Below are positions 1 through 64,000 of a stretch of 64,000 nucleotides of DNA, in pieces. This stretch comes from Dehalococcoidia bacterium. GTDB lineage: Bacteria; Chloroflexota; Dehalococcoidia; Bin125. The notes under the pieces were generated by a model. That model worked only from the letters and a program-made list of their open reading frames with translations, was not told where the DNA came from and searched no databases. The stretch spans positions 109,471 through 173,470 of the forward strand of contig JAJEJC010000001.1 of assembly GCA_022828105.1 (NCBI GenBank), read 5' to 3'. The position numbers and the translations under genes are program-made. Within the stretch, counting starts at the first letter, position 1. Each line of letters begins with the position of its first letter.

Positions 1-5
1 GCAGT

Positions 6-602
6 TTGTTGCTGATCATCGAGGCATTCTCGCCCGGCCTGGTCGGACCAGGCGTGTTCGGTGCGATCATGCTGATCTTTGGCTTCTTCGCACTCGGACC
101 GCTGGACACGAACCCGGCCGGCATTGCGCTGCTGGTGCTGGCCATCATTCTGTTGATCGCGGAGGTGTTTGTCGCCGGCTTTGGCTTCCTCGGGATCGGC
201 GGGATCATTGCGTTGATCCTGGGTGGACTGTTGTTGATCGGCGATGCGTCGGTCGACGCGGAACGGGTGTCAATCTGGGCGCTGATCGTCGGGGCGGGCC
301 TGGTCGGCCTGGTGGTCTTCGGGCTGGGCACACTGATCGCGGTGGATCGGCGGAGGCCAAAGTGGACGTACCGCAGTCGGCAAGGAATCGTGGGCAAGGA
401 AGGTCATGCGCACAACACGCTCGCGCCGGGCGGCACCGTGATGATCGACGCCGAGCTGTGGTCGGCGCGGTCCGCCGCCGGCATGGAGATACCTGAGGGC
501 GCGACGATTACGGTCGTCGGGACCGAAGGGCTGACGGCGATTGTCGAGTCGCTGGAAGCGGACCCGTCGCCGCAAGAGGAACCACAAGACGATGAGTCCT
601 AG
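6..602 (+). CDS. NfeD-like membrane protein; N-terminus may lie upstream of the window
   Basis: Several hydrophobic TM segments (FGAIMLIFGFFALGPL, LLVLAIILLIAEVFVAGFGFLGIGGIIALILGGLLLIG) are followed by a C-terminal soluble beta-rich tail (GKEGHAHNTLAPGGTVMIDAELWSARS...ITVVGTEG), as in the NfeD/YuaF short-form family. Confidence 0.55.
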   Translation: MLLIIEAFSPGLVGPGVFGAIMLIFGFFALGPLDTNPAGIALLVLAIILLIAEVFVAGFGFLGIGGIIALILGGLLLIGDASVDAERVSIWALIVGAGLVGLVVFGLGTLIAVDRRRPKWTYRSRQGIVGKEGHAHNTLAPGGTVMIDAELWSARSAAGMEIPEGATITVVGTEGLTAIVESLEADPSPQEEPQDDES

Positions 603-975
603 CGCCTTCGATTCTTACTTCGACGAGCTGGGCGATGCAGAACGGCGCGTCGCGCTCGCCGTGCGCGACGCCGTCCGCGAGGCCGTGGGAGCGAATCCGC
701 GCATCTCGGAAACCACCAAATGGAGCTATCCCGCCTGGGTGCATTCGGGCAAGCGCGGCAACATGTGCAGCATCATGGGCGCCAACGGCTATGTCCGACT
801 GCAATTCTTCCGGGGCGCCGAGTTGCCAGGCTCGGAGTCGAGACTGGAGGGAACGGGTAAGGGAATGAGACACCTGAAAGTCTGGTGCGACCGAGCGTTT
901 CCTGGCACAGCGATCCGCTCATTGGTCTCAGACGCAGTGTCCCTGCACGGCAGTCACGGCAATCAGCAGACCTAG
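592..975 (+). CDS. DUF1801 (YdhG-like) domain protein
   Basis: ATG at 592 (MSPSAFDSYFDELGDAERRVALAVRDAVREAV...TKWSYPAW...NMCSIMGANGYVRLQFFRGAEL) matches the DUF1801 pattern. It overlaps the upstream stop by 11 nt. Confidence 0.5.
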   Translation: MSPSAFDSYFDELGDAERRVALAVRDAVREAVGANPRISETTKWSYPAWVHSGKRGNMCSIMGANGYVRLQFFRGAELPGSESRLEGTGKGMRHLKVWCDRAFPGTAIRSLVSDAVSLHGSHGNQQT

Positions 976-1019
976 TCCAGCTGCCTCCGGATCACGGCCC
1001 CGGCGCAGAAGCGAAGGCT

Positions 1020-1388
1020 CTAGTAGGAGTGGATCGCGCGCTTGGAGTTGCGGGGGCGTTGGGGAATCCGTGCGGCGCGGCCGGTGCGGTCGCGGAGGTA
1101 GTACAGGCGGGAGCGGCGGACACGTCCGCGCCGGGTGACTTCAACCTTCTCGATGCGCGGAGAGTGATAGAGGAACGTGCGCTCGACGCCGATGCCCTTG
1201 GTCACGCGGCGGACTGTGAAGTTGGACGACGTTCCTTGCTTCTTGCGCCGGATCACGACGCCTTCGAAGACCTGGGTGCGTTCTCGGTCGCCCTCGACGA
1301 TCACGGCATGGACGCGGACGGTGTCGCCGGGCTGGAAATCCTCAATTGCCGGGTTGCGTTCATAGGTCAGAAGATCACTGCGGTCCAT
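1020..1388 (-). CDS. rplS: 50S ribosomal protein L19
   Basis: [83 protein letters not shown] is the canonical L19 sequence. Confidence 0.95.
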
Positions 1389-1487
1389 GGGGACAACTCC
1401 GGACAGGACAATGCGGAAACGGACGTGTCTCCATCTTATGGCGCGATCAGGCTTGCATTCCAGCGAAGCGCCGTCCTGAGCCGGGGC

Positions 1488-2204
1488 CTAGCTCGTTGCC
1501 TCCGACACATCGCCGAGATCCGCACCCAGCTCCGCCAACATGTCGGGACGGCGCTGTCGAGTGCGTTGACGCTGCTGCTCGCGACGCCAGCGCTCAACGG
1601 CGCCGTGATCGCCGCTGAGCAGGACTTCGGGAACGCGCCAGCCGCGAAACTCGGGCGGACGCGTGTACTGCGGGTACTCGAGCAGCCCTTCCGCAAACGA
1701 CTCTTCGACGGTCGACTGCAAGGAACCCAGCGCCCCGGGCTGAAGACGAACGACTGCATCGGTCAGCACGACGGCTGCCGGTTCACCACCGGAGAGGACG
1801 TAGTCGCCGATTGAGACTTCGACGTCCGCCAGATGCTCGCGGACCCGTTCGTCTACTCCTTCGTAGCGTCCGCAGAGGATGATCAACCGCTCTTCGGCAG
1901 CGAGCCGGCGGGCGAGCGCCTGGTCGAGCCGTCGGCCCTGCGGCGTGAGCAGAATGCAGCGTCCCGGATTGCCTTGCTCGCGCAGGTGCTCGACGGCCCG
2001 AAACCAGGGCTCCGGCTTCATCACCATGCCGGCTCCGCCGCCGTAGGGATAGTCGTCGACCGTGCGATGTCGGTCGCTGGTGTAGCGACGTAAGTCGTGG
2101 ACGTAGATCTCCACGATTCCGCGATCGCGGGCGCGTCTGACGATGCTGTGTTCAAACGCGCCCGCAACGAGCGGCGGGAAGATTGTGACCAGATCGATTC
2201 TCAT
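1488..2204 (-). CDS. trmD: tRNA (guanine37-N1)-methyltransferase TrmD
   Basis: MRIDLVTIFP...YPYGGGAGMVMKPEP...ILLTPQGRRL...LIILCGRYEGVDERV...DYVLSGGEPAAVVLTDAVVRL are SPOUT-knot TrmD motifs. Confidence 0.95.
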   Translation of the reverse strand: MRIDLVTIFPPLVAGAFEHSIVRRARDRGIVEIYVHDLRRYTSDRHRTVDDYPYGGGAGMVMKPEPWFRAVEHLREQGNPGRCILLTPQGRRLDQALARRLAAEERLIILCGRYEGVDERVREHLADVEVSIGDYVLSGGEPAAVVLTDAVVRLQPGALGSLQSTVEESFAEGLLEYPQYTRPPEFRGWRVPEVLLSGDHGAVERWRREQQRQRTRQRRPDMLAELGADLGDVSEATS

Positions 2205-3424
2205 TCGCGCCCGAGCGCGGCGTCGGGGTCCCAGCGGCGAGTGCCGTTCGAGCCGGCCGCCGAATTGGCCGATGCCTGCCGACTGTGGAGGAAGGTGGGC
2301 GTGGCGAGCTCGTCGAGGCTGCGCGGCGCCACCGGCTTGAAGGTCAGGTTGTCGAGGATTTCTTCGCGGGTCGGCTGTCGAGGCTCGTCGGACAGCATGG
2401 CGAAGGCCGTCTGCCTGTTCGGAGCCTGCTCGTAGCCTGCTGCCGGATGCGTTTGCGCCTGGTGAGCCGGCTCGAAGCCGGTGGCGATTAGCGTCATCTG
2501 GATATCGCCGTCAAGCGTGTCGTCGATCACGGTTCCCATGATGATCTCGGCGTTGGGATGGACCTTCTCGCGGACGAAGTCGGCGATCTGCTGGAGCTCC
2601 AGCATGCCCAGGTCTCCTGCCGAAGTGACGTTGTAGAGCACCCTGGTCGCACCGTGGATGCTGTCCTCGAGCAACGGCGAGTGGATCGCTTCTTCCGCGG
2701 CGTCGATCGCGCGGTTGTCGCCGGAGCCATGACCCAGCGCCATCAGCGCGTGTCCGCCGCCGCCCATGACCTTTTTCACGTCATTGAAGTCAAGGTTGAT
2801 CTCGCCCGGCACCGTCAGCACGTCGGAGATGCCGCGCACGGCCTGGCGCAGCACGTCGTCGGCGCGACCGAATGCCTGGGTCACCGTCAGGCTGCGGTCG
2901 TTCTTGTCGATCAGCCGCTGGTTGGGGATCACGATTACGGTGTCGGCGACTTCGTTGAGGCGCTCGATGCCGTCCTGCGCCGCGTCGGCGCGAGGCACTC
3001 CCTCAAACTCGAAGGGTCGAGTGACGACCGCGATCGTCAGTGCGCCGGCCTGACGCGCCATCTCTGCGACGATTGGCGCAGCGCCGGTCCCGGTGCCGCC
3101 GCCCATACCGGCGGTGATGAATGCCATGTCGACATCACTGAACAGGTCGCGGATTTCGTCACGGCTGTTCTCGGCCGCGCGAGCGCCGCGCTCGGGATCG
3201 CCGCCGACACCAAGACCGTCGGACTCCGCATCGGCGATCCGGATCACCGTCTCCGCCTGAGCGGCGGACAACTGCTGGTTGTCCGTGTTGACGGCGACGA
3301 ATTCGACCCCGCGAATCTCGTCGTCGATCATGCGGTTGACGGCATTGCAGCCGCCTCCGCCGACTCCAACGACGGTGATTGGCGGGATACCCTCGTCTCG
3401 GCTGTTGCGGTTACGAATGACCAT
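2201..3424 (-). CDS. ftsZ: cell division GTPase FtsZ
   Basis: GVGGGGCNAVNRM, FITAGMGGGTGTGAAP and a C-terminal DELATPTFL peptide are present. It overlaps the trmD start by 4 nt. Confidence 0.97.
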   Translation of the reverse strand: MVIRNRNSRDEGIPPITVVGVGGGGCNAVNRMIDDEIRGVEFVAVNTDNQQLSAAQAETVIRIADAESDGLGVGGDPERGARAAENSRDEIRDLFSDVDMAFITAGMGGGTGTGAAPIVAEMARQAGALTIAVVTRPFEFEGVPRADAAQDGIERLNEVADTVIVIPNQRLIDKNDRSLTVTQAFGRADDVLRQAVRGISDVLTVPGEINLDFNDVKKVMGGGGHALMALGHGSGDNRAIDAAEEAIHSPLLEDSIHGATRVLYNVTSAGDLGMLELQQIADFVREKVHPNAEIIMGTVIDDTLDGDIQMTLIATGFEPAHQAQTHPAAGYEQAPNRQTAFAMLSDEPRQPTREEILDNLTFKPVAPRSLDELATPTFLHSRQASANSAAGSNGTRRWDPDAALGRE

Positions 3425-3482
3425 TCGGCGCTCCTCTCTCTACGTTGTAGTGGCTCAACAGGGTGTGAATGTTCGTGCGTTC

Positions 3483-4760
3483 CTAGCTGTTCGGGTTGAA
3501 GACGCGGACGAAGCGGGACAGACCGGACACCAGTGGGACCAGCAGCGAACCGCCCGGCTCTTTGTGCCGACCGAGCGTGCCGGGCTGACCGGTGGAGATC
3601 GCGTCGCCGGAGTCGAGCATCCAATCAAGCATCCCGACCGCGCCCAACGCGTCGGGGTGTCGCAGCTTGTCGGCGAGTCCGAAGAGGTCGCCCGGCTCAC
3701 CGATGCGTGTCGGCGATTCAAGCGCCTTGCTGAACAGCAGATCGATTCCGCGCAGGGATGCGCCCCCGCCGGTCAGGATGATGCCGCCGGCAACGGCCTG
3801 CTGGAGCTGCGACTCGGTGATTCGATTGGCAATCATGCTGATCACTTCGCTGGAGCGGGCGTTGATGATCTCGGCGACCAACGACGGATCGGCGCTGTGT
3901 AATCCTCCGTTCGCCGAGAATCCGCGCAACTGAATCGCCGCCTCATCGTTCGGCACCAGTTGCGGAATTGCCCAGCCGTGCGAGCGCATCACGGACAATG
4001 CTTCGTCGTTGGCGCAGTGCAGTCCGACCGAGAGATCGCGGGCGATGTGCGAGGTACCGATGGGCAGGGCGGAAGTATGGGAGATTGCGCCGTCTTCGAA
4101 AGCGGTCAACGTCGTCGTGCCGGCATCGAGTCCGACCACCAGCGCGCCGAACTCCTTTTCGTCGCTGCGCACGGCGCGCTCGGCGGCGACGACTGGCTTG
4201 GCGGCGATGAGTTCGACATCGACCCCGGCATTCTGCACGCAGTGGGCGGCATTCTGGATTGCACTGTGCGACGCAGTGACGAGGTGCATGGAGACATCGA
4301 GCCGCTGCCCGTGTTGTCCGCGTGGATCGAACGAGCGGCGCTCGGAGTCGACGACGTAGTAGCGAGGGATCGCATGGACCAGCGAGGAGACCTGGTTGAT
4401 CGTGACCGCGCGTCCGGAATCGATGGCGCGGACCAGATCGGCATCGCGGATCGGTTCTCCCAGCGAGGGCAAGGCGACCGCGCCGCGATTGTTCATGCTC
4501 TGTAGATGCGCTCCGGAGACGGCGATGCCGACAGAGAGGATCTGTCGACCGGAGGATGCCTCAGCCTGGTCCAACGATGCGCGAATCGAGTCGGCGGCAC
4601 GCGAGACGTGGCTGATCTGTCCGGCTTCGATGCCGCTCGACGGCGCCTGTCCGACGCCGAGAATGTGCAGCTGCCCAAGTTCGTCGCGCTCGCCGACGAC
4701 CGTCGTGATCACGGATGTTCCCAGATCAATCGCAACGCTGGCGTTGGAAGTTGGCGGCAT
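3483..4760 (-). CDS. ftsA: cell division protein FtsA
   Basis: Actin-like ATPase (IDLGTSVITTVVGE...VVGLDAGTTTLTAF...) located immediately upstream of ftsZ. Confidence 0.93.
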   Translation of the reverse strand: MPPTSNASVAIDLGTSVITTVVGERDELGQLHILGVGQAPSSGIEAGQISHVSRAADSIRASLDQAEASSGRQILSVGIAVSGAHLQSMNNRGAVALPSLGEPIRDADLVRAIDSGRAVTINQVSSLVHAIPRYYVVDSERRSFDPRGQHGQRLDVSMHLVTASHSAIQNAAHCVQNAGVDVELIAAKPVVAAERAVRSDEKEFGALVVGLDAGTTTLTAFEDGAISHTSALPIGTSHIARDLSVGLHCANDEALSVMRSHGWAIPQLVPNDEAAIQLRGFSANGGLHSADPSLVAEIINARSSEVISMIANRITESQLQQAVAGGIILTGGGASLRGIDLLFSKALESPTRIGEPGDLFGLADKLRHPDALGAVGMLDWMLDSGDAISTGQPGTLGRHKEPGGSLLVPLVSGLSRFVRVFNPNS

Positions 4761-4790
4761 GATCGCTCCTGGATTCGTGTTTCTCAGTTG

Positions 4791-5777
4791 CTATTGAGTG
4801 GGCGCCGTCGCCGAGCTTGCGAGCAGGTTCGGCGGTTCCGGAGTGGTGGTGACGGCCGCGGCGCTGGAGTCGCGATTGAGGACGCCTCGACCAAGGTTGA
4901 TTCCGATTTCGACCCGCGGACGAAGCCCGAATCGCAGATCGGCGAAAAGCAGTGGTTGTCCGCGGCGTTGGGCTTCCGCTTCGAGTAGCTCCCAGACGGT
5001 GTACTTGAAGTCGAGTCCGTCAGCGCCACCGAACACGATCCGTCCGTGTTCGGTGACAACTACGAGTCCGTCGACGAGCGACCACTCGAAGGCAAGAATG
5101 GCCGGCAGCGGCAGTGGCGCGCCACGCTGATGTAGCTCGTCCGCCATCCGCAGCGCGGTCGTGTCGACCTGCGCGCCTGCGGCGATCGCAGGCAAGGCCG
5201 AAATCTGGGTCACTATCGGTCCGTCGTACGAGGGCGCGGGGCCCTCAAGGACGATGCCGTCTGAATCAATTGCCCACACCGTGTTGTTGGCCCGCCACCG
5301 GCCCCAGGGCGCTCGCTCCACTATGACGATTTTGATGCCGTTTGGCCAGTCCCGGCTGATTTCGACATCCTTGACCATCGGCAGCGCGCGAATTCGTTGA
5401 CGCGCGGCATCCAGGTCGGCCAGCAGCACGTGTTGGCCCTTCACTCCGGCTAGCTGTTTCACCGAGGCGGCGGAAACGACGCTCGCGCCTTCGACTTCGA
5501 CTCGGCTGATGTCCAGCAGCGGAGAGTTGAGAATCGCGAGCGCTGCGCCCAAGGCAGCGATTGCGAGCACGAGTGAGGCGAACACGAGCAGCGGCCAACG
5601 AATCCTGAACGGAGCCCGCGCGCGTGCCGCCGATGCCGACGCCAGGCGAGTGATGAACGCTCGACGCCGACCTGGCGGGACCGGACGCACGACCACGTCG
5701 CCTACCGGCGGGGACTGTTCCGTTGGCGGCTGATGTTGGTCATTACTGCGCTCATCGCTTAAGTGCATGTTGTTCAC
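4791..5777 (-). CDS. ftsQ: cell division protein FtsQ/DivIB (POTRA domain)
   Basis: Single TM (WPLLVFASLVLAIAALGAALAIL) followed by a POTRA-like region (ISRVEVEGASVVSAASVKQ), sitting between ddl and ftsA. The start is uncertain and may be internal. Confidence 0.75.
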   Translation of the reverse strand: MNNMHLSDERSNDQHQPPTEQSPPVGDVVVRPVPPGRRRAFITRLASASAARARAPFRIRWPLLVFASLVLAIAALGAALAILNSPLLDISRVEVEGASVVSAASVKQLAGVKGQHVLLADLDAARQRIRALPMVKDVEISRDWPNGIKIVIVERAPWGRWRANNTVWAIDSDGIVLEGPAPSYDGPIVTQISALPAIAAGAQVDTTALRMADELHQRGAPLPLPAILAFEWSLVDGLVVVTEHGRIVFGGADGLDFKYTVWELLEAEAQRRGQPLLFADLRFGLRPRVEIGINLGRGVLNRDSSAAAVTTTPEPPNLLASSATAPTQ

Positions 5778-6886
5778 TGACGCGCCTCGCGATCGAGTGA
5801 GGCGCGGCCGTCGGCCGCATTGCTGCGGCGCTCGATGGCCAGGGCGACGAGTCGGTCGATCAGCTCGCTCAGCGGTATTCCGGCGACTTCGAAGACGCGC
5901 GGGTACATCGAGGCCGAAGTGAAGCCCGGGATTGTGTTCAGTTCACCGAGCCAGAATCGACCGTTGGCGTCGACCAGGAAGTCGGCGCGGACCATGCCCT
6001 CGGCGCCGACGGCGTGCCAGGCCTCGACCGCTGTGTGCCGAAGCTGTTTGGCGAGGTCGATGTCGAGTTCCGCCGGCGCGATCAGCTCGGTCGTTGGGTC
6101 TTCGTACTTGGCGATGTAGTCGTAGAACGCTCGCTGCGTGCGAATCTCGCCAAACGGCGAGACGACCGGAGGTCGGCCGTCCGGCGAGCCAAGCACGCCG
6201 CACTCGATCTCGCGCGGCGACGGCATTGCCTCTTCGATCAGCACCTCGGAGTCGCAGGCGAAGGCGGCGGCCAGGGCGTCGGCGGCTTCCTCTCGCGAGT
6301 CGACGCGGCCGGCGCCGATGCTGGACCCGCCGCGGGACGGCTTGACGAAGTACGGATAGCCGAGCTCTGAGGCGTTCCGAATGACGGCTACAGAGTCGTC
6401 GCGCCATGCCGCGCACGAGACCGCGATCCCGGGCGCAACGGGGATGCCGACCTCGCGCAGAATCTGTTTGCAGCGCGCTTTGTCCATGGCAAGCGCGGAG
6501 GCGGCGACGCCGGAGCCAATGTAGGGCACGTCGAGCGTCTCGATGAATCCCTGGAGCACGCCGTCTTCACCGGACGTGCCGTGGATCAGGGGAAAGACGG
6601 CATCGCACGCCACCAGGGCGGCGAGCGTCGCCTGGGGGACGCGATTGGACCGAGGCGCAGCGGGAGCGGCGATCTCCTCGCGACCGCCCTTCTGGATGAT
6701 TGACAGGGCTCGGCTCGATTCGTCGGGTGTGAGCCAGAGGCCGTCGCGCGAGACTGCGAACGGGATGATCTGCCAGCGCTTCGTGCTGGCCGCAGCCATC
6801 ACCGCCTGCGCGGAGCGGATCGAGATCACGTGTTCGACGGTCGCGCCGCCGAAAATCACGCCCAATCTTCGGCGTGCCTCAGTCAC
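5774..6886 (-). CDS. ddl: D-alanine--D-alanine ligase
   Basis: LGVIFGGATVEHVISIRSA...YPYFVKPSRGGSSIGAGRV...GELNTIPGFTSASMYPR is an ATP-grasp Ddl. Confidence 0.92.
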   Translation of the reverse strand: MTEARRRLGVIFGGATVEHVISIRSAQAVMAAASTKRWQIIPFAVSRDGLWLTPDESSRALSIIQKGGREEIAAPAAPRSNRVPQATLAALVACDAVFPLIHGTSGEDGVLQGFIETLDVPYIGSGVAASALAMDKARCKQILREVGIPVAPGIAVSCAAWRDDSVAVIRNASELGYPYFVKPSRGGSSIGAGRVDSREEAADALAAAFACDSEVLIEEAMPSPREIECGVLGSPDGRPPVVSPFGEIRTQRAFYDYIAKYEDPTTELIAPAELDIDLAKQLRHTAVEAWHAVGAEGMVRADFLVDANGRFWLGELNTIPGFTSASMYPRVFEVAGIPLSELIDRLVALAIERRSNAADGRASLDREARQ

Positions 6887-7811
6887 TCGCCGCCTCCTCG
6901 CCGGTCACCGCGATTTCCGGCTCCAGGGTTATGCCGAATCGCGTCTCGACCGTCTCACGAACCTGAGCGATGAGCGCGAGAAAGTCGCTGGCGCACGCGC
7001 CGGCGACGTCGGTGTTGAGGATGTAGTTGGCGTGCAGTTGGGACACGCAAGCTGCGCCTACGCTCGCGCCCTTGAGTCCGGCTTGATCGATCAACTGTCC
7101 GGCCGAGCGCGGATCGTCCGGTGGATTCTTGAATGTGGAACCGAGCGAAGGTCCGCTCGGCGCGTTGGCTTTGCGCAAGGACTCCACGCGATCGATTTCG
7201 GCCAGCGAGGCGAACACGTCGCCTTCGCGTAGCTGCAGGGTGAGCGAAGTGACGATGTGGTCGCTGAGGTCGCCATCGCGCAGTCGCGACGTGCGGTAGC
7301 CCAGTTCCAGATCCGCGGCCTCGAACTGGACGAGCGTCCCACTCTGGTCAATGGCGCGGACCGCGACCAGCACGTCGGAGAGGTCGGATCCGTACGCCCC
7401 GGCGTTGGTTGGCAGGCCGCCGCCGACTGCGCCGGGGATGCCCGCGGCCCACTCAAGCCCGGAGAGCCCGGCGCGCGCGGTTGAACGGGCCAGCGCTGCA
7501 AATCGGATTCCGGATTCGACCTCAATCCGATCATCGTCGAGACGTCGACAGCCGCGCGTTTCGTTCTTGAGCACGACGCCGCGGATCCCGCCGTCGCGGA
7601 TCAGCACGTTGGAGCCTGCGCCAAGCAAGGTCAGCGGAGTTCCCGAGCAGCGAACGGTCCTGACCAGATCGAAGAGCGCGTCGGCGTTGCGAACGTTGAC
7701 AAACCAGTCGGCCGCGCCGCCGACCTGAACGAACGTGTGACGACTGAGCGGCTCGCTGCGACGCGCGTTGTGTTCCTGGAGCAGCGCCTGGAGGATCTGA
7801 TTGCGGGTCAC
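6879..7811 (-). CDS. murB: UDP-N-acetylenolpyruvoylglucosamine reductase
   Basis: FAD-binding MurB (HTFVQVGGAADWFV...LGAGSNVLIRDGGIRGVV; C-terminal GSTFKNPP...AGQLID). Confidence 0.92.
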   Translation of the reverse strand: MTRNQILQALLQEHNARRSEPLSRHTFVQVGGAADWFVNVRNADALFDLVRTVRCSGTPLTLLGAGSNVLIRDGGIRGVVLKNETRGCRRLDDDRIEVESGIRFAALARSTARAGLSGLEWAAGIPGAVGGGLPTNAGAYGSDLSDVLVAVRAIDQSGTLVQFEAADLELGYRTSRLRDGDLSDHIVTSLTLQLREGDVFASLAEIDRVESLRKANAPSGPSLGSTFKNPPDDPRSAGQLIDQAGLKGASVGAACVSQLHANYILNTDVAGACASDFLALIAQVRETVETRFGITLEPEIAVTGEEAASD

Positions 7812-9175
7812 GCAGCGCCGCCGATCGATCGGCGCAACTCGCGCAGGATGATCGGTCCGGCCGCGTCGATGTCGCCGGCGCCCATCGTGATGATCAAGTC
7901 ATTGGGCAGCGCCTGCTTTGCGGCGACGCGCGCGCTCTGATCGATCGAGCCGCCGTATGCGGCTGAAGCGGAAATCTCGGTTGCGAGTTGCTCCGAGTTC
8001 ATCTCGTCGCCGCTCATGTCGCGGGCCGCGTAGGTATCGACCGTGTAGACAAGATCGGCTGCATCGAAGCAGGTACGGAAGCCGTCCAACAGGTATGACG
8101 TGCGCGTGTACGTGTGCGGCTGAAACAGCACCACAATGCGGCGATCGGGCCAGCGCTGCTTTGCGGCGTCAATCGCGGCGGACACCTCCGTCGGGTGATG
8201 CGCGTAGTCGTCGAGAACGATCACGCCACCCGCTTCGCCGTGCAACTGGAAGCGCCGGTTGACTCCGCGGAAGGCTCGCAGCGCCTCGACTGACTCCCCA
8301 AGGTCGAAGCCGGACTGTTCCAGCGCGGCGAGCGCGGCAGCGGCATTCTGCAGCTGGTACCGGCCTGGTTGGAGTAGCGCACCCATGTGTTGCCCACTGG
8401 AGGTCGTGAGCAGAAATCCGTCGGCGCGCTCGCGGATGGAGTAGTCGGCGTCGCCGTCTGCCGAGCAGGTGACGACTCGCACATCCGGCCGCCGGACGCT
8501 GAGACGCTGCGCGATCTGTGCTGCCGCCGGTGAGTCGCTGCCGACAACGAGCGTGCCGCCGGTCTTGAGCGTCTCCACATAGTCCAGGAACGCGGCTTCG
8601 AGCGCGTCCTGCGATCCGTAGTAGTCGAGGTGGTCCGCTTCGCAATTGGTCAGCACTGCGACCGCCGGGGTGTAGTGATGAAACGCACGACCGTACTCGT
8701 CCGCTTCGAGCACCAGCCAGGGATCGGTGCCACGTCGGGCGTGCACGCAGAAGTCCGGCGCTTCGCCGCCGATCACGAAGCCGGTGTCGCGGCCGGAGGC
8801 TCGCATGGCGTGCGCGATCATTGCCGTCGTCGTGGTCTTGCCGTGGGTCCCGCCGACCGCGATGACATTGCGCGGCGCGGCGATGTCGCTGAGTAGCTCC
8901 GCTCGGGTCTGAACCGGAATGCCCAGTTCGAGCGCGCGGGCAATCTCGGGGTGCGACTCAGGGACGGCGGCAGTGCGCACAACCTGGGTCGCCATCGTGA
9001 CGTGGTGTTCGTTATGTCCAATGAGGACCCTCGCGCCGCGGCTGCGCAGCGAGTCCAGGATTGGCGCGTCGGATCGGTCGCAACCTGATACCACCAGGCC
9101 ATCGTCCAACAGAATGTGGGCAAGGGCCGACATGTGGATGCCGCCGATACCGACGAAGTGAACGTTGATCGTCAT
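7808..9175 (-). CDS. murC: UDP-N-acetylmuramate--L-alanine ligase
   Basis: HFVGIGGIHMSALA...VIAVGGTHGKTTTTAMIA are the Mur ligase motifs. Confidence 0.94.
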   Translation of the reverse strand: MTINVHFVGIGGIHMSALAHILLDDGLVVSGCDRSDAPILDSLRSRGARVLIGHNEHHVTMATQVVRTAAVPESHPEIARALELGIPVQTRAELLSDIAAPRNVIAVGGTHGKTTTTAMIAHAMRASGRDTGFVIGGEAPDFCVHARRGTDPWLVLEADEYGRAFHHYTPAVAVLTNCEADHLDYYGSQDALEAAFLDYVETLKTGGTLVVGSDSPAAAQIAQRLSVRRPDVRVVTCSADGDADYSIRERADGFLLTTSSGQHMGALLQPGRYQLQNAAAALAALEQSGFDLGESVEALRAFRGVNRRFQLHGEAGGVIVLDDYAHHPTEVSAAIDAAKQRWPDRRIVVLFQPHTYTRTSYLLDGFRTCFDAADLVYTVDTYAARDMSGDEMNSEQLATEISASAAYGGSIDQSARVAAKQALPNDLIITMGAGDIDAAGPIILRELRRSIGGAA

Positions 9176-9182
9176 CGTTACG

Positions 9183-10292
9183 TCACTTTGCCACAGTCAT
9201 GATTACTTCGGCAATACGCACGTCGGCATCGACGCGCCGAAGCCGCCGCATGGCATCGCGCATTGACTCCAGTTGCTCTGAGTCGGCGAGGAGCGCGGCG
9301 GTGAGGTCGAAGAGTTGATCGCCGACGGACTCGTCCTCGATCACGACGGCCGCGCCGGCATCGGCCAGGAGTTGCGCGTTGTATCGCTGGTGGCCACCGG
9401 CCTCGCCGAGCGGCGCGAGGATGGCCGGGAGCGCAGCGGCGGGATACTCGCCCATCACGGACGCTCCGGCGCGAGACACGGCGAGGTCGCAGGCCGCCAT
9501 CGCCAGAGGCATCTCTTCGGACATGTAGGAATAGAGCCGGTAGCGGGAGCGAAGCCTGGGCGGCAGCGCTTCGCGCAGCCTGGCGAGTCGGTCATAGTCG
9601 TCTCGCCCGGAAATGTGCAGGAGCTGGGTCTGGGTGAGCCAATCCTCAATTCGCTCGGCGATGCAGTCGTTGATTCGCCGCGCGCCGCGAACGGCCCCGG
9701 TCACGAGCAGAGCGGGTCCGCCGTTGAGCTGAAAGTGTGCCCGAGCGAGCGGCTTGTCGAGGTCGTGGAATCCCTGGCGCAACGGATATCCGGTGACGAC
9801 CGCTTTGCCCGGCCGATAGCTCCTGGCTGCACGATCGTGGGTGACGCAAATGCGGCTGGCCAACGGCGCGAGCAGGCGCAGGGTCCAGCCCGGCTCGATG
9901 TCGGGCTGGAGCAGGACGATCGGTCGGCGCATCAACCAGGCCGCGATGCCGACCGGCGCAGAAACATACCCGCCGGTGAGAAACACGACATGAGGCCGAA
10001 AGCGGGCGATCAACATCAGCGCATCGAGCACGCCGGTAGCGGTCGCACCAATGGAGAGCAGCTGGGAGAGCGGATTGCGCCCTCGCAGCGCGCGGGCGGC
10101 AATCGTCGCGTAGGCGAGGCCGGACTCAACGGCGAGCTCCGACTCGACGCCGTCGGCCGTGCCGGCGAAGCGAAACTCAATCTCGGCGTCTTGCTCATCC
10201 GCCTTGCGGCGCAGCGCGTCGGCAGCGGCGAAGGCAGGGAAGACGTGGCCTCCCGAGCCGCCTCCGGATAGCAGTACGCGAAGACTCCGCAC
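9183..10292 (-). CDS. murG: undecaprenyldiphospho-muramoylpentapeptide beta-N-acetylglucosaminyltransferase
   Basis: LLSGGGSGGHVFPAFAAADAL is the GT28 N-terminus. GTG start. Confidence 0.94.
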   Translation of the reverse strand: MRSLRVLLSGGGSGGHVFPAFAAADALRRKADEQDAEIEFRFAGTADGVESELAVESGLAYATIAARALRGRNPLSQLLSIGATATGVLDALMLIARFRPHVVFLTGGYVSAPVGIAAWLMRRPIVLLQPDIEPGWTLRLLAPLASRICVTHDRAARSYRPGKAVVTGYPLRQGFHDLDKPLARAHFQLNGGPALLVTGAVRGARRINDCIAERIEDWLTQTQLLHISGRDDYDRLARLREALPPRLRSRYRLYSYMSEEMPLAMAACDLAVSRAGASVMGEYPAAALPAILAPLGEAGGHQRYNAQLLADAGAAVVIEDESVGDQLFDLTAALLADSEQLESMRDAMRRLRRVDADVRIAEVIMTVAK

Positions 10293-11659
10293 TACTCGCC
10301 GTCCCCTCGTCCGCTGTGGAAGGGAGACGGCTTGCGTTGGCGCTGCGGGCGCGGGGCGACATCGCGGGTCGGCGTAGGGTCGTCGAGGGGCGGATCGGCG
10401 GAGACGGGCAGCTCGCCTCGCCCGTAGCGAGAGATGGAGACGAGGATGCCCGCTGCGGCCATCGATGCGATCAGCGCCGACGAACCAAAACTGAGGAAGG
10501 GCAGGGGGATGCCGGTCAGGACGATCGTCCGCGTGACGCCGGCGATGTTGAAGAATGCCTGCAGCGCGAACCAGGCGACGATGCCAAAGGCAAGCAGTGT
10601 GCCGAATCGATCCTCGGCGCGTACTCCGGCGCGAATGCCGCGATAGATCAACAGGGCAAAGATGCCCAAGACTATCATCGCGCCGAGCATTCCCGTCTCC
10701 TCACCGATAATGGCGAAGACGCCGTCGGTGTGGGCCGAAGGCACATAGAAGAACTTCTGCCGCGACGCGCCGAGTCCGACGCCGGTCAAGCCACCCGAGC
10801 CGAGCGTTGAGACCAGATTGATGATCTGGAATCCGGCGTCCTGCGCGAACTCCTCGGCGTTGAAGAAGGTGCGCACGCGCTCCAGGCCGTAGCCGAACAG
10901 GCCGATGATCAGGAAGAGCACGCCACTGCCGCCGATGAAGAGGATCACCATGTGCTTCAGCGCCGCTCCGGCGAGGAAGAACATGACCACGCCCGTGGCC
11001 GCGATTGCTGCGAAGGTACCCAGGTCGGGCTCCAGCATGATCAGACCGCCCACGCTGCCGATGATGAAGCAGAACGGGACCAGACCAAGTGGAATGCGCT
11101 TGATCTCGTCGCCCTTTGCCGCGAGCCAGGCTGCGACATAGATGCAGATGGCGAGCTTGGCAAACTCGGACGGCTGCAACGCCGGCAGCGAGCCAATCTG
11201 GATCCAGCGCTGCGCGCCGTTCTCTTCGTGTCCGACACCGGGGACCAGCACGAGCATCAACAGGACCAGTGCGCCGCCGATCATCAATGATGAGATCGAC
11301 TGCCAGCGGCGGTAGTCGATGTTGGCCAACAGGCCGAATGCAATCAGGCCGATTCCGGCGCCGATTACCTGGCGAACGGCGAAGTGGTGCGTGTTGCCGT
11401 GCAGTTCTTGCGAGATCGCGAGCGACGACGAGAATACGAAAACCAGGCCGATAAAGACGAGCGCCAACACGGAAACGATTAGCACCCAGTCGGGTGGAGA
11501 GGCGGGGCGGCGCAGCCTGCGGATCATGCGCTTGCCGACTATGAGGCGATTGTCAGTGCCGGGCGTTGCGGTCGTTGCGCGGCCCGGCACGCGAACCCGT
11601 CCCAGCACTCCGGTTGCGTCTGACTGAACCTGCGGCGCGGCGGCGCGATCAACGCTCAT
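10292..11659 (-). CDS. ftsW: SEDS-family peptidoglycan glycosyltransferase FtsW
   Basis: About 10 TM segments with SEDS motifs (SLPALQPSEFAKLAICIYVAAWLA...GVGLGASRQKFFYVPSAHTDGVFAIIGEETG). The start was chosen at ATG 11659, which overlaps the murD stop by 11 nt; the ORF-track start at 11842 would overlap murD by about 190 nt. Confidence 0.88.
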   Translation of the reverse strand: MSVDRAAAPQVQSDATGVLGRVRVPGRATTATPGTDNRLIVGKRMIRRLRRPASPPDWVLIVSVLALVFIGLVFVFSSSLAISQELHGNTHHFAVRQVIGAGIGLIAFGLLANIDYRRWQSISSLMIGGALVLLMLVLVPGVGHEENGAQRWIQIGSLPALQPSEFAKLAICIYVAAWLAAKGDEIKRIPLGLVPFCFIIGSVGGLIMLEPDLGTFAAIAATGVVMFFLAGAALKHMVILFIGGSGVLFLIIGLFGYGLERVRTFFNAEEFAQDAGFQIINLVSTLGSGGLTGVGLGASRQKFFYVPSAHTDGVFAIIGEETGMLGAMIVLGIFALLIYRGIRAGVRAEDRFGTLLAFGIVAWFALQAFFNIAGVTRTIVLTGIPLPFLSFGSSALIASMAAAGILVSISRYGRGELPVSADPPLDDPTPTRDVAPRPQRQRKPSPFHSGRGDGE

Positions 11660-12998
11660 GGTCCGGCTTCCCTTCCCGCCGCAGTACGGCGACGAGGTTG
11701 CGGAAGTGCTGGCCCCGGGCCTCGAAGTTTGGGTAGGCGTCGAACGAGGTGCCGCCCGGCGAGAGCAGGACCGCATCGCCTGGTTGCGCAACCCCGACGG
11801 AATCACCGAATGCCGACTCGAGATCTCCGGCGTAGTGCGCATCGATGCGTTGCGCGGAGCACCAGGCCGCCCACTGTTCTCCGGCCTCGCCGAACAGCAC
11901 CACCCGGCGCACGCGACGGCGCAGTTCGTCGGCGAGCGGATCGAGGGGCAAGCGCTTGTCTCGACCGCCGAGCATCAACACGATTGGCGCATCAATCGCC
12001 TTGAGTCCGGCCAGCGTTCGCTCAGGGGTGGTCGCGATCGAGTCGTTGATGAATCGCACGCCGTCTATTTCGGCGACCAACTCCAGCCGATGCGGCACGC
12101 CACTGAACGCTGACAGCACCTCCGCAGCGGTCTGGTCAGCGACGAGGTCGCCGACGATCGCGAGCGCCGCTAGGACGTTACGCAGATTGTGTTCGCCGGG
12201 AATCTTCAGCTCAGCGGCATCCAGGATGTGCCGGTCGCCGCGGATGACCCTGCCGGAGTCGCAATGTGCGGCCGCGCGGCAGGACGACTCGCCGACGCCA
12301 AACCAGGCAGCGGCGGCGGGCGTCAGTTGGGACGCGCGAGCCGCGCGCGGCTCGTCGAACGGCAGCACGACCTGGTCGGTCGCTGTCTGGTACTCGACGA
12401 TCCGGTACTTCAATGACTGGTAATCGTCCCACTCGAACTGATCCAGATGGTTTGGCGTGATGTTGGTGATTGCTGCGACTTGCGGGCTGCGGGTCGTGCG
12501 CAAGAGCTGGGTGTGCGACAGCTCGGCGACAACGGTGGTTTGCTCGGATGTTTCCGGAAGCTGGCCCAGCAGTCCTCGGCCGATGTTGCCACCGACCACG
12601 CAGTCGATGCCGGCGCGGCTGAGCAACTCGTGCACGATCGTCGTGGTGGTCGTCTTGCCTGCGCTGCCGGTGATGCCGATCACCCGATCCGAGGGGCAGC
12701 GCTCGAGAAACACCTGGGTAGGGCCGAAGACCGGCAAGTCACGCTTGCCCGCCTCGGCCAGCAGCGTGCAATCCCATGGCACGCCCTGGCTCGCCACAAG
12801 TGCGTCGAGGTTCTTGAGCAACGAGAGGTCGTCCTGCGAGCGCATGGCACGGCGAGGATTGCGATCTACGGTGATCACCTCCGCGCCCTCGCGGACCAGG
12901 AACTGGAACGCGTCGCGGCCCTCGATGCCCATCCCGACGACTGCGACACGCTGTCCGGCAAACGAGGCAGGGGCTTCAACCGGCATTGGCAGGCTCAT
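11649..12998 (-). CDS. murD: UDP-N-acetylmuramoylalanine--D-glutamate ligase
   Basis: Start MSLPMPVEAPASFAGQRVAVVGMGIEG...VIGITGSAGKTTTTTIV. It occupies the 3' 450 codons of the 840-aa track ORF; the upstream part of that ORF is the other-frame image of mraY. Confidence 0.94.
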   Translation of the reverse strand: MSLPMPVEAPASFAGQRVAVVGMGIEGRDAFQFLVREGAEVITVDRNPRRAMRSQDDLSLLKNLDALVASQGVPWDCTLLAEAGKRDLPVFGPTQVFLERCPSDRVIGITGSAGKTTTTTIVHELLSRAGIDCVVGGNIGRGLLGQLPETSEQTTVVAELSHTQLLRTTRSPQVAAITNITPNHLDQFEWDDYQSLKYRIVEYQTATDQVVLPFDEPRAARASQLTPAAAAWFGVGESSCRAAAHCDSGRVIRGDRHILDAAELKIPGEHNLRNVLAALAIVGDLVADQTAAEVLSAFSGVPHRLELVAEIDGVRFINDSIATTPERTLAGLKAIDAPIVLMLGGRDKRLPLDPLADELRRRVRRVVLFGEAGEQWAAWCSAQRIDAHYAGDLESAFGDSVGVAQPGDAVLLSPGGTSFDAYPNFEARGQHFRNLVAVLRREGKPDHER

Positions 12999-13984
12999 CT
13001 GGGCACCTGCAATGCCAGGGCGACGCCGAGAATGCCGCCCGCGATCGCGACCAACCAGAAGCGGGTGACGATCTGCGGCTCGGACCAACCGCCCATTTCG
13101 AAGTGATTGTGCAGCGGCGCCATGCGAAAGATGCGGCGACCCTCTCCGCTTTGCCTGCGGGTCCACTTGAACCAGCCGACCTGCAGAATGTCGGACGTCG
13201 CTTCGAGCACGAACACAATGCCGATGACCGGGAGCAAGAGCCAGTGACCGGTCATCAGCGCGATGATCGCCAGGGTGCCGCCCAACGCCATCGCGCCGGT
13301 GTCGCCCATGAATATCTTGGCCGGATGCGCGTTGAACCAGAGGAACCCGAGCACAGCGCCCACGGTCGTGAAGGCGAACCGGACGAGGAAGTCCTGCTCC
13401 TGTCCGACCGCGATCACGCCGAATGCGGCAATCGCAATCGCGCCGGTGCCGCCGCACAGCGTGTCGAGCCCGTCGGAGATGGCCACTGAGATGACGGTAG
13501 CGAACACCGTGACCGCGGCGATCACCACGTAGGCGGGACCGAGTTGGAACTGTCCGAGCCAGGGCACGTTGAGCGACTGTACATCGAGCGCGAAGTACAA
13601 CACGAGGCCGACGGCGACGGAGAACAGGGTGAGCAGCGTGAACTTGAGCTTCCAGGTCAAGCCGTTCTGGACTCGGTCGACAAGCGTGCCGAGATCGTCC
13701 ACGTATCCCAGCGCACCCAGCGCGATGACACCGACAAGCGGCAGCAGGATCGACCAGCGGTCGCCTTCGACGAGGTTGGCGACGATGGTCAAGACGACGA
13801 TCGGGATCAGGAAGATCAGCCCACCCATGGTCGGCGTGCCGGCCTTGACCTGATGGCTGCTCGGCCCCTCGTCGGAAATCGCCTTGCCCGACTTGCGCTG
13901 TTCGAGCCAGCGGATGATGAACGGCCCGATGACCAACGCCATCACAAACGAGATTCCGGCCGTGCCGAGCGAAAACGTGGTCAC
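12995..13984 (-). CDS. mraY: phospho-N-acetylmuramoyl-pentapeptide transferase
   Basis: PTMGGLIFLIPIVV...GYVDDLGTLVD...FMGDTGAMALGG. GTG start, overlapping murD by 4 nt. Confidence 0.96.
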   Translation of the reverse strand: MTTFSLGTAGISFVMALVIGPFIIRWLEQRKSGKAISDEGPSSHQVKAGTPTMGGLIFLIPIVVLTIVANLVEGDRWSILLPLVGVIALGALGYVDDLGTLVDRVQNGLTWKLKFTLLTLFSVAVGLVLYFALDVQSLNVPWLGQFQLGPAYVVIAAVTVFATVISVAISDGLDTLCGGTGAIAIAAFGVIAVGQEQDFLVRFAFTTVGAVLGFLWFNAHPAKIFMGDTGAMALGGTLAIIALMTGHWLLLPVIGIVFVLEATSDILQVGWFKWTRRQSGEGRRIFRMAPLHNHFEMGGWSEPQIVTRFWLVAIAGGILGVALALQVPR

Positions 13985-15345
13985 GAGGCGGCCAGCCTCT
14001 CAACCACCCGTTCCAGGTGCATGGCATGGGATGCCTTGACCAGCAGCGTGTCGGTGCGTTCCAGCGAGCTGCGCAGTATCTGGACGGCCCGCTCGGCGTC
14101 TTCGACCCAGCAGGCGCGCGGATGCCCAGCCTCGCGGGCTGCGTCGACGATCGCCTGCGAACGCGTGCCAACCGCGATCAACCAGTCGCAGCGCGCAGCG
14201 GCGTACTCACCCACTTCGCGGTGAGCGGCCAGTTCTTCGCTGCCCAATTCGTACATATCGCCCAACAAGGCGACACGGCCGCCAGGACATTCGGAGAGGA
14301 GGTCAAGCGCAGCCCGCATCGAGAGCGGCGCTGCGTTGTAGGAGTCGTCGATGATGCCGGCGCCGTTCCAGGCGGTCCGCCGCACGAGGCGCGATCCGGA
14401 GGACAGGCTGCGAACGGCAGCGTCGATCTGGGCGAGTTCGAGGCCTGCTCGCAAACCGACCGCGGCCGCCGCCAGCGTCGTCATCACCTGGTGCGCGCCG
14501 GGCAAGGGAGTGGCAATGCGCTGCTCGCGCGCACTTCGTTGATCGACAAGCGTAAATTCGACGCCGTCGAATCCCCGCGCCTCAACGTTGACTGCCCGCA
14601 GATCGCAGTCCTCGCCGAGGCCGTAGGTGACGGTCTCGGCGCGCGCGCGTGTCGACATCCGTCGGACTCGCGGATCGTCGCCGTTGAGGACGGCCAGTCC
14701 GCTCGACGGAAGCGAGGCGGGCAGCAAGCCCTTGATCCGCTCCGTGTCGTCCAACGTGCCGAAGCGTTCGAGGTGCGTTGGCCCCACGTTGGTGACGATG
14801 CCGATGTCCGCCTGCGCGGAGGAGACGAGCAGTTCCATCTCAGCCTGCGAGTAAGGGCCGATCTCGATTACGGCCCATGCATCGGCCGGATCGATGCCGA
14901 GCAGGGCAATCGGCAGTCCGATGTCGCCGTTGAAGTTGCGCGGCGACTCGTGCACGGCCGCGTGGCGAGCAAGCAACTGGGTAGTCGCCTCGCGCACGGT
15001 GGTCTTGCCGACACTTCCGGTGATGCCCACCACCTGCGCGTCCATGCGCGCGCGCCAGTTCCGCCCTGCCGCCTGCAGCGCTGTGAGCGGATCGTCAACC
15101 ACGAACAGGCGATCTCCGCTCAGTCCCGATGCCGTCGAGACCAACGCCGAAGAGGCTCCACGCGCCAATGCGTCGTCGACGAACCGGTGACCATCCATGT
15201 GTTCACCGCGCAGCGCCACGAAGAGACTGCCCGGAGTGGCATCGCGGGAGTCGATCACAATGTTCGAGAACGGCGCGGCGTCCGTCTGCGGCCGGCTGTG
15301 CAGCAACGGCTGGAGCAGATCACCCAGGTCGCGCGAGGAGATCAC
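13981..15345 (-). CDS. murF: UDP-N-acetylmuramoyl-tripeptide--D-alanyl-D-alanine ligase
   Basis: DSRDATPGSLFVALRGEHMDGHRFV...VVGITGSVGKTTVRE are MurF N-terminal motifs. Confidence 0.92.
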   Translation of the reverse strand: MISSRDLGDLLQPLLHSRPQTDAAPFSNIVIDSRDATPGSLFVALRGEHMDGHRFVDDALARGASSALVSTASGLSGDRLFVVDDPLTALQAAGRNWRARMDAQVVGITGSVGKTTVREATTQLLARHAAVHESPRNFNGDIGLPIALLGIDPADAWAVIEIGPYSQAEMELLVSSAQADIGIVTNVGPTHLERFGTLDDTERIKGLLPASLPSSGLAVLNGDDPRVRRMSTRARAETVTYGLGEDCDLRAVNVEARGFDGVEFTLVDQRSAREQRIATPLPGAHQVMTTLAAAAVGLRAGLELAQIDAAVRSLSSGSRLVRRTAWNGAGIIDDSYNAAPLSMRAALDLLSECPGGRVALLGDMYELGSEELAAHREVGEYAAARCDWLIAVGTRSQAIVDAAREAGHPRACWVEDAERAVQILRSSLERTDTLLVKASHAMHLERVVERLAAS

Positions 15346-17249
15346 TCGACTTCCTCCTGGCCTGCGACTTCTTCCTGGTCGACGATGTATGTGACCGGCG
15401 ACACCTGGTCCTCGGCGTCGACCGTGGCGGTCAGCGCGGATTGGTCATCCGGCTCATCGCTTGGACGATCCAGGGCAGCTGACGGTGCGGTGTTCCAGGA
15501 TGTGGGATCAGCGATGTACGCAGTCGGCGGCACTCCGAGGTAAGGCAGGACGACGGTCATCAGATCGGAGAAGACTGGCGCGGCCACGATGCCGCCGAAG
15601 AGCTCGCCCTGGGGTCGATCGATGCGGATCAACACGACGACGCGCGGATCGTCGGCCGGCGCAAACCCGGCGAATGATGCAATCGACTCGTCCTCGAGGT
15701 AGATGCCGTCCTCGACCACATCCGAGGTGCCTGACTTGCCGGCGATCGGCCATCCTTCGACCTGGGCGGGGTGGCCCAGGACTCCGTCGACCACCGCCTG
15801 CATCATCCGCGTGACGGTGGCCGCGCTCTCTCGGCTGATCGCGCGGTCCTCGACTCGCGGCTCGAAGTGTTGCACGCCCTCGTCGGTGATGATGGCCGAC
15901 ACCAGTCGTGGACGCACGGGCACGCCGCCGCGGGCGATCGTCGCGTAGGCCTGGAGAATCTGCAGCGGAGTAACGGCAATGCCCTGGCCGAACGAGTTGG
16001 TCGCGAGTTGCGACGGAGACCAGCGAATGTCAGTCGAGTCGGTGACCACCCCTCCAATCTCACCCGGAAGGCCGGACTCGGTACTGGCCCCAAAACCAAA
16101 TCGGTAGAGGTACTCGTAGTACGTGCGCGCGCCGAGCTGCTGGGCCACCCAGACGCTGCCGGTGTTCAACGATCGCTGGAGCACCTGCGTCATCGTCTGC
16201 TCACCGTGGTAGCTCAGGTCGAAGTTCTTGATCGTGCGGTCCTCGATCACCACCGCGCCGGTGTCGATGAACGTGGTCTCGGGCGAGACGAGGCCTGTGT
16301 CGAGCGCCGCCGCCATCGTGACGACCTTCATCGTCGATCCGGGCTCGTAAATGTCCGACGCCGCACGTGATCTGAGCAGAGCGATCGATTCCGGCAGTTC
16401 GAGATCGATGGTCATCGGGTTGTAGGTCGGCAACGAAGCCAACGCGAGGATGTCCCCGTTGCGCGGGTCCATCATGATGATGTGTCCGCCGCTCGCGTCC
16501 CACTCCTCGACGGCGCGCTGCAGGGTGGCCTCGGCAATCCACTGCAGATTGCGGTCGATGGTCAGGACGATTGACGCGCCCTGTTGGTAGGGCAGCTCGG
16601 CGCGCGGGCCGAAGGGAATCGGATTGCCGAGCCCGTCGACTTCCTGGACCAGCAATCCCGCCTCGCCGCCGAGCAGTTCGTCGAGTTGGTACTCAAGGCC
16701 GGCCAGCCCCTGCTCGTCGCGGCCGACCAGGCCGATCACCTGCGCGGCCATCGAACCTTCGACATATCGGCGCGATGACGTCTTGCGGACCTGCACGCCG
16801 TGTAACGCTTCGGCGTGAATTTGCGCGCCGAGCGCGCCCGAGAGCCCGTAAGCGATCAGCGCGTCATGGCCGCCCTGCGCTGCGGTTTGGGCAGCCAGGG
16901 AGAGCACCACCGACTCATCCGCGCGGAGCAGCTCGGCGAGCCGCCGCGAGGCGTCGGTTGCTTGAAACTGTGATCGCGCCCAGAGCCGCGTGTCGACATG
17001 AACTTCCCAGGCGTCGATCGAAGTGGCGAGGGGGAAACCGTTGCGGTCGAGGATAGCGCCGCGGGGACCCTTGGTTTCAATTGCCCAGGTGCGGTCCGCA
17101 TAAGTTTCGTGTTGTTCGTGGTCGAGCACCTGGATCATGACCAGCCGGACCACAATAACGGCGGCCAGCGCGACAAAGAGCGCGATGACTGCGCGCATTC
17201 GCCAGGTCGAGACCGACTCGAAGCCGCTGCCCAAGGAGGGACTCGCCAA
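15342..17249 (-). CDS. ftsI: penicillin-binding protein (FtsI-type transpeptidase)
   Basis: N-terminal TM, PBP dimerisation domain and transpeptidase domain (STMKVVTMAAAL = SxxK; SNTG-like; KSGTS = KTG-like). Confidence 0.9.
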   Translation of the reverse strand: MASPSLGSGFESVSTWRMRAVIALFVALAAVIVVRLVMIQVLDHEQHETYADRTWAIETKGPRGAILDRNGFPLATSIDAWEVHVDTRLWARSQFQATDASRRLAELLRADESVVLSLAAQTAAQGGHDALIAYGLSGALGAQIHAEALHGVQVRKTSSRRYVEGSMAAQVIGLVGRDEQGLAGLEYQLDELLGGEAGLLVQEVDGLGNPIPFGPRAELPYQQGASIVLTIDRNLQWIAEATLQRAVEEWDASGGHIIMMDPRNGDILALASLPTYNPMTIDLELPESIALLRSRAASDIYEPGSTMKVVTMAAALDTGLVSPETTFIDTGAVVIEDRTIKNFDLSYHGEQTMTQVLQRSLNTGSVWVAQQLGARTYYEYLYRFGFGASTESGLPGEIGGVVTDSTDIRWSPSQLATNSFGQGIAVTPLQILQAYATIARGGVPVRPRLVSAIITDEGVQHFEPRVEDRAISRESAATVTRMMQAVVDGVLGHPAQVEGWPIAGKSGTSDVVEDGIYLEDESIASFAGFAPADDPRVVVLIRIDRPQGELFGGIVAAPVFSDLMTVVLPYLGVPPTAYIADPTSWNTAPSAALDRPSDEPDDQSALTATVDAEDQVSPVTYIVDQEEVAGQEEVE

Positions 17250-17288
17250 TGCCCTGCTCCTCCGTCGCTGTGCCTCGCTTGACGATTC

Positions 17289-17861
17289 TCAGTTGAAGAC
17301 CAATGCGTCGATCATCGCTTGCCAGATGGAGCCGCCCGCTTGCAGTTTGCCGAAGTCCGCGTCAGTGCCAGCGGTAGTCGGCAGGAAGCGAGTCGGCATC
17401 GTCCGCGCCGGCGGAGGTTGACTCACGTCCAGGACGACCGTCGGACGGGCCGGCACCATGTTGAAACGCTCGACCGCCTGCTGCTGGACTCGAGACAGCG
17501 ATCCGAGCTGGCCGACGTGCGCGGCCAACGAACGGATCTCGGAGTTCAGCCGCTCACGTTCTGCTTCCAATGCGCGTAACTCCGAGCCGCTCTCAGTAAC
17601 GCTGGATGTGCGCAACACCGGCAAGACGGCTGCAATGCAGAGCCCGATCACCGCGAGCCAGGCCCAAGCGGGCATTCTGCCGGTGTAGCGCGGCCTGCGC
17701 GGCAACAGCGGACGCGGCAGCGCGTGCCAGGCATCGCTGGCGGCCGAGGTCGGCAGCGACGCGTCGAGCGTCGTGCTGGGTTTGGCCGTCGTCATTGAAA
17801 CGCCGTCCGCCGCTGAGAAGTTCCCGAGCGCGATCGTGGGGGAGACCACGGGTCGGACCAC
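17289..17861 (-). CDS. ftsL: FtsL-like septum formation initiator (single TM plus coiled coil)
   Basis: TM (AWAWLAVIGLCIAAVLPVL) followed by a coiled coil (LRALEAERERLNSEIRSLAAHVGQL), in the ftsL position upstream of ftsI. GTG start; an in-frame stop lies 9 codons upstream. Confidence 0.5.
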   Translation of the reverse strand: MVRPVVSPTIALGNFSAADGVSMTTAKPSTTLDASLPTSAASDAWHALPRPLLPRRPRYTGRMPAWAWLAVIGLCIAAVLPVLRTSSVTESGSELRALEAERERLNSEIRSLAAHVGQLGSLSRVQQQAVERFNMVPARPTVVLDVSQPPPARTMPTRFLPTTAGTDADFGKLQAGGSIWQAMIDALVFN

Positions 17862-18222
17862 GCGTCGGGTGTTGCGATAGTCGTGTTACGGAAAGTAGCC
17901 GCCGCTCCAGGCAGTCGGCAGCGGCGGAGCCTAGAGTGAGACGGACTCGCGAGCGGGCTCGGCGAAATCGCTCGGCGGTCGTTGAGCGGACCGTGCGCGC
18001 AGACAGGGGGACGTGGTCCACGATCGTCATGACCGATGGTCACGCGCAACCGTGTTCCAGTGGTTTGGCGGCGGGGCTTCTCCTTCACTGTAGTGGCTGT
18101 TAGGTAGTCCCCTGCGCACGATCCGCTCAACGATCTCCGAGCGCCCGAGCGGCGCCCGCGGTCTCCTTTCCCTGTGGTCGCGACCAACGCGAATGACACG
18201 GAGCGCTCTGACGAGTGAGGCA

Positions 18223-19122
18223 TCAGGTCGCCTCCGCCGCTCGCATCCGGGCGCTTCTGGCGCGCGGATTGCGCTCAATCTCTTCTGTGGAAGGACGCAT
18301 GACGCGACGCGTCAGCGTGTGCAACGTCGGCGCTTCAGCGGCCGACTGCTCGCGAAGGACGTCTTTCACGATCCTGTCTTCGAGCGAGTGAAATGCGATT
18401 ACCACGAGTCGGCCGCCGACTCGAAGCGTGCCTCGGGCTCGGGAGAGAAAGGCGGCGAGACGTTCGAGTTCGCGGTTGACTTCGAGCCGGATGGCCTGGA
18501 ACACGCGAGTCGCCGGATGAGTGCGGGCGCCCGGACGAACGCCGACGGCATCAACCACGGCCTGCGCCAGTTGGGCGGTCGTCTCGATTGGACGGCGCCG
18601 GACGATTCCCTGCGCGATGCGTCGGGAACGGCGCTCTTCGCCGTACTCGAAGATCAGGTCGGCCAACTGGTCGACCGGCCAGTCATTGACGATCTCTTGC
18701 GCGCTGATCGCGCCGGCCCCCTGTTGGGGTCCCATGCGCATGTCCAGAGGCCCATCGGAGCGGAATGAGAATCCTCGCTCGGGACTGTCCAACTGGAGCG
18801 AGGACACGCCCAGATCGCAAAGGATGCCGTCGAGCGGCGTCATTCCCGCCTCAGCGGCTGCGTCTGCCGCGTCGTCGAGCCAGCACTGGGCCAGCGTGAA
18901 CCGCGAGGCGAACGGCGCCAGGCGCCGGCCTGCGGCTTCAATCGCGTCGGGGTCGGCATCCAGACCCAACAGCCGACCGTCGGGTGCGGAGGCGCTGAGC
19001 ACCGCCTGGGCGTGTCCCCCGAGTCCCACGGTCGCGTCGAGGTAGCGCCCGCCCGGCTTCACGTCGAGCATGGCCAGCGCTTCATTGAGCATCACCGGGG
19101 TGTGGACGGGCAAGGATGTCAT
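18223..19122 (-). CDS. rsmH: 16S rRNA (cytosine1402-N4)-methyltransferase
   Basis: HTPVMLNEAL...YLDATVGLGGHA...GILCDLGVSSLQLD...RGFSFRSDGPLDMRM. Confidence 0.95.
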   Translation of the reverse strand: MTSLPVHTPVMLNEALAMLDVKPGGRYLDATVGLGGHAQAVLSASAPDGRLLGLDADPDAIEAAGRRLAPFASRFTLAQCWLDDAADAAAEAGMTPLDGILCDLGVSSLQLDSPERGFSFRSDGPLDMRMGPQQGAGAISAQEIVNDWPVDQLADLIFEYGEERRSRRIAQGIVRRRPIETTAQLAQAVVDAVGVRPGARTHPATRVFQAIRLEVNRELERLAAFLSRARGTLRVGGRLVVIAFHSLEDRIVKDVLREQSAAEAPTLHTLTRRVMRPSTEEIERNPRARSARMRAAEAT

Positions 19123-19598
19123 ATCGACGCCTCGCTCGGATCGAACGAGTCGGCGGAGGCCATCGAGTCCGCCAGGTCCTGCAACAACTGCGCGTAGGAG
19201 TCGTCGATCGCCGATTGTTCGGTTCGCCAGGCGTCGCTGCTCCAGATCTCCAGGTAGTCGCCCATTCCAATGATCGTCGTATCTCCGTGGAGATCGCGCT
19301 GTTCCCGCAACGGCTGCGGAATCACGATTCGGCCCTGACGGTCAAGGTCGACCCGGCGCACTCGTCCGAAGAAACTTCGCGCGAGTCGCCGATCGGTGGC
19401 CTTCAGCTTGTCGCCCACGGTGCGCGTCCGCTTCTCCTGGGCGTATCCGTCGGGTGTGTAGAGCTCGAGTTGTCCGTCGGGACCGGGAAGTAGGAAGCCG
19501 CCGTGCTCGAAGAGCAGGCGGTAGGCGGCCGGAATCGCCAGACGACCGCGGTCGTCAACGCGATGTTCGTACTCCCCTGTGAAATCGAGCGTTGCCAC
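19119..19598 (-). CDS. mraZ: transcriptional regulator MraZ
   Basis: Two-repeat MraZ (DDRGRLAIPAAYR... and DRQGRIVIPQPLRE). GTG start. Confidence 0.94.
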   Translation of the reverse strand: MATLDFTGEYEHRVDDRGRLAIPAAYRLLFEHGGFLLPGPDGQLELYTPDGYAQEKRTRTVGDKLKATDRRLARSFFGRVRRVDLDRQGRIVIPQPLREQRDLHGDTTIIGMGDYLEIWSSDAWRTEQSAIDDSYAQLLQDLADSMASADSFDPSEASI

Positions 19599-19643
19599 GG
19601 GAGATGCCCTCTTCGAGTGTCGGTCTCTCGTTATGACTGGTCA

Positions 19644-19659
19644 AACCACTGTTCCCCAC
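19644..19659 (-). promoter_or_regulatory. candidate MraZ operator: GTGGGGAACAGTGGTT on the mraZ strand, two GTGG(G/T) repeats with 10-bp spacing
   Basis: Direct repeats spaced by one helical turn lie about 45-60 nt upstream of the mraZ start, overlapping a CCCACttcGTGGG dyad. This is consistent with the known GTGG-type MraZ boxes. Confidence 0.3.
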
Positions 19660-19867
19660 TTCGTGGGTACTTCATGACTGTAGGAGCACTAACAGCGGAA
19701 TGCAAGGGAAAATTCTGGGAAAGTGCTCCCGTCGCCGGGATCGGCGACGATCCTGTCTACTTGCGATGTGGAAACACGTCGCGATGCCCGTAAATTCGAG
19801 GAAACGCCGTGCCCGCAGAGACGACGTAACGCTCATTGCGCAGTTCTCCGCGAAACCTGTTGGAACA

Positions 19868-20377
19868 ATGGCGGCAGCGATGAATGCACGCGCATCCCAA
19901 ACTCCGAATGCGGCGGTGCTGACGCTCTCCGACCAGGGAGCGGCGGGACTGCGCGCCGACACTTCGGGTCCGGCGATTGTGGAGCGCCTAGAATCGCTGG
20001 GAATTCCCGTGGTCGAGCATGCGATGCAGTCCGACGATCCGGACGGCATCGTGGCTCAGCTCCAGCGCTGGATCGATGCCGGGGTCTCGCTGATTGTCAC
20101 TACCGGCGGCACCGGATTCGGTCCGCGAGACCACACGCCGGAGGCGACGCGACGCGTGATTGAGCGCGACGCGCCGGGTCTGGCCGAGCTGATACGAGCC
20201 GACGGGTTGCGCCATACGCCGATGGCCGCGCTGTCGCGGGGCGTCTGCGGCATTGCCGGCCGCACGCTGATCGTCAATCTGCCAGGCTCCGAGCGAGCCG
20301 TCCGCGAGAACCTCGACTCACTGGTACCGGTTCTGCCGCATGCGCTGCAACTAATCGGCGGCGACACGGAACATTAG
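19868..20377 (+). CDS. mogA: molybdopterin adenylyltransferase / MoaB-MogA family
   Basis: AAVLTLSDQGAAGLRADTSGPAIVERL...SLIVTTGGTGFGPRDHTPEA carries the MogA GGTG motif. The start was chosen at ATG 19868; the track ORF extends to 19700. Confidence 0.82.
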   Translation: MAAAMNARASQTPNAAVLTLSDQGAAGLRADTSGPAIVERLESLGIPVVEHAMQSDDPDGIVAQLQRWIDAGVSLIVTTGGTGFGPRDHTPEATRRVIERDAPGLAELIRADGLRHTPMAALSRGVCGIAGRTLIVNLPGSERAVRENLDSLVPVLPHALQLIGGDTEH

Positions 20378-20445
20378 ACACCGAGCATTGAGCACTGCGC
20401 ACTGGGCGCTAAGCCGCGCTGGTCCACGCGCCTACACTGAACCAC

Positions 20446-22176
20446 ATGGCCCAACGCTCGTTTGCCCGCAACATCGCAGAGGCGCGCCGCCGGCTTGCCG
20501 CCGAGACCGGCACGGTACGCAAGGACTGGGGCGGCCGCCTGCCGATCGCGCTGGTGTACCCGAACAGCTACTACCTGGGGATGTCCAATCTGGGCCTGCA
20601 GACGATTTACGGATTGCTCAATCAGCGGCAGGACGTGGTCTGCGAACGCGCCTTCTACGACCCGCCGCACAAGAGCGAGCGCGGCGACGACCCTGCGCTG
20701 GGTCCGGTCACGATCGAATCACAACGGCCGCTGGCCGACTTTCCCGTGGTCGCCTACACGCTCACCTATGAGATCGACTACTACCACGTCGTTCGATCAC
20801 TCCAAGCGGCGCAGATCGAGCCGCTGAGCATCAACCGAGACGATGGCGACCCGCTGATCATCGCCGGCGGCGCAGCCGTGATCACCAATCCGCTGCCCCT
20901 GGCCGATTGCTTTGACGCCTTCGTGATCGGCGAGGCCGAGCCGATCCTGCAGGAGCTGGTGGACACGCTGAACGAGTATGGCTACAGCCCGCGAGCCGAC
21001 CAGCTCGACGCCCTGGCAAGGATTCCCGGCGTGTTCGTTCCCGCTCGAGGCGCAGGAACGGGAGTCGAACGTCAGTGGGTGCGCGACATATCGACCACCG
21101 AGGCGATGTCGCTGGTCCTGACCGACGAGACCGAGTTCAACCAGATGACGCTGATCGAGGCGGCGCGCGGCTGCGGACGCGGCTGCCGATTCTGCATCGC
21201 CGGCTATGTCTTCCGGCCGCCCCGATATCGGCCACTGGAGTCGCTGCTCAACCAGGTCGAGGCCGGACTCGAGCGCAGCAACCGCGTCGGACTATTGGGC
21301 GCGGCCGTGGCCGACCACCCGCAGCTCGCCGAACTCGCCGTTGAGGCCGACCGCATGGGCGGCCGCGTCTCCGTCTCTTCGCTGCGGGTCGACAATCTGG
21401 CGCCGGAACTGTTGGACGTACTCTCGCGCGGCGGCACCCGCACGGTGACGTTGGCGCCGGAGGCGGGCTCGGAGCGGATGCGCCAGCGGATCAACAAGGC
21501 CGTCTCGGAAGACCACATCGTCGACGCCGCCGACAAGGTCGGCGCGGCGGCAATGAACCGGCTCAAGCTCTACTTCATGATCGGCCTGCCCGACGAAGAG
21601 GACGAAGACGTCGATGAGATGGCCAAGCTCGGTCTCGCCGTCAAGGAGCGGCTCGACGCGCACGGTCACGGCACCGAACTGGTGATGTCGGTCGGACCGC
21701 TGGTGCCCAAGCCGGCGACGGCCTACCAGGAGCTGGTCCAGTCGGAGGCAGGGCTGGTCAAGCATCGCCAGCAGATTCTCCAGTCGGCCTTCCGCAAGAC
21801 CGGCATTCGGCTGCGCGGCGACAGTCCGACCTGGGCGCGAATCGACGATATCTGCTCGCGCTCGGACCAGCGACTGGCCCACGCGATCCTGGAGATGGAA
21901 GCGCCGTCCGCGCGCGAGTGGATGCGCGCCGCGAGCCTGTGGAATCTCGACGGACCGTTGCCCTGGGGCGGCGGACCCGGCCCCTGGTCGGCGGTCGAGA
22001 CCGGCATCACGGCGCGCTTCTTCGAGCGCGAACTCTCCAAGCACCTGAGGGAGAAGGCGACCATCGCCTGTCCGCCGCCCGAGATCGGCTGCAATATGTG
22101 CGGCGTCTGCGGCGGCAACGAGATTCCCTCCTACTCGCCCACCATCGTGCCGCTCGAAGCCGTTGCCGGAGGCTGA
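20446..22176 (+). CDS. B12-binding domain / radical SAM protein
   Basis: N-terminal B12-binding-like region and the CGRGCRFCIAGY radical-SAM CxxxCxxC motif. Confidence 0.8.
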   Translation: MAQRSFARNIAEARRRLAAETGTVRKDWGGRLPIALVYPNSYYLGMSNLGLQTIYGLLNQRQDVVCERAFYDPPHKSERGDDPALGPVTIESQRPLADFPVVAYTLTYEIDYYHVVRSLQAAQIEPLSINRDDGDPLIIAGGAAVITNPLPLADCFDAFVIGEAEPILQELVDTLNEYGYSPRADQLDALARIPGVFVPARGAGTGVERQWVRDISTTEAMSLVLTDETEFNQMTLIEAARGCGRGCRFCIAGYVFRPPRYRPLESLLNQVEAGLERSNRVGLLGAAVADHPQLAELAVEADRMGGRVSVSSLRVDNLAPELLDVLSRGGTRTVTLAPEAGSERMRQRINKAVSEDHIVDAADKVGAAAMNRLKLYFMIGLPDEEDEDVDEMAKLGLAVKERLDAHGHGTELVMSVGPLVPKPATAYQELVQSEAGLVKHRQQILQSAFRKTGIRLRGDSPTWARIDDICSRSDQRLAHAILEMEAPSAREWMRAASLWNLDGPLPWGGGPGPWSAVETGITARFFERELSKHLREKATIACPPPEIGCNMCGVCGGNEIPSYSPTIVPLEAVAGG

Positions 22177-22888
22177 CGTGTCGATCGCGAGCAACCTCGA
22201 TCGCGTCAACCATCAGATCGCCGACGCCTGCGCCCGCGCCGGACGCGACCCCTCGGAGGTCGCGTTGATCGCCGTCTCCAAGACGTTTCCGACCTCCTCG
22301 ATCGCCGAGGCGGCTGCCTGCGGTCAACGCCAGTTCGGGGAGAACCGGATACAGGAAGCGCTGGCCAAGATCGCCGAGCTTCCGCAACACGGCATCGAGG
22401 TCGATTCAGACATTGATCTGCACCTGATCGGCCACCTGCAGCGCAACAAGGCGAGGCACGCAGGACAGTTCGCGTCGGTGCAGTCGGTCGACAGCGTGCG
22501 CCTGGCCGAGGCGATCGCGCGCCGATTGGAGCGGGAGCTGCCGATCCTGCTCGAAGTCAACGTCGGGCAAGAAGCGAGCAAGGAAGGATTCCTCGTCTGC
22601 GACGTCGAAGATGCGTACACGCGGATCTCCAGCTTGCCGAACCTGCGGGTCGACGGCCTGATGACCGTCGCGCCGGAGGTTGCCGACGCGGAAGATGTGC
22701 GCCCGGTCTTTCGCCAGTTGCGCGAACTGGCAGAGCGCTTGTCGCTGTCCGAGCTGAGCATGGGTATGACCAACGACTACGCGGTCGCCATCGAGGAGGG
22801 CTCGACCATGGTCCGGATCGGGCGAGCCATTTTCGGCGATCGTCCCAGCGCAGCACGTCCGAGCGAGCCAAGTGGAGGTCCGCAATGA
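22163..22888 (+). CDS. yggS: YggS-family PLP homeostasis protein
   Basis: IAVSKTFP...GENRIQE...HLIGHLQRNKA...LLEVNVGQEASKEGF is the alanine-racemase-N fold. Confidence 0.88.
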   Translation: MPEADVSIASNLDRVNHQIADACARAGRDPSEVALIAVSKTFPTSSIAEAAACGQRQFGENRIQEALAKIAELPQHGIEVDSDIDLHLIGHLQRNKARHAGQFASVQSVDSVRLAEAIARRLERELPILLEVNVGQEASKEGFLVCDVEDAYTRISSLPNLRVDGLMTVAPEVADAEDVRPVFRQLRELAERLSLSELSMGMTNDYAVAIEEGSTMVRIGRAIFGDRPSAARPSEPSGGPQ

Positions 22889-23685
22889 CCAGGATCGCCG
22901 TGATCGGCGGCGGCACCATGGGCGCGACCTTCATCCGCGCCGTGACCGGCGCCGGGCTGGTCGTCGCGGCCGACCTCACGGTCTGCGAGATTGTGCCTGA
23001 ACGGCGGGAGTGGTTGGAGCGGGAGTTCGACGGCCTCAGCGTGACCGACACACAGAGCGAGGCCGTGGCTGGCAGCGACGCGGTCTACCTGTCGGTGAAG
23101 CCGCAGGACCTGGCCTCGTTGAGTGACGGCTCGGGGAGCGATGCCCGACTGCTGATTTCAATCCTTGCCGGCTCGACGATCGCCGAAGTGCAACGCTCGA
23201 CCGGCGCGAACCGCATCGTGCGGGCAATGCCCAACACTCCGGCCCAAATCGGCAAGGGATTCACCGCCTGGACGGCGACCGAGAGCGTGACGGAGGATGA
23301 CCGGAGCCTGGTCGGCGCACTGTTGGACACGATGGGCGAGCAGCTCTATGTGCCGGACGAATCGACGATTGACAAGATCACGGCGGTCTCGGGCAGCGGA
23401 CCGGCCTATGTCTTCCTGATCATCGAAGCGATGATTAACGCGGCAGTGCAGGTCGGCCTACGGCCGGACGACGCGCGCCGCATGGTGCTGCAAACCGTGA
23501 TCGGATCTGCCGAGTTCGCGGCTCATTCGGGACAACATCCAGCGGCGCTCAAGGATATGGTGACCTCACCGGGCGGAACCACCGCGGCCGGGTTGCGCGT
23601 GTTGGAACAGCGAGCGGTGCGCGCCGCGTTGATTGACGCCGTCGCCGCGGCGCACCGACGAGCGGAAGAGCTGGGATCACCATGA
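22885..23685 (+). CDS. proC: pyrroline-5-carboxylate reductase
   Basis: IAVIGGGTMGATF...LSVKPQD...SGSGPAYVFLIIEAM...VTSPGGTT. It overlaps neighbouring genes by 4 nt on both sides. Confidence 0.9.
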   Translation: MTRIAVIGGGTMGATFIRAVTGAGLVVAADLTVCEIVPERREWLEREFDGLSVTDTQSEAVAGSDAVYLSVKPQDLASLSDGSGSDARLLISILAGSTIAEVQRSTGANRIVRAMPNTPAQIGKGFTAWTATESVTEDDRSLVGALLDTMGEQLYVPDESTIDKITAVSGSGPAYVFLIIEAMINAAVQVGLRPDDARRMVLQTVIGSAEFAAHSGQHPAALKDMVTSPGGTTAAGLRVLEQRAVRAALIDAVAAAHRRAEELGSP

Positions 23686-23948
23686 GTGAAGTGCTGGTCA
23701 TCATCGGCATCGCGATCAACATCTACTCGTTCATCCTGCTCGCGCGCGTGCTGATGAGTTGGATCCCGATGTTCACGAATCGGCCGCTCGACCCATACAA
23801 TCCGCTGGTCAAGTTTCTACTCGACGTGACCGAGCCGGTCCTGGCCCCGCTGCGGCGATACCTGGTGATCGGGATGATCGACCTCTCGCCGCTTGCCGCG
23901 CTGATCCTGCTGCAGGTGATCGGCAGCGCAGTCCTCAACAGCGCCTGA
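23682..23948 (+). CDS. yggT: YggT-family membrane protein
   Basis: 88 aa with two TM segments and the YggT signature LLARVLMSWIP. Confidence 0.82.
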   Translation: MSEVLVIIGIAINIYSFILLARVLMSWIPMFTNRPLDPYNPLVKFLLDVTEPVLAPLRRYLVIGMIDLSPLAALILLQVIGSAVLNSA

Positions 23949-23960
23949 GCACCCATCGAG

Positions 23961-24010
23961 CTAGTTCTCGAACGTTTGCTTGACATTGTTCCATTCCTTC
24001 GGTAGCTTGC
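23961..24010 (+). promoter_or_regulatory. recA promoter (TTGACA-17-TAGCTT) with an overlapping Cheo-like imperfect palindrome GTTCtcGAACgtttGCTT
   Basis: -35 TTGACA at about 23979-23984 and -10 TAGCTT at about 24002-24007. GAAC/GTTC half-sites typical of Gram-positive-type LexA boxes overlap the -35. A strong SD (GGAGGG) sits 12 nt before the ATG at 24073. Confidence 0.3.
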
Positions 24011-24072
24011 GCAGCACAGACGTTCGCACACCTTCAACCAAAGCCGCGAACGATCCGGAGGGAGCGCATATT

Positions 24073-25284
24073 ATGACGAGTACCACGACCGTTGATCGCG
24101 ACACGCCGCTCGCACTGGGAACCGACACGCAGGAGCCCGCACAGGAGCCTTTGTCCATGACCACTGCCAACGAACCACCGCCCGCCGTCGAGGATCTGTT
24201 GGGAGACATGGAGCGCCGTTTCGGCGAGGGTGCGCTGATGCGCCTCGGCGACGCCGGCACGCGACTCAATGTGGACGGAATACCGACCGGCGCGCTCTCG
24301 CTCGATGTCGCCCTGGGTATCGGCGGCCTGCCGCGAGGCCGAATCGTCGAAATCTACGGTCCCGAGTCGGCCGGCAAGTCAACCGTCGCGCAGCACGTGA
24401 TCGCCGAAGCGCAACGCCTCGGCGGCCAGGCGGCTTACATCGATGTCGAGCATGCGCTTGATCCCGAGTTTGCCGGCCGGCTGGGCATCGACACCTCGCA
24501 ACTCCTGATCGCCCAACCAGACACCGGCGAGCAGGCGCTGGAGATCGCCGAAGCGCTCGTGCGCAGCAATGCGATCGACGTGGTCGTGGTCGACTCCGTC
24601 GCCGCCTTGGTCCCGCGCGCCGAGATCGAGGGGGAGATGGGAGACGTGCAGGTTGGACTCCAGGCCCGCCTGATGTCGCAGGCGCTGCGCAAGCTGACCG
24701 GCGTCGTGTCGCGTTCCAAGACCGTGCTGATCTTCATCAACCAGCTTCGCGAGAAGGTTGGCATCGTCTTCGGCAATCCCGAGACCACTCCTGGCGGCCG
24801 CGCGCTCAAGTTCTACTCCTCGGTCCGCATCGAGCTGCGCCGTGCCGAAACGCTCAAGGACGGGCAACTCGTAATCGGCTCGCGAGTCAAAGCCAAGGTG
24901 GTCAAGAACAAGGTCGCGCCGCCCTTCCGCACCGCCGAGTTCGATCTCATGTTCACTGCCGAGGAGTACGGCATCTCCAAGACCGGATGCCTGATCGACC
25001 TCGGCTCAGAAGCGGCGCCAGGCGCGCCGACTGGAGCGCCCTCGGTGATCAAGAAGCAGGGATCGTTCTACTCGTACGGCGAAACCCGCCTCGGACAGGG
25101 CCGCGAGCGGACCAAGGCCTTCCTGCGCGAGCACCCGGACGTAGCCGTCGAGATCGAAGATCGCATCCGCGAGGAACGAGGGCTGCCCAACGCTGTCACG
25201 CTGACTCCCGAGGAGGGCGCCGACGCGGCTGCTCCGATCGCCAAGCCTCCGCCGAAGAAGAAGGCTCGCGCCCGCGCGAGCTGA
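24073..25284 (+). CDS. recA: recombinase RecA
   Basis: [17 protein letters not shown] is the Walker A motif, followed by the L1/L2 loops and [11 protein letters not shown]. The start was chosen at ATG 24073 on the basis of the SD. There is an approximately 40-aa low-complexity N-terminal extension and a short [11 protein letters not shown] insertion near the C-terminus. Confidence 0.96.
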
Positions 25285-25327
25285 CCCGGCGAGTCGTGAG
25301 CAGCGCGCCATGCCATTGGGCTGAGCC

Positions 25328-25819
25328 GTGACCGCCGTCGTCTCCGTCCGACCCACTGGAGCCGTGTCCGTCGTCGACTTCGACGACGGCACGTCCTTCC
25401 GCTGCACGCGCGACTTTGCGCGTCGCTCGCAACTCGGTCGTGGACAGCAGATCGACGATGTCTTCGTGGCTCGCCTGCGCGAATCGGCTTCCCGCGACCT
25501 GGCGCTCTCCGAGGCGCAGCGACTGAATCGCCGCCAGCGATACAGCCGCCGCGAGATGCGCAACAAACTGCTCCATGGCGACATCACGGCTAGCGCTGCA
25601 GACCTGGCGCTGGACGAACTCGAAGGGCGCGGCGAACTCGATGATCTCGTCGTCGCGCGTCAGGCCGCGAGCAAGGGACTGCGCCAGTTGTTGAGTCGCG
25701 ATCCCTCCCTGACCGAGAGCGGCTTCTACACCGTGCAGCAGCGCAGGCTGTTGCTGCGCGGGTTCGGCTCGGGCACCGCTTCCGCCGCCTGCCGGGAGGC
25801 GTGGTTGGATGTGCGTTAG
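25328..25819 (+). CDS. recX: RecA regulator RecX
   Basis: About 160-aa helical-repeat protein located immediately after recA. Confidence 0.8.
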   Translation: MTAVVSVRPTGAVSVVDFDDGTSFRCTRDFARRSQLGRGQQIDDVFVARLRESASRDLALSEAQRLNRRQRYSRREMRNKLLHGDITASAADLALDELEGRGELDDLVVARQAASKGLRQLLSRDPSLTESGFYTVQQRRLLLRGFGSGTASAACREAWLDVR

Positions 25820-25977
25820 CCGCTACTGGCGCCGAATTGTCAGGGGTCGTAAACTGAGACTCCCAAACACCCTGCCGCCCGGGTCCGACCGAGAGGCGGA
25901 TGACGGCGGCGATCAATACGCAACTGTGATGACCGGCAACGCTTTCGCAATGCCACTTCAACTGAGTCGAGGACACC

Positions 25978-27468
25978 ATGTGGGGAGCCCTGATGAGGCT
26001 CCTGCGCGGCGGGCCCGATCCGCGGATCGAGGCCACGCTGGAAGCCGAACGCATCATGCAACAGGCCCGCGAACGGGCCGATCGCGAGGCGAGTGAGCGG
26101 CTACAGCAGGCGCAGGAGCAAGCCCGAACGGAACGCGACGAAATCCTGGCCGACGTGCGCGGCGCGCGCGACGACCTGCAGCGGGCAGTGGACCGCTTGG
26201 ACCGGCGCGAGTCGTCGTTGGACGATCGCGCCCGCTCGCTGGAAGAGCGAGACGACAACCTGAATCGCGACCGTGAACGGCTGGATCGCCGCAGCGCCCA
26301 GCTAGACGAGCGCGAAGCGGAGCACGACCGGCGGCTGGAAGAGGTATCCAACTTCACACGGGACGAAGCGCGCACTGTGCTCTTCGAGCAGGTCGAACAG
26401 GAGATCTCCGACGAGGCGAGCCGGCTCGTCCGCGAGGCCGAGCAGAAGGCCAAGGACGACGCGGACGCCCGCGCCCGCAAGATCGTGGCTACCGCCATCC
26501 AGCGCGTCGCCTCCGAGGTCACGACCGAGTCGACCGTCTCAATCGTCCAGATCCCCTCGGACGAAATGAAGGGCCGAATCATCGGTCGCGAGGGACGCAA
26601 CATTCGCGCCCTGGAGTCCGCGCTCGGCTGCGATCTGATCATTGACGACACGCCGGATGTCGTGACCGTCTCCGGCTTCGACCCGGTGCGCCGCGAAGTC
26701 GGCCGCCTGTCACTGAGCCGGCTGGTCTCCGACGGCCGCATTCATCCCACGCGGATCGAGGAGACGGTCGCCAAGGCCCAGCGGGACGTCGACCGAATCA
26801 TCCGCGAGTCGGGCGATGAGGCCGCCATTGAAGCGCACTGCAGCGGTCTCCCGCGCGAGATGCTTGACATCTTCGGCCGCCTCCGCTTCCGCACCAGCTA
26901 CGGCCAGAATCAGCTCCGCCACGCGGTCGAGACCGCGCACATTGGCGCGATGATCGCACAGGAGCTTCACGCCGACGTTGAAATCACACGGCGCGGCTCG
27001 CTGCTGCACGATGTGGGCAAGGCGATCGACCACGAGGTCGAGGGCACGCACGCAATCATTGGCGGCGACCTCGCCCGCCGCTTCAAGATGTCGGAGGAGA
27101 TCGCCCATTGCATCGAAGCGCACCACGACGAAGTTGAGCTGCGCACGGTCGAAGCGATCATCGTGCAGATGGCCGACGCCATTTCCGGCGGACGCCCCGG
27201 CGCGCGGCGCGAGTCGGTGGAACGCTACATCGAGCGCCTGCGCTCGCTTGAGGACATTGCGACATCGTTCGAGGGCGTGGGCCAGGCCTACGCAATCCAG
27301 GCCGGCCGCGAAGTGCGCGTCGTGGTTGACCCTCGCGAGGTCGATGACCTTGGCGCGATGCGGCTGGCGCGCGACATCTCGAAGCAAATCGAGGAGTCGC
27401 TGCAGTATCCCGGCCAGATTCGCGTCACCGTCCTGCGCGAAACCCGCGCGGCGGAGTACGCGCGATAG
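25978..27468 (+). CDS. rny: ribonuclease Y
   Basis: Coiled-coil N-terminus, KH domain (IPSDEMKGRIIGREGRNIRALE) and HD domain (HDVGKAIDHE...AHHDE). The N-terminal TM anchor is absent. Confidence 0.93.
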   Translation: MWGALMRLLRGGPDPRIEATLEAERIMQQARERADREASERLQQAQEQARTERDEILADVRGARDDLQRAVDRLDRRESSLDDRARSLEERDDNLNRDRERLDRRSAQLDEREAEHDRRLEEVSNFTRDEARTVLFEQVEQEISDEASRLVREAEQKAKDDADARARKIVATAIQRVASEVTTESTVSIVQIPSDEMKGRIIGREGRNIRALESALGCDLIIDDTPDVVTVSGFDPVRREVGRLSLSRLVSDGRIHPTRIEETVAKAQRDVDRIIRESGDEAAIEAHCSGLPREMLDIFGRLRFRTSYGQNQLRHAVETAHIGAMIAQELHADVEITRRGSLLHDVGKAIDHEVEGTHAIIGGDLARRFKMSEEIAHCIEAHHDEVELRTVEAIIVQMADAISGGRPGARRESVERYIERLRSLEDIATSFEGVGQAYAIQAGREVRVVVDPREVDDLGAMRLARDISKQIEESLQYPGQIRVTVLRETRAAEYAR

Positions 27469-27482
27469 CCAGCGAGGCAGGC

Positions 27483-28319
27483 GTGGCCAGGCTGGACCTG
27501 CACATGCACAGCACCCGCTCGGACGGCCGCCACGCGCCGGCGTGGGTCGTCCAACAGGCCGCAGCGCAGGGCGCTGAGCTGATCGCGCTCTCCGACCACG
27601 ACACCCTCGCCGGCGTCGAAGAGGCGCGCGAAGCGGGCAAACCGCTGAGCGTTACCGTCGTCGCCGCAGTCGAGGTCAGCGTCATTGATCAGGCATTGGG
27701 CGAGCTGCACGTGCTCGGCTATCTGCCGTCGCGCGACGAACTAGTCAACCTGGAACTGAAACTCTCGGAGTACCGCAACGAGCGCGTTGGCCGCGCGCGG
27801 CGCACGCTCGAACTGCTCCGGGATCTGGGCGCGGCCGTCGAGGAAGACGCGGTCTTGCGGCACGCAGACGGAGGCGTGATCGGCCGCCCGCATATCGCCC
27901 GGGCGCTGGTCGACGCGGGCCATGTCGAGTCCGTCCAGGAGGCCTTCGACCGCTTTTTGCACAACGGCGGCCCGGCTTTCGTCCAGCGCTCGGTGCTGAG
28001 CATGGAGGAATCGATCGAGCTGATTCACGGCGTCGGCGGCATCGCCTCGCTCGCTCACCCGACGCGATATCGGGAGACCGAAGCATCTATCGAGTCCTTC
28101 GCGGCGGCCGGTGGCGACGGAATCGAGATTTACTATCGCAACGACCCGCCTGATGTGGTCGCGAACGGCGAGCGGCTGGCGAGTCGACTTAGTCTCGTGG
28201 CGACCGGGGGCTCCGACTTCCATGGCATCCACCCCGACGAGATGCTGCCCGCGACAGTGCCGATCCCCGACCATGCCGCCGGGCGGCTGTTGGACTTGAT
28301 GAAAGACCTCGCCACATGA
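27483..28319 (+). CDS. PHP-family metal-dependent phosphoesterase
   Basis: [14 protein letters not shown]...ALSDHDT...LAHP...GGSDFHG are PHP His/Asp motifs. Confidence 0.8.
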
Positions 28320-28774
28320 CCGACTATCAGCTGCCGCTCGATGTCCGCGCCATCCAGCGGATCATCCCGCACCGATACCCGATCCTGCTGGTCGATCGGA
28401 TTGTCGAGCTTGAGCCGGGCGCGCGCGCCGTGGGGCTGAAGAACGTGTCGGCCAACGAATGGTTCTTTGAGGGCCACTTTCCCGGCAATCCGATCATGCC
28501 GGGTGTGTTGATCGTGGAGGCGCTTGCGCAGACGGGCGCGGTCGCGGCGCTCTCGGCGGATGAGTACAAAGACAAACTGGGCCTTTTCGCGGGAATCGAC
28601 GGCGTCCGTTTCCGCCGCCAGGTGGCGCCCGGCGATCAGCTCCGCCTCGAAGTCGAGATGGAACGTCTGCGCCGAGGGATCGGCCGGGCCGCTGCACGAG
28701 CCACGGTCGACGGCGACATCGCCGCCGAGGGTCGGCTCACCTTCGCCCTTGTTGATCCGCCCGACGAGGTCTAG
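28316..28774 (+). CDS. fabZ: 3-hydroxyacyl-ACP dehydratase FabZ
   Basis: [19 protein letters not shown]...[27 protein letters not shown] is the hot-dog fold catalytic motif. Confidence 0.93.
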
Positions 28775-28797
28775 CGATCAGGCCTGGCGTCCCTGCG

Positions 28798-29196
28798 TCA
28801 GAGGGAAATCGCCGCCCATAGTCCGAGTACCAGCCCGACGCTGACCACCGTCGTGATCGCGACCCATCGCAGGTCGCCTCGGACGTAGTGGAAGTCGTGC
28901 ATCGCGGCGGCGGCGCGGGCCCGACGGTCGCGACGCTCGTGCGCGCCGGAGGCGGCGCCTCGCGGTCCGCCGGGCTGTCGCGCTGCGCCGATCCGTGTCG
29001 GCTGCTGGACGCTGCCGCTCAGCGATGCGCCCGCAGGAGCCTGAGCTGCGCCCGCCTGCGCGGTCGGCAAGCGATCTTCCCGCGCTCTCCGACCTCGCCG
29101 ACCCTGCGGCCGTGCTGCCTGCTGAGAACGGTTCGAGCCGCCTCTGCCTCGTCGTGATCCGCGTGCCATCTGCAACCTCCGACGCTTGCCGATCAC
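28798..29196 (-). CDS. hypothetical small Arg-rich protein with a C-terminal TM
   Basis: The C-terminal segment MHDFHYVRGDLRWVAITTVVSVGLVLGLWAAISL has coding-like GC3. The N-terminal Arg-rich part may not be translated. Confidence 0.25.
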   Translation of the reverse strand: MIGKRRRLQMARGSRRGRGGSNRSQQAARPQGRRGRRAREDRLPTAQAGAAQAPAGASLSGSVQQPTRIGAARQPGGPRGAASGAHERRDRRARAAAAMHDFHYVRGDLRWVAITTVVSVGLVLGLWAAISL

Positions 29197-29245
29197 CCTA
29201 CGCTGTGTTGCCGTACTCTGCCAGTCGGCGTAGAGTGGGGCCTAC

Positions 29246-29322
29246 GGCCCCGTGGTGTAGCGGCCTAACACGCCACCCTGTCAAGGTGGAGATCGGCGGT
29301 TCGAATCCGCTCGGGGTCGCCA
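29246..29322 (+). tRNA. tRNA-Asp (anticodon GTC), CCA encoded
   Basis: Hand-folded cloverleaf. Acceptor GGCCCCG/CGGGGTC, D-stem GTGT/ACAC, anticodon stem CCACC/GGTGG with loop CTGTCAA (GTC), T-arm GGCGG-TTCGAAT-CCGCT, discriminator G, CCA. Confidence 0.9.
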
Positions 29323-29346
29323 CCTGCTTCCATTTCTTTGGTTTAC

Positions 29347-32300
29347 TTACCACGTATCGACGTATGGGCGTTTCTTGCCCGTTCGATGCGGCGTGGGCGG
29401 CAGCCGCTTGATGCCGTTGGTGATCCAAGTGCGGGTCTCGGCCGGATCGATCACATCGTCGAGGCCGCCGCCGGCGGCCGCGTTGACCGCCTTGGCGTTG
29501 TGGTAAGCCCGGTCGACCATCTTCTCGTAGGTCTCGATCCGCTCCTCCGAGTCTTCGATCGCGATCAGTTCTTTGCGATAGCCGAGCTTGACCGAGCCCT
29601 CGATGTTCATACCGGCGAATTCGGCCGTCGGCCAGGCGACCGTGAAGAAGCCGACCAGGGCGCTGGCGCCGCACATCGCCTGGACGCCCAGCCCGTACGC
29701 CTTGCGCACGACGACGCCGAAGAGCGGCACGCTGAGGTTGGCGCCGGTGTTGAACATCCGCGCGCAGTGGCGCACCAGCGCGGTCGCCTCAACGTCGGGG
29801 CCGACCATCATCCCGGGACAGTCCATCAGGCTCAGCACGGGAATGTCGAATGCGTCGCAAAGCTGGAGGAAGCGCGCGCCCTTGTCTGATCCGTCGGAGT
29901 CGATTGCGCCGGCGAGATGGTGCGGGTTGTTGGCGATCACGCCGATTGGGTGTCCTTCGACGCGGATAAATGCGGTAATGATCCCGATCCCGAACTGCTC
30001 GCGGATCTCGAGCACCGAGCCTTCATCGGCGATGGTGTCGATGATCTCGCGCATGTCATAGAGACGCAGCCGATTCTCAGGCACGATGTGCCGCAAGCGG
30101 CGCTGGTCGGGCGCGGTCCAGTCTGCGATTGGACCCTGGAAGTAGCTCAGGTACTTCTTGGCCACCTCGGTCGCTTCGTCTTCGTCCTTGCAGAGGATGT
30201 CGACGACCCCGTTCGGGACCTGGAACGACATCGGCCCGACTTCCTCGGGTGTGTAGATGCCGAGTCCGCCGCCTTCGATCATCGCCGGACCGCCCATGGC
30301 GACGGTTGAGCCCTCGGTGGCGATGATCACGTCGCAGCAGGCGAGCAGCGCGGTGTTGCCGGCGAAACAGCGGCCGTTGGTCACGCCAACCAGCGGCACC
30401 AGACCGGAGAGCTTGGAGAACTGCGTGAAGGTATAAGTGTCGAACGCGACGCCGGGACCGGTGCGGTCATCGCCCGGCCGCCCGCCGCCACCCTCGGTGT
30501 AGAAGACTATCGGGAACTGGAAGCGCCGCGCCATCTCAAACATGCGGTCCTGCTTGTAGTGGTTGCGACCGCCCTGCGTCCCCGCGAGCACGGTGTAGTC
30601 GTAATGCACCACAATCGCCCGCGCCGCCTGCTCGTCGAACAGGTCGCCGTTGATCGTCGCGGTGCCGGCCAGCAGGCCGTCGGCGGGCGTGTTCTCGCGA
30701 AGTTGCTCATCAGTGTTGCGCTGATGTTGGCGCGCGACGATCAGCGGCCAGTATTCCTGGAACGAGCCGGGATCGACGAGCTGCTCGATGTTCTCGCGCG
30801 GCATCCGGAAGCCCCGCGCGAGCCGTTTGGACACCGCCTCGGGTCGGTGCTCGTCCAGCGTGTAGGCGTGGCGTTCGTAACTCTCCTGCAGGTCGGGACG
30901 GATGAAGTCGGGATCGATCAGTTCACCGCCGCCGATCGCTTCGACCGAGACCTCCGCTTCGAGGATGAAGACGAGCGGGAATCCCTCGCGGATCACGTCT
31001 CCGACCGAGCAGGCGACGCCTTTGATCACGCCGTCGCGATCGGCCTGGATCACATGCTCCATCTTCATCGCTTCCATCGCGACGAGATCCTGACCCTGCC
31101 GCACCTCCTGGCCTTCTTCGACCATGATCGAAACAATCGTGCCCTGAATCGGCGCCGGCAGACCGATCGAACCCTCGGGTCCGGTGAGATCAGGAGCGTC
31201 CTCTGCGATGTCCTGGGTTGACTGCTCTTGCTTGACTCGCTGGTCGTGCTCGAACAGCGCCAGCGGATCGCGAGAGTCGACCCGCGCGCCGGCGAAGCCG
31301 GAGTCGGCCGCAGGCGCATCGGTTCTCAGGTAGCGGACGCGGTCGGTCCCGTTGGTGGCTGCCAGCTCCGACATCTGCTCATCGACCCAGCGCGTGTGCA
31401 CGCGGCCGCTGGCCAGATCATCATGACGGAGCACGTTGCCGAGGAAGGGAATGTTGGTCGCGACGCCCTCGATTCGGAACTCAGACAATGCCCGAAGCGA
31501 GCGGGTCACGGCGTCGGCAAAGTCTGGCGTGGTCGAGTGCGCGATCACCTTGGCCAGCAGCGAGTCGAACGCGGTCGAGGTCTGGTAGCCCACATAGCCA
31601 AACCCGTCGGTGCGGACGCCCGGGCCGGACGGGGCTTCGTACGCCTTGAGCACTCCTGCGGCAGGGCGGACCTCGCCGTCGGCGGTCAGCGTCTCCATGT
31701 TGACGCGCGTCTGAATCGCGAACCCGCGCGGCCGGAGCCAGGAGGGATCGTCCAGGCCGAGGTCGGCAATGCTTGCGCTCTGGGCAACTCGCAGTTGCGA
31801 CTGGACCAGGTCGACACCGGTGACCTGCTCGGTCACGGTGTGCTCAACCTGCAGCCGCGCGTTGGCCTCGAGGAAGTAGAAGCGGTCGTCCGAACCATCC
31901 GATGCGTCAAGCAGAAACTCGAACGTGCCCAGCGACAAGTAGCCGACGTCGCGGGCGATCTGCACCGCCGCGTCGACGATGTCGTCGCGCGTTTCTTGTT
32001 CCAGGTGCGGCGCCGGTGCAATCTCGACGATCTTTTGGAATCGCCGCTGGACCGAGCACTCGCGTTCCCAGAGATGGGCGACGCCGCCGTGTAGATCGCC
32101 GATGATCTGCACTTCGATGTGCCGCGCTCGGGGGATGAGCTGCTCGACGTACAGTGCGCCGGAACCAAACGCCATCTGCGCCTCGGATTCGCAGCGCTGC
32201 CAGGCCGATTCGAGTTCATCGAATTGGTGCACCGCCCGCGAGCCGCGACCGCCGCCACCGGCGACCGCTTTGATCATCAATGCTGCGCTGTCGCCGAGCG

Positions 32301-32757
32301 ATTCGAAAAATTCCGCCGCTTCGCTCAGACTGACCGACTTGTCCGACCCTTCGATCACGGCCACGCCCGCCTCGCGGGCCGCCTGTCGCGCCCTGACCTT
32401 GTCGCCGAACAGATCGAGCAGGTGCGGCGTCGGGCCGACGAATGTGATGCCCGCGTCGCGGCAGGCGCGGGCGAAGTCGGCCGACTCGGCCAGGAATCCG
32501 TAGCCGGGATGGACGGCGTCGCAACCGGCCGATTGCGCCGCGGCGATCAGCCCGTCGATGTCGAGGTACGCGGGCACGCCGAGTCCGTCGAGCGCGACCG
32601 CTTCATCCGCCGCGTGGACGTGCAGCGAGCGGTCGTCGTCCTGCGAGTAGACCGCAACCGTGCCGATACCGAGGTCGGACGCCGCGCGAGCGACGCGAAT
32701 GGCGATCTCGCCACGATTGGCGATCAACAGCTTGGACACGGCTCTACTCGGCGGCAT
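29347..32757 (-). CDS. single-chain acyl-CoA carboxylase (biotin carboxylase + BCCP + carboxyltransferase fused, 1136 aa)
   Basis: N-terminal BC (LLIANRGEIAIRVARAA...ATP-grasp), central biotinyl domain (EAMKMEH) and a C-terminal AccD/PccB-like carboxyltransferase (GGGGRPGDD...MGGPAMIEGGGLG...MDCPGMMVGPDVE). Confidence 0.9.
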   Translation of the reverse strand: MPPSRAVSKLLIANRGEIAIRVARAASDLGIGTVAVYSQDDDRSLHVHAADEAVALDGLGVPAYLDIDGLIAAAQSAGCDAVHPGYGFLAESADFARACRDAGITFVGPTPHLLDLFGDKVRARQAAREAGVAVIEGSDKSVSLSEAAEFFESLGDSAALMIKAVAGGGGRGSRAVHQFDELESAWQRCESEAQMAFGSGALYVEQLIPRARHIEVQIIGDLHGGVAHLWERECSVQRRFQKIVEIAPAPHLEQETRDDIVDAAVQIARDVGYLSLGTFEFLLDASDGSDDRFYFLEANARLQVEHTVTEQVTGVDLVQSQLRVAQSASIADLGLDDPSWLRPRGFAIQTRVNMETLTADGEVRPAAGVLKAYEAPSGPGVRTDGFGYVGYQTSTAFDSLLAKVIAHSTTPDFADAVTRSLRALSEFRIEGVATNIPFLGNVLRHDDLASGRVHTRWVDEQMSELAATNGTDRVRYLRTDAPAADSGFAGARVDSRDPLALFEHDQRVKQEQSTQDIAEDAPDLTGPEGSIGLPAPIQGTIVSIMVEEGQEVRQGQDLVAMEAMKMEHVIQADRDGVIKGVACSVGDVIREGFPLVFILEAEVSVEAIGGGELIDPDFIRPDLQESYERHAYTLDEHRPEAVSKRLARGFRMPRENIEQLVDPGSFQEYWPLIVARQHQRNTDEQLRENTPADGLLAGTATINGDLFDEQAARAIVVHYDYTVLAGTQGGRNHYKQDRMFEMARRFQFPIVFYTEGGGGRPGDDRTGPGVAFDTYTFTQFSKLSGLVPLVGVTNGRCFAGNTALLACCDVIIATEGSTVAMGGPAMIEGGGLGIYTPEEVGPMSFQVPNGVVDILCKDEDEATEVAKKYLSYFQGPIADWTAPDQRRLRHIVPENRLRLYDMREIIDTIADEGSVLEIREQFGIGIITAFIRVEGHPIGVIANNPHHLAGAIDSDGSDKGARFLQLCDAFDIPVLSLMDCPGMMVGPDVEATALVRHCARMFNTGANLSVPLFGVVVRKAYGLGVQAMCGASALVGFFTVAWPTAEFAGMNIEGSVKLGYRKELIAIEDSEERIETYEKMVDRAYHNAKAVNAAAGGGLDDVIDPAETRTWITNGIKRLPPTPHRTGKKRPYVDTW

Positions 32758-32873
32758 GAGTTCACTCCAGACTCAGAGAGGGAGGGTCGGTCGAATCACG
32801 GCATGTGAAGTCAAGATATCAGCGGGATCGTCAACCGCTCCCGCGCCGACCTGGGCACAGTCGATCCCCTCCG

Positions 32874-35372
32874 TCAGTCAACGGCCACCCTCTCGCCGGC
32901 CCGCACATCGTCCATCGTCCCGCTGATGCCCCGTTCGACCAGCGAGCGGTACTCCGCCTCGGTCATCCCCAACTCCTGGGCAAACACCTCGAACGAGTGT
33001 TGGCCGACGCATGGCGACGGCCTGAGCTGCCGATCTTCCGACCCGCTGAATCGCCACGGCGCGCCCGGCAGCCACGACGGTCCGACCTCGGGATGCTCGA
33101 CCGACTGCACGAATCCGTTGGCCAGGTAGAGCGGGTCGGGCTCCATGAACTGCTCGTACGGCTTCGCCACCCGTGCGGCGTCCATGCCGAGCTCCAGGAG
33201 TCGGCGCTCCACGGAGTCCGCAGGTTGAGACGAGGTCCAACCGCCGATGATCTCGTCAAGCGCCGACTCGTTGCGTTTGCGAGATGCGGCGTCCATGAAT
33301 CGCGGATCAGCCGCCAGTTCGTGCGCCCCCAGTTCGAGACAGAGGGACGTCCACTCGGACTCGCTGCCGACCGCAATCGCGACCCACTCGTCGTCGCCCG
33401 CGCAGGGGAAGACGTTGTGCGGCGCGCGCTCACGGTCGCGATTGCCGAGCGGGACCGGCAAGCGGCCGGTGGCGTCGTACTCGGCGATCGCGTCGCCGAC
33501 GACCACGCCCATCGCCTCAAGCATGGCCACGTCGATCCGTTGTGGTCCGCCGACTCGTTCGCGGCGAGCCAGCGCGGCGATCACGGCCGCGGCCATCGCA
33601 TAGCCGGAGATCGAGTCGGGATACAGGCCGCCCGTATTCATGCCCGGGTCGCCGTCGTAGCCGTGGATCGAGGACAGTCCCGACATCGGTTCGGTCGTCG
33701 CGCCGTTGGCAGGATAGGCGGAGAAGGGTCCGGTCACGCCGTAGCCCGAGATCGAGGCAAGGATCACGTCGGGGCGCCGTGCGGCCAACGCGTCCAGGGT
33801 GATCCCCCAGCCGTCCAGCACGCCGGGCCGGAAATTCTCGCAGACGACATCGAAGTTCGGCATCATGCGCCAAAAGATGTCCTTGCCCTCGTCGGTGTTC
33901 AGATCGAGCGTGATTCCGCGCTTGTTCAGATTGACCGCGTTGTAGACCCCCTGCGTGTTCTCGGGATGTTGCGTCTTCGACTCGTCCAGGACCGCCTTGC
34001 CGACCCAGGGCCGCAGCAGCCGCCAGATGTCGATCCGACGCAGCGCTTCGATCTGCACCACGTCCGCGCCCAGGAATCCCAGCAGCTCCGTGCCAAACGT
34101 CCCGCTCCACGCCTGCGTGAAGGTCAGGATGCGGATGCCGTCGAGCGGACCGTTCGAGGTCGGCGGTGAGCCCCCCACTGCCTTCGGCATCTCCCCCCGC
34201 TTCGCGGGGGGAGAGCGGCGATCCTGGTCCGCTCCCAGCCTTGGCGCCGGCGATCCTTGCGACCAGCTTGGCGGGGAGATCGGATGCAGATCGCCCGACG
34301 CGCGCACCGTCCGCCCCTCGATCTCTGTCTCGACGATGAACCCGCGCGATTGCAACTGTTCGTTTTCGACCAGCTCCGGAATCGTCTGCAGCACCCCGGA
34401 GATGCAGCGCAGCGCGGCCAGTCTGTGGAACAGCGGCCACTTCTGCATCGCCGGCAGCTCGCGAGCCACGCCCGCCACGACGGCGGTCAAGTCCTGCGAG
34501 TAGCGTTGGTTGCGCGCCTGCAACTCCTCGCGCGCGCCCTGGTCGGGCAGATTGAACAGCGCCATCGCCTCGCGCCAGTTGTGCCAGTCGCCGAAGCCAA
34601 AGTTCATCCGCCCGTCGGCGGCGTCCCAGAGCGGTCCCGGCTCGCCGCGAGGCCGGCCGCCGGTCGCGCCGCGCGACCAGCCGCTGCCCTGGTAGATCGC
34701 GCCGATGGTCCAGGGGTAGACGGTGTGCGTCATCGCCTCAATCTCGCGGACATCGACCAGTTCAGGAGCGGCAGACTCGGAGCGACGACGCAAGGCAGCG
34801 GTCGCGGCGACGAACGCGGCGAGTCCGCCCATGTAGCCGAACTGGCGCGAGGGCAGCGAGAGCGGTGGCTCGTCCTGGAGTGCGTTCACGTGCGCCCAGC
34901 CGCAGCGCGCATTCAGCGTCAGGCTGCTGCCCGGCGCATTCGCCATCGGACCTTCCAGTCCATAGGGCGTGACCGAGAGATGAACCGCGTCGGGCCGCAT
35001 CGCCGTAAGCGGCCAATCCGAGAGCGCGCTCGGGCCATCGGTCGTCACCACCACATCGGCCGCGGCGATCCACGGCTCGGACTCTGCCTCGTCGGCGATT
35101 ACGACCGAGCGCTTGCCCCAGTTGACGTAGGCGTGCAGCGCCGAGCGCTCGACGCCGGCTTGGTCGTCGAGGAAGGGCGCTTCATGCCGGAGCGGATGAC
35201 CCTCGGGCGGCTCCAACATCACCACCTCTGCGCCGTGGTCGGCGAACAGCCGAGCCGCGAACGCTCCCGACATCCGCCGCGACAGGTCAACCACCAGCAG
35301 GCCGTCGTAAGCGGGAACAAGCTCCTCGGTCATTGCGTCGCTCACCCAATGCTCAGTGTGATTCAGCATCAC
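32874..35372 (-). CDS. tandem-fused family III (CaiB/BaiF) CoA-transferase, two complete domains in one 832-aa ORF
   Basis: Domain 1 (LVVDLSRRMSGAFAARLFADHGAEVVMLEPPEG) and domain 2 (IRILTFTQAWSGTFGTELLGFLGADVVQIE) are each about 400 aa. The linker contains a repeat-element copy in frame. Confidence 0.82.
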   Translation of the reverse strand: MMLNHTEHWVSDAMTEELVPAYDGLLVVDLSRRMSGAFAARLFADHGAEVVMLEPPEGHPLRHEAPFLDDQAGVERSALHAYVNWGKRSVVIADEAESEPWIAAADVVVTTDGPSALSDWPLTAMRPDAVHLSVTPYGLEGPMANAPGSSLTLNARCGWAHVNALQDEPPLSLPSRQFGYMGGLAAFVAATAALRRRSESAAPELVDVREIEAMTHTVYPWTIGAIYQGSGWSRGATGGRPRGEPGPLWDAADGRMNFGFGDWHNWREAMALFNLPDQGAREELQARNQRYSQDLTAVVAGVARELPAMQKWPLFHRLAALRCISGVLQTIPELVENEQLQSRGFIVETEIEGRTVRASGDLHPISPPSWSQGSPAPRLGADQDRRSPPAKRGEMPKAVGGSPPTSNGPLDGIRILTFTQAWSGTFGTELLGFLGADVVQIEALRRIDIWRLLRPWVGKAVLDESKTQHPENTQGVYNAVNLNKRGITLDLNTDEGKDIFWRMMPNFDVVCENFRPGVLDGWGITLDALAARRPDVILASISGYGVTGPFSAYPANGATTEPMSGLSSIHGYDGDPGMNTGGLYPDSISGYAMAAAVIAALARRERVGGPQRIDVAMLEAMGVVVGDAIAEYDATGRLPVPLGNRDRERAPHNVFPCAGDDEWVAIAVGSESEWTSLCLELGAHELAADPRFMDAASRKRNESALDEIIGGWTSSQPADSVERRLLELGMDAARVAKPYEQFMEPDPLYLANGFVQSVEHPEVGPSWLPGAPWRFSGSEDRQLRPSPCVGQHSFEVFAQELGMTEAEYRSLVERGISGTMDDVRAGERVAVD
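34158..34205 (+). repeat. REP/MITE-like element copy inside the CoA-transferase inter-domain linker (GAGCCCCCCACTGCCTTCGGCATCTCCCCCCGCTTCGCGGGGGGAGAG)
   Basis: Translated in frame as ...SPPAKRGEMPKAVGGSPP... between the two CoA-transferase domains. Confidence 0.8.
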
Positions 35373-35428
35373 GTTATCCGATGCTGCCGAGTTCCTGACC
35401 TATCCTCAGCCGACAGCAGGAGGACGAC

Positions 35429-36958
35429 ATGGCGAGTTACGACGACATCATCATCGGTGCGGGTTCGGCGGGTGCGGTGATTGCGGCTCGGTTGTCGGAG
35501 GACCCGAACCGGCGTGTGCTGTTGTTGGAGGCGGGACCGGATTACACGCGGGTCGAGGACATGCCGCGCGACCTGCTCAAGCCGTGGGTATCGTGGCGCG
35601 ACCACGACTGGGGCTTCCAGGCCAACGCCCGCCACGGCCGCGAGTTCCCCCTGCATCGCGGCAAGGTGATGGGCGGCTCATCGGCCGTCAACGGGACCAT
35701 CGCCTTGCGCGGCGTTCCCGGCGATTTCGAGTCGTGGGTCGCGATGGGCTGCGACGAGTGGGGCTTCGAAGACGTCCTGCCCTACTACCGGCGTCTTGAG
35801 TCCGATCCCGAAGGCGGCGACTTCCACGGTCGGTCGGGGCCTGTGCCGATCGAGCGCGAGCCGGAAGAGAACTGGCAGCCGTTGCAGCGGGCCTTCTACG
35901 ACGCCTGCCGCGACAACGGATTCGACGATGTCTGGGACCACAATTTGCCCGACGCGACCGGCGTCGGGCCCTGGCCGCGCAACCGCAGCAACGGCAACCG
36001 CATGTCGACCAACATCGCCTACCTGCTCGGCATCCGCGACCGCCCCAACCTCACCATCCGCCACGGCGTGCTGGTCGACCGGCTGAGCTTCGACGCCGAG
36101 TCCGGCGCGCGCGTCAACGGCGTCGTGCGGGCCGACGGCGAAGTCATTCACGCCGATCGCGTCTGCGTCTCGGCCGGCGCGGCGGTGTCGCCGGCGATCC
36201 TGCTGCGCAGCGGGATCGGACCCGCCGAAAAGCTTGGCCCGCACGGGATCGCACAGCGGGCGGCGCTGCCCGGCGTCGGCGAGAACCTGATCGACCACTT
36301 TGGCACCGGGGTGCAGGCGTTTCCCAGGCCGGAGGTCGTTCACGATCCCGACGTCGTCACCGAGATCGGCGTGCGCTACACCGCGCCCGGCTCGGACCAG
36401 TTCAACGACATGCAGCTCGCGATCTCGACGATCTGGGACGAGGAGCAGGTGCGCGGTCTGACCGAGGCGCCGCGCCGGCATCCATCGTTCGGGATCGGCG
36501 CGGTGATCCAGCGCCCGAACTCGCGAGGATCGGTGACGCTGCGCTCGACCGACCCGTCCGACCAGCCGCAGCTCGACATGAACTACGCCTCGCATCCCGA
36601 AGACCTGCGCCGGCTGATGGACGGTTTGCGGCTGTCCTGGGAGATCATGCACTCGGACGCGATCATGCCGTTCGTCGAGCGCGTGATCGCGCCGCGGCCC
36701 GAGGTGATCGAGTCCGACAACGCCCTGGCCGACTACATCCTCCGCACCACGTCCACCACGTGGCACATCTGCGGCTCGGCCCGCATGGGCCAACCGACCG
36801 ACCCGCTGGCCGTCACCGATCAGCGAGGCCGCGTCCATCAGGTCGACAACCTCAGGGTCGCCGACACCTCAATCATGCCCAACATCGTGAGCTGCAATAC
36901 CAACCTGACCGCAATCATGATCGGCGAGCGGGTGGCGGAGTCGATGCAGAGCGACTGA
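35429..36958 (+). CDS. GMC-family FAD-dependent oxidoreductase
   Basis: DIIIGAGSAGAVIAARLSEDPNRRVLLLEAGP is the Rossmann motif, and C-terminal GMC signatures are present (HICGSARMG, NLRVADTSIMP). Confidence 0.9.
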   Translation: MASYDDIIIGAGSAGAVIAARLSEDPNRRVLLLEAGPDYTRVEDMPRDLLKPWVSWRDHDWGFQANARHGREFPLHRGKVMGGSSAVNGTIALRGVPGDFESWVAMGCDEWGFEDVLPYYRRLESDPEGGDFHGRSGPVPIEREPEENWQPLQRAFYDACRDNGFDDVWDHNLPDATGVGPWPRNRSNGNRMSTNIAYLLGIRDRPNLTIRHGVLVDRLSFDAESGARVNGVVRADGEVIHADRVCVSAGAAVSPAILLRSGIGPAEKLGPHGIAQRAALPGVGENLIDHFGTGVQAFPRPEVVHDPDVVTEIGVRYTAPGSDQFNDMQLAISTIWDEEQVRGLTEAPRRHPSFGIGAVIQRPNSRGSVTLRSTDPSDQPQLDMNYASHPEDLRRLMDGLRLSWEIMHSDAIMPFVERVIAPRPEVIESDNALADYILRTTSTTWHICGSARMGQPTDPLAVTDQRGRVHQVDNLRVADTSIMPNIVSCNTNLTAIMIGERVAESMQSD

Positions 36959-36972
36959 TCTCAATCGGTCCC

Positions 36973-36995
36973 AGCCCCCCGCCTACGCGGGGGCG
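36973..36995 (+). repeat. minimal hairpin related to the family (GCCCCCCGC-CTAC-GCGGGGGC) between convergent GMC and MFS genes
   Basis: Seen directly; it could act as a bidirectional terminator. Confidence 0.5.
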
Positions 36996-37024
36996 ACTCA
37001 TTCATAAGTTCTCGCGCGAATCTC

Positions 37025-38707
37025 TTATGGCACGCCCGACTTCTGCGGCCTCGCCGATGCCAACGACCTGACATGCGGGGCGAACGCCCTTGCGCCATTC
37101 GGCGAGGAGCCGTTGGCTGAGAGTGCCGGCTGTGGAGATGCCTCGGGACCGCCCAGCGACGTGGCCTGCTCGAGGCGTTGACGGCGGGGGACCAGGATCC
37201 AGCCGACGACGCCCGCGACCACGGCGAAGCTGATCCCGAAGAAGAAGGTGCGCTTGATCGACTGCACGAACGAGTCGGTCAGGGTCGCCTGCACGTCTGC
37301 GGCGATGCCGGGATCGAGTCCCGGCAGCAGGTGATAGGCCGCGCCGATGCCCGAGGCCATCGTGTCGATGTCGGCGGTGGAGAGCGGCAGACCGCTGAGG
37401 CCGTCGCGGACGCCGGAGGCGTACATCACGGCGGCGAAACTGCCGAGGATGGCGATCGACATCGTGCCGCCCAACTCCTGGCCGGTCGTGGTCACCGCCG
37501 ACGCTTTGCCGGCCATGTCGACCGGCACGGCGGCCATCGAGGTATCGGTCGTGGCCGGCATATGCAGAGAGCCTCCGATGCCAAGCCAGGCGAGCGCCAG
37601 TCCGACCATCCAGTAGGGCGTGTCGACCGCCAGCACCAGGGCCAGGATCAGCAGGCAACCGCCGCCGTGCATGGTCGGCGCCCAGAAGAGCAGGAATCGC
37701 GGACCGACCCTGGGCAGGATGAACCCGGCGATCGGCGCGCAGACGATCATCACGACGGCCAGCGGCATCACGCGCAGGCCGCTCTCGGCGGCCGAGACGC
37801 CCTGCACAAGTTGGAAGAACTGGGGCAGATAGAACAACACCCCCATCAACGCGAACATGATGAAGAACATGCCGACCATTGCGCCGACGAAGTCGCGTTG
37901 CTTGAAGAATCCAAGCGGCATCAGCGGCTGCTCGGTGCGCCGCTCGATCAGGATGAACGCCGAAAGCGAGAGCACGGCCACCGTGATCGTGGCGAGGATC
38001 ACCGGGTCGTCCCAACCGCGCGGGATGCCTTCGATGATCGAAAAGACCAGCGCCAGCATGCCGACCGTGCCGGTCAGCGCGCCGGGCACATCGAGTCGGG
38101 TGTGCAACACGGACTTGGTCGAGGGCACGATGGTCAAGGCGACCAGCGCCAGCGCCGACAGCGGGGCGGGCACCCAGAAGACGGCCGACCAGTCGATCTG
38201 ATCGACCAGCGTCCCGCCCAGGAACGGGCCCAGGGCCATGCCGATACCCATTGCCCCGGCCCAGATACCGAACGCCTTGCTGCGCTCCCGGCGCGGGAAC
38301 ACCGCGGTCAGCGTGGACAGCGTCTGAGGTAGCACGAGCGCGCCGCCGATTCCCTGCAATCCGCGGCCGATGATCAGGAAGTTGGCGTCGGGCGAGAAGG
38401 CTACGCCGATCGATGCGATGGTGAACACGGTGAGACCGATGCCGAGGATCCGGCGGCGGCCGAAGCGGTCGCCCAGCGCGCCGGCCAGCAGCAGCAGGCC
38501 GCCGAACAGCACCAGGTAGACGTCGACGACCCAGAGCGACTGCGACTCGGACATCTCGAAGACGCGCTTGATCGTCGGCAGCGCCGTGTTCACGATCGTC
38601 GCGTCGAGCGAGACGATGGTCTGCGATCCGGCAAGGATTGCCAACACGACCCAGCGCCGTCGCGGGCTGACGTCGACGGAGGCGACGATGCCGTCGGCGG
38701 CACTCAC
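37025..38707 (-). CDS. MFS transporter, DHA2 (14-TM) family
   Basis: LDATIVNTALPTIKRVFEMSESQSLWVVDVYLVLFGGLLLLAGALGDRFGRRR. Confidence 0.88.
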   Translation of the reverse strand: MSAADGIVASVDVSPRRRWVVLAILAGSQTIVSLDATIVNTALPTIKRVFEMSESQSLWVVDVYLVLFGGLLLLAGALGDRFGRRRILGIGLTVFTIASIGVAFSPDANFLIIGRGLQGIGGALVLPQTLSTLTAVFPRRERSKAFGIWAGAMGIGMALGPFLGGTLVDQIDWSAVFWVPAPLSALALVALTIVPSTKSVLHTRLDVPGALTGTVGMLALVFSIIEGIPRGWDDPVILATITVAVLSLSAFILIERRTEQPLMPLGFFKQRDFVGAMVGMFFIMFALMGVLFYLPQFFQLVQGVSAAESGLRVMPLAVVMIVCAPIAGFILPRVGPRFLLFWAPTMHGGGCLLILALVLAVDTPYWMVGLALAWLGIGGSLHMPATTDTSMAAVPVDMAGKASAVTTTGQELGGTMSIAILGSFAAVMYASGVRDGLSGLPLSTADIDTMASGIGAAYHLLPGLDPGIAADVQATLTDSFVQSIKRTFFFGISFAVVAGVVGWILVPRRQRLEQATSLGGPEASPQPALSANGSSPNGARAFAPHVRSLASARPQKSGVP

Positions 38708-38773
38708 GGCGCGTCCGCTGCGTGGTCGGGGGTCCTGGCAGGCATGCTCATTACGGCAAGGCTACCGAACGCG

Positions 38774-40510
38774 CTAGGGCACGCCCGACTTCTGGGGACG
38801 CACCAACGCCGTTGCCTGCGCAGCAAGGCGGAGGTCGCCCGCGCCGTTGGCGGATGCGCCGGCCGGTCGGGCGGCGGTCCGACCGTTGGCCGAGGCGCCG
38901 TTGGCGGCGGCCTCCGGGGCCAGGGTCAACTTGCATGAGGAATCGACGGGCTTGCCGTCTTCCCACTGCATCTGTGTCTGACGTTGCCGCTTGGGGACCA
39001 GGATCCAACCGACTACCCCGGAAATGAGCGCGAAGATGATGCCGAAGCGCATCGTGTCGGTGATCGCGTCGACGAAGGACTCGCGCAGCACGAGTTGGGT
39101 CTCCTGGAGCAGCGATGCATCCAGCGTCGGCAAGACCTGCTGCGCCGCCCCGATGCCGGTCGCGAGGATTTCCACGGACTGTTCCGGCAGTCCAATTGGA
39201 GCAAGCCCTGAGTTGACCCCGGAGGAGTACACGGCTGCAGCGAAGGAACCGAGAATCGCAATCGCCAGCGTGCCGCCGAGCTGGCGTCCGGCATTGTTGA
39301 CCGCCGACGCTTTGCCAGCCAGGTCGACCGGCACCGAGGCCATCGCCGTGTCGGTGGTGGCCGGCATATGCATCGCGCCGCCCATACCGAGGAAGGCCAG
39401 GCCCAGGCCGATTATCCAGTAGGGCGTGTCGATATCGAGGACGAAGCTGAACAACAGCAGCGCCCCGCCGCCGTGGATCGCAGGAGCCCAGAAGAGCATG
39501 AAGCGTGGACCCAGCACCGGCAACAGGCGCGCCGCGACCGGCGCGAAGAACATCATCATTAGCGCCAGCGGCATCAGCCGCGCGCCGCTCTCGGTGGCCG
39601 ACATGCCCTGCACCAGTTGGAAGAACTGCGGCATGTAGAACATGACGCCCATCAAGGCGAACATGATGAAGAACATCCCGATCATCGACCCGGTGAAGTC
39701 GCGCTGCTTGAAGAACGCCATCGGCAGCAGCGGCTGATCGGTGCGCCGCTCGATGATGATGAACAGCAGCGCCGACACGATCGCGACCGCGAACGATCCC
39801 ACGATCAGCGAGTCGGTCCAGCCCTTCTGGATGCCCTCGATGATTGCGAAAACGATGGCGACCATGGCGATCGTGCCGGTGATCGCGCCGGGCACGTCGA
39901 GCTTGGTGTGCAACTGCGAGCGCGACTCCGGCACCACCGCCATGCCGAGCATCGACAGCGCCGCGATCGGCGCGGGCACCCAGAAGACGCCCGCCCAGCC
40001 GATCAGGTCGACGAGCACGCCGCCGACCAGCGGGCCGAAGGCCATGCCGAATCCCATCGCGCCGGCCCAGATGCCGATTGCCCGGCCTCGTTCCTCGCGC
40101 GGGAAGACCGCAGTCAGGATCGACAGCGTCTGCGGGATCACGAGCGCGCCGCCGAGACCCTGGAGACCGCGTCCGACGATCAGGAAGTTGGCATCGGGCG
40201 AGAAAGCCACCGCGATCGAGGCGGCGACAAAGATGCCCATGCCGATCATCAAGGTCTTGCGGCGACCGAAGCGGTCGCCCAGCGCGCCGGCCAGGAGCAG
40301 CAGGCCGCCGAAGATCACCATGTACGCGTCGGCGACCCAGAGCGATTGCGACTCCGACATCTCGAAGGCGCGTTTAATCGCGGGCAGGGCGGTGTTGATG
40401 ATCGTCGCGTCGAGCTGGACCAGCATCTGCGCGCCGGCCAGCACCAGCAGGATCGCCCAACGGCGCCGGTTCGTCGCCGGCCCCGCGCTCGTCGTCGGCT
40501 GAGCGCTCAT
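38774..40510 (-). CDS. MFS transporter, DHA2 family (tandem paralog of the downstream gene)
   Basis: LDATIINTALPAIKRAFEMSESQSLWVADAYMVIFGGLLLLAGALGDRFGRRK, which is about 60-70% identical to the neighbouring gene. Confidence 0.88.
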   Translation of the reverse strand: MSAQPTTSAGPATNRRRWAILLVLAGAQMLVQLDATIINTALPAIKRAFEMSESQSLWVADAYMVIFGGLLLLAGALGDRFGRRKTLMIGMGIFVAASIAVAFSPDANFLIVGRGLQGLGGALVIPQTLSILTAVFPREERGRAIGIWAGAMGFGMAFGPLVGGVLVDLIGWAGVFWVPAPIAALSMLGMAVVPESRSQLHTKLDVPGAITGTIAMVAIVFAIIEGIQKGWTDSLIVGSFAVAIVSALLFIIIERRTDQPLLPMAFFKQRDFTGSMIGMFFIMFALMGVMFYMPQFFQLVQGMSATESGARLMPLALMMMFFAPVAARLLPVLGPRFMLFWAPAIHGGGALLLFSFVLDIDTPYWIIGLGLAFLGMGGAMHMPATTDTAMASVPVDLAGKASAVNNAGRQLGGTLAIAILGSFAAAVYSSGVNSGLAPIGLPEQSVEILATGIGAAQQVLPTLDASLLQETQLVLRESFVDAITDTMRFGIIFALISGVVGWILVPKRQRQTQMQWEDGKPVDSSCKLTLAPEAAANGASANGRTAARPAGASANGAGDLRLAAQATALVRPQKSGVP

Positions 40511-40965
40511 GCCATCCGCCAGCGCGGCTGGACCAGGTCGTCGGCCGTCCGCTCAAAGACGACCCGGACCGGCGCGCCGATTTGCATCGCGCCGCCCAGG
40601 GGCGCGTCGACGATCGTTCCCATTAGTTTGATCTCGGGCACGTCGTCGAGTTCGACCAGCGCCACAACGTAGGGTCCGAACTCACGCAGCGAGGGGTGCG
40701 CCGGATGCACGACTTCGACCCAGGACCAGACTGTCCCGGTACCCGCCACTTCTTCCCAATCCATGTTGAAGCTGTAGCAGCTGTGGCAGATCAGCTCGGG
40801 CGGATACTGGTGAGCGACGCAGTCGGTACAGGACTGGACGACGAGCCGCCCTTCGGCTGCGGCGTCAAAGTAGCCGGCGTTGATTGGGCATTCGGGGTCG
40901 GGCGCGGTCATCCCATCGGGAAAGAACGGCTCGTCGAGGAACTCTGAGGCGGGTCGGGTCGTCAT
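40507..40965 (-). CDS. DUF35 / OB-fold zinc-ribbon protein (thiolase partner family)
   Basis: Cys4 ribbon (CTDCVAHQYPPELICHSC) plus an OB-fold. Its stop overlaps the MFS start (ATGA). Confidence 0.75.
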   Translation of the reverse strand: MTTRPASEFLDEPFFPDGMTAPDPECPINAGYFDAAAEGRLVVQSCTDCVAHQYPPELICHSCYSFNMDWEEVAGTGTVWSWVEVVHPAHPSLREFGPYVVALVELDDVPEIKLMGTIVDAPLGGAMQIGAPVRVVFERTADDLVQPRWRMA

Positions 40966-41009
40966 GTCTCGGAGGGTAACGTGTCGGCGCGAAGATAATC
41001 TCTATTGCC

Positions 41010-41981
41010 ATGCGACGCATGTGGTCCGCTGCGATCCTCTCATCTGCCTGCCTTGTGCTGTTTGCGGCAGCACCGACGCGAGCACTTGCCGAGCCTCCGC
41101 TGTGCGGTCTCGCCGCGAGTTTCGAGCGGGAAGTCATGCAGTCTGGGGCGACGCTCGGCGCGGCGGTCTATGACCTGGACGCGCAGATTATCTGGTCCGG
41201 CGGCGTCGACGGCCCGTACGCGATGCACAGCATGGTCAAACCGGCGATCGCCTGGGCGATCATGACCGACGCCTACGAACAGGGGATCGAACTGACCAAG
41301 TTGCAGCGCGACGCGCTGTTCTACATGGTTGCTTGGTCGCAGAACGCGGACGTCAACACCCTGCTCGGCATGATTGGTGGACTGTCCGGTCTGAGCGAGT
41401 ACTACGCCCGACTCGGAGTACGCGAACTGGCTAGGCTCCAGCACGAGAGCCGATGGGGTTCCGGTCGAGCCAGCCCGTCGGATCTGGCGAGGCTGTTCGC
41501 TGCGCTGGCAGTGTCGCAGGAGGTGCCGGACGCGGTCCGCGCCGAAGGATTCGAGCTCCTTCGCCAGAGTGTCCCGGAGCACGTCTGGGGAGCAACGATT
41601 CCGACGCGCAGACTGGTCGGATGGGAGTCGTTGATCAAGACCGGCAACTTCATTCTCGGCGGCGCCGACAGTCAAGACATCGACGGCGAAACCGACGCGT
41701 CGCCGGAGTCATCCGCGGATCGGGCCGCTCAAGCAGACTTCAATGGGGCAGAGGATGAGGTTGTGCGGATGAACAGCGCCGCGATCTGGTTGGAGGCCCC
41801 GTGGCTCGACGGACGGCCGCGATACGTCATTGCGATCATGCAGGAGAGCGGTCTCGGATGGTCCCGCTCACGGGCGCTGCAGGACCGGATCGGGGCGACG
41901 CTCGCCAATGCGATCGCCGACCGGCTGCTTGGGCAATTTCATACTCCTCGAGGGCATTGCCTCAAGCGAATGCTGTACTAG
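41010..41981 (+). CDS. secreted class A beta-lactamase-fold serine hydrolase
   Basis: Signal peptide (AAILSSACLVLFAAAPTRALA), SxxK (SMVK), an SDN-like SQN motif and KTG (LIKTGNF). Confidence 0.7.
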   Translation: MRRMWSAAILSSACLVLFAAAPTRALAEPPLCGLAASFEREVMQSGATLGAAVYDLDAQIIWSGGVDGPYAMHSMVKPAIAWAIMTDAYEQGIELTKLQRDALFYMVAWSQNADVNTLLGMIGGLSGLSEYYARLGVRELARLQHESRWGSGRASPSDLARLFAALAVSQEVPDAVRAEGFELLRQSVPEHVWGATIPTRRLVGWESLIKTGNFILGGADSQDIDGETDASPESSADRAAQADFNGAEDEVVRMNSAAIWLEAPWLDGRPRYVIAIMQESGLGWSRSRALQDRIGATLANAIADRLLGQFHTPRGHCLKRMLY

Positions 41982-41982
41982 C

Positions 41983-43194
41983 TCAGTTGCGGAAGATCGC
42001 CGAAGAGATAGGCGCAGAGGCTGGGCCTGCCGCGACGATGCAGGTCCGCGCGCCTTCGACCGGAGTGGTGGAGTCGCCGCGCAACTGGCGCACCGCCTCG
42101 ACGGCGAGGTTGAATCCGTGCGTGTAGGCCTCGGCGAGATTGCCGCCCGAGGTGTTGATCGGGAACTCGCCCGCATGCGGCGCGCTCGGATCGGCGACCT
42201 GCCTCGCCTCCAGCCGGCCGCCCTCGCAGAACGGTCCGCCTTCGCCGACCGCGCAGAACTTGTGATCCTCGAACGAGGTCAACACCTGACCGGTGAAGTT
42301 CTCGTAGAACTGGCCGCAGTCAATCTCGTCGGGTCCCATGCCGGCTGCCGAGTAGAGCCGATCGACCATCGTCGTGTAGTTCGAACTCATGAAATCGTCG
42401 TGCCAGAAGCCGTCGACGACATTGCCCTGGCGGTGCCCGGATCCCTGCACCGACGCGGCGAGGTAGACCGGCGTGTCGGTGAAGTCCTTCGCGATCTCGG
42501 CCGTGGTCAGGATCATGGCTGCCGCGCCGTCGGTCTCGAGGCAGCAGTCATAGAGGCGGTAGGGGTCGGCGATCATCCTGGAGTTCTGGTGGTCTTCCAG
42601 CGTGATCGGCCGTCCGTTCATTACAGCGCGAGGATTGTTCTGGGCATGCTTGTTGGCGGCGACGGCGATCTGTCCGAGTTGCGCCGAGGTCGTGCCGTAC
42701 TCATGCATGTGGCGCTGCATCTTCATCGCGAGGAACTGCGCGGGCGACATCAGACCTTGCGGCACGTTGAAGGCGTACTGGCCGCGCAATCGACCGCCGC
42801 GGCGCGACTGACCGAAGCGACCGAACTCGCCCTGCGCCAGCGCCCGATAGACGACCACGAAGTTGGCGTAGCCGGCAACGATCCCGGCCGCCGCGTTGCC
42901 GATTGCGGCGCAAACGCCCCCGCCGCCACCGCCGTAGACCATCGAGGCGAAGGCGTAGTGGGGCAGATCCAGCGCGGTCGAGAGGCGGTTGGGGTCGTTG
43001 CGGTCGGCCGAGTAGGAGGAGAAGCCGTCCAACATCCGAGGTTCGAGTCCCGCGTCGGCACAGGCGGCGAGAATTGCCTCGAGCGCCAGGCGAAACTCCG
43101 GGCGGCCGACCCGGCCGTGCTTCGTGTACTCGGTCTCGCCGACACCGATCACGGCTACGCGGTCGCGGATGTTGCGGTCGTACTCGTATGCCAT
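41983..43194 (-). CDS. thiolase-like protein (SCP-x / DUF35-associated lipid-transfer type)
   Basis: MAYEYDRNIRDRVAVIGVGETEY...GGGGGGVCAAIGNAA...PINTSGGNLAEAYTHGFN. The start is ATG 43192-43194; the 941-aa track ORF is a GC-driven upstream extension. Confidence 0.85.
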   Translation of the reverse strand: MAYEYDRNIRDRVAVIGVGETEYTKHGRVGRPEFRLALEAILAACADAGLEPRMLDGFSSYSADRNDPNRLSTALDLPHYAFASMVYGGGGGGVCAAIGNAAAGIVAGYANFVVVYRALAQGEFGRFGQSRRGGRLRGQYAFNVPQGLMSPAQFLAMKMQRHMHEYGTTSAQLGQIAVAANKHAQNNPRAVMNGRPITLEDHQNSRMIADPYRLYDCCLETDGAAAMILTTAEIAKDFTDTPVYLAASVQGSGHRQGNVVDGFWHDDFMSSNYTTMVDRLYSAAGMGPDEIDCGQFYENFTGQVLTSFEDHKFCAVGEGGPFCEGGRLEARQVADPSAPHAGEFPINTSGGNLAEAYTHGFNLAVEAVRQLRGDSTTPVEGARTCIVAAGPASAPISSAIFRN

Positions 43195-43278
43195 GTCAGC
43201 CTCCCTCGACTCAGAGGAGGGTAGGCGATCGCTCGGGGCTATCCTCAACTCGCATTCCTTCAGAGAGGGAGTTTCGAC

Positions 43279-44571
43279 ATGACCGACTTTGCCAACCTGC
43301 CCGTTGCCGAACCTGCGTCGTTGGGGATCGATCCTGATCGGCTTGCCCGCACCGATGCGCGCATGGCTCAGGCGGTCGAGAACCGCGAAGTGCCCGGCGT
43401 GGTGACCGTGTTGATCCGGCACGGACACCTTGCCCACGTCTCGGCGCACGGCTACCTCGACGCCGGACGGGAGACTCCCTTGCCGTTCGACGCGCTGTTC
43501 CGCATGTACTCGCAGACCAAGCCGGTCACGGCGGCGCTGACGATGCAGTTGCAGGAAGAGGGCGTCTTCTACGTCGACGAGCCGATCACGAAGTGGCTGC
43601 CTGAGTTCGAGCATCGGCAGGTGCTGGCCCCGTTCGATCCGCCCAACAAGGTGCGCGGCGAGGGTCTGCTGATGGGTCAGACGGTACCGATGACAAGGCA
43701 GATCACGATTCGCGATCTGCTGACGATGACCTCGGGTCTGCCTTCGTTCAGCAACATTCCCTCGGCGATGTTCCCGATGCTCGAACCGGCCTGGAGCGGG
43801 ACGGAGTTCGGCATCACCAATCCGGGCGTCGTCGATACGTCGGTTTCGGCGGAGACGCGCGTGCTGCAGATGGCGCAGTTGCCCAACGCGAGGCAGCCAG
43901 GCGCGGCCTGGGAGTACGCCGCCGACTTCGACGTGCTGACCCTGCTGCTCGAACGCGCCGCTGGTCAGAACCTCGACGCGCTGTTCCAGGAGCGTATCTT
44001 CGGCCCGCTCGGGGTCGAAGGCTGCGGCTTCTATTGCCCGCCCGAGGACGCCGATCGCCTCGTCACCAACCACCACTGGTCCGAGACGGACGCGCTCAAC
44101 CCTGTGGAGCGTCCCGAGGACTCGCACAAGGTGCGTGAGTCGGTGGGGCAGCAGATCTCCGGCAACGGCCTCTACGGAGGCGTTTTGATGACGCCTGCGG
44201 CCTACACACGATTCGCCGCGATGCTGCTCAACGGCGGCGAGCTTGACGGTCAGCGCGTGCTGGGTCGGAAGACGATCGAGCTGATGACCTCGAATCATCT
44301 CGGCGCGATTTGCGGCACCGAAATCGACCTGACCGGCCCCGGTTACGGCTTCGGTTTCGGCTACGCGGTCCGCGACCGGATTGCGGGGACGGCCTACCCG
44401 GGCAGCATCGGCACCTACGGCTGGGGCGGCGCGGCGGGGACGTGGTTCTTCGTCGACCCGTCCGAGAACCTGGCCGGCCTCTTCTTCACCCACGTCTTCA
44501 TGTACCAGTTCAACCCGGCCGCGTACCTGGAGACGGACTTCGAGAAGGGCGTCTACGAGGCGTTGATGTAG
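43279..44571 (+). CDS. beta-lactamase/transpeptidase-like serine hydrolase (class C / esterase family)
   Basis: SQTK (SxxK), a PF00144-like architecture and C-terminal GWGGAAGTWFFVDP. Confidence 0.85.
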   Translation: MTDFANLPVAEPASLGIDPDRLARTDARMAQAVENREVPGVVTVLIRHGHLAHVSAHGYLDAGRETPLPFDALFRMYSQTKPVTAALTMQLQEEGVFYVDEPITKWLPEFEHRQVLAPFDPPNKVRGEGLLMGQTVPMTRQITIRDLLTMTSGLPSFSNIPSAMFPMLEPAWSGTEFGITNPGVVDTSVSAETRVLQMAQLPNARQPGAAWEYAADFDVLTLLLERAAGQNLDALFQERIFGPLGVEGCGFYCPPEDADRLVTNHHWSETDALNPVERPEDSHKVRESVGQQISGNGLYGGVLMTPAAYTRFAAMLLNGGELDGQRVLGRKTIELMTSNHLGAICGTEIDLTGPGYGFGFGYAVRDRIAGTAYPGSIGTYGWGGAAGTWFFVDPSENLAGLFFTHVFMYQFNPAAYLETDFEKGVYEALM

Positions 44572-44573
44572 CG

Positions 44574-45014
44574 TCATTCGCGTTCCGGCAGCGATCGCCA
44601 GAGCGCCGCGGCCAGGAAGGGCAGGATGATCACCTGGCCATAGGCGCCGGGCGGCGGCTTGTCGATGTTGAGCGGCTTGGATCGGCCGACGAGGATGCGT
44701 CCGATGTTGTCCAGGAGGTTGATCAACAGGATCAGGGGGATCAGTCCTCGATAGCGGATCAGGGCGAGCCAGGCGAGGCCGGCAAGGAGGAGTTGTTCGA
44801 GTCCCCATTGGGCGAAGATGGCGACGATGTTCTGGCCGCCCGCGACATCGAGGTCTATCCCGGCGATGGAGGCGGCGCCACCGTCTTTGCGAAAGACGTG
44901 GACGCAGCTTCGGAAGGTGATGACGAGGCAGAGGAAGAGGTAGAACCTGGTGACCCAGGGATCGCCCTGATAGGTCTTGGCGTCGTCGGGGAGGATTGAA
45001 CTGACGGATCGCAC
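44574..45014 (-). CDS. hypothetical membrane protein
   Basis: Three to four hydrophobic segments with no recognisable family. Confidence 0.4.
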   Translation of the reverse strand: MRSVSSILPDDAKTYQGDPWVTRFYLFLCLVITFRSCVHVFRKDGGAASIAGIDLDVAGGQNIVAIFAQWGLEQLLLAGLAWLALIRYRGLIPLILLINLLDNIGRILVGRSKPLNIDKPPPGAYGQVIILPFLAAALWRSLPERE

Positions 45015-45018
45015 TTGT

Positions 45019-45348
45019 TCAGTCCTCCATTCCCTCGGTCAACGATTCTGGAATGTCTCTGGCAGTGTGCAGGACTCGCCAGAGATCGATGTGGTTGTCT
45101 TGCTCTACGTAGAAGGCCATGTACGGAAAGCCGCCAATCGGCCACGCGCGAACGCCGGGTAACCGCTGCCGGCGTCCGATTCGTGGCGATCCAGAGGAGG
45201 GAAGCTGGCCGATATGCAGGTATGCCTGTTCCAAGGCATCAATAAAGGATCGCGCTACGGACGCTGACGCTTCAGCCAGATAGTGTGCGATGATCTGATC
45301 GATGTCGGCCATCGCCCTGTCCCTGGGAACAATTGGCTTCCCGCTCAC
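45019..45348 (-). CDS. parE: type II toxin ParE/RelE family
   Basis: About 100 aa (IDQIIAHYLAEASASVARSFIDALEQAYLHIGQLP...WPIGGFPYMAFYVEQDNHIDLWRVLHTARD). The upstream gene overlaps its start by 4 nt. Confidence 0.72.
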   Translation of the reverse strand: MSGKPIVPRDRAMADIDQIIAHYLAEASASVARSFIDALEQAYLHIGQLPSSGSPRIGRRQRLPGVRAWPIGGFPYMAFYVEQDNHIDLWRVLHTARDIPESLTEGMED

Positions 45349-45584
45349 GACGGTTCATGCTCGCGGACACGCCTACGAAGCTCTTCAAAGTACTCCGCAT
45401 CCGCCACGCCCGCTGGCGGTGAGTTCATACCCTCAATGAGCAGATCACGCAGCTTGTGAGTGTCTTGCTCTCTGCGAATCAGGTCGCGGATGTATTCGCT
45501 GGATGAGGCATAGCCTCGCTCTGCTACCTGCTGATCTACGAAGGACTTTTGTGACTCGGGGAGGGAGACATTCATTGTGCTCAT
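45345..45584 (-). CDS. parD: type II antitoxin ParD (CopG/RHH)
   Basis: MSTMNVSLPESQKSFVDQQVAERGYASSSEYIRDLIRRE is the ParD/COG3609 pattern. The start was chosen at the internal ATG 45584. Confidence 0.72.
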   Translation of the reverse strand: MSTMNVSLPESQKSFVDQQVAERGYASSSEYIRDLIRREQDTHKLRDLLIEGMNSPPAGVADAEYFEELRRRVREHEPS

Positions 45585-45654
45585 TGGATCACTCTCTTGG
45601 CATTGGCAAAGATTGACAATCTTTGCCAAGAACGGTTCATCACAGGGTACATCT

Positions 45655-46827
45655 TCAGTCCCCGATGGTCCGGGTTGGGAAGTCCCTGGCGGGGTGGGCT
45701 TTAAGGACTTCTTCGTCGAGGTCGATGCCGAGGCCGGGGGTTGTGGGGAGGGCGATGTGGCTGTCTTCGACCTGGAAGGCGGGTGTGGCGGCCTGTTGGC
45801 CCCAGGGTTCGAAGTTGACGAAGTACTCGGTGATGATGAAGTTGGGCATCGTGGCGGCGGCGTTGAGGGTTGAGGCGAGGGCGACGGTGGTCGAGTTGTA
45901 GTTGTGCGGGGCGACGGCGACGAAGTAGACCTCCGCCATAGCGGCGATTTCGGTCAGTTCCTTGATCCCGCCGACGTTGGCGACATCGGGGTTGATGATC
46001 TCGGCGGCGCGCTGCTCGAAGGCCTCGCGGAATTCGAACTTGGTGTAGAGCTCCTCGCCGGTGACGGTTGGGATGTTGATCTGCGCGGTGGCGGCGGCGA
46101 GGGCGGTCATGTTCTCGGCCCAGACCGGCTCCTCGAACCAGAACGGCTCGTACTCCTCGACCATCTGCGAGAGTCGGACGGCGTTGGACGGGCTGAGGCG
46201 GCGGTGGATTTCCAGCAGCACGTCGACGTCGGGTCCGACGGCCTCGCGCACAGCGCGCACGCGCTCGGCGGCGAGGCGGAGTTCCTTCATCCCGACGTAG
46301 CTCCGCCACTTGCCGGGCACGGGGTCGAACTTGAGGGCGGTGAAGCCTCGCTCGACCATGGCGCGTGCGCGGGCCTGGAGCTCATCGATGTCATCCATCC
46401 TGGCCCAGCCGTTGGCGTAGACGCGCAGCCGATCGCGGACCGCGCCGCCGAGGAGCTGGTGGACGGGCAGGCCCGCGCGCTTGCCGGCCAGGTCCCACAT
46501 TGCCTGTTCGACGCCGGAGACGGCGGAGTAAAGGTCCATCGCGCCGCGGCGGTTGCCGAAGTCGTTGTAGATCGCGTCAGTCCAGGGCTTGATCCGGGCG
46601 GCGTCCCAGCCGACGATGTAGCGCCGCATGGCGTCGAGGTGGGCGGTGATCTGGATGTCGCGGTCGGACTGGGTGTAGCACTCGCCCCAGCCGTGCAGAC
46701 CGTCGGCGGTTTCGAGTCGGACGAAGCAGAGGTTCTTGCCGGCGATGTAGCGGTCGGGCTGGCCGCTGTCCGGCGCGGTTGGGTGAACGAGGTAGTAGCG
46801 CAGGTCGACGATGGTGGAGTCGGTCAT
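45655..46827 (-). CDS. enolase-superfamily enzyme (mandelate racemase / muconate lactonizing enzyme family dehydratase)
   Basis: MR/MLE N- and C-terminal domains (KFDPVPG...LLEIHRRL...FEEP...). The start is ATG 46825-46827; the upstream part of the track ORF is a translated repeat. Confidence 0.86.
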   Translation of the reverse strand: MTDSTIVDLRYYLVHPTAPDSGQPDRYIAGKNLCFVRLETADGLHGWGECYTQSDRDIQITAHLDAMRRYIVGWDAARIKPWTDAIYNDFGNRRGAMDLYSAVSGVEQAMWDLAGKRAGLPVHQLLGGAVRDRLRVYANGWARMDDIDELQARARAMVERGFTALKFDPVPGKWRSYVGMKELRLAAERVRAVREAVGPDVDVLLEIHRRLSPSNAVRLSQMVEEYEPFWFEEPVWAENMTALAAATAQINIPTVTGEELYTKFEFREAFEQRAAEIINPDVANVGGIKELTEIAAMAEVYFVAVAPHNYNSTTVALASTLNAAATMPNFIITEYFVNFEPWGQQAATPAFQVEDSHIALPTTPGLGIDLDEEVLKAHPARDFPTRTIGD

Positions 46828-46878
46828 TGGGGGCTCGCAATCAGTTGGGGCCGGGTCGCTCATACGATATCGGCGTGT

Positions 46879-46938
46879 GGGGCAGCCCCCCTCTGCCTTC
46901 GGCATCTCCCCCCGCCTGACGGCGGGGGGAGAGGGGAA
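46879..46938 (+). repeat. GC-rich REP/MITE-like element, canonical copy (GGGGCAGCCCCCCTCTG-GCCTTCGGC-ATCTCCCCCCGCCTGACGGCGGGGGGAGAGGGGAA)
   Basis: Seen directly; located upstream of the enolase-superfamily gene. Confidence 0.85.
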
Positions 46939-47101
46939 TAGGCGGGGACGCGGGAGGGCGGTCCGCGCCGACATCGTGGTCGTCAAGCGGGCACGGGGCG
47001 CTGAAGAGCGCGTCGTAGAGCAGGCGCTGGCGGTCGGTTGGAAAAAACGGCGTTCAGCGTGCAGCTGCTCGACTACGCCCCGCAGCGGCCAATCTGCGGG
47101 A

Positions 47102-47476
47102 TTAGGGCGGTTCATCATCGTCATGGTTGGAGCCGTCCTCGTCTTCCGGTTCGTCGCTGGCGATGCCGAAGTGCGCTTCGGCGCGTGCGATTTCTTCTTC
47201 GGTCGGGGGCGAGCCGTTCTGAATCTCAACGACCCGTTTGTAGCCGGGGCTGATCTCCTCGGGGACTTCATTGGCGTCGTTGTGCAAGGCCGCGCGGGCG
47301 GTGTCGTAGGCGAGCCTGGCTTCGTAGTGGGCCTGGGCGTAGAGACCCTTGATGTGGGCGAGGGCTTTGGTGGCGCTGTGCTGGACGTAGGCGGGGCCGT
47401 TGGTGGCCTGGTGTCGGAGTTGGTCGATGATGGCGTCGTTGGTGAAGGGGAGGGGTGGGTTGGCGGCATGGGACAT
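47102..47476 (-). CDS. hypothetical small protein with an acidic C-terminal tail
   Basis: MSHAANPPLPFTND...ASDEPEDEDGSNHDDDEPP, with GGAG 10 nt upstream of ATG 47476. It lies co-directionally immediately downstream of the nuclease gene. Confidence 0.4.
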   Translation of the reverse strand: MSHAANPPLPFTNDAIIDQLRHQATNGPAYVQHSATKALAHIKGLYAQAHYEARLAYDTARAALHNDANEVPEEISPGYKRVVEIQNGSPPTEEEIARAEAHFGIASDEPEDEDGSNHDDDEPP

Positions 47477-47570
47477 GAGGTGAACTCCTGCTCGTGGTGT
47501 CAGGGGTTCGATCTTATGCACACTGGTGTTCGATGTGGGGTGTGAGGGTGTGGTGGGGTTGACTGGAGGA

Positions 47571-48537
47571 CTATTCATGTGTGATCGAGACGCTGTCGTT
47601 GGCGACGATGATGAAGTTGGTGGAGCCGGGGATGACGCGCCCGTCGCGCTCGGCGTAGGCGAGCCAGCGGACGCCGCTCCACTTCCAGAGCGCGGCGACG
47701 CTGTAATCGGTCAACAGCGAGAAGAGATAGGCCGCGGTCCAATGCGGGGCTGACTCGAGGGACGGAGTGGGGACGGAAGCCGCGGATTCGCCGGTCCGAG
47801 CGCTGCGGAGGGAGATGGGTGCGGTTGTTGCGTCGGAAGACGTTGACGTGGTGGTCTGGCTGTCCTGGTCCACCGTGATGGCGGCGCAATCACGGGCCAG
47901 TGCCGCTTCATTAGCCAGGCGCTCCGCGGGATCGATCAACAGTCCGTAGTTTGCCTTGACCTGGATGGTGATCGTGGCAATGTGCTTGCGCTGGGCGCAA
48001 CTGCCGCCGCTCCACTCAGCGAGATCATGGTCGGATTTGCTGATGTTGGTACTGGCCAGCAGACACCATTGATTGAGCGGATCGTTGGCGAACTGGCGCT
48101 TTTGGGCGGCGGTCCAGGTCGAGGCGCTGGAATCGTAGGCTTCCTTCAGGGCGACGATGTGATCGACGTGTTCGGATGAAGCGCAGCCGAGGCGGGCACG
48201 GGCGGCGCTGGAGTTGTAACTCCAGTTGTCGCGGTCGTAGCCGGTGGAGGAGGTGGGGCCTGTGCCTGAGGATCCGGTCGATGTACCAGGCCAAAGCGGG
48301 TTGGATTCGCAGCCGACGCCGTCTCCGTCGCGGTCGTGTCCATGACCATCGATCACCTTGTAGGGATAGTGGCTGGCGCAGTTGCCGTCAGCCGAGATAT
48401 GCGCTACCCCCCCCCCCCCCACTTAACGATGCGTTTACAAAGGCAGCCATTCCGGCGACGAGCCCGACGCCGACGAGCAATGCAAGACGAACTGTGCGGG
48501 GTCGGCTGATGTTTGCGCGTGCGTGGCTGCTGACCAT
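47571..48537 (-). CDS. secreted Excalibur + DUF1524/HNH-like nuclease, interrupted by a frameshift at a G14 homopolymer
   Basis: The 5' frame (48537-48421) encodes the Sec signal peptide MVSSHARANISRPRTVRLALLVGVGLVAGMAAFVNAS-LSGGGGG and stops at 48388. The +1 frame from 48422 encodes GGGGVAHISADGNCASHYPYKVIDGHGHDRDGDGVGCE (Excalibur DxDxDGxxCE), then EHVDHIVALK...NDPLNQW...NISKSDHD (His-Me finger). Tract 48407-48420. Confidence 0.7.
48407..48420 (-). repeat. homopolymeric tract (G)14 on the coding strand at the signal-peptide/mature-protein junction
   Basis: Fourteen consecutive C on the plus strand. A tract length of 13 or 16 would restore one ORF. Confidence 0.95.
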
Positions 48538-48628
48538 GTTGTGCTCCGGTTGGTTTGAGGGACGTTTAGGGAAGCATCGCACAGGATTGGGTCGTCTGTT
48601 GTGCGGTTGACTTGGGTGCCGCGTGAGC

Positions 48629-48720
48629 GGGGAGCCCCCCTCTGTCCCCTGCCTACGCAGGGGCAGGCTCCTACGGGACATCTCCCCCCGCCTGACAGCG
48701 GGGGGAGAGGGGAAGGGGGG
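48629..48720 (+). repeat. REP/MITE-like element, long variant with nested hairpins (GTCCC[CCCTGC-CTAC-GCAGGG]...GGGAC, then CATCTCCCCCCGCCTGACAGCGGGGGGAGAGGGGAAGGGGGG)
   Basis: Seen directly in the divergent intergenic region between the nuclease gene and the 48749 gene. Confidence 0.85.
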
Positions 48721-48748
48721 ACTGCGGCTAACTGTTAGGGTGCGGGCC

Positions 48749-49228
48749 ATGTCTTTGTTTGAGTCCTCCCAGTGTGAGTTTGAGACTGCGTTTCAGCTTC
48801 TTCCGGAGATCAGCCCGGAGGCGCCGGACTGGGGCGGTCGGTTCCGTCGGGAGATGCCGTCGGTCCCGTCGCCGTACTACGGGGTCAATGTGGTGGACGT
48901 TCGGCGGGAGCACTACGACGCCGTGTTCCAGAACATCCAGGGCCAGGTGCAGGGCGCGGAGCAGCTATTCGGCGGGCGGCTGCATTTCTTTTCGGCGACG
49001 GACTACGGGGAGATCCGGCGCGTCATCTTCATCATCTACTTCGAGAGCTTTCCCGCGACCGAGAGCGTGCTTGAGATGCTGCGCGCAGGCGGAATGGATG
49101 TGGGCGACGACGCGAGCGAGATTCCCGACATCTGGACAGGGTTCGACCTCTGGACCGATTTCACTCGTCTAGCGGAGGGCTATACGTGGTGGATCGCGCC
49201 TGCGATGGCGGAGCACGAGTCGCCGTAG
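48749..49228 (+). CDS. hypothetical cytoplasmic protein (about 160 aa)
   Basis: ATG 48749 (MSLFESSQCEFETAFQLLPEISPEAPDWGGRF...). No family recognised. The track ORF extends upstream into the repeat. Confidence 0.5.
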   Translation: MSLFESSQCEFETAFQLLPEISPEAPDWGGRFRREMPSVPSPYYGVNVVDVRREHYDAVFQNIQGQVQGAEQLFGGRLHFFSATDYGEIRRVIFIIYFESFPATESVLEMLRAGGMDVGDDASEIPDIWTGFDLWTDFTRLAEGYTWWIAPAMAEHESP

Positions 49229-49250
49229 GGTTTCGGTGGCGGAGCGGGAC

Positions 49251-49333
49251 GGGGATGCCCCTTGAGCCTTCGGCATTTCCCGCCGCTGCTCGGGCGGAGA
49301 GGGAGCGGGTCCCTGTGGTCACAGGGACTAGGA
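49251..49333 (+). repeat. degenerate REP/MITE-like copy with CCCTGTGGTCACAGGG hairpin
   Basis: Its GCCTTCGGCAT module is shared with the canonical copies. Confidence 0.6.
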
Positions 49334-49355
49334 GTCGTCCAGCCTAGGCCGGCGT

Positions 49356-49415
49356 GGGGGAGCCCCCCTCTGTCACTACGTGACATCTCCCCCCGCCTTC
49401 GGCGGGGGGAGATGG
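49356..49415 (+). repeat. REP/MITE-like element (GGGGAGCCCCCCTCTG-TCACTACGTGA-CATCTCCCCCCGCCTTCGGCGGGGGGAGATGG)
   Basis: Located between convergent genes (48749 gene and the vWA gene). Confidence 0.85.
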
Positions 49416-49426
49416 AGCCGAGCGGG

Positions 49427-51280
49427 TTAGCCGGCGTAACCGGGGTCTTCGGATTGGCGCTCCTCGGCGACGGCGCCCATGGCCTGGAGGAGCTGGGCGA
49501 AGTCGCGGCCTGCCTGTGAGTCGAGGATGGTCGCCGGGAGATCTCGATATCGCCGGGCGATCTCGTTGAGGTTTTCGGCAGCGAGTTCCATCGTTTCCCG
49601 ACTCAAGCCGTCCTGACCGAACCAGCTATAGCGGTCGGCGGCGAGGGCGACGACTGTGCCGAGGTCGAGCAGGTCGTCGTCGCCGAAGCGCGAGACGGCG
49701 CTGATCATCTCCACCTGCTGGCGGTTCGACTCTTCCGACATCGGCGTCAGCCAGCGCAGCTCGATCTCACCGAGATCTACGACGTCGTCGTTTAGCGCAT
49801 CGCCGGTCAGTTCGACCTCGTAGAAGATGGTCGTGGCCGAGCCCATCGGGATCTCTGCGAACTCCCGGCGGTCCTGTTCAAAGTTGCGGTCGGCGGTGAC
49901 CCGGTTCTCGTAGCCGACGAGACGCCAGCCGGCGACGGCGTGTTCGTCCCAGCGGACCTGGGCGCGGGCCTGGTCGGCGAATGGGACCGAGAGTGCGAGC
50001 CAGTTCTCGCGGCTGAAGGTTGAGCGGGCCTGATCAACGTCCTGTAGATAGCGGTACCAGCCGTTGCCGTACTGGGCGAGCTGTTCGAGCAGCACGTCGT
50101 TGTAGTTGGCGATGCCCACGCCGACCGTGATCAGTCGTAACGGGTTGGAGTCGTTGCGATCTTCGGCCGTGCGCAGAATGGTGAACGGGTCGGTGGCGTC
50201 GACGTTGGCGACGCCGTCGGACATGAGGATCACGTAGTTGTAGGCGTCGGGCCGCTCGCGGCGGATGTCGTCGGCGAGTTCGACGCCGAGGTTGAGTCCG
50301 GCCTGGACATTGGTGGAGTCGAGCGGCGTCAACCGGTCGATGACGCGCTGGATGCCGCGGTCGCCCGGGCGCTCGTGCCTGGCGTGGTCGACGATGCCGT
50401 TGGAGAAGAGCACGACGGCAATGCGGTCGTCGTCGCCGAGCCCGCGGCGGATCGATTCGGCCGCAGCGCGGGCAATCTCGACGCGGTTGCCGTCGCGCAT
50501 GGAACCGGAGGAGTCAAGCACGAGAGTGACGTTGAGCGGGGTGTTGTCGACGAACTCGGGCGCCTGCGTGGCGATGCGGACGAGGTGGAGGTCGTCGTTG
50601 AGCGGGTGCTCGACGATGTCGGCGGTGACGGCGAAGCTGTCATCGACATCGGGACCGTCATAGCGGTAGTTGAAGGCGTTGATCCATTCCTCGGCGCGGA
50701 CCAAGGCGGGATCGATGGCATAGCCGTTCTGGACCCAGTTGAGGGCGAGGAAGTACGAGGTGCGGTCGACGTCGAGGGAGAAGGTGGAGGTGTCGTCCTG
50801 GTCGGTGTCGCGCCAGCCGAGGGTCGGATAGTCCTCGAAGTTGGTCGCACCGGGTCGGGGACGGAGAGTGACCTGCTCCTGTTCGTCCTCCGGGTATGGC
50901 CCGCCGGAGTTGGGGAAGGCGGCGCTGCTATCCTCCTCCGCTTCCTCCTGCATGGCCTGTGCTTGGGCCTGTTCTTGGGCCTGTTCTTGGGCCTGCTGCT
51001 GCATGGCCTGCTCTTGCTGCTGCATGGCCTGCTGTTGTTGCTGCACGGCCTGCTCTTGCTCTTGCTGGTACTGGACATGCTGGGGTTGCTGGGATTCCTG
51101 TTGCTGCGCCTGCGCGACCGCGGTCGGCTGCTCCGCTTGCGGCTCGGCCTGCTGGACGGACTGCCGGGCGTCCTGATCGTCGCTGCACGCCGCGAGCAGG
51201 ATGGCGGCGGCGATGATCGGCAGGGCGATTGCTGCGGCGCTGCGTTTGAGGAATCTGCGGGTTCGCTGGATCGTTGTCAT
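49427..51280 (-). CDS. lipoprotein with a Gln-rich low-complexity linker and a von Willebrand factor A domain (YfbK-like)
   Basis: Signal peptide plus lipobox (ILLAAC) and the MIDAS motif DSSGSM (VTLVLDSSGSMRDGNRVE). The linker is AVQQQQQAMQQQEQAMQQQAQEQAQEQAQAQAMQEE. Confidence 0.8.
   Translation of the reverse strand: MTTIQRTRRFLKRSAAAIALPIIAAAILLAACSDDQDARQSVQQAEPQAEQPTAVAQAQQQESQQPQHVQYQQEQEQAVQQQQQAMQQQEQAMQQQAQEQAQEQAQAQAMQEEAEEDSSAAFPNSGGPYPEDEQEQVTLRPRPGATNFEDYPTLGWRDTDQDDTSTFSLDVDRTSYFLALNWVQNGYAIDPALVRAEEWINAFNYRYDGPDVDDSFAVTADIVEHPLNDDLHLVRIATQAPEFVDNTPLNVTLVLDSSGSMRDGNRVEIARAAAESIRRGLGDDDRIAVVLFSNGIVDHARHERPGDRGIQRVIDRLTPLDSTNVQAGLNLGVELADDIRRERPDAYNYVILMSDGVANVDATDPFTILRTAEDRNDSNPLRLITVGVGIANYNDVLLEQLAQYGNGWYRYLQDVDQARSTFSRENWLALSVPFADQARAQVRWDEHAVAGWRLVGYENRVTADRNFEQDRREFAEIPMGSATTIFYEVELTGDALNDDVVDLGEIELRWLTPMSEESNRQQVEMISAVSRFGDDDLLDLGTVVALAADRYSWFGQDGLSRETMELAAENLNEIARRYRDLPATILDSQAGRDFAQLLQAMGAVAEERQSEDPGYAG
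50950..51110. repeat. in-frame tandem DNA repeats (GGCCTGTTCTTG x3; CTGCATGGCCTGCTCTTGCTG x2) encoding the Q-rich linker
   Basis: Seen directly. Confidence 0.8.
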
Positions 51281-51390
51281 GGTGGCCTCCTGACCGACGT
51301 GTGCAGGGGCGTCTGAGTTGCGACCGTCAGTCGCCCCGTTGGGGAGTTAGACGTCAGAGGGTCGGAGATGGTTCCCGGCGGCTGGTGAGC

Positions 51391-51566
51391 GGGGCGGGGC
51401 GCCCCCTCTGTCACTACGTGACATCTCCCCCCTGGAAGGGGGGAGAGGCAGACGGATGCCCTCCCCCCCCCGGCATGGAGGCGGGGGGAGATGCCGAAGG
51501 CAGACGGATGCCATCTCCCCCCGCCTGACGGCGGGGGGAGACGCCGAAGGCAGAGGGGGTTCGCCT
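51391..51566. repeat. nested array of at least three REP/MITE-like units in alternating orientation
   Basis: GCCCCCTCTGTCACTACGTGACATCTCCCCCCTGGAAGGGGGGAGAGGCAGACGGATGCC...GGAGGCGGGGGGAGATGCCGAAGGCAGACGG...CATCTCCCCCCGCCTGACGGCGGGGGGAGACGCCGAAGGCAGAGGGGG, in the divergent intergenic region between the vWA gene and the ThuA-like gene. Confidence 0.85.
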
Positions 51567-51606
51567 ATCATTGGCGCACTTGCTGACTACTGAGAGAGAG
51601 GGCACC

Positions 51607-52422
51607 ATGGCCAGCGCTCCGACCCGTGTACATGTAGTGACTGGTGGGTTTCCGCCCGGATCGCATGGCGGGCATGACATGGACTTCGCGCGGCTGAAGT
51701 TGCTGGAGATGCTGTACGAGGACGGCAACGTCCGCGCGACGACGGGCAACGACTTCACCGATATGTGGAAGTGGCTGCAGGTGACCGACGTGCTGGTCAC
51801 GTACACGGCCGGTCCGTACGCCGACGATCCGCAGAATGAGATCCTGCGCGACTGGATTGGCAATGGCGGGCACTGGGTTGGCTTGCACGGGACATCGGGC
51901 GGCAAGGCCGCGCGCATGGGCGACGGCAAGCGGCAGATGGTGAAGATGGACCATCATGAGACGCTCGGCGGCTTCTTCATCAACCACCCGCCGATCAAGC
52001 GCTTCACGGTGGACGTCCAGAACGTGAACTCGCCGATCCTTGAGGGTCTGCCGGAGCAGTTCGACGTGATCGACGAGCCGTACATGATTGAGATCACGGA
52101 CCGTCCGAACACGGACATCCTGCTGACGGCGCCGATCGGTCCGGACAACTGGCCCGACTTCGGCTTCGATTACGACGAGGACACGGCGATCGAGGACGAC
52201 GGCGTGACGCGGGTGTTCGGCTACACGCGCGGGATCGGCGAGGGCGGGGTGTGCTATATCGCGCTGGGTCACTGCCACTCGCCGCTGACCAACTCGCAGC
52301 CGTTCGTCGAGGACAACGCGAAGGACGAGAACGGGGACAATCCTCGGACGCTGCGGTTTACGTGGGAGACGGAGGAGTACGCACAGTTGCTGCGGAACAC
52401 GCTGAGCTGGTCGAGGGGCTGA
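51607..52422 (+). CDS. ThuA-like (type-1 glutamine-amidotransferase-like) protein
   Basis: VHVVTGGFPPGSHGGHD...WLQVTDVLVTYTAG...GGHWVGLHG match the ThuA (PF06283) pattern. Start ATG 51607. Confidence 0.78.
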   Translation: MASAPTRVHVVTGGFPPGSHGGHDMDFARLKLLEMLYEDGNVRATTGNDFTDMWKWLQVTDVLVTYTAGPYADDPQNEILRDWIGNGGHWVGLHGTSGGKAARMGDGKRQMVKMDHHETLGGFFINHPPIKRFTVDVQNVNSPILEGLPEQFDVIDEPYMIEITDRPNTDILLTAPIGPDNWPDFGFDYDEDTAIEDDGVTRVFGYTRGIGEGGVCYIALGHCHSPLTNSQPFVEDNAKDENGDNPRTLRFTWETEEYAQLLRNTLSWSRG

Positions 52423-52452
52423 TTGACCGTCAACCGGTCGGCGTTTCTTGTT

Positions 52453-52510
52453 GGGAGCCCCCCTCTGCCTTCGGCATCTCCCCCCGCCTGACGGCGGGAG
52501 GAGAGGGGAA
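52453..52510 (+). repeat. REP/MITE-like element (3' arm mutated to GGCGGGAGGAGAG) followed by two further GC hairpins to about 52612
   Basis: Located between convergent genes (ThuA-like and the alpha/beta hydrolase). Confidence 0.8.
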
Positions 52511-52637
52511 GAAGGCAATAGGCAACTCCCCTTGCGGGGCGCGGGGAGAGCAGTAGGGGGAACCGAGCGGGTCCCCCTGAGCAAGTCAGGGGCAGGCTCT
52601 GCGTGAAGCAGGGACTTGGAGCCGGGCGGTGACTTTG

Positions 52638-53660
52638 CTATTCGCCGATGACGGGTTCGGGGAGGACGTCGAGGAGGGGGGCGAAGGGGTCGAGTTCTTC
52701 TTCGGCGAGGCGGGCGTCGGGTGCGGCGACGGGCGTGACGACCTCCGGGTGCTGGCTGAAGAGGGCGGCGAAGATTGACTCGGCGTGCTCGATGAAGCCG
52801 AGCGAGCCGACGCCGTCGACGTAGATCGGGCGGCAGTCGGGCAGTTCGGAGGCGATGCGGCGGCCCATCTGGATGGGATGGGATTCGTCGAGCATGGCGT
52901 GCCAGAGCATGACCGGGAAGCGAACGTCGCCGAGTTCGAAACCCCAGGGCTCGAGATGGCGGCGGGCTTCGTCGCCGGCTGCGGCGGGTCCCTGGCGGAA
53001 CGCTTCGCGCAGGTCGGTGATGCGGTTGGTGAGCGTGGGCTCGGAGCCGAGGATGACGCCGTCGACGGGGGGCATGCGCTTGATCTGCTCGGCGACGACA
53101 CGGTCAGGCCGCTTCTGGACCGAGCGTCCGTAGCCGCGCATCCAGAGCGAGGCGAGTCGGCGGGACTTGAGGAAGAGGGTGTAGATCAGGCGCCACTCGT
53201 AGGACATGCCTTCGAGCACGTCGCCAGAGTCGATGGCGCCGAGTCCGGAGATGAGGGCGACGCGGTGCAGCCGCTCGGGCATCTTGAGGGCGCAGGCGAG
53301 CGTGTAGGGCAGGCCGGCGGAGATGCCGGCTACGGAGAACTTCTCGAACTCGAGGTAGTCGGCGAGCTGGCGCAGGTCGGCGGGCCAATCGAGGATGGTG
53401 CGCTCGGCCAGCGGGTCGGAGTAGCCGAAGCCGGGCCGCTCGGGCGCAATCAGTCGGACGCCGGCGCGGGCGGCTCCCGGCGCCATGACGGCGGCCGCCA
53501 TGCGTGAGGAAGGGATGCCGTGGTGAAAGAAGAGGGGCTCGCCCCTGGGGTCGCCGTACTCGGCCCAGCTCAACGCTCGGCCATCGGACAGCCGCATCAC
53601 ACTATGTGGCGGCTCGGGGTCGTCGTCGTCGATGCGGCTGGAGGGCTCGGCGATTGTCAT
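52638..53660 (-). CDS. alpha/beta-fold hydrolase
   Basis: Nucleophile elbow GISAG and the general fold pattern. Start ATG 53658-53660 (MTIAEPSS); the track ORF extends into the repeat. Confidence 0.8.
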   Translation of the reverse strand: MTIAEPSSRIDDDDPEPPHSVMRLSDGRALSWAEYGDPRGEPLFFHHGIPSSRMAAAVMAPGAARAGVRLIAPERPGFGYSDPLAERTILDWPADLRQLADYLEFEKFSVAGISAGLPYTLACALKMPERLHRVALISGLGAIDSGDVLEGMSYEWRLIYTLFLKSRRLASLWMRGYGRSVQKRPDRVVAEQIKRMPPVDGVILGSEPTLTNRITDLREAFRQGPAAAGDEARRHLEPWGFELGDVRFPVMLWHAMLDESHPIQMGRRIASELPDCRPIYVDGVGSLGFIEHAESIFAALFSQHPEVVTPVAAPDARLAEEELDPFAPLLDVLPEPVIGE

Positions 53661-53696
53661 GTAGTGAGATCGTATCACTCGCTGCGAAGAGAGCGT

Positions 53697-53756
53697 GGGG
53701 AGCCCCCCTCTGTCTCTACGAGACATCTCCCCCCGCTTCGCGGGGGGAGAGGGAAC
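53697..53756 (+). repeat. REP/MITE-like element (GGGGAGCCCCCCTCTG-TCTCTACGAGA-CATCTCCCCCCGCTTCGCGGGGGGAGAGGGAA)
   Basis: Located between two co-directional genes. Confidence 0.85.
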
Positions 53757-53761
53757 CGGAG

Positions 53762-55510
53762 TTAGTCGGTGGGTTCGGAGACGAGGAGTTCGGCTTCGAC
53801 GTCGTCGGCGAGGTTTTCGATGACGGGGGTCTCGCCCAGGGCTCCGTCCTCGACCTGCATGTCGAAGGCGTCGGCGAAGTAGCGGTAGGACTGATACTGG
53901 TCGCCGTACTTCATGTGGCCGGCGGTGTGGTGGGCGGCGGCCATGAGCAGGGTGTTGCGCGACTCGGACGAGGTGCGGCGGTAGTCCTCCAGCATGCAGA
54001 GGCCGATTTCCTGATTGTGCGGGTCATTGCCCTGCTTGGCGATGCCATTGGCGAGGGTTTCGACCAGCGGTCCGTCGTCGTAGCCGAGGCTGAGGTAGTT
54101 CTCGACCCAGAAGACGGACTGCTCCATGTCGAGCGAGAGCATGGCGTCATTGAGTTCGCTGAGCGCCTGGCCCTGGGAGACCTGCGTCGCTTCGCCGCCC
54201 TTGTCGTAGGCGGCGAAGTAGGTGGCTGCGCCACGGGTCTTGTTGCCCTTGGAGTTGAGCGCCCAGTGCGCGCACTGGTTGATGAAGTTGGCGGCGACGA
54301 AGAGCAGCTTGGTCTTGTGCGGGTGGTCGAAGTGTTCGTAGAACCAGCCGAGGGTGTTGCAGTATTCGTAGCCGTGCTGGGGCATGGAGAAGTTGGCCGG
54401 CAGGCCGCATTCGAGGACGACCCGGGCGGCGGCGATCTGGATGGCGTCGAGGATCGACTTGGGCGAGCGTCCGGCCTTGAGCAGGTCGGAGAGCAGGGCG
54501 ATGTAGGACTCCTGCGGCTCGTTGATGATCGTGCGGATGACCATCTCCGACTCGGGGCCGGAGAGCGGGATCTGGTTGGTGAAGAGTTCCTGGTCGCGGG
54601 TCGACCTGGTGGTCGCGGAGAGAGAGGAACTGGGCGCCTCCTCTTCGAGGTGGTACATCATGATCTGGCAGGCGGACTCGTAGAGCGAGTACCAGCGCGG
54701 GCCGACGGCGATGTCGGGGACGCCGGCGTAGAGGACGTGGTGGGCGTTCTCCCAGCCGATGGCGCGTCCCAGCTCGACGGTGCTGCGGGCGCGGAACGAC
54801 TTGTGTCCGGTGGTGTAGGAGCGGTTCCAGTACATGCGGTCCTGAACGTCGATCAGTCCGGCAAAGACGAGTTGGGCGAGGATTTCCTCGCGGCGCTCGG
54901 GGAACTGCTCCCAGAGGCCGAGGAAGAGGGCGTACTCGTCGTCGACGTGTCCGTACTGGACCATCGTGAGCCAGGTGTTGAGGCCTTCCTCGAGTGAGCC
55001 GTCCCAGCGGGTCGGCTGCTGATCGTCCCAGTGCGCAGCGGGCGGGGCGGGGCCGTCGGGGTACTGCTCGGGGTCGTAGGTGCGGCGCGAGTAATGGCCG
55101 GGCATCCTGCCCTTGAGCTGATTCCAGATGTCGAGCCCGGTGGGCACGTACCAGGCGGTCTGGCTCAGCGGCAGGTGCCGCAGTTCTTCGGAGACGTAGT
55201 TCTGCAGGTTGAGCGTGGCGCGGGAGGAGAGCAGACAGTGGTCGTTGTTGACGAAGCGGACGATGCCCTCGTCGATGCGCTGGTGATAGGGAACGTGGGT
55301 GTAGGGCGCGTGGGCGCGGATCGTCTCTGAGAGGATCTCGGTGGTGGGCCGCCCGTCCTTGATCAGGTCGAATGCCTGCTGCAGGGCGGAGGTGTTGTCG
55401 CGCTCGACGATGGTCTTGCGATAACGGTCGTAGGCGGCGGCGGTCTTGCGGTCCATGTAGGCGGGGGATGCGCCGCTGTCACCGGTGCCGGATGTCTTGT
55501 GCAGGCTCAT
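53762..55510 (-). CDS. hypothetical protein, 583 aa, mainly alpha-helical, no family recognised
   Basis: Start ATG 55508-55510 (MSLHKTSGTGDSGASPAYMDRK...). Long stop-free ORF with coding-like composition. The 60 codons upstream are a translated repeat. Confidence 0.6.
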   Translation of the reverse strand: MSLHKTSGTGDSGASPAYMDRKTAAAYDRYRKTIVERDNTSALQQAFDLIKDGRPTTEILSETIRAHAPYTHVPYHQRIDEGIVRFVNNDHCLLSSRATLNLQNYVSEELRHLPLSQTAWYVPTGLDIWNQLKGRMPGHYSRRTYDPEQYPDGPAPPAAHWDDQQPTRWDGSLEEGLNTWLTMVQYGHVDDEYALFLGLWEQFPERREEILAQLVFAGLIDVQDRMYWNRSYTTGHKSFRARSTVELGRAIGWENAHHVLYAGVPDIAVGPRWYSLYESACQIMMYHLEEEAPSSSLSATTRSTRDQELFTNQIPLSGPESEMVIRTIINEPQESYIALLSDLLKAGRSPKSILDAIQIAAARVVLECGLPANFSMPQHGYEYCNTLGWFYEHFDHPHKTKLLFVAANFINQCAHWALNSKGNKTRGAATYFAAYDKGGEATQVSQGQALSELNDAMLSLDMEQSVFWVENYLSLGYDDGPLVETLANGIAKQGNDPHNQEIGLCMLEDYRRTSSESRNTLLMAAAHHTAGHMKYGDQYQSYRYFADAFDMQVEDGALGETPVIENLADDVEAELLVSEPTD

Positions 55511-55580
55511 GGAGCGCTCCAGGCAGTTGGAACTGTTGAATCTGTTGCGCAGTATAGCGAGCATGGGTACGGGGATCGGT

Positions 55581-55676
55581 GGGGAGCCCTCCTTCAGCCT
55601 TTGGCAGCTTCCCCCCAGAGGGGGGAAGCGGGGGACCAGCCGGCGGCTCTCCTCCAGAGGAGGAAGCGGGGGAACG
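55581..55676 (+). repeat. variant GC-rich double-hairpin element (CTTCCCCCC-AGA-GGGGGGAAG and TCCTCC-AGA-GGAGGA)
   Basis: Shares the 5' GGGGAGCCC box with the main family. It lies in the divergent intergenic region between the 583-aa gene and the DUF1800 gene. Confidence 0.6.
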
Positions 55677-55793
55677 ATCTGCATTTGGCGATGCTGCAAT
55701 GTCCTATATTGCGGCTGTAGAGCGAATGCCGGGGCTTGACAGCCTCTGCGTACTCGCGGACGGTAACTTCTGAAGCGTTTGGAAGGTGATTTG

Positions 55794-57194
55794 ATGTCTG
55801 ACGATCAACGAGCGCTGGTCGCTCACCTGATGCGTCGCGCAGGAGCCGGCGCGACACCGGCCGAACTGGACGCGTTGGCGGAACGGCCGTATGACGAGAT
55901 TGTCGAAGACCTGATCAATCCGCCGCCGACTGCGGACGAGGACGACGATCTGATCTTCCGCTACTTCCCCTCGCTGGCCAACTCGGACACGCCCTGGCCG
56001 TGGAGCGCGCGCTGGATCTACTGGATGGTGAACTCGGAGTCGCCGCTGCGCGAGAAGATGGCGTTGTTCTGGCACCACGTGTTCGCGACGGCCTGGTTCA
56101 AATCGGAGCACGGGCCATCAATGCCGGTGCATGTCCAGATGTTCCGCGACCATGGCCTGGACAACATGCGCGTGCTGCTCGGTGAGCTGTCACGCGACCC
56201 GGCGATGATCTTCTGGCTGGACAACGTCGAGTCGGTCAAGGGCGCGCCGAACGAGAACTACGGGCGCGAGCTGTTGGAACTGTTCTCGATGGGCGTGGGC
56301 AACTACACCGAGGACGACATCAAGGCGGCGGCGTACAGCTTTACGGGCTGGACCTTTGAGCAGCCGATTCCGCTCTATCCGCACGGCGGCTACCCGTCGC
56401 ACTTCGTCTATCGCGAGGATCTGCACGACGACTCGGAGAAGACGTTCCTGGGCCAGACCGGCCAGTGGAACGGCGACGACATCATCGACATCATCGTGCA
56501 GCAGCCGGCGACGGGCCGCTTCATCGGCCGGCACCTGTACAACTTCTTCGTCAAAGACGAGCCGGGCGTGTCGGCCTGGTCAGTGACCGAGCCGGGCAAC
56601 CCGGGGGCGGTCGACGAATTGGCGTCGGCGTTTGCAGAGTCGAACGGCGACCTGCGCGCGGTGATGCGGGTGCTGTTCAACGCCGAATGGTTCAAGCAGG
56701 AGCGCTACGAGCGCGTCAAGTGCCCGGCCGAATGGGTGGCGGGCGCGTACAAGCTGTCGGGCAAGCTGGGCATGCCGCAGCCGGAGATGTGGAATCTGCA
56801 CCTGACGATGGGCGCGATGGGTCAGACGCTGATGGACCCGCCCTCAGTCGAGGGCTGGCACACCGGCAAGGAATGGATCGACGGCGGCACGCTGATGGAG
56901 CGGATCAACTTCGCCTCCAAACTGGTCTCCGATCCGTCGACGCCGGTGGTGCAGGAGCTGGTCAGCCGGCTGCAGGAGCGGGGCGCGAGCAGTCCCGACG
57001 AGCTGGTGGACGCGGCGCTCGATATCGCCGGACCGCTGGCCGTATCGGACAACACGCGCGCGGCGCTGCTCGAAGCGGCGTCGGCGGGCGGCGACCTGTC
57101 CTACGGCAGCGACGAGGATCGCGACGCAGTCGGCGAGCGCGCGGCCCAGGCGCTGCGCCTGGTGATTGCATCGCCCGAGTACCAGTTCGCGTAA
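55794..57194 (+). CDS. DUF1800 family protein
   Basis: The DUF1800 N-terminal signature (LVAHLMRRAGAGATPAEL) runs throughout. Start ATG 55794 with SD GGAAGG. No signal peptide. Confidence 0.85.
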   Translation: MSDDQRALVAHLMRRAGAGATPAELDALAERPYDEIVEDLINPPPTADEDDDLIFRYFPSLANSDTPWPWSARWIYWMVNSESPLREKMALFWHHVFATAWFKSEHGPSMPVHVQMFRDHGLDNMRVLLGELSRDPAMIFWLDNVESVKGAPNENYGRELLELFSMGVGNYTEDDIKAAAYSFTGWTFEQPIPLYPHGGYPSHFVYREDLHDDSEKTFLGQTGQWNGDDIIDIIVQQPATGRFIGRHLYNFFVKDEPGVSAWSVTEPGNPGAVDELASAFAESNGDLRAVMRVLFNAEWFKQERYERVKCPAEWVAGAYKLSGKLGMPQPEMWNLHLTMGAMGQTLMDPPSVEGWHTGKEWIDGGTLMERINFASKLVSDPSTPVVQELVSRLQERGASSPDELVDAALDIAGPLAVSDNTRAALLEAASAGGDLSYGSDEDRDAVGERAAQALRLVIASPEYQFA

Positions 57195-57248
57195 ACCGGA
57201 CATTCAGACGAACACGCCTACGAACACGCAACGGAACGGAACACGTCA

Positions 57249-58403
57249 ATGAGCGGCAACGGACACAAGGATCCCGTCCTGGTCATCGTCCAGCTTTCGG
57301 GCGGGAACGACTTCATGAACACGTTGGTGCCGTACACCAACGGTCACTACTACGACTCGCGGCCGCTGGTCGGCGTGCCCGAGGACGAGGTGATGCCGAT
57401 CAACGAGACGCTAGGGTTCAACCCGGCGGCGGAGCGGCTGAAGGGCATGTACGACGCCGGCGATGTGGCGGTGATCCAGGGGATCGGATATCCGAACTCG
57501 TCGCGGTCGCACTTCCGCGGCATGGACATCATGCACACCTGCGAGCCGGACCGGATCTCGACCGAGGGCTGGGTGGCCAAGCTGATCCAGCGGCTCGACC
57601 CGGAGTCGGCCAATCCGCTGACGGGCGTGAACATCGGACGCGGTCTGCCGCGGGCGATGGCGGCGCCGGGCGTGACGGCGACGTCGGTGGGCGACCTGGA
57701 CAACTACGGTCTGATGCCGGACATCCAGGCGGAAGAGGATCGCAACCGCGACCTGGAGATCTTCAAGCGGATGTACACGCCGGCGATCGGCGCGGGGATG
57801 GTGATGGACTACCTGCGCCAGACCGGGACCGACTCGCTGGCCGGCGCGGACCTGCTGGCCCCGGTGCCGGGGATGTACGAGTCCTCGGTCGAGTACGGCG
57901 CGAATCCGATTGCCAAGGCGCTGCGCGACGTAGCACGGATTCACACGGCCGGTCTGGGCACGCGCGTGTTCTACACGAATCACATCGGTTACGACACGCA
58001 CTCGCACCAGCCGCCGGTGCATCCAGGGCTGCTGCGCGACGTCTCGGGGGCGCTGGACGACTTTATGACCGACCTGCGCGAACACGACGCGGCGGAGGAA
58101 GTCTCGATTCTCGTCTTTACCGAGTTCGGGCGGCGGATGAAGGACAACGGCTCGGGGACCGACCACGGCTCCGGGGGCGGCGCGTTCATCATCGGCGAGC
58201 ACGTCAAGGGCGGCCTCTACGCCGAGTACCCGTCGATTGATCCGAAGGACTGGCTGAACGGCGAAGACCTCTACCACACGATCGACTTCCGCGGCATCTA
58301 CGGCACCATGCTGGAGCAGTGGATGGGCATCGAGCCCGAGGAGATTGTGGTCGGAGATTTCGAGCAGGTCCAGCCGTTCGAGCGGACGATGCTGGCGAAC
58401 TAG
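57249..58403 (+). CDS. DUF1501 family protein (sulfatase/alkaline-phosphatase-like)
   Basis: PVLVIVQLSGGNDFMNTLVPY is the signature DUF1501 start, followed by HFRGMD and GTDHGSGG. An in-frame TAA immediately upstream rules out an N-terminal signal peptide. Confidence 0.85.
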   Translation: MSGNGHKDPVLVIVQLSGGNDFMNTLVPYTNGHYYDSRPLVGVPEDEVMPINETLGFNPAAERLKGMYDAGDVAVIQGIGYPNSSRSHFRGMDIMHTCEPDRISTEGWVAKLIQRLDPESANPLTGVNIGRGLPRAMAAPGVTATSVGDLDNYGLMPDIQAEEDRNRDLEIFKRMYTPAIGAGMVMDYLRQTGTDSLAGADLLAPVPGMYESSVEYGANPIAKALRDVARIHTAGLGTRVFYTNHIGYDTHSHQPPVHPGLLRDVSGALDDFMTDLREHDAAEEVSILVFTEFGRRMKDNGSGTDHGSGGGAFIIGEHVKGGLYAEYPSIDPKDWLNGEDLYHTIDFRGIYGTMLEQWMGIEPEEIVVGDFEQVQPFERTMLAN

Positions 58404-58470
58404 GGGACCCTCACCCTAGCCCTCTCACAGAGGGAGAGGGGATCGGAGCCGCCCATTGCAGGGGCGACAG
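58404..58470 (+). repeat. short GC-rich hairpin element (CCTCTC-ACAGAGG-GAGAGG), weak variant
   Basis: Located between the DUF1501 stop and the NHL start. Confidence 0.4.
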
Positions 58471-58484
58471 ATGGAGGAGTGAAC

Positions 58485-59507
58485 ATGGCGTTTCCACATG
58501 CGTTGCTGCGGGCTGGATATCCGTACGAGCGGGTGCTCGGGATGCGACGAGTAACGACGTTTCCGGTCGACATTGCGATCGGCGACGACCGCATCTATGT
58601 GATCGGCCGGACCGAACTCGGCGTGGGCGGCAATATCCGCATGGTCTCATTGAAGACCGACGACGAGCTCGGCGACGACCTGACGCACGGCGACATGGGC
58701 ACGATGGCGGATACCGGTCACCTCTGGCCGGTCCAGCTCGTGCGCACCGACGACGGCAACCTGCACCTGTTGGACGAGGGTCTGCACAACGTCACGACGT
58801 ACTCGCCCGACGGCGAGAAGCTGGGTCAGTGGGGCGAAGAGGGATCGGGTCCGGGACAGCTCAACCGTCCGTCAGGGCTGGCGTTCGACGCCGAGGGCAA
58901 TGCCTGGGTCGTCGACACGCAGAATCACCGGGTGCAGCAGTTCTCGTCCGAGGGCGAGTACATCGGCGGTTTCGGCGGGCCCGGCGACGGACCGGGTCAG
59001 TTCAACATGCCCTGGGGCATCGCGATTGACGCCGAGGGCGACCTGTACGTCTCGGACTGGCGCAACGACCGCGTTCAGAAGCTGACCACGTCGGGCGAGC
59101 ACATCATGGACTTCGGCACGCGGCCGGGCTACGAGGTGCGCCATCCGAGCGGTCTGGCAGTGGACGAGCACGGCGACCTGTACGTCTGCGAGCGGGACCA
59201 GAACCGGGTCGTGATGTACGACCATCGGGGCCGCTACGTCGAGTCTTTTCTGGGCGCGGCTACGCTGTCGAAGATGGGCCGCGAGTACATCCGCGCGAAT
59301 CAGAAGACGCTGCGTCTGCGCGAGATGACATCGCTGGAGCCGCAGCGGGTGCTGCGCTTCCCGCAGAGCGTGCGCTACCAGGACGGCCGGCTGTACATCT
59401 GCGATTTCGGCAGCCACCGCATCCAGATCTACAAGAAGGACGCGGAGCCGCTGAGCGAGGCGCAGATCATGCCGGAGCTGCGGGCGCCGACGCTGTCGAC
59501 GACGTAG
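58485..59507 (+). CDS. NHL-repeat beta-propeller protein
   Basis: Six NHL-like repeats (LNRPSGLAFDAEGNAWVVDTQNHRVQQF; FNMPWGIAIDAEGDLYVSDWRNDRVQKL; VRHPSGLAVDEHGDLYVCERDQNRVVMY ...). Start ATG 58485 with SD GGAGGAG. No signal peptide. Confidence 0.8.
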   Translation: MAFPHALLRAGYPYERVLGMRRVTTFPVDIAIGDDRIYVIGRTELGVGGNIRMVSLKTDDELGDDLTHGDMGTMADTGHLWPVQLVRTDDGNLHLLDEGLHNVTTYSPDGEKLGQWGEEGSGPGQLNRPSGLAFDAEGNAWVVDTQNHRVQQFSSEGEYIGGFGGPGDGPGQFNMPWGIAIDAEGDLYVSDWRNDRVQKLTTSGEHIMDFGTRPGYEVRHPSGLAVDEHGDLYVCERDQNRVVMYDHRGRYVESFLGAATLSKMGREYIRANQKTLRLREMTSLEPQRVLRFPQSVRYQDGRLYICDFGSHRIQIYKKDAEPLSEAQIMPELRAPTLSTT

Positions 59508-59522
59508 TGAGCCGATTCCCTT

Positions 59523-59572
59523 TCCCCCCGCTTGGCGGGGGGAGATGTCACGGAGTGACAGAGGGGGGCTCC
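59523..59572 (-). repeat. REP/MITE-like element in inverted orientation (CCCCCCGCTTGGCGGGGGGAGATGTCACGGAGTGACAGAGGGGGGCTCC)
   Basis: This is the reverse complement of the canonical architecture, ending 2 nt before the MNT start codon. Confidence 0.85.
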
Positions 59573-59574
59573 GC

Positions 59575-59913
59575 ATGCCCATGGTGTTCGGCTTCGCCAC
59601 ACATCGTCAGCAGCAGCTTGAGGCGGAGTTTCTCAGGATCGCGGGTTCAATGCGTCAGTTGGGCGCGGAACGGTTCTGGTTGGCCGGCGACCTGGCAATG
59701 GATCGCGTGAGGCCGGACTCGGAGCTGGAGTTGCTGGTCGTGCATGAGACCGAGCAGCCGTTTCAGCGGCGTTCCGATTTCTTTCAGACGCACCTGCGTC
59801 CGCAGGTCGGGACGAGGTTCATTGTCTATACACCGGACGAGTTCCTGGAGTTGTGCGAGCAGGACCCGTTGATCGTTGCGATCACGTCGCAGAGCGACGA
59901 GGTGATCGTTTGA
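59575..59913 (+). CDS. minimal nucleotidyltransferase (MNT) domain protein, HEPN/MNT antitoxin-type
   Basis: WLAGDLAMDRVRPDSELELLVV aligns with the GSxxxGxxxxxSDxDLLV motif, with both Asp replaced by Glu. The C-terminal half is typical of MNT. Confidence 0.65.
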   Translation: MPMVFGFATHRQQQLEAEFLRIAGSMRQLGAERFWLAGDLAMDRVRPDSELELLVVHETEQPFQRRSDFFQTHLRPQVGTRFIVYTPDEFLELCEQDPLIVAITSQSDEVIV

Positions 59914-60326
59914 GCGGCGGCGAGCAACAACGGTCGCAGTCGGACCGCTGGTTGCAGCAGTCGCAGCATGATCTCGATGCGGCTCGCCATGCGGCGGCGG
60001 GCGAGTTTCACGCGCTGGCCTGTTTCCTCTGTCAGCAGTCGGCCGAGAAGGCGGTGGCGGGTTACCTGTTCGCGCGCGGGGCGGATCACGTCTGGGGTCA
60101 CGCGCTGGCCGACCTGTGCGAGGACGCGATGCAACTGGACACGTCGTTCGACGTGATCAAGTCGGTGGCGATGCTGTTGGACAAGCATTACCAGCCGACT
60201 CGATATCCAAGCGGCCTGCCTGGCGGCGTGCCGCATCTTGCGTATGATCAGGTTGACTCCGGCCGGGCGATTGATATCGCCGTGGATGTGCTGGAGTTTG
60301 TCAAGACGCGACTGCGCTCCCTGTAA
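59910..60326 (+). CDS. HEPN domain protein (PF05168-like)
   Basis: The HEPN helical pattern includes a conserved ...YQPTRYP segment. It overlaps the MNT stop (TTG at 59910), and an alternative in-frame ATG lies at 59853. Confidence 0.6.
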   Translation: MSGGEQQRSQSDRWLQQSQHDLDAARHAAAGEFHALACFLCQQSAEKAVAGYLFARGADHVWGHALADLCEDAMQLDTSFDVIKSVAMLLDKHYQPTRYPSGLPGGVPHLAYDQVDSGRAIDIAVDVLEFVKTRLRSL

Positions 60327-60351
60327 TGTTGGCGAGGCGGCCGAGCGAGCG

Positions 60352-60645
60352 ATGATCCAGTTTCGACATGTGCGTTTGAACGAGTATCACTGCGCGATGC
60401 TTGAGGACCTGTTGGAATTCCAGGATGCGCCGGAGCGGAAGGTAGTGTTCGTCGAAGAGCGTGTGTCGACACGAGGCTTGATCTTTCAGCCGGCCCTGCG
60501 GCGGCGCGGGTATCACCCCGGCGTACTGGCCAAGTTGGCCGAGCATGGCCTGGTCGATCTGACTCATGTGGGCGAAGATCGGTATCGAGTGTACGTGACT
60601 CCGGTGGGTCGCGACTGTTACGACGACATGTGCGGCCTGACGTGA
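60352..60645 (+). CDS. hypothetical small protein (97 aa)
   Basis: ATG 60352 (MIQFRHVRLNEYHCAMLEDLL...). It overlaps the downstream MutY-like start by 16 nt. Confidence 0.4.
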   Translation: MIQFRHVRLNEYHCAMLEDLLEFQDAPERKVVFVEERVSTRGLIFQPALRRRGYHPGVLAKLAEHGLVDLTHVGEDRYRVYVTPVGRDCYDDMCGLT

Positions 60646-61586
60646 GCGCAGAGTCACGACGGGAGATTGAGCCGGAGCTTCCACGACCGTTGCCGCCGCA
60701 GCGTCTGGGCGCCATCCGGAGACGGCTGTTGCGCTGGTATGACGAGCACGAGCAACCGTTTCCCTGGCGCACGGCGGCCGATCCGTACGCCGCGTTGGTC
60801 GCGGCCGTGTGCGCTCAGCAGACACAGATGTCGCGTGTGTTGCAAATTTACGATCGCTGGATGACCGCGTTTCCCACGATCCACGCCCTGGCTGCGGCGT
60901 CGGACGCCGACGCCTTGCGGGTTTGGGATCGGGCGGGCTATCCAAAGCGTGCGTTGTACCTGCATCAGACGGCGACGATCGTTTGTGAACACTACGGCGG
61001 CTTGCTGCCTCGAACGAGAGACGAGTTGTTAGCGCTGCCCGGAGTCGGCCCGTTTTCCGCGGCGATTGTGCTGAGTTTCGGCTTTGGGATTGACGCCGCA
61101 GCAATCGATACAAACATCGTGAGAGTGTTGGGACGTGTGCTGTTCGGCGACCTGCAACCAGTCCGCGAGACGCCGGCGGCGCAGATACGCTGGGCGGCCG
61201 AGCGATTGCTACCAGATAACCAGGCGGAACGCTGGAATCCGGCGCTGATGGACTTCGGCGCGGCGGTCTGTGCGGCGAAGCCGAGGTGCGCACAGTGCCC
61301 GCTGTCTACGCTTTGCGCGGCCTATCCGAGATTTGCCGGCGGCGAAGAGGCGCAGGCGGCTCGAATGCAGCCTCCGTTTCGAGGGTCGCATCGGGAACTT
61401 CGCGGACTGATCGTCTCACAGTTGCGCACAAGCGAGGAACCGCTGCAGCGCACAGTTGTGATCGCGCGCGTTGCACGATTGGCGCGCGCCAAGCAGTCGC
61501 GAGTGACACTGGCGTTGGACTCAGTGATCGCCGACGGGCTGGTTCATGATTGTGGCGACATACTCTATCTCGGTTCCGGCGACTAG
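60630..61586 (+). CDS. HhH-GPD base-excision glycosylase, MutY/Nth family with [4Fe-4S] motif; no NUDIX-like C-terminal domain
   Basis: VCAQQTQMSRV...LPGVGPFSAAIV (HhH-GPD) and CAAKPRCAQCPLSTLC (Cx6Cx2Cx5C). The C-terminal 90 aa are unrelated to the MutY 8-oxoG domain. GTG start, uncertain. Confidence 0.78.
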   Translation: MRPDVSAESRREIEPELPRPLPPQRLGAIRRRLLRWYDEHEQPFPWRTAADPYAALVAAVCAQQTQMSRVLQIYDRWMTAFPTIHALAAASDADALRVWDRAGYPKRALYLHQTATIVCEHYGGLLPRTRDELLALPGVGPFSAAIVLSFGFGIDAAAIDTNIVRVLGRVLFGDLQPVRETPAAQIRWAAERLLPDNQAERWNPALMDFGAAVCAAKPRCAQCPLSTLCAAYPRFAGGEEAQAARMQPPFRGSHRELRGLIVSQLRTSEEPLQRTVVIARVARLARAKQSRVTLALDSVIADGLVHDCGDILYLGSGD

Positions 61587-61617
61587 TTGACTCCCAGGCC
61601 ATGGCGATGCATATAAT
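61587..61617 (+). promoter_or_regulatory. near-consensus sigma-70-type promoter (TTGACT ... TATAAT)
   Basis: TTGACTcccaggccatggcgatgcaTATAAT, with an 18-19 nt spacer. It is conspicuous in a roughly 68% GC genome and lies about 85 nt upstream of ATG 61702, whose SD is GAGAGGA. Confidence 0.35.
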
Positions 61618-61701
61618 CAAATTGGCACTGGTGCCGAAGCGACGTTACCAGGCAGTGACACGCGGATCGCACCGCTCAGGCATGAGAGGACAGCAACGAC
61701 A

Positions 61702-62244
61702 ATGGCGAACGAGTTTGCATCACAACTGCAATCCGAGCTGAAGGGGATTGACTCGGAAATCTCACGACTTGAAAACAAGCGCCGATTGATCCAAGAGCTG
61801 CTCGACAACGAGTCCGGGGGTGGGTCGTCGAGCGGCGCAGGCCGTGCGCCGGCCAAGCGCCGCGCTTCGCGTCGAGCCGGCGGAGGCGGCCCGGCCAAGC
61901 GTCAGCGACGGCCGCGCGGCCTGATCACCGGCAAGGTGCGAGAGTTCCTCGGGCAGCAGTCGCAGCCGGTGCACGCCACCGAGATCCTGGCCTTCCTGGA
62001 GAAGAACGATGCCGCGCCGCAATCGGCGAAGCCAATGCCGACACTGCAGTCGACCTTGCAGCGGATGAAGGAAATGGGCGAGATTGAGAACCGCGGCCGC
62101 AACCGCTGGTCGCTGGTCACCTCGGGCAACGGATTGCAGCCCGCGGCCGCGCCGACACCCACGCCTGCGCCAGTGCGCGCGGACGGTCCGCCGGTGGTGC
62201 GGTCGACGACCACCTTCGGCAGCAGACCGACGGCCTCGCAGTAA
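61702..62244 (+). CDS. hypothetical DNA-binding-like protein (N-terminal coiled coil, Lys/Arg-rich linker, predicted C-terminal winged helix)
   Basis: LQSELKGIDSEISRLENKRRLIQELL; RAPAKRRASRRAGGGGPAKRQRRPRG; VHATEILAFLEKN...TLQSTLQRMKEMGEIENRGRNRWSLV. Confidence 0.5.
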   Translation: MANEFASQLQSELKGIDSEISRLENKRRLIQELLDNESGGGSSSGAGRAPAKRRASRRAGGGGPAKRQRRPRGLITGKVREFLGQQSQPVHATEILAFLEKNDAAPQSAKPMPTLQSTLQRMKEMGEIENRGRNRWSLVTSGNGLQPAAAPTPTPAPVRADGPPVVRSTTTFGSRPTASQ

Positions 62245-62380
62245 CGCATTAGCTCGGTTGCGCCGGGCAGCCCGGCGCGCCGAGCCGGTACCATGGCGAC
62301 GCTAGCCAGGATTGCGCCCGGCTTTGACCGCCACATTGGCGCGTGCTCGGCGTCGATACGCAAGCGGAAGAGGGAACACC

Positions 62381-62701
62381 ATGCTGTTTGAGCTACGTCA
62401 GTACACGATCAACGAGGGACGCAGAGAAGAGTTCGTCAGCCTGATGGAGGAGAAGATCATTCCCTTCCAGACGGCGCGAGGAATGACCATTCTCGGATCG
62501 TTTGTGTCCGAAGAGGACGACCGCACGTACGTCTGGATCCGACGGTTCCACTCGGAGGAGGAGCGCGAGCGACTCTACGATGCGGTCTACAACTCGGACT
62601 ACTGGAAGACCGAGATCGCACCCAGCGTGGGGGAGATGATGAGTCGCGAGTCGATTTCGGTGAAGCGGCTTGAGGCGACGCCGCGATCGCCGATCCAGTA
62701 G
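62381..62701 (+). CDS. NIPSNAP family protein
   Basis: MLFELRQYTINEGRREEF...GSFVSEEDDRTYVWIRRFHSEEERERLYDAVYNSDYWK. ATG 62381 with SD GGAAGAGGGA. Confidence 0.75.
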   Translation: MLFELRQYTINEGRREEFVSLMEEKIIPFQTARGMTILGSFVSEEDDRTYVWIRRFHSEEERERLYDAVYNSDYWKTEIAPSVGEMMSRESISVKRLEATPRSPIQ

Positions 62702-62762
62702 ACCAGCAGACTGGCAGATTGACTGATCCGCGCGGCGATGACCGGCTGGCCGGCCTGAACCT

Positions 62763-63605
62763 GTGACCACCACCACTTCCGGCGATCCGCTGTTCACGTT
62801 CGAGGGCGAATGTTTCGTGCCTACTAATCGTTCGCGCGGTCCGTGGTCGCCGGACGCGCTGCATGGCAGTCCGGTGGCGGCGCTGATTACCTACTGCGTG
62901 GAGCGGCGCCTGGGCGAACTCGTTGGCGAGCGCAACGGCAAGGGCGGAGGCGAGGGAGAACAGACGGGCTCTCTGCGGGTGGCGCGACAGACGATCGAAC
63001 TGTTCCGTCCTGTGCCGTTCGCGCGACTGGACGTTGCAATCGAGCCGGTGCGAATCGGCCGACGGATCGCGGTGTTCCAGACGCTCATTCACGCGGAAGG
63101 CAAGCTGCTGACGCAGGCGTCGACGCTGTGCCTGCGTGCCGGGAGTCAGCTCGGTTCGGTCGGCGCGGAGTTCGCGTCGGAGCCACCGGGCGCGCCGGAG
63201 GAGGCGACGCCGAGCCTGGTGGAGCGAGCGGGCAACCGCTGGACTTCGTATCCGGGCACGCTGGAGATGCGCCACGCGGTCCCACCGGGCGGATCGGAGC
63301 CGCCCGTGGTCTGGATCCGCGCCGACGCGCCGGTGTTGGCCGATGCCCCGTTCACGTCGACGGTGCGAGCCGCGAGCATCGCCGACTTCGTCTCGCCGTT
63401 CGCCAACATGCAACCGGGACGAAGCGGCTATGTCAATGCCGACATCACGCTGCACTTGAACCGCGTGCCGGAGGGCGAGTGGCACTATGTGCGGATTGTG
63501 TCGAGAGGCGCGAGTGACGGGATTGCGACGGCACAGGCGGTGCTAGGCGACCGGAGGGGCGCATACGGCGCGAGCTCGGCAGCGAGCCTGATCAACCTCT
63601 CTTGA
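62763..63605 (+). CDS. thioesterase-like superfamily protein (acyl-CoA thioesterase II-like)
   Basis: Double hot-dog-like pattern (WSPDALHGSPVAALI...; HLNRVPEGEWHYVRIVSRGASDGIATAQAVLGDRRG). Confidence 0.65.
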   Translation: MTTTTSGDPLFTFEGECFVPTNRSRGPWSPDALHGSPVAALITYCVERRLGELVGERNGKGGGEGEQTGSLRVARQTIELFRPVPFARLDVAIEPVRIGRRIAVFQTLIHAEGKLLTQASTLCLRAGSQLGSVGAEFASEPPGAPEEATPSLVERAGNRWTSYPGTLEMRHAVPPGGSEPPVVWIRADAPVLADAPFTSTVRAASIADFVSPFANMQPGRSGYVNADITLHLNRVPEGEWHYVRIVSRGASDGIATAQAVLGDRRGAYGASSAASLINLS

Positions 63606-63669
63606 TCGGCGACGTACCTGCACACCTGCCTGGATAGCGGCAAGTTTGCAGGATCGGTAGTCTCTAGGC

Positions 63670-64000
63670 ATGGCAGGACGCATCGTTGGCATGATCACCG
63701 TGCTCACGCTACTCGGCGTGATTGCCTCGGCGGCGGTATTGCTGTTTCTGGCGTTCGACGCGGAAGATGAGTCCGGGCAGCGCTCTGCTGAACTGTTTGC
63801 CGAGTCGGTGGCCCGCTCGTTGCTGAATGCGGACATTCGCGGGCTCAGCGATGCGGAAGTCGACGCGTTGATTCGGCTCAACACTGCGAGCGATTTGCAG
63901 GAAGAGGCCGCCAACCTGACCCACATCTGGGTGTTCAACCCGGAGGCGAGGCAGGTTGCGACGTCGGCGGGCACACCAACCGCGCGACGCGCGGAGATTA
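63670..64000 (+). CDS. hypothetical membrane-anchored protein, 3'-truncated by the window end
   Basis: N-terminal TM (IVGMITVLTLLGVIASAAVLLFLAF), after which the window ends. Confidence 0.35.
   Translation, partial: MAGRIVGMITVLTLLGVIASAAVLLFLAFDAEDESGQRSAELFAESVARSLLNADIRGLSDAEVDALIRLNTASDLQEEAANLTHIWVFNPEARQVATSAGTPTARRAEI

Follow-up and report, generated by a model that had tools for sequence, protein, structure and literature searches.

A single-chain LCC-family acyl-CoA carboxylase frequently encoded next to a fused CoA-transferase in Chloroflexota and Gammaproteobacteria

LCC enzymes have been solved structurally, their physiological role is not established, and the literature describes them as rare and places them in carbon and nitrogen metabolism. 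One of them, MapLCC from Mycobacterium avium subsp. paratuberculosis, is a single-chain long-chain acyl-CoA carboxylase of known structure (PDB 4rcn), reported by Tran et al. in 2015 (as cited in PMC6491548 and PMC4673880). SAR202-type bacteria have been proposed to break down recalcitrant dissolved organic matter in the sea, and they have expanded CoA-transferase families (PMC5395668). Here we analysed a 64-kb window—the whole stretch of DNA under study, 64,000 nt long—from a Chloroflexota (Dehalococcoidia-like) MAG, which encodes an LCC-family protein (hereafter LCC) next to a fused CoA-transferase that we term CoAT2x. We identify a well-conserved LCC subclade with a recurrent genetic partner, offering a testable handle on LCC substrates. 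If true, a transferase-tied carboxylation would add a defined reaction to the SAR202 organic-matter model; should the LCC prove to be a PCC or ACC of the ordinary kind, the gain would shrink to a better annotation.

Architecture and family placement of the carboxylase

The LCC ORF opens with an ATG and matches, in the order BC-linker-BCCP-CT (Table 1), the Pfam domains Biotin_carb_N (residues 7-113; 1.4e-40), CPSase_L_D2 (119-330; 1.1e-57), Biotin_carb_C (349-459; 5e-28), Biotin_lipoyl (535-597; 1e-14) and Carboxyl_trans (646-1114; 2.8e-75). Intact motifs were located in BC (GGGGRG at 167, QKIVEIAPAP at 241, EANARLQVEH at 297) and CT (EGGGGRPGD at 755), and the BC, AMKM and CT motifs are invariant among homologues. 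The initial annotation, which had read this ORF as BC, a biotinyl domain with EAMKMEH and an AccD/PccB-type CT, was thus borne out. With the catalytic residues assigned by reference to PccB and the BC of E. coli, we predict the protein to be catalytically competent in its BC domain, biotinylation motif and CT domain. Homologues number more than 8000, full-length ones at 70-96% identity among them, and third-position GC is 0.83 in the ORF as compared to 0.66 overall; together with the domains and motifs, this marks the ORF as a real gene rather than a chance one. Current databases name the homologues ‘carbamoyl-phosphate synthase large subunit’ or ‘ATP-grasp domain-containing protein’. The linker between BC and BCCP contains, within residues 485-505, a conserved motif, GFAGARVDSRDPLALF, that co-occurs with CoA-transferase genes nearby.

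Over its full length, the protein is colinear with 4rcn_A (1036 bits, in two stretches, 8-469 and 529-1114), and a Deinococcus single-chain carboxylase matches it at both BC (5h80) and CT (5fif). The CT domain alone scored 613 bits against 4rcn and 547 bits against 5fif, as opposed to 234 bits for the best non-LCC match, the 12S transcarboxylase, and 127-134 bits for MCC and GCC beta subunits. In a neighbour-joining tree, CT fell within the LCC clade, apart from the two-subunit PccB/AccD-type beta subunits. By these comparisons the window protein is clearly a member of the LCC family, and its earlier assignment to single-chain rather than multi-subunit carboxylases held up in score, domain order and CT phylogeny. 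Loci L059-L081, caught by the EAMKMEH pattern in a genome scan, were left out of the LCC set as ordinary two-subunit carboxylases.

Within the family, the protein belongs to a distinct subclade, of which 15 loci were sampled. Subclade CT domains have 21 private invariant residues; the window protein carries the subclade motifs MDCPGMM (978) and GMNIEG (1049). Where the latter has Asn (N1051), nearly all sampled sequences outside the subclade have Gly. Inspection of the substrate pocket by alignment revealed Gln (Q1026 in the window protein) in the subclade, versus Met in MapLCC, at the column equivalent to PccB D422, which we take to be a specificity position. Given the 21 CT differences, the acyl-CoA chain-length preference of the subclade may differ from that of characterised LCCs. 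The subclade is abundant in marine, probably sponge-associated, SAR202-type Chloroflexota. Its distribution is patchy, and CT identity of ~80% across Chloroflexota, Acidobacteriota and Gammaproteobacteria points to lateral spread.

Table 1 Features of the LCC locus, in window coordinates
Feature	Coordinates	Strand	Remarks
FabA/FabZ-like dehydratase gene	28316..28774	opposite to LCC	convergent; 572 nt past LCC stop
tRNA-Asp(GTC)	29246..29322	+	convergent; 24 nt from LCC stop codon
LCC-family single-chain acyl-CoA carboxylase (predicted), BC-linker-BCCP-CT	29347..32757	-	1136 aa; 1036 bits to 4rcn_A
LCC carboxyltransferase (CT) domain, residues 646-1114	29416..30822	-	Pfam; LCC clade
LCC biotinyl (BCCP) domain, residues 535-597	30967..31155	-	Pfam
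LCC biotinyl-lysine K565 codon	31063-31065		in EAMKMEH, LCC residues 562-568
LCC BC-BCCP linker, residues 460-534	31156..31380	-	~40 aa longer than MapLCC's
LCC biotin carboxylase (BC, ATP-grasp) domain, residues 7-459	31381..32739	-	Pfam; 48% identity to MapLCC BC
CoAT2x, predicted fused tandem family-III CoA-transferase	32874..35372	-	upstream partner of LCC
CoAT2x C-terminal half, residues ~405-816	32925..34160	-	best PDB match 9fn0_B, 188 bits
CoAT2x Asp586 codon	33615-33617		putative catalytic Asp
CoAT2x N-terminal half, residues ~20-390	34203..35315	-	best PDB match 9fn0_A, 79.6 bits
GMC-family FAD oxidoreductase	35429..36958	+	divergent from CoAT2x across ~57 nt
Two paralogous MFS transporters	37025..38707, 38774..40510	-	
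DUF35-type (zf-ChsH2/OB_ChsH2_C) protein	40507..40965	-	152 aa; 4-nt overlap with MFS start
Thiolase-like protein (Thiolase_C_1, SCP-x type)	41983..43194	-	403 aa

The fused CoA-transferase and its recurrence beside LCC genes

CoAT2x, co-directional with LCC and 116 nt upstream of it, comprises 832 aa from a GTG start or 831 aa from an ATG at 35369. Pfam recognised CoA_transf_3 (5e-135) in two stretches, in agreement with the co-directional fused CoA-transferase of the initial annotation; NCBIfam returned only sub-threshold matches, to succinate/glutarate, oxalate and mesaconate transferases. When aligned to 4hl6 and 4ed9, Asp586 falls in the column of their active-site Asp, and it does not vary within the CoAT2x family; this catalytic Asp is present in the C-terminal half only, the N-terminal half having Gly179 in the same column. 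Judged by fold and catalytic Asp, CoAT2x is a family III (CaiB/BaiF/Frc) CoA-transferase, and with its halves matching both BbsEF subunits and Asp586 invariant, it is plausibly active.

CoAT2x lies directly upstream of LCC in 10 of the 15 sampled subclade loci. The pair was found at L002, L007 (a gammaproteobacterium), L082, L083, L084, L085, L086/87 and L088, with the two genes overlapping by 4 nt in L083 and by 14 nt in L084. A CoAT2x-based survey yielded 64 metagenomic loci with sufficient downstream sequence: LCC started 3-283 nt past CoAT2x in 34 of them, often with gene overlap, and was present elsewhere in the locus in 4 more. The pair thus occurs in both Chloroflexota and Gammaproteobacteria, at transferase identities down to 43%. 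No LCC was nearby in ~40% of CoAT2x relatives, and the remaining 5 subclade loci have LCC without CoAT2x; a search for a third partner around these LCC-only loci returned unrelated genes (GST, NACHT, Cas1/Cas4, permeases). The pairing is, in short, frequent but not obligate. That it recurs in two phyla, and on dozens of contigs from metagenomes, supports the earlier proposal of a dedicated carboxylation/CoA-transfer unit. A literature search for LCC combined with a family-III transferase found nothing relevant.

Other neighbours of the pair vary: MFS transporters, an SBP_bac_5 ABC system with TetR, amidohydrolases and malate synthase, the latter two confined to one lineage each. L082 and L088 harbour tandem LCC paralogues that are unlike at the specificity column. 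At LCC loci less closely related to this one, neighbouring genes were most often of the CoA_transf_3 (in 6), AMP-binding (in 5) and TetR (in 5) types; the CoA_transf_3 and AMP-binding proteins are acid-activating enzymes.

In the window itself, a scan of 28.7-35.8 kb detected no promoter-like site, and terminator-like sites occurred at chance level. With a 116-nt gap and neither promoter nor terminator callable, we infer co-transcription of CoAT2x and LCC from their relatives. On the other side of LCC, the tRNA-Asp is convergent as initially annotated, at a distance of 24 rather than the reported 25 nt. Since none but the closest relatives share this adjacency, we attach no functional weight to it. 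We also rejected the tRNA as an island integration site, the flanking order, including the housekeeping block, being conserved in L002 and L084. The GMC oxidoreductase beside CoAT2x is a conserved neighbour only in close Chloroflexota relatives.

Candidate functions of the gene pair

The arrangement of CoAT2x and LCC suggests a two-step unit in which acid activation is followed by carboxylation. In our preferred reading, to which we assign a probability of about 0.65, the LCC is an accessory ATP-driven acyl-CoA carboxylase of the LCC family that forms a two-gene unit with CoAT2x. CoAT2x would load an imported organic acid onto CoA without ATP cost, and LCC would carboxylate the resulting thioester; alternatively, CoAT2x might move CoA onto or off the carboxylated product. 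Within LCC, the BC domain would carboxylate biotin on K565, whereupon BCCP would swing over to CT, which would move the CO2 most likely onto the alpha-carbon of the acyl-CoA, as PCC/12S-type CTs do. We infer this reaction order and the alpha-carboxylation, as well as the accessory rather than housekeeping status, which is argued for by the tandem paralogues differing at the specificity column and by the lateral spread of the subclade.

A bolder version of this scheme, which we deem improbable, casts the two proteins as a self-contained CoA-recycling machine, possibly physically associated. The carboxylated acyl-CoA product would donate its CoA to the next imported acid via CoAT2x, so that in net terms a free organic acid would be carboxylated at the expense of ATP, yielding a substituted malonate or dicarboxylate. 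CoA would then serve as a catalytic handle only, resembling the Frc/Oxc oxalate cycle in the opposite chemical direction, and GMNIEG (Gly to Asn), MDCPGMM and the linker motif would be signs of a novel class of substrate and of a docking site for the transferase. Such recycling would fit two findings: only transporter, CoAT2x and LCC recur together, without conserved downstream CoA-ester enzymes, and the linker motif occurs together with CoA-transferase genes in the vicinity.

Alternatively, the LCC might be the housekeeping acetyl-CoA (or acetyl/propionyl-CoA) carboxylase providing malonyl-CoA for fatty-acid synthesis, with CoAT2x an unrelated neighbour. No second BC or CT gene was found in the 64-kb window, as this reading would have it, and a FabA/FabZ-like gene lies just past the tRNA-Asp; however, that gene is convergent and sits with RNase Y and PHP genes in a housekeeping block, and other lineages have LCC without the block. 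In vitro, LCC enzymes act on substrates as short as C2 and C3, and MapLCC carboxylates acetyl-CoA, but its Km is 350-fold higher for acetyl-CoA than for palmitoyl-CoA (PMC6491548). A housekeeping role would also be in keeping with the essential ACC of Saccharopolyspora, a different multidomain carboxylase (PMC6491548), whereas cultured Chloroflexi have a multi-subunit ACC (PMC3199775) and separate BC subunits of 500 aa, bearing ACC or PCC annotations, are common in Chloroflexota MAGs. Since the CoAT2x pairing is conserved with overlapping genes, several LCC paralogues can occupy a single locus, and the distribution is patchy, with CT domains ~80% identical across phyla, we regard a housekeeping carboxylase as unlikely.

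Rather unlikely, too, is a DddD-like module, in which CoAT2x would act as transferase/lyase on a beta-substituted propionate such as DMSP and LCC as a propionyl-CoA or acryloyl-CoA-derived carboxylase leading into a methylmalonyl-CoA or 3-hydroxypropionate route. Consistent with it, CoAT2x is adjoined by a GMC-type oxidoreductase, akin in type to the DddA alcohol oxidoreductase of Halomonas. The lineage of origin is marine, as are most of the related contigs, and outside the LCC clade, CT is closest to 12S/PCC-type enzymes. DddD is, moreover, the top Swiss-Prot match of some SAR202 CoA-transferases (PMC5395668) and likewise consists of two CaiB-like domains (PMC7174347). Yet the name DddD is absent among the 120 CoAT2x homologues listed, the best 25 of 1283 plasmid matches bear only the generic name ‘CoA transferase’ (28-33% identity), and the NCBIfam matches are sub-threshold and to other transferases only; a search of the PDB for a DddD structure to compare with CoAT2x found none. 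Judged by operon content and names, the CoAT2x cluster does not correspond to a dddD operon (BCCT transporter, dddB/C or dddA/C): it contains neither a BCCT transporter nor a malonate-semialdehyde dehydrogenase, and the dddD operons described so far lack a carboxylase gene (PMC10664990).

Very unlikely, finally, is the view that the two genes became neighbours by a lineage-specific accident and that the LCC acts on long-chain fatty acyl-CoAs arising in general lipid turnover, the role proposed for MapLCC, which prefers palmitoyl-CoA (PMC6491548): although one third of the subclade loci do have LCC without CoAT2x, amid unrelated genes, the pair recurs in Chloroflexota and Gammaproteobacteria amid different neighbours, and the 21 invariant CT positions and the D422 column (Gln versus Met) are unlike MapLCC.

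Relation to known carboxylases and CoA-transferases

With the two-subunit PccA/PccB and AccA/AccD1-6 carboxylases and the 12S transcarboxylase, the window protein has in common homologous BC, BCCP and CT domains, the order of the N- and C-subdomains of CT and oxyanion-hole-type Gly-rich motifs; these enzymes differ in having separate alpha and beta chains and CT domains that are ~26-33% identical and form a separate clade. The Deinococcus radiodurans carboxylase (5fif for CT, 5h80 for BC) belongs to the LCC family as well, its CT being 49.5% identical with Gln at the specificity column, but it represents another branch of the LCC clade without the subclade motifs.

For CoAT2x, the closest solved relative is BbsEF, the succinyl-CoA:(R)-benzylsuccinate CoA-transferase (9fn0). 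CoAT2x corresponds to a fusion of both BbsEF subunits in one chain, at low sequence identity; of bbs-type beta-oxidation, the window offers only the DUF35 and thiolase-like genes, 5-8 kb away. Its tandem CaiB-like domains liken it to DddD, the DMSP CoA-transferase/lyase of ~820 aa (PMC7174347), a likeness of architecture at the superfamily level; the gene contents of the CoAT2x cluster and of dddD operons differ, the carboxylase being absent from the latter (PMC10664990).

Closest to the LCC is MapLCC, likewise a single BC-BCCP-CT chain, colinear with the window protein and in a common CT clade, with BC 48% and CT 56% identical. The window protein differs from it by a linker that is ~40 aa longer and contains GFAGARVDSRDPLALF, by MDCPGMM in place of CDTPGFM and GMNIEG in place of GMGLEG, among the 21 subclade-private CT residues, and by the dedicated CoA-transferase partner gene that accompanies it in the window.

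A single-chain carboxylase of the LCC family

The initial annotation described one 1136-aa open reading frame combining biotin carboxylase (BC), an EAMKMEH-bearing biotinyl domain (BCCP) and carboxyltransferase (CT), and placed it in the LCC family of single-chain long-chain acyl-CoA carboxylases rather than among multi-subunit ACC/PCC enzymes. Five Pfam matches, all well over curated cut-offs, confirm the architecture. EAMKMEH spans residues 562–568, with K565 as the biotinyl-lysine, and the BC motifs GGGGRG (glycine-rich loop), QKIVEIAPAP and EANARLQVEH, as well as the CT motif EGGGGRPGD—catalytic motifs by analogy with E. coli BC and PccB—are intact, and aligned homologues of 71–90% identity show no variation in them. 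Public database names for this protein family (‘carbamoyl-phosphate synthase large subunit’, ‘ATP-grasp domain-containing protein’) are misleading.

Features of the carboxylase–transferase locus and its surroundings in the window
Feature	Position	Strand	Remark
tRNA-Asp(GTC)	29246..29322	+	24 nt from LCC stop codon
LCC ORF	29347..32757	-	ATG start, 1136 aa
Biotin_carb_N	LCC residues 7-113		Pfam
CPSase_L_D2 (ATP-grasp)	LCC residues 119-330		Pfam
Biotin_carb_C	LCC residues 349-459		Pfam
BC–BCCP linker	31156-31380 (residues 460-534)	-	~40 residues longer than in the M. avium LCC
Biotin_lipoyl	LCC residues 535-597		Pfam
Carboxyl_trans	LCC residues 646-1114		Pfam
CoAT2x	32874..35372	-	832 aa, two CoA_transf_3 stretches, upstream of LCC, co-directional
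DUF35 (zf-ChsH2/OB) gene	40507..40965		near thiolase-like gene
Thiolase-like protein	41983..43194		403 aa

Family membership was likewise borne out. Among all PDB sequences, the best match was the LCC of M. avium subsp. paratuberculosis (MapLCC, 4rcn_A; 1036 bits), colinear over two stretches (query 8–469 to chain 3–470, query 529–1114 to chain 487–1071; identity 48% over BC, 56% over CT), with the single-chain carboxylase of Deinococcus second, through its CT (5fif) and BC (5h80) domains. Searched alone, the CT domain matched 4rcn (613 bits) and 5fif (547 bits; 49.5% identity), then 12S transcarboxylase (234 bits; 33% identity), PCC beta (~200 bits) and MCC/GCC beta (127–134 bits). In a neighbour-joining phylogeny built from 87 CT domains, the kind of check proposed at the outset, MapLCC and the Deinococcus enzyme share a clade with the window protein, and two-subunit beta subunits fall outside it. 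The family to which the window enzyme clearly belongs was described in 2015; at its core, then, the finding is not new. Since its CT resembles 12S/PCC more than MCC/GCC, it would likelier carboxylate the alpha-carbon of an acyl-CoA. According to one report, the LCCs characterised so far are homohexamers that accept C2–C16 acyl-CoAs, with a Km 350-fold lower for palmitoyl-CoA than for acetyl-CoA (PMC6491548).

A subclade spread across phyla

One monophyletic group of the LCC clade, with CT identities of at least 73%, includes the window protein; it is sampled here as 15 sequences and compared with 54 other LCCs and 16 two-subunit enzymes. Its hosts comprise Chloroflexota (Dehalococcoidia- and Anaerolinea-type), Acidobacteriota (a Vicinamibacteraceae MAG, Candidatus Multivorans), Gammaproteobacteria/Pseudomonadales MAGs and one Caulobacteraceae MAG; the ~80% CT identity between phyla is suggestive of lateral spread. 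All 15 members share 21 invariant CT residues that at most 10% of the other LCCs have, including T802 and A806 (both in FAGNTALLAC), C980, N1003 and A1031. C980 gives MDCPGMM against DTPGFM, and N1051/I1052 yield GMNIEG, where the first of these two positions is Gly in 52/54 other LCCs and 16/16 two-subunit enzymes. The Gln1026 column, presumably equivalent to the PccB D422 specificity position, holds Gln in the window and Deinococcus enzymes and Met in MapLCC.

The subclade's BC–BCCP linker contains a conserved GFAGARVDSRDPLALF motif, common to some other LCC lineages and absent from MapLCC-like ones. Outside the subclade, AGA+xDxxDPLAxL occurred in all five LCC loci having a nearby CoA_transf_3 gene, such a gene accompanying 5 of 11 motif-bearing and 0 of 13 motif-less loci, groups that are phylogenetically non-independent.

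The clade also includes BCCP-CT proteins of ~590–650 aa (loci L039–L056, for example L040:5350-7251 and L045:10010-11836; CT 51–57% identical to that of the window) from Solirubrobacterales, Comamonadaceae/Burkholderiales, Myxococcota and Acidimicrobiia. No BC domain was found within 10 kb of these genes, so their predicted products must either depend on a BC supplied in trans or else be transcarboxylases or decarboxylases.

A fused CoA-transferase as recurrent partner

The fused CoA-transferase already noted upstream, here CoAT2x, does contain two family-III stretches. Its N-half (~20–390) best matches chain A (9fn0_A, 79.6 bits) and its C-half (~405–816) chain B (9fn0_B, 188 bits) of the benzylsuccinate CoA-transferase BbsEF, by which CoAT2x is the predicted fused equivalent of a two-subunit family-III enzyme. 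In 4hl6 and 4ed9 the active-site Asp falls in a column that holds Asp586 in the C-half and Gly179 in the N-half. Twelve aligned family members show strong conservation of both halves, with Asp586 invariant. The N-half (34203-35315), which includes a conserved block, GGRPRGEPGPLWDAADGRMNFGFGDWHNW, at about residues 238–266, is conserved as much as the presumably active C-half despite lacking the catalytic Asp, hinting at a conserved non-transferase role.

Close homologues of the window LCC are annotated ‘Chloroflexi/Chloroflexota bacterium’. In the nearest species-level genome, a Dehalococcoidia MAG (L002; 89% identity), a CoAT2x homologue (73% identity) directly precedes the LCC, as it does in a gammaproteobacterial MAG (L007; MFS–PrsW–CoAT2x–LCC, CoAT2x 47% identity). 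The two genes overlap by 4 nt in L083, together with TetR and an SBP_bac_5 ABC transporter, and by 14 nt in L084. Locus L082 (781-13420) carries three LCC paralogues in a row with CoAT2x upstream; a subclade member (Gln) adjoins paralogues with Ile and Met in the putative specificity column, a difference that suggests substrate diversification. Locus L088 (1-18445) combines two LCCs, a split CT with a 75-aa BCCP, three CoA_transf_3 genes, TetR and an ABC transporter.

Overall, 10 of 15 subclade loci contain the pair. Searching from the transferase, all three homologues at 53–60% identity, that of L088 among them, had a 1136–1139-aa LCC immediately downstream. A metagenome scan that started from the transferase alignment alone returned 80 loci, 64 of them with at least 600 nt downstream; an LCC (62–89% identical) started 3–283 nt past the end of the transferase match in 34 of these, lay elsewhere in the locus in four more, and a CT-only gene was present in one. 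The pairing is not obligate, because five subclade LCCs lie without CoAT2x among unrelated genes and ~40% of CoAT2x relatives occur in other contexts. Other neighbours vary by lineage, leaving transporter, transferase and LCC as the recurring core. As neighbours at 33 more distant LCC loci, acid-activating enzymes and TetR regulators were commonest (CoA_transf_3 6, AMP-binding 5, TetR 5). Malate synthase directly follows the pair on the opposite strand in five loci (L129, L131, L133, L156, L157) of one low-GC marine lineage only.

In the window, the 116-nt spacer between the genes bears GGAG seven bases ahead of the ATG, and no promoter or terminator was callable around it; the overlaps in relatives suggest co-transcription. 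One flank of the LCC is housekeeping (fabZ-like, PHP, RNase Y, recX-like, recA, proC, YggS-like, radical SAM, dcw cluster), the other catabolic-looking (CoAT2x, divergent GMC oxidoreductase, two MFS transporters, DUF35, beta-lactamase-like, thiolase-like and enolase-superfamily proteins). A 941-aa ORF at 41983-44808 was rejected as an over-extension of the thiolase-like gene. From 44000 to 56000 the plus strand has a strongly positive GC skew (+0.10 to +0.19), although the region's long ORFs are minus-strand (enolase-superfamily, GmrSD_C-like, vWA, alpha/beta hydrolase, two without Pfam match). The convergent tRNA-Asp is adjacent as first described, though the gap is 24 rather than 25 nt; retained in the closest relatives only, this adjacency carries no functional meaning.

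Proposed role and known systems

On this evidence the window LCC is best read as an accessory carboxylase of its family that works jointly with the fused transferase to process an imported organic acid: CoAT2x would place the acid onto CoA at no ATP cost, and the LCC would then carboxylate the thioester in an ATP-dependent step. As family-III enzymes often handle dicarboxylates, the carboxylated product would be just as possible a substrate for CoAT2x. The recurrent pairing supports the dedicated carboxylation/CoA-shuttling unit originally suggested. The alternative, that the LCC is the housekeeping ACC, looks less likely given this pairing, the arrays of paralogues, the distribution across phyla and the many separate BC subunits of Chloroflexota MAGs (see also PMC3199775). 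The recurrent transferase partner gives the LCC family a testable handle in an ecologically abundant group.

Neither the subclade, with its putatively altered active-site motifs, nor the recurrent two-gene combination of LCC and BbsEF-like fused transferase turned up in the literature searched. The two-CaiB-domain architecture itself is shared with DddD (PMC7174347), the best match of some SAR202 transferases (PMC5395668); the window cluster is without the usual dddD operon partners. The proximity of the thiolase-like and DUF35 genes, in turn, recalls BbsAB-type thiolases.

Follow-up and report, generated by a model that had tools for sequence, protein, structure and literature searches.

In-frame copy of a mobile-type hairpin repeat in the interdomain linker of a double family III CoA-transferase from Dehalococcoidia

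Our analysis of a 64,000-nucleotide stretch of DNA from a Dehalococcoidia bacterium (hereafter the window) makes it highly probable that an old double family III CoA-transferase received a mobile-type hairpin repeat, element A, in its tolerant interdomain linker, and that this insertion was later turned over. A first-pass annotation of the DNA had described two family III domains in one 832-aa open reading frame (ORF); the ORF is indeed present, and the Pfam family CoA_transf_3 (PF02515) matches it twice. The gene, its linker and neighbour, and the linker copy of element A are laid out as follows:

32874-35372, minus strand: double family III CoA-transferase ORF, 832 aa from GTG
34227-35306, minus strand: domain 1, CoA_transf_3, aa 23-382, degenerate
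32994-34145, minus strand: domain 2, CoA_transf_3, aa 410-793, with catalytic Asp586
34152-34232, minus strand: interdomain linker, hypervariable, aa 381-407, flanked by the conserved motifs APRLG and GPLDG
34163-34217, consensus on the plus strand, antisense to the gene: linker copy of element A (nhmmer, E=3e-12)
34168-34179: 5' C-run of the linker copy
34180-34188: hairpin 1 of the linker copy, GCCTTCGGC
34190-34214: hairpin 2 of the linker copy, TCTCCCCCCG-CTTCG-CGGGGGGAGA
34188-34190, minus strand: Met395 ATG, contributed by the element (GGCATCTCC in reverse reading)
29347-32757, minus strand: downstream co-directional gene for a single-chain biotin carboxylase-BCCP-carboxyltransferase of the long-chain acyl-CoA carboxylase (LCC) type

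Domain 1 scored 151.6 bits against PF02515 when scanned alone (profile positions 2-365 of 366) and domain 2 scored 303.6 bits (aa ~410-793, profile positions 1-366), the cut-off being 23.3 bits. The catalytic Asp of family III enzymes, Asp169 in both Frc and CaiB, forms acyl/CoA anhydride-thioester intermediates. Asp586 of domain 2 (33615-33617) aligns with the corresponding Asp of E. coli YfdE and of chain B of BbsEF (9fn0_B), and a Gly, Gly179 (34836-34838), occupies this position in domain 1; both residues are invariant in 34 orthologues. Given this replacement of the catalytic Asp, domain 1 is probably a non-catalytic partner half. The best solved relatives of the two halves were likewise the two chains of BbsEF i.e., 9fn0_A for domain 1 (E=5.5e-21), which has an Arg at the Asp position, and 9fn0_B for domain 2 (E=6e-54, 30% identity, TM 0.87), in which the Asp is kept. 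In an AF2 model with a pTM of 0.85, each half resembles solved family III chains, with TM values of 0.72-0.88 normalised to the target. With the catalytic Asp missing from domain 1 and present in domain 2, the protein looks like a covalent version of a BbsEF-type heterodimer.

Orthologues begin at MTEELV, which corresponds to Met14 (ATG at 35331-35333), so that the true start of the CoA-transferase is probably Met14 and its true length 819 aa. No NCBIfam equivalog matched the protein at or above cut-off. Its gene context comprises the LCC-type carboxylase, a GMC oxidoreductase and MFS transporters, and in about 60 of 80 loci the carboxylase gene lies next to that of the CoA-transferase. Together, the CoA-transferase and the single-chain carboxylase constitute a module of two genes whose conservation extends from Dehalococcoidia to Proteobacteria. 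A narrow literature search found no prior description of this module, which is a candidate for biochemical characterisation. SAR202 and sponge Chloroflexota are known for big expansions of CaiB-type enzymes (PMC5395668, PMC6306507).

The linker had been put at approximately 40 aa, whereas the variable stretch from APRLG to GPLDG measures 27 aa. Secondary structure was predicted for none of about aa 363-413, and pLDDT fell below 50 at aa 393-403 of the model; the linker is a hypervariable, low-confidence coil. Read in frame, it gives SPPAKRGEMPKAVGGSPP at aa 387-404 (34161-34214). The tryptic peptide expected from the linker is AVGGSPPTSNGPLDGIR, and that of relatives is AEGGSPPTSNGPLDGIR.

The fusion of the two domains is older than the element. 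More than 120 protein clusters share the single-gene form, the best 120 all being 804-856 aa long. Comparison of one gene versus two in 80 loci, out of 191 species genomes that encode a relative, revealed the single-gene architecture in all 80, matched across residues ~20-825 and mostly without the element; the halves were encoded by separate subunit genes in none of them. Fused relatives occur in Dehalococcoidia, Proteobacteria and Planctomycetia down to ~50% identity, and distant full-length doubles are found on 12 plasmids of unrelated bacteria. DddD, too, has two CaiB domains (PMC7174347), and the rarity of such fusions had been overstated. The element motif was confined to orthologues of at least ~74% identity. 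It was detected in 29 of the 49 closest clusters, whereas 20 of the 48 closest lack it, as do all 71 clusters further away, whose identity is 72% at most. On this orthologue evidence, the fusion is ancestral and was not created by element A. Of two scenarios offered earlier, a frame-preserving insertion into a linker that already existed agrees with the orthologue data, and joining of two genes by the element is refuted by element-free single genes in 20 of the 48 closest and all 71 distant clusters.

Element A is a ~58-nt (55-60) G/C-rich double-hairpin repeat, of which 11 copies were located in the 64-kb window with an nhmmer profile built from the window copies. The linker copy, which reads SPPAKRGEMPKAVGGS on the minus strand (aa 387-402), is a genuine, in-frame member of this family, as had been proposed; its span, however, is not 34158-34205 but runs to about 34217. 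Its 23-nt hairpin CTCCCCCCGCTTCGCGGGGGGAG (34191-34213) recurs exactly at 53727-53749 and with two mismatches at 59522-59544, and no such recurrence was expected in 100 dinucleotide-preserving shuffles. The ten further copies in the window lie between 46.8 and 59.6 kb and are all intergenic:

46877-46937, plus strand: just upstream of the real start of an MR_MLE enolase-type gene
48628-48713, plus strand: copy with hairpin 1 extended
49252-49416, plus strand: two copies between convergent genes, one degenerate (49252-49309), one intact (49355-49416)
51395-51569: three-copy cluster, 51395-51452 (plus), 51460-51511 (minus) and 51509-51569 (minus)
52449-52509, plus strand: single copy
53695-53755, plus strand: copy sharing an identical hairpin 2 with the linker copy
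59516-59575, minus strand: single copy

Several convergent genes have element A at their 3' ends. Two long ORFs that run across intergenic copies (45655-47469 and 48623-49228) were rejected as coding evidence, because Pfam domains and ATG codons put the real starts downstream of the element.

Single-strand folds of intact copies gave z-scores of -3.7 to -6.4. Hairpin 1 was paired in 97.6% of cells with five double-sided changes, covariation figures that apply to this hairpin, both arms of hairpin 2 having been fixed by the copy-finding pattern. Four to five of the six frames of element A are free of stops. Its terminal inverted repeat is partial (GCCCCCCTCT ... AGAGGGG, i.e., CCCCTCT / AGAGGGG), and inspection of the sequence flanking the window copies revealed no target-site duplication. 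Among about 20 window proteins, no RAYT or other transposase was found by Pfam, and an ORF near the repeats (47102-47578, 158 aa) had no Pfam match. An Rfam scan of 46-60 kb in E-value mode returned chance-level matches only, so that element A fits no known RNA family, and a scan of IMG/VR viral contigs with the element core yielded no matches and hence no sign of phage carriage at that stringency.

Element A was found in the CoA-transferase linker of ten genomes. At the DNA level, linker elements were present in both orientations (loci L002, L003, L004, L005, L007, L012, L014, L021 and L023), decayed elements were seen in L008, L012 and L015, and the linkers of L006, L009-L011, L016-L020, L022 and L024-L028 had none. 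The linker copies are single or paired (convergent) and intact or decayed, and slippage repeats also occur. A second hairpin repeat, element B, which is present elsewhere too, fills the linker of L001 and L013. Between L002 and L013, which share about 90% nucleotide identity across the gene, the linker is unalignable; similarly, the linker has been replaced between the proteins P0033 and P0041, whose remaining sequence is about 96% identical. An empty-site reconstruction with the element-free P0033 (L081) and the element-bearing L012, whose proteins are also about 96% identical outside the linker, was discarded, the linker having been replaced wholesale with no clean indel boundaries. The element adds 16 aa, yet single-copy linkers are only about 6 aa longer than element-free ones.

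The internal ATG from which separate expression of domain 2 had been envisaged is supplied by the element, and where orthologues are free of the element their linker contains no Met. Initiation at this codon is unsupported: the ATG belongs to the element consensus and is shared by intergenic copies, one orthologue has ATT instead, and the sole G-run resembling a Shine-Dalgarno sequence directly adjoins the ATG, within the 10-11-bp G/C stem.

Further copies of element A were found in about 20 related loci and 31 metagenome stretches. Outside the CoA-transferase linker, loci totalling 1.7 Mb contained 37 further copies, of which 36 were intergenic; the sole exception (L076, 9705-9763) was judged to be no real coding case. 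In-frame copies with Pfam domains on both sides were found in DnaE (L088), MurE (L097) and a paralogous double CoA-transferase (L109), and a terminase large subunit (L093/L096) carries three in-frame copies with a Pfam match on the N-terminal side only. Further intragenic candidates, in L095/L108/L110, L105 and L076, were rejected because the spanning ORFs were Arg-rich nonsense or 5' extensions. A search of a 5.8-billion-protein database with a 55-aa concatenate of three reading frames returned seven candidates and four short unannotated matches, and was uninformative.

The gene encodes an ancient, DddD-like fusion, in which we take the C-terminal half, with its Asp, to be catalytic and the N-terminal half to be its non-catalytic partner. 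The protein is probably a single-chain pseudo-heterodimer, acting with the adjacent single-chain acyl-CoA carboxylase, and its halves are joined by an unstructured linker without sequence constraint. In one sub-lineage of (apparently sponge-associated) Dehalococcoidia, a REP/MITE-type repeat of ~55-60 nt most probably landed in this linker, presumably mobilised in trans. As most frames are free of stops and the surviving copies are whole-codon, such an insertion merely lengthens the coil by some 16 residues, rich in Pro, Gly and charged side chains, and is tolerated; we infer that the protein is translated through the element, and that the insertion is a near-neutral passenger. The linker would then have kept changing through both orientations, convergent pairs, slippage, decay and element B.

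The alternative to a passenger is that the linker copy is kept by nucleotide-level selection, for example for ribosome pausing between the halves of an interlocked pseudo-dimer, mRNA stability or processing, a host factor or an internal start for domain 2. Between genomes, the identity of the 48-nt antisense copy amounts to 85-100%, as against only 51-62% at third codon positions, and the linker codons that neighbour it are unalignable. This conservation, which makes synonymous sites in the element several-fold more conserved than the rest of the gene, appears too high for a neutral passenger and counts against one. Moreover, the intact antisense linker copies are all of one subtype, which is absent among about 55 non-linker copies; in L003 and L004 it is the loop that has changed, with the stem left intact; and the minus (mRNA-sense) strand of the linker copy folds to -20.3 kcal/mol as single-stranded DNA. 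However, conservation across genomes is just as high in the element family as a whole, with its intergenic copies, so that the turnover of young copies would explain much of this conservation. In addition, many close orthologues have no element, a decayed one, a different one or the opposite orientation, which means that the element cannot be required, and both the loss of the ATG in L005 and the burial of the Shine-Dalgarno-like run speak against an internal start. We therefore consider selection of this kind quite unlikely.

The remaining explanations concern the origin of the arrangement. The element sits exactly between the domains, and two-gene heteromeric family III enzymes exist, BbsEF being the best PDB match of both halves; it could thus be imagined that the element replaced the stop, spacer and start of two subunit genes (as in SmtAB or BbsEF) and so made the fusion. 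Against this, the same gene without the element is found in 20 of the 48 closest and all 71 distant clusters, Proteobacteria and Planctomycetia included, the element is limited to a young subclade, and the outgroups exclude an element-bearing ancestor, which leaves this origin next to no chance. It is very improbable, too, that the resemblance is a coincidence or runs in reverse, with the linker peptide being ancestral coding sequence and the intergenic copies unrelated G/C hairpins or terminators. High-GC genomes are rich in G/C hairpins, and the position of the element at the 3' ends of convergent genes would suit a terminator, but there is no T-run after the hairpin, which makes element A unlike an intrinsic terminator. 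The 23-nt exact match is embedded in about 50 nt of profile similarity (E=3e-12), no orthologue with an identity of 72% or less has the motif, and the same linker carries both orientations. Finally, repeats are classic sites of misassembly, and a repeat-induced misjoin or collapsed frameshift might make two genes seem one; the uninterrupted ORF in more than 100 independent assemblies, with and without the element and including closed long-read chromosomes (OZ... records such as OZ241962.1, OZ242948.1, OZ241982.1 and OZ244861.1), renders such an artefact extremely improbable. Insertion into the linker of an already fused gene, followed by turnover, remains our preferred reading.

To our knowledge, in-frame "selfish" palindromes in coding genes are regarded as a near-peculiarity of Rickettsia, and here an apparently unrelated and much shorter element behaves like the Rickettsia palindromic elements (RPEs) in another phylum and lifestyle. 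One interdomain linker has taken up repeats again and again, and in dozens of genomes it preserves a record of their insertion, duplication, decay and replacement; through this recurrent turnover it offers a natural system for studying the evolution of disordered linkers and the filtering of mobile hairpins by frame and structure. For annotation, such inserts should be taken neither for gene fusions nor for internal starts. A broader reading, in which element A is a Chloroflexota counterpart of RPEs that colonises loops and linkers throughout the proteome of sponge-associated Dehalococcoidia and whose linker copies are held at the nucleotide level, strikes us as unlikely; were it true, candidate roles of these copies would be an mRNA hairpin that separates translation and folding of the halves of an interlocked pseudo-dimer, or a host-factor site.

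SmtAB is a family III CoA-transferase of two different subunits. BbsEF, a succinyl-CoA:(R)-benzylsuccinate CoA-transferase (PDB 9fn0; the related entry 9fol is titled as a D178-CoA adduct), resembles the present protein in having two non-identical halves, one of which has the catalytic Asp. The BbsEF subunits are separate polypeptides, whereas the halves described here are covalently linked and share only 23-31% identity with them. The DMSP CoA-transferase/lyase DddD has two tandem CaiB domains in one polypeptide (PMC7174347), and SAR202 CoA-transferases with DddD as top Swiss-Prot match have been reported (PMC5395668). Compared by description of its architecture, the present protein resembles DddD in its length of about 820-840 aa and its two tandem CaiB-type family III domains, but in place of a ddd operon its gene has neighbours that encode the LCC-type carboxylase, GMC oxidoreductase and MFS transporters.

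Like REP/BIME sequences and bacterial MITEs, element A is small, non-coding, hairpin-forming, multi-copy and mostly extragenic, and forms inverted clusters (51395-51569). It differs from classical REPs in its two hairpins and greater length, and from MITEs, which include the intragenic ERIC elements (PMC10969869), in its only partial terminal inverted repeat and in the lack of target-site duplication in the window flanks.

The RPEs, of which Ogata et al. reportedly gave accounts in 2000 and 2002, provide the closest parallel for in-frame insertion. These short palindromic repeats of Rickettsia are found between genes and in frame in unrelated genes (PMC10969869). Element A likewise occurs both intergenically and in frame, adds a peptide without destroying the protein and recurs across related genomes. 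In contrast to RPEs of about 100-150 bp, however, it is about 55-60 nt long (16-19 aa) and extremely G/C-rich. Its hosts are Dehalococcoidia that live freely or in association with sponges, whereas Rickettsia is an obligate intracellular alphaproteobacterium. Its composition and length make homology to the RPE families implausible. It is further set apart by its use in at least three frames and both orientations, and by a single linker that took copies repeatedly.

The double family III CoA-transferase ORF lies in a window of 65.7% G+C and was matched twice by Pfam CoA_transf_3:

32874-35372, minus strand: double family III CoA-transferase ORF, 832 aa

When the halves were scanned separately, both domain 1 (aa 23-382, 151.6 bits) and domain 2 (aa ~410-793, 303.6 bits) covered the whole 366-position profile, and no NCBIfam equivalog matched the protein at its cut-off. 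Domain 2 aligned with both YfdE and chain B of BbsEF, the benzylsuccinate CoA-transferase of two different subunits (9fn0_B, E=6e-54), with Asp586 falling at the conserved Asp of both; the title of PDB entry 9fol names a D178-CoA adduct. Domain 1 came closest to chain A of BbsEF (9fn0_A, E=5.5e-21), which likewise has no Asp at the position occupied by Gly179. Neither Gly179 nor Asp586 varies among 34 orthologues, and we infer a pseudo-heterodimer in a single chain that has one active site. Because orthologues begin MTEELV, translation probably starts at Met14 (ATG 35331-35333; 819 aa), which would put the annotated GTG start too far upstream. For the 13 codons 5' of Met14 (MMLNHTEHWVSDA, window 35331-35372), the closest orthologue, protein cluster P0001 (92% identical; begins MTEELV), offers no equivalent.

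Between the two domains, the plus strand reads GAGCCCCCCACTGCCTTCGGCATCTCCCCCCGCTTCGCGGGGGGAGAG. The 23-nt hairpin of this linker has an exact second copy at 53727 and a 2-mismatch copy at 59522, where shuffles expect none. By repeat finding, alignment of copies and an nhmmer profile, we defined a family of ~58 nt, element A, that runs from GGGGAGCCCCCCTCTG through hairpin 1, which is either short (GCCTTCGGC) or long (GTCACTNCGTGAC), to ATCTCCCCCCGC-loop-GCGGGGGGAGAGGGGAA. Eleven copies were found in the window, ten of them between 46.8 and 59.6 kb and one in the linker:

34163-34217: element A linker copy (nhmmer profile, E=3e-12), translated from the minus strand as SPPAKRGEMPKAVGGS, aa 387-402

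The in-frame element proposed in the first-pass annotation was thus confirmed, although its span had been drawn slightly short and the linker length overestimated. In the AlphaFold2 model (pTM 0.85), secondary structure is absent from ~aa 363 to 413, and pLDDT falls below 50 at aa 393-403, within the element-encoded peptide.

Intact element A copies fold as single strands far better than shuffles (z -3.7 to -6.4). Among 25 long-hairpin copies drawn from many genomes, 97.6% of hairpin 1 cells were paired; at one pair, both partners differ in five sequences, with A-U replaced by C-G in four and by U-A in one. No Rfam family matched the element. The flanks of the window copies showed no target-site duplication, the window ORFs near the repeats yielded no transposase, and alignment of orthologous linkers gave no empty site. 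All 10 non-linker window copies were intergenic by GC3 analysis and Pfam. Copies within ORFs 45655-47469 and 48623-49228 were rejected as coding: the ATG and the Pfam domains both lie downstream, which makes the overlap upstream read-through. Each copy has 4-5 of 6 frames free of stops, so that it is easily read through if its length keeps the frame. Two other repeats were observed in the window, the inverted one being unrelated to element A:

17953-17998 / 18114-18159: inverted repeat, 46 nt, 78% complementary, 115 nt between arms
50943-51065: 21-nt-period repeat (TGCTGCTGCATGGCCTGCTCT...), within the vWA-domain gene 49427-51280

The best 120 protein clusters were all 804-856 aa long, with identity falling from 92% to 53%. 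With each species represented by a single genome, 191 genomes were found to encode a relative, and in all 80 loci kept from these the protein was one gene, aligned over residues ~20-825. Most loci came from Dehalococcoidia MAGs; Gamma- and Alphaproteobacteria and one Planctomycetia MAG were also among the relatives, at ~50% identity. Many isolate names among the loci (IRC, RHO, COS, SB06xx) denote what we take to be sponge-metagenome bins. Full-length doubles were present on 12 plasmids of unrelated bacteria (27-33% identity), and DddD, the DMSP CoA-transferase/lyase, is described with two CaiB domains, one spanning positions 1-416 and the other 439-821 (PMC7174347); it is the reported best match of SAR202 CoA-transferases (PMC5395668). 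Given the widespread single-gene relatives, the plasmid doubles and DddD, fused family III enzymes are a known architecture. The suggestion that the element had fused two genes is refuted, since the same single gene occurs in 120 clusters and 80/80 loci and element motifs in only 29 of the 120 clusters; its alternative, a tolerated in-frame insertion into an existing linker, is supported. Judged from the orthologous sequences, the fusion is old and the element is not its cause.

Downstream of the gene, and co-directional with it, lies a carboxylase whose best PDB match was the long-chain acyl-CoA carboxylase 4rcn (1036 bits):

29347-32757, minus strand: single-chain BC-BCCP-CT carboxylase, 1136 aa

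The two genes adjoin in ~60 of the 80 loci, spanning Dehalococcoidia, Gamma-/Alphaproteobacteria and Planctomycetia, with carboxylase identities of 66-94% across those loci (L001-L076), and appear to form a conserved two-gene module; a narrow literature search found no description of it. Elsewhere in the window are two tandem MFS transporter paralogues (300-nt blocks 74-77% nucleotide-identical, spacing 1806 nt), each with a ~150-aa C-terminal extension past the MFS_1 domain:

37025-38707, minus strand: MFS transporter
38774-40510, minus strand: MFS transporter

Across orthologues, the segment between the conserved motifs AP.LG and GPLDG is hypervariable in sequence and length (~22 to 63 aa). 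The element profile matched linker DNA in loci L002, L003, L004, L005, L007, L012, L014, L021 and L023, where copies antisense to the gene translate as SPPAKRGEMPKAEGGS and sense copies as SPPLSLRDISPRGAGGE. In L003, L004 and L005 the two orientations occur together as a convergent pair, and L012 and L023 have an intact antisense copy next to a decayed sense remnant; decayed remnants were found in L008, L012 (sense copy) and L015. No element was found in the linkers of L006, L009-L011, L016-L020, L022 and L024-L028. The 29 motif-bearing clusters were all at least ~74% identical to the query, and the 71 more distant clusters of the 120 had none. Slippage-like 3'-arm repeats occur in L005, L007 and L014, where slippage of the element A 3' arm, GCGGGGGGAGAG, appears to have produced ~24-nt units. 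Two or three such tandem units (GAGGEMDQ / GAGGEWQP / GAGEEQDI) lie at L014 11150-11230, L005 11185-11260 and L007 11165-11230.

A second hairpin repeat, element B (CCCGTCCCCGACTTGATCGGGGACCCGCTCGGTGCC, read as VPDLIGDPLGA), occupies the linkers of L001, L013, P0003, P0019 and P0020, and five further copies, some possibly coding, lie elsewhere in the loci. Linker and other sites together are:

L001 11120-11157 and 8135-8155: element B
L013 11105-11142: element B
L005 3237, L015 12482, L021 5538, L028 7767: element B

The linker records at least three different insertions: element A in the sense orientation, element A in the antisense orientation, and element B. Clusters P0033 and P0041 are ~96% identical outside a linker that differs wholesale; L002 and L013 have ~90% nucleotide-identical genes and unalignable linkers. 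Between L002 and L021, identity is 92-97% in the linker and 78% over the whole gene. By these comparisons, the linker acts as a permissive sink: it gains hairpin repeats, duplicates them, lets them erode and exchanges them for others.

It had also been proposed that an ATG within the element might serve as an internal start for domain 2. Met395 arises from GGCATCTCC read backwards, and hence every antisense copy has the ATG, intergenic ones included. No Met was found in the linker of element-free orthologues, and L005 has ATT in its place. The sole purine-rich run abuts the ATG and is buried in a 10-11-bp G/C stem. Separate expression of domain 2 may occur, but nothing in these sequences supports it.

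Between genomes, the 48-nt antisense copy shows 85-100% identity, compared with 51-62% for third codon positions of the same gene. Constraint at the nucleotide level may account for this, as may conversion from a master copy or short-tract recombination between linker alleles. Conservation across distant genomes is equally high for the element A family as a whole, its intergenic copies among them, so turnover of young copies suffices as a general explanation. Every intact antisense linker copy belongs to one subtype (short hairpin 1 with loop GCTTCGC), absent among ~55 non-linker copies; this shared subtype, however, favours descent of the linker copies from a common ancestor.

In 1.7 Mb of orthologous loci, 13 of 50 strong element matches fell in this linker, a proportion biased by the choice of loci for containing the gene. 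The remainder were intergenic, save one doubtful coding case that was rejected. A JGI metagenome scan with the element core yielded 31 stretches, among which copies were spanned in frame by long high-GC3 ORFs with Pfam domains on both sides:

L088: DnaE, element between finger and HhH domains, read as SFSPRSAGGDAEGRGGS in a third frame
L097: MurE, element inside the middle domain
L109, 3836-3895: paralogous double CoA-transferase, element in the interdomain linker

The L109 paralogue (793-833 aa) belongs to a different subfamily (domain 2 begins ILDFTHVLAGP), and its element has the same orientation and frame as in the window's linker. A terminase with a Pfam match confined to its N-terminal domain (Terminase_3 / Terminase_6N) also carries copies:

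L093 4184-4511 = L096 730-1057 (same sequence): terminase large subunit, three copies after the ATPase domain, ~110-aa insert

No element A copy was found by a strict scan of IMG/VR viral contigs.

The interest lies in one linker colonised again and again in dozens of genomes, and in the occurrence of element A in further proteins from this group of bacteria. Its in-frame occurrence in unrelated proteins is the behaviour reported for Rickettsia palindromic elements, described by Ogata et al. as far as summarised in PMC10969869. The phenomenon is of this already-known kind, palindromic repeats in frame within a protein, here a DddD-like double CoA-transferase.

Follow-up and report, generated by a model that had tools for sequence, protein, structure and literature searches.

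In the window, i.e. the whole 64,000-nt stretch of Dehalococcoidia DNA that was analysed, profile and pattern searches revealed repeats of a GC-rich element of 50-60 bases lying between, and sometimes inside, Chloroflexota genes. A profile HMM (nhmmer) trained solely on copies from other genomes detected 11 clear and 2 weak copies in the window, from 34.1 to 59.6 kb. The features of this region are as follows.

32874-35369, minus strand: ORF of a two-domain CoA-transferase III, with two CoA_transf_3 stretches, called as a single 831-aa gene
34166-34217, plus strand: family A unit (nhmmer E 1.3e-13)
36974-36994, no strand assigned: plain GC hairpin GCCCCCCGC-CTAC-GCGGGGGC in a convergent-gene spacer, not a member of the family
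46829-49426, no strand assigned: 2.6-kb island, missing from the syntenic contigs L111 and L112 (blastn synteny, junction alignments)
46881-46938, plus strand: family A unit with short linker CCTTCGG, left edge of the island (E 2.4e-14)
47572-48537, minus strand: GmrSD_C-like gene of the island, which also carries a 124-aa ORF and a 159-aa ORF
48630-48713, plus strand: family A unit with a nested insert in its small hairpin (E 4.6e-10)
49258-49304, plus strand: degenerate family A unit (E 2e-4)
49357-49415, plus strand: family A unit with long linker TCACTACGTGA, marking the island's right edge, between convergent genes (E 1.5e-12)
51402-51448, plus strand: family A unit that opens a three-unit array in the spacer of the divergent VWA and ThuA genes (E 8e-9)
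51461-51504, minus strand: family A unit, third block decayed (E 1.2e-6)
51511-51560, minus strand: family A unit, third block 8/9 (E 1.3e-9)
52453-52509, plus strand: family A unit in the spacer of convergent ThuA and hydrolase genes (E 1e-13)
52519-52553, plus strand: weak partial unit 3' of the preceding one (E 0.04)
53697-53755, plus strand: family A unit with long linker TCTCTACGAGA, in a co-directional spacer (E 2.9e-15)
55581-55635 (nhmmer match 55582-55626), plus strand: variant unit of subfamily D (E 0.002)
58403-58444, plus strand: subfamily E (BoxC/TMECO-type) unit, CCCTCACCC-TAG-CCCTCTC..GAGAGGG, matching the published pattern with one mismatch
59516-59573, minus strand: family A unit oriented the other way, adjoining the ATG of the next gene (E 9.6e-14)

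Pattern counts in the window also exceeded chance, with 11 matches to CCCCCCGC-N5-GCGGGGGG at up to two mismatches (0.14 expected) and seven to the 5' box at up to three (1.3 expected). A first-pass annotation had listed at least 12 copies, and most of that list stands with the 11 clear and 2 weak profile matches; however, its copy at 36973 is a mere GC hairpin without an nhmmer match to the family profile, and the one at 58404 belongs to the BoxC/TMECO-type subfamily. It had also described the element as missing from the 0-34 kb housekeeping block, and indeed neither 1-34000 nor 60000-64000 gave an nhmmer match better than E = 4, despite about 10 spacers of at least 50 nt. The contexts that it gave (convergent, divergent, co-directional and one intra-ORF) agree with the gene calls. 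Moreover, the recurrent pseudo-peptides that it noticed do make at least five longest-ORF predictions longer than the recorded gene calls, for instance 52638-53726 against the called 52638-53660 and 53762-55699 against the called 53762-55510.

The defining feature of the family is a triplex-type mirror relation of the box to the hairpin, which was absent from the earlier annotation. There, the 5' box CCCCCCTCT had been taken to be reverse-complementary to the 3' arm GGGGGGAGA; instead, it mirrors the 5' arm TCTCCCCCC, i.e. it is the parallel complement of the 3' arm. Pairing of the box with arm and tail is limited to 7 nt (CCCCTCT/AGAGGGG), and the tail is poorly conserved. On the G-rich strand the order is 5'-TCTCCCCCC (Y) - GC-loop-GC - GGGGGGAGA (R) - mini-hairpin linker - AGAGGGGGG (RH)-3', as in the bottom strand of the 46881-46938 unit (TCTCCCCCC..GGGGGGAGA..AGAGGGGGG). 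The motif-class criterion takes Y, R and RH as consecutive on one strand, with stems of at least 8 nt and RH antiparallel to R, and allows G.G-C, A.A-T and T.A-T triads only; by this criterion family A has 9/9 triads and, as a sequence pattern, a perfect purine-motif Y-loop-R-linker-RH layout.

The third block is perfect (9/9) in the antiparallel sense in 152 of the 169 main-arm hairpins and in the parallel sense in seven, at loci that were retrieved by a box-containing pattern, the unbiased figures being those of the bystander hairpins, the window and the metagenome only. Among the bystanders, that is, hairpins outside the retrieval pattern with an arm of at least 8 nt and not self-mirror, a perfect antiparallel third block was found in 57/98 versus 8/98 for a parallel one. 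In the window it is perfect in six of 11 units and has at most one mismatch in nine.

Between R and RH, family A carries a mini-hairpin of 7-13 nt which, with fixed junction bases, gives a linker of 9-15 nt, or up to 38 nt when nested. This hairpin is paired in 99.5% of cells, and one of its pairs occurs as AU (14), CG (7), GC (2) and UA (1), which are compensatory changes. In the 48630-48713 unit, a second hairpin module, CCCCTGCCTACGCAGGGGCAGGCTC, occupies the linker position and the sequence fits the class II pattern with a 38-nt linker; the same module is nested within units of other subfamilies. The long-linker unit 49357-49415 also fits the class II pattern. The plain GC hairpin at 36974-36994 is similar to the module nested in some units. 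Concerning the hairpin loop, 76 variants were found among 196 copies, with box and arms unchanged, and this is, at the level of sequence comparison, selective conservation.

Six diverged subfamilies were distinguished, with differing sequences and all with the mirror relation; behind this relation stand about five independent changes at the subfamily level, in sequence of low complexity. Their mirror pairs (box versus arm) are listed below.

Subfamily A: ..TCT vs TCT..
Subfamily B: ..TCC vs CCT..
Subfamily C: ..CTC vs CTC..
Subfamily D: ..CTTC vs CTTC..
Subfamily E: CCCTCACCC vs CCCTCTCCC
L079 type: CCCCCATCC vs CCTTCCCCC

The A in the box of subfamily E and the L079 type (T in RH) is compatible with the T.A-T triads that the purine motif allows. 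The subfamily D unit of the window has the box CCCTCCTTC and the arms CTTCCCCCC/GGGGGGAAG, with a third block of 8/9 in the mirror sense; a partial second hairpin follows it at about 55647-55674.

The mirror relation of box to hairpin places the family with the BoxC/PIT/TMECO repeats, the intrastrand triplex motifs of E. coli (Holder et al. 2015, PMC4666352; BoxC is credited there to Hoyne et al. 2000). CD and NMR have shown triplex formation by TMECO oligonucleotides in vitro, and in vivo DMS footprinting detected none (PMC4666352). Both groups consist of three consecutive 9-nt blocks Y-R-RH of the class II purine motif with G.G-C, A.A-T and T.A-T triads, and both are G/C-rich, high in copy number, mainly intergenic, in either orientation, near variable regions and with no known transposase. 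Their inverted pairs are always heterotypic, TMECO type A with type B being the parallel of the short- and long-linker doublets described below. Furthermore, 33 subfamily E sites, spread over 17 related loci, match the TMECO pattern, CCCTCNCCC-N3-6-GGGNGAGGG-N3-GGGNGAGGG, exactly, and together with window unit 58403-58444 they are of the TMECO sequence type. In contrast, the R-RH loop is 3 nt there, whereas family A has the compensated mini-hairpin or nested module, an extra GC clamp in the Watson-Crick hairpin with loops of up to 10 nt, a different block (GGGGGGAGA) and some copies in frame within genes; the hosts are Proteobacteria or Cyanobacteria there and Chloroflexota here. With its linker length and other block sequence, family A lies outside both the TMECO pattern and the loop limit of the ITxF search (1-6 nt), which would miss it. 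Homopyrimidine mirror repeats of the H-DNA kind resemble the box plus 5' arm with their spacer, but the unit also has a complementary purine arm on the same strand, so that the predicted fold is intrastrand (a hairpin plus a third strand) and unwinding of a mirror-repeat duplex would be unneeded.

Beyond this stretch, where absence of the family would have spoken against the first-pass reading, it extends genome-wide and into related genomes: the exact core pattern was found in at least 110 stretches from at least 25 MAGs of Chloroflexota, which belong to Dehalococcoidia and, in two cases, to Anaerolineae. Two of the MAGs have about 47% GC, and the profile gave 215 matches in about 0.95 Mb. 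Several of these MAGs are apparently sponge-derived, judging by isolate names. Most copies are intergenic and in either orientation, with just about 5% in coding sequence. They are enriched in convergent spacers (43/150 versus 105/599 among spacers overall) and under-represented in divergent ones (13/150 versus 89/599), and co-directional spacers hold 59 antisense and 35 sense copies. Arrays and nested copies are present, as well as 31 head-to-head doublets with spacers of 13-115 nt (at most 56 nt in 30 of them); certain doublets have a conserved spacer, of about 40 nt, in common. All 27 doublets that could be typed combine a short-linker with a long-linker unit, against about 45% expected.

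Some copies lie in frame inside genes. The 34166-34217 unit is in frame and antisense in the linker of the CoA-transferase ORF, where it is translated as RSPPAKRGEMPKAVGG; the frame is open across the element in the orthologues L062 and L067 and also in L019, where the element is reversed. A valyl-tRNA synthetase (ValRS) carries a 12-residue in-frame insertion relative to 1GAX, TatD orthologues carry one, two or three in-frame units, and further units occur in a DUF885-type ORF and in CoA-transferase fusions, all with intact ORFs. Rickettsia palindromic elements (RPE), of about 100-150 bp and AT-rich, are said to have been described by Ogata and colleagues in 2000 as lying in frame within protein genes and being translated as extra loops. 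The likeness lies in the in-frame translated palindromic repeats, here in ValRS, TatD, the DUF885-type protein and the CoA-transferase linker; the sequences are unrelated and coding copies are a small minority here. RPEs are CGTC-tagged (PMC3733652).

At orthologous spacers turnover is fast, with gain, loss, duplication, nesting and exchange of copies at fixed positions. The 2.6-kb island is bounded by two direct family A copies, and the three-unit array of the VWA/ThuA spacer stands where L111 and L112 have a small gene. The spacer of the 52453-52509 unit has other subfamilies in L111 and L112, that of 53697-53755 has a BoxC-type unit in L114 and none in L111, and that of 59516-59573 has no unit in L111. 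Units also persist at orthologous sites across species. The link to recombination hot spots suggested in the first-pass annotation fits this comparison. The window and the loci yielded neither a mobilising enzyme nor a target site or a clean empty site, so that active transposition can be inferred only from the presence/absence differences and the coding insertions.

Taken at sequence level, these repeats are probably small, non-coding, non-autonomous interspersed elements of the REP/BIME kind, Chloroflexota-wide, whose unit is a potential intrastrand triple helix. In single-stranded DNA, as arises in replication, repair or transcription, a Watson-Crick hairpin would form from Y and R, and RH would fold back antiparallel onto R to give seven G.G-C and two A.A-T triads in a class II purine-motif triplex; a pH-dependent pyrimidine version could form on the C-rich strand. 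Selection may act on the folded structure, which could be the substrate of a trans-acting enzyme or a polymerase-stalling structure that promotes template switching. Either could lead to the spread of the element and to rearrangement hot spots at element-bearing spacers, and effects on transcripts (3'-end protection, purine blocks resembling Shine-Dalgarno sequences) would be by-products.

It seems rather unlikely that the hairpins are classical REP/REPIN elements, i.e. substrates of a single-copy REP-associated tyrosine transposase (RAYT, of the Y1/HUH type) encoded elsewhere with the box as a protein-recognition or guide sequence; RAYT genes typically have the repeats on their flanks. As in the REP/BIME/REPIN-RAYT systems of Proteobacteria, they are short extragenic palindromes, rich in GC and numbering in the hundreds, with a preference for gene 3' ends, found in arrays and persisting vertically at orthologous sites; the inverted heterotypic doublets (cf. 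BIME Y/Z REPs), with short and in part conserved spacers, also recall REPINs and BIMEs, and intragenic copies are known for REPs too (PMC3733652). However, the GTAG and CGTC tags that define the two REP superfamilies (PMC3733652) stand at neither end of the consensus, which ends in GGGAG..GGGGA. The idea of a RAYT target, raised in the earlier annotation, gained no support from a phmmer search seeded with RayT of E. coli and TnpA of IS608, where 8999 six-frame ORFs from about 950 kb of element-rich DNA (the window and 115 loci) gave no match to a RAYT/IS200-type protein at E <=10. Besides, a conserved third block is extra to REPs, and a mirror repeat co-varying with the arms is not expected from recognition by a protein. 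The assignment to REP/BIME or MITE families holds in its first half, the elements being high-copy, palindromic, mostly extragenic and orientation-independent, with inverted doublets and arrays. A MITE, meaning a deletion derivative of an IS moved by a TIR-recognising DDE transposase, would likewise be small, abundant and variably present among relatives, but this origin is highly improbable: conservation ends at GGGAG / GGGGA with no TIRs, flanks are unconserved past 5 nt, 4-8 bp target-site duplications are not above shuffled expectation at any boundary offset tested, and no full-length IS among the larger repeats of the loci matches.

A functional RNA kept for its benefit to flanking genes, as a 3'-end stabiliser, factor-dependent terminator or translation signal, would suit the excess in convergent and the deficit in divergent spacers, the very stable hairpins, which fold better than shuffles (z -2.2 to -4.5), and the purine block of 59516-59573 directly upstream of an ATG. 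It is nonetheless an improbable explanation, since both orientations occur in co-directional spacers, orthologous spacers of relatives bear other subfamilies or none, and PIT/BoxC elements proved inactive as promoters or terminators in E. coli (PMC4666352). With Rfam covariance models only the tRNA passed the gathering thresholds; the remaining matches were chance-level ones to mir-1759 (E 0.58), and no family matched the element. Units further have no T/U tract, and divergent promoter regions and gene interiors are also occupied, which counts against this explanation and leaves the narrower reading as pure terminators, confined to gene 3' ends, unsupported; none of the units was flagged as terminator-like.

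Lastly, the C- and G-runs of the element offer alternative pairings, of box CCCCCC with arm GGGGGG and of GGGGAG with CTCCCC, and a G-quadruplex or i-motif could also form from them.

The GC-rich repeat described in this stretch by the first-pass annotation proved to be a real family. A pattern scan of the window with the core CCCCCCGC-N5-GCGGGGGG, allowing at most 2 mismatches, gave 11 matches against 0.14 expected, and the 5' box gave 7 matches against 1.3 expected. The window was also searched with nhmmer, using a profile HMM trained on 183 copies from other genomes only. This profile was registered by hand and replaces a covariance model, since the MAFFT alignment put the 3' arm out of register because of the variable loop length; the MAFFT alignment was kept for the analysis of the linker hairpin only. 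The profile returned ten units of the main repeat of about 50-60 nt, named family A, as well as degenerate, partial and variant copies.

Copies found in the window by the profile HMM
34166-34217 (+): family A unit
46881-46938 (+): family A unit
48630-48713 (+): family A unit with a second module nested
49357-49415 (+): family A unit
51402-51448 (+): family A unit, in the array 51402-51560
51461-51504 (-): family A unit, in the array 51402-51560
51511-51560 (-): family A unit, in the array 51402-51560
52453-52509 (+): family A unit
53697-53755 (+): family A unit
59516-59573 (-): family A unit
49258-49304: degenerate copy
52519-52553: weak partial copy
55582-55626: variant copy (subfamily D, window 55581)

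The G-rich strand of 46886-46932 reads TCTCCCCCCGCCGTCAGGCGGGGGGAGATGCCGAAGGCAGAGGGGGG. At 1-34000 and 60000-64000 the profile gave no match above chance, despite about ten spacers of at least 50 nt in these segments, in agreement with the earlier remark that the element was not seen in 0-34 kb. Two of the twelve copies listed previously were rejected as family A members: 36973 is a plain GC hairpin, and 58404 belongs to a different subfamily (E, of the BoxC/TMECO type). Beside the main units there is a second small repeat, which starts with GAGCGGGT followed by a hairpin (e.g., GTCCCTGTGGTCACAGGGAC or CCCCCTGAGCAAGTCAGGGGCAGGCTC), at window 49300-49345, 49416-49430 and 52555-52600, and also in L051 and L060 (L-numbers denote loci from other genomes or metagenomes).

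The consensus of the unit is GGGAG-CCCCCCTCT-G-(hp1)-CA-TCTCCCCCC-(GC-loop-GC or bare 2-5-nt loop)-GGGGGGAGA-GGGGA, that is, a box, a small linker hairpin (hp1) and a large hairpin made of a 5' arm and a 3' arm. Conservation per position at the edges is 62-93% for GGGAG and 60-78% for GGGGA, and the flanks outside are unrelated. The linker hairpin is either short (CCTTCGG or CCTGCGG) or long (TCACTCCGTGA, TCCCTACGGGA, TCGCTCCGCGA or TCTCTACGAGA). It is compensated: when 49 copies were aligned, the proportion of paired cells was 99.5%, and one pair was AU 14 times, CG 7, GC 2 and UA 1; therefore, it is the pairing that is kept and not the sequence. The loop of the large hairpin showed 76 variants among 196 copies, and several of these variants face either way with respect to the box (GCTTCGC 18 vs GCGAAGC 6; GCGGAGC 17 vs GCTCCGC 12), which suggests flip-flop loop inversion by template switching within the palindrome. 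A further two-way loop is GCAGAGC (11) vs GCTCTGC (5), counted over the family A copies of all loci.

The box had been described as the reverse complement of the 3' arm GGGGGGAGA, and this was mistaken, as CCCCCCTCT mirrors the 5' arm TCTCCCCCC. Read along its G-rich strand, the unit consists of the pyrimidine arm Y (TCTCCCCCC), the loop, the purine arm R (GGGGGGAGA), the linker and a third (Hoogsteen) block RH (AGAGGGGGG), which is antiparallel to R; in family A, seven triads are G.G-C and two are A.A-T. Of the 169 hairpins with the main arm, 152 had a perfect 9/9 antiparallel block at a distance of 2-30 nt, against 7 of 169 with a perfect parallel (direct-repeat) block. As the box was part of the pattern used to retrieve the loci, the test was rerun on hairpins outside that pattern (arm of at least 8 nt, not self-mirror), and the perfect block was antiparallel in 57/98 and parallel in 8/98. 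The window had been chosen independently of any pattern; its third block was perfect in 6 of 11 cases and had at most one mismatch in 9 of 11.

The mirror relation is retained in diverged subfamilies with different block sequences, so that the three blocks co-vary at the subfamily level.

Blocks of each subfamily
Subfamily A: box CCCCCCTCT, 5' arm TCTCCCCCC, 3' arm GGGGGGAGA
Subfamily B: box CCCCCTCC, 5' arm CCTCCCCC, 3' arm GGGGGAGG
Subfamily C: box CCCCCTC, 5' arm CTCCCCC, 3' arm GGGGGAG
Subfamily D (window 55581): box CCCTCCTTC, 5' arm CTTCCCCCC, 3' arm GGGGGGAAG
Subfamily E: box CCCTCACCC, 5' arm CCCTCTCCC, 3' arm GGGAGAGGG
L079 type: box CCCCCATCC, 5' arm CCTTCCCCC, 3' arm GGGGGAAGG

In subfamily E and the L079 type, the A of the box becomes a T in RH, and T.A-T is an allowed purine-motif triad; the same A would mismatch in a pyrimidine third strand. 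Pairing of the box with the 3' tail in an outer Watson-Crick stem could also explain the conservation of the box. Such a stem is possible only in A (CCCCTCT/AGAGGGG) and not in B, C or E, and the tail is 60-78% conserved, so this cause was rejected. The linker of units from subfamilies A, B, C and E can also hold a nested CCCC..GGGGCAGGCT module.

This order of blocks is that of the published E. coli intrastrand-triplex repeats TMECO (earlier BoxC or PIT elements), whose pattern is CCCTCNCCC-N3-6-GGGNGAGGG-N3-GGGNGAGGG (Holder et al. 2015, PMC4666352). TMECO elements form a stable class II triplex in vitro, as determined by CD and NMR, and this triplex was not detected by in vivo DMS footprinting; they are intergenic without strand bias, mark variable regions, and their inverted pairs always join type A with type B (PMC4666352). 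As cited in that paper, an earlier study reported neither promoter nor terminator activity for BoxC/PIT. The exact TMECO pattern was found at 33 sites in 17 Chloroflexota loci, which correspond to subfamily E, and the window unit 58403-58444 is one base off it. Family A follows the triad rule perfectly but lies beyond the limits of the published search, because a hairpin of 9-15 nt forms its R-RH loop, which reaches up to 38 nt with the nested module (48630-48713).

Regarding other classes of repeats, GTAG and CGTC tags are used as criteria for REPs (PMC3733652), and a tagged REP was rejected as both are absent from the units. The REP-associated tyrosine transposase (RAYT) or IS200-like gene proposed earlier as a partner was not found either: phmmer, for which an IS608 seed was used as a probe only, returned no such protein in about 950 kb of element-rich DNA. 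The MITE reading was abandoned because there are no TIRs and no duplications, the search for target-site duplications having given no direct-repeat signal at any boundary offset for lengths 4-8, and an intrinsic terminator was discarded because the units have no T tract. Rfam gave no match to the units. The family is most likely a REP/BIME-like non-autonomous repeat in which the selected feature is the three-block ssDNA fold.

The element was also found in related genomes, as the first-pass annotation had proposed to check. A scan with the exact pattern AGCCCCCCTCTG-N7-11-CATCTCCCCCC, one genome per species, gave at least 110 stretches in about 25 assemblies, and every match listed was a Chloroflexota MAG. 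The isolate names IRC, RHO, SB0664 and PNGco suggest that several of these MAGs may be sponge-derived. Two Anaerolineae MAGs of about 47% GC also carry units, and the unit of about 75% GC is conspicuous there. No match was obtained in the viral contigs or in the plasmids searched. The window is 99.99% identical to the ENA metagenome scaffold KELL22-1_SAMN22237339 scaffold_115 (144.8 kb), and its nearest genome among the fetched loci is the Dehalococcoidia MAG OZ241962.1 (86% over 8 kb).

Placement was analyzed in 150 units with both neighbor genes at no more than 400 nt; with these crude gene calls, 94 units were in co-directional, 43 in convergent and 13 in divergent spacers, against 405, 105 and 89 among all spacers. 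In the co-directional ones, 59 units were antisense and 35 sense. Minus-plus (head-to-head) neighbors cluster at short spacing (31 pairs, separated by 13-115 nt and in all but one case by 56 nt or less). Doublets are heterotypic, as all 27 typeable ones consist of one short-hp1 and one long-hp1 unit (about 45% expected), and in some of them a spacer of about 40 nt is conserved between genomes. The window carries an array at 51402-51560. In locus L081 (3855-4764, OZ244584.1) a 371-nt mosaic unit, in which a family A unit and a subfamily C unit are combined with other hairpins, is repeated 2.5 times in tandem. Flanks that are nearly identical were seen again at many loci in OZ253504.1 and OZ244584.1.

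The orientation of the units correlates with the local GC skew (49/34 vs 32/82). Nevertheless, a replication-strand bias was dropped, since orientation showed no replichore pattern along five complete chromosomes and follows the gene strand weakly. The local skew itself flips sign from locus to locus without a replichore pattern, and in window 44000-56000, with genes on both strands, it is strongly positive (0.11-0.19).

Window 45.6-63.4 kb has three syntenic metagenome contigs (L111, L112 and L114; 72-86% identity), whose orthologous spacers differ in content.

Content of orthologous spacers
MR_MLE/VWA: window, 2.6-kb segment 46829-49426 with three genes and direct family A copies at its edges; L111 and L112, a plain hairpin in a spacer of about 100 nt
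VWA/ThuA: window, three-unit array; L111 and L112, small gene
ThuA/hydrolase: window, A; L111, C and short A; L112, B
Hydrolase/next gene: window, A; L114, BoxC-type unit; L111, none
DUF1501/NHL: window, BoxC-type unit; L111, C
NHL/next gene: window, A; L111, none

Therefore, turnover is fast: at fixed spacers, units appear, disappear and replace one another at a much higher rate than that of gene divergence. Flank-to-flank BLAST for clean empty sites gave orthologous spacers that were replaced and not interrupted, at 75-90% identity, with unreadable boundaries. The 2.6-kb island between direct copies contains a GmrSD_C-like (type IV restriction-like) gene at 47572-48537 (-), and a ParD/ParE toxin-antitoxin pair at 44575-45585 (-) adjoins the MR_MLE gene; with both, this stretch has the appearance of a small defence/accessory patch. 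A terminator-like hairpin belonging to ThuA itself lies at 52423-52441, just ahead of a unit.

Units also persist in frame within genes. Twelve of the 205 pattern-defined units, read in the element's own orientation, are in ORFs that are coding-like on both sides. In the ValRS of L054, APPASRGEMPQAEGG falls opposite a 12-residue gap in T. thermophilus ValRS (1GAX). In TatD, the orthologues of three genomes have in-frame 48-nt units at a shared site, numbering one, two and three, and a DUF885-type ORF carries one in-frame unit. The window unit 34166-34217 is in the linker of a two-domain CoA-transferase III ORF (32874-35369, -), a fusion called as one 831-aa product, and the frame is open through the unit in four species (the window, L062, L067, and L019 with the unit reversed). 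The second domain as its own gene starting from an ATG within the unit was rejected, as no such call is on record. The first domain stops early (LGADQD...) compared with a paralogous pair in L014 (LLGEHNEEILAEL...). These in-gene copies resemble the Rickettsia palindromic elements. They are also like the in-gene REPs noted in PMC3733652. In the inverted unit at 59516-59580, a few bases separate the end of the purine block AGAGGGGGG from the ATG of the following gene, and the block could be a Shine-Dalgarno-like sequence; the gene start after the 59516-59573 unit is conserved in L111 (MPMVFGFA).

Concerning the fold, our inference is that a triplex actually forms in the unit and that it drives both spread and local rearrangement via polymerase stalling and template switching, or via a putative enzyme. 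It is possible, although we consider it rather doubtful, that the third strand is selected in vivo and that the hairpin-tethered triplex is the recognition or propagation structure of a putative Chloroflexota system for ssDNA mobilization or recombination. Such a system would move units, swap them between spacers and, as in the 2.6-kb island, capture accessory genes flanked by direct copies. If true, this would be the first evolutionary (co-variation) evidence for intrastrand triple helices forming and mattering in living bacteria. BoxC/PIT elements fold in vitro, but probing in vivo gave a negative result. To the question of their in-cell folding and spread, the present family contributes natural variation, with the Hoogsteen block, pyrimidine arm and purine arm changing together in several subfamilies, and the linker retained as a hairpin and the strictly heterotypic doublets also bear on in vivo folding. 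However, the co-variation comprises only about five independent subfamily-level events, other pairings are possible in such low-complexity sequence, and the linker is long. In addition, TMECO gave a negative result in vivo, and the family has no known mobilizing enzyme.

From a practical point of view, the units break assemblies. The Logan contig SRR16351694_169459 (L119) corresponds to window 49383-51431 and ends inside the large hairpins of two units; therefore, the repeats fragment short-read assemblies of these genomes. They also inflate ORF predictions, as had been noticed from the sequence alone, and add translated segments to real proteins, which is relevant to annotators of Chloroflexota MAGs.

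Other features of the window are two adjacent paralogous MFS transporter genes at 37025-40510 (-), with 300-nt stretches 74-77% identical and 1806 nt apart, and a 21-nt tandem repeat (TGCTGCTGCATGGCCTGCTCT) at 50943-51065, within the VWA-domain gene and close to its N-terminal part. The sole RNA gene detected in the window is a tRNA-Asp (GTC) at 29246-29322 (+).
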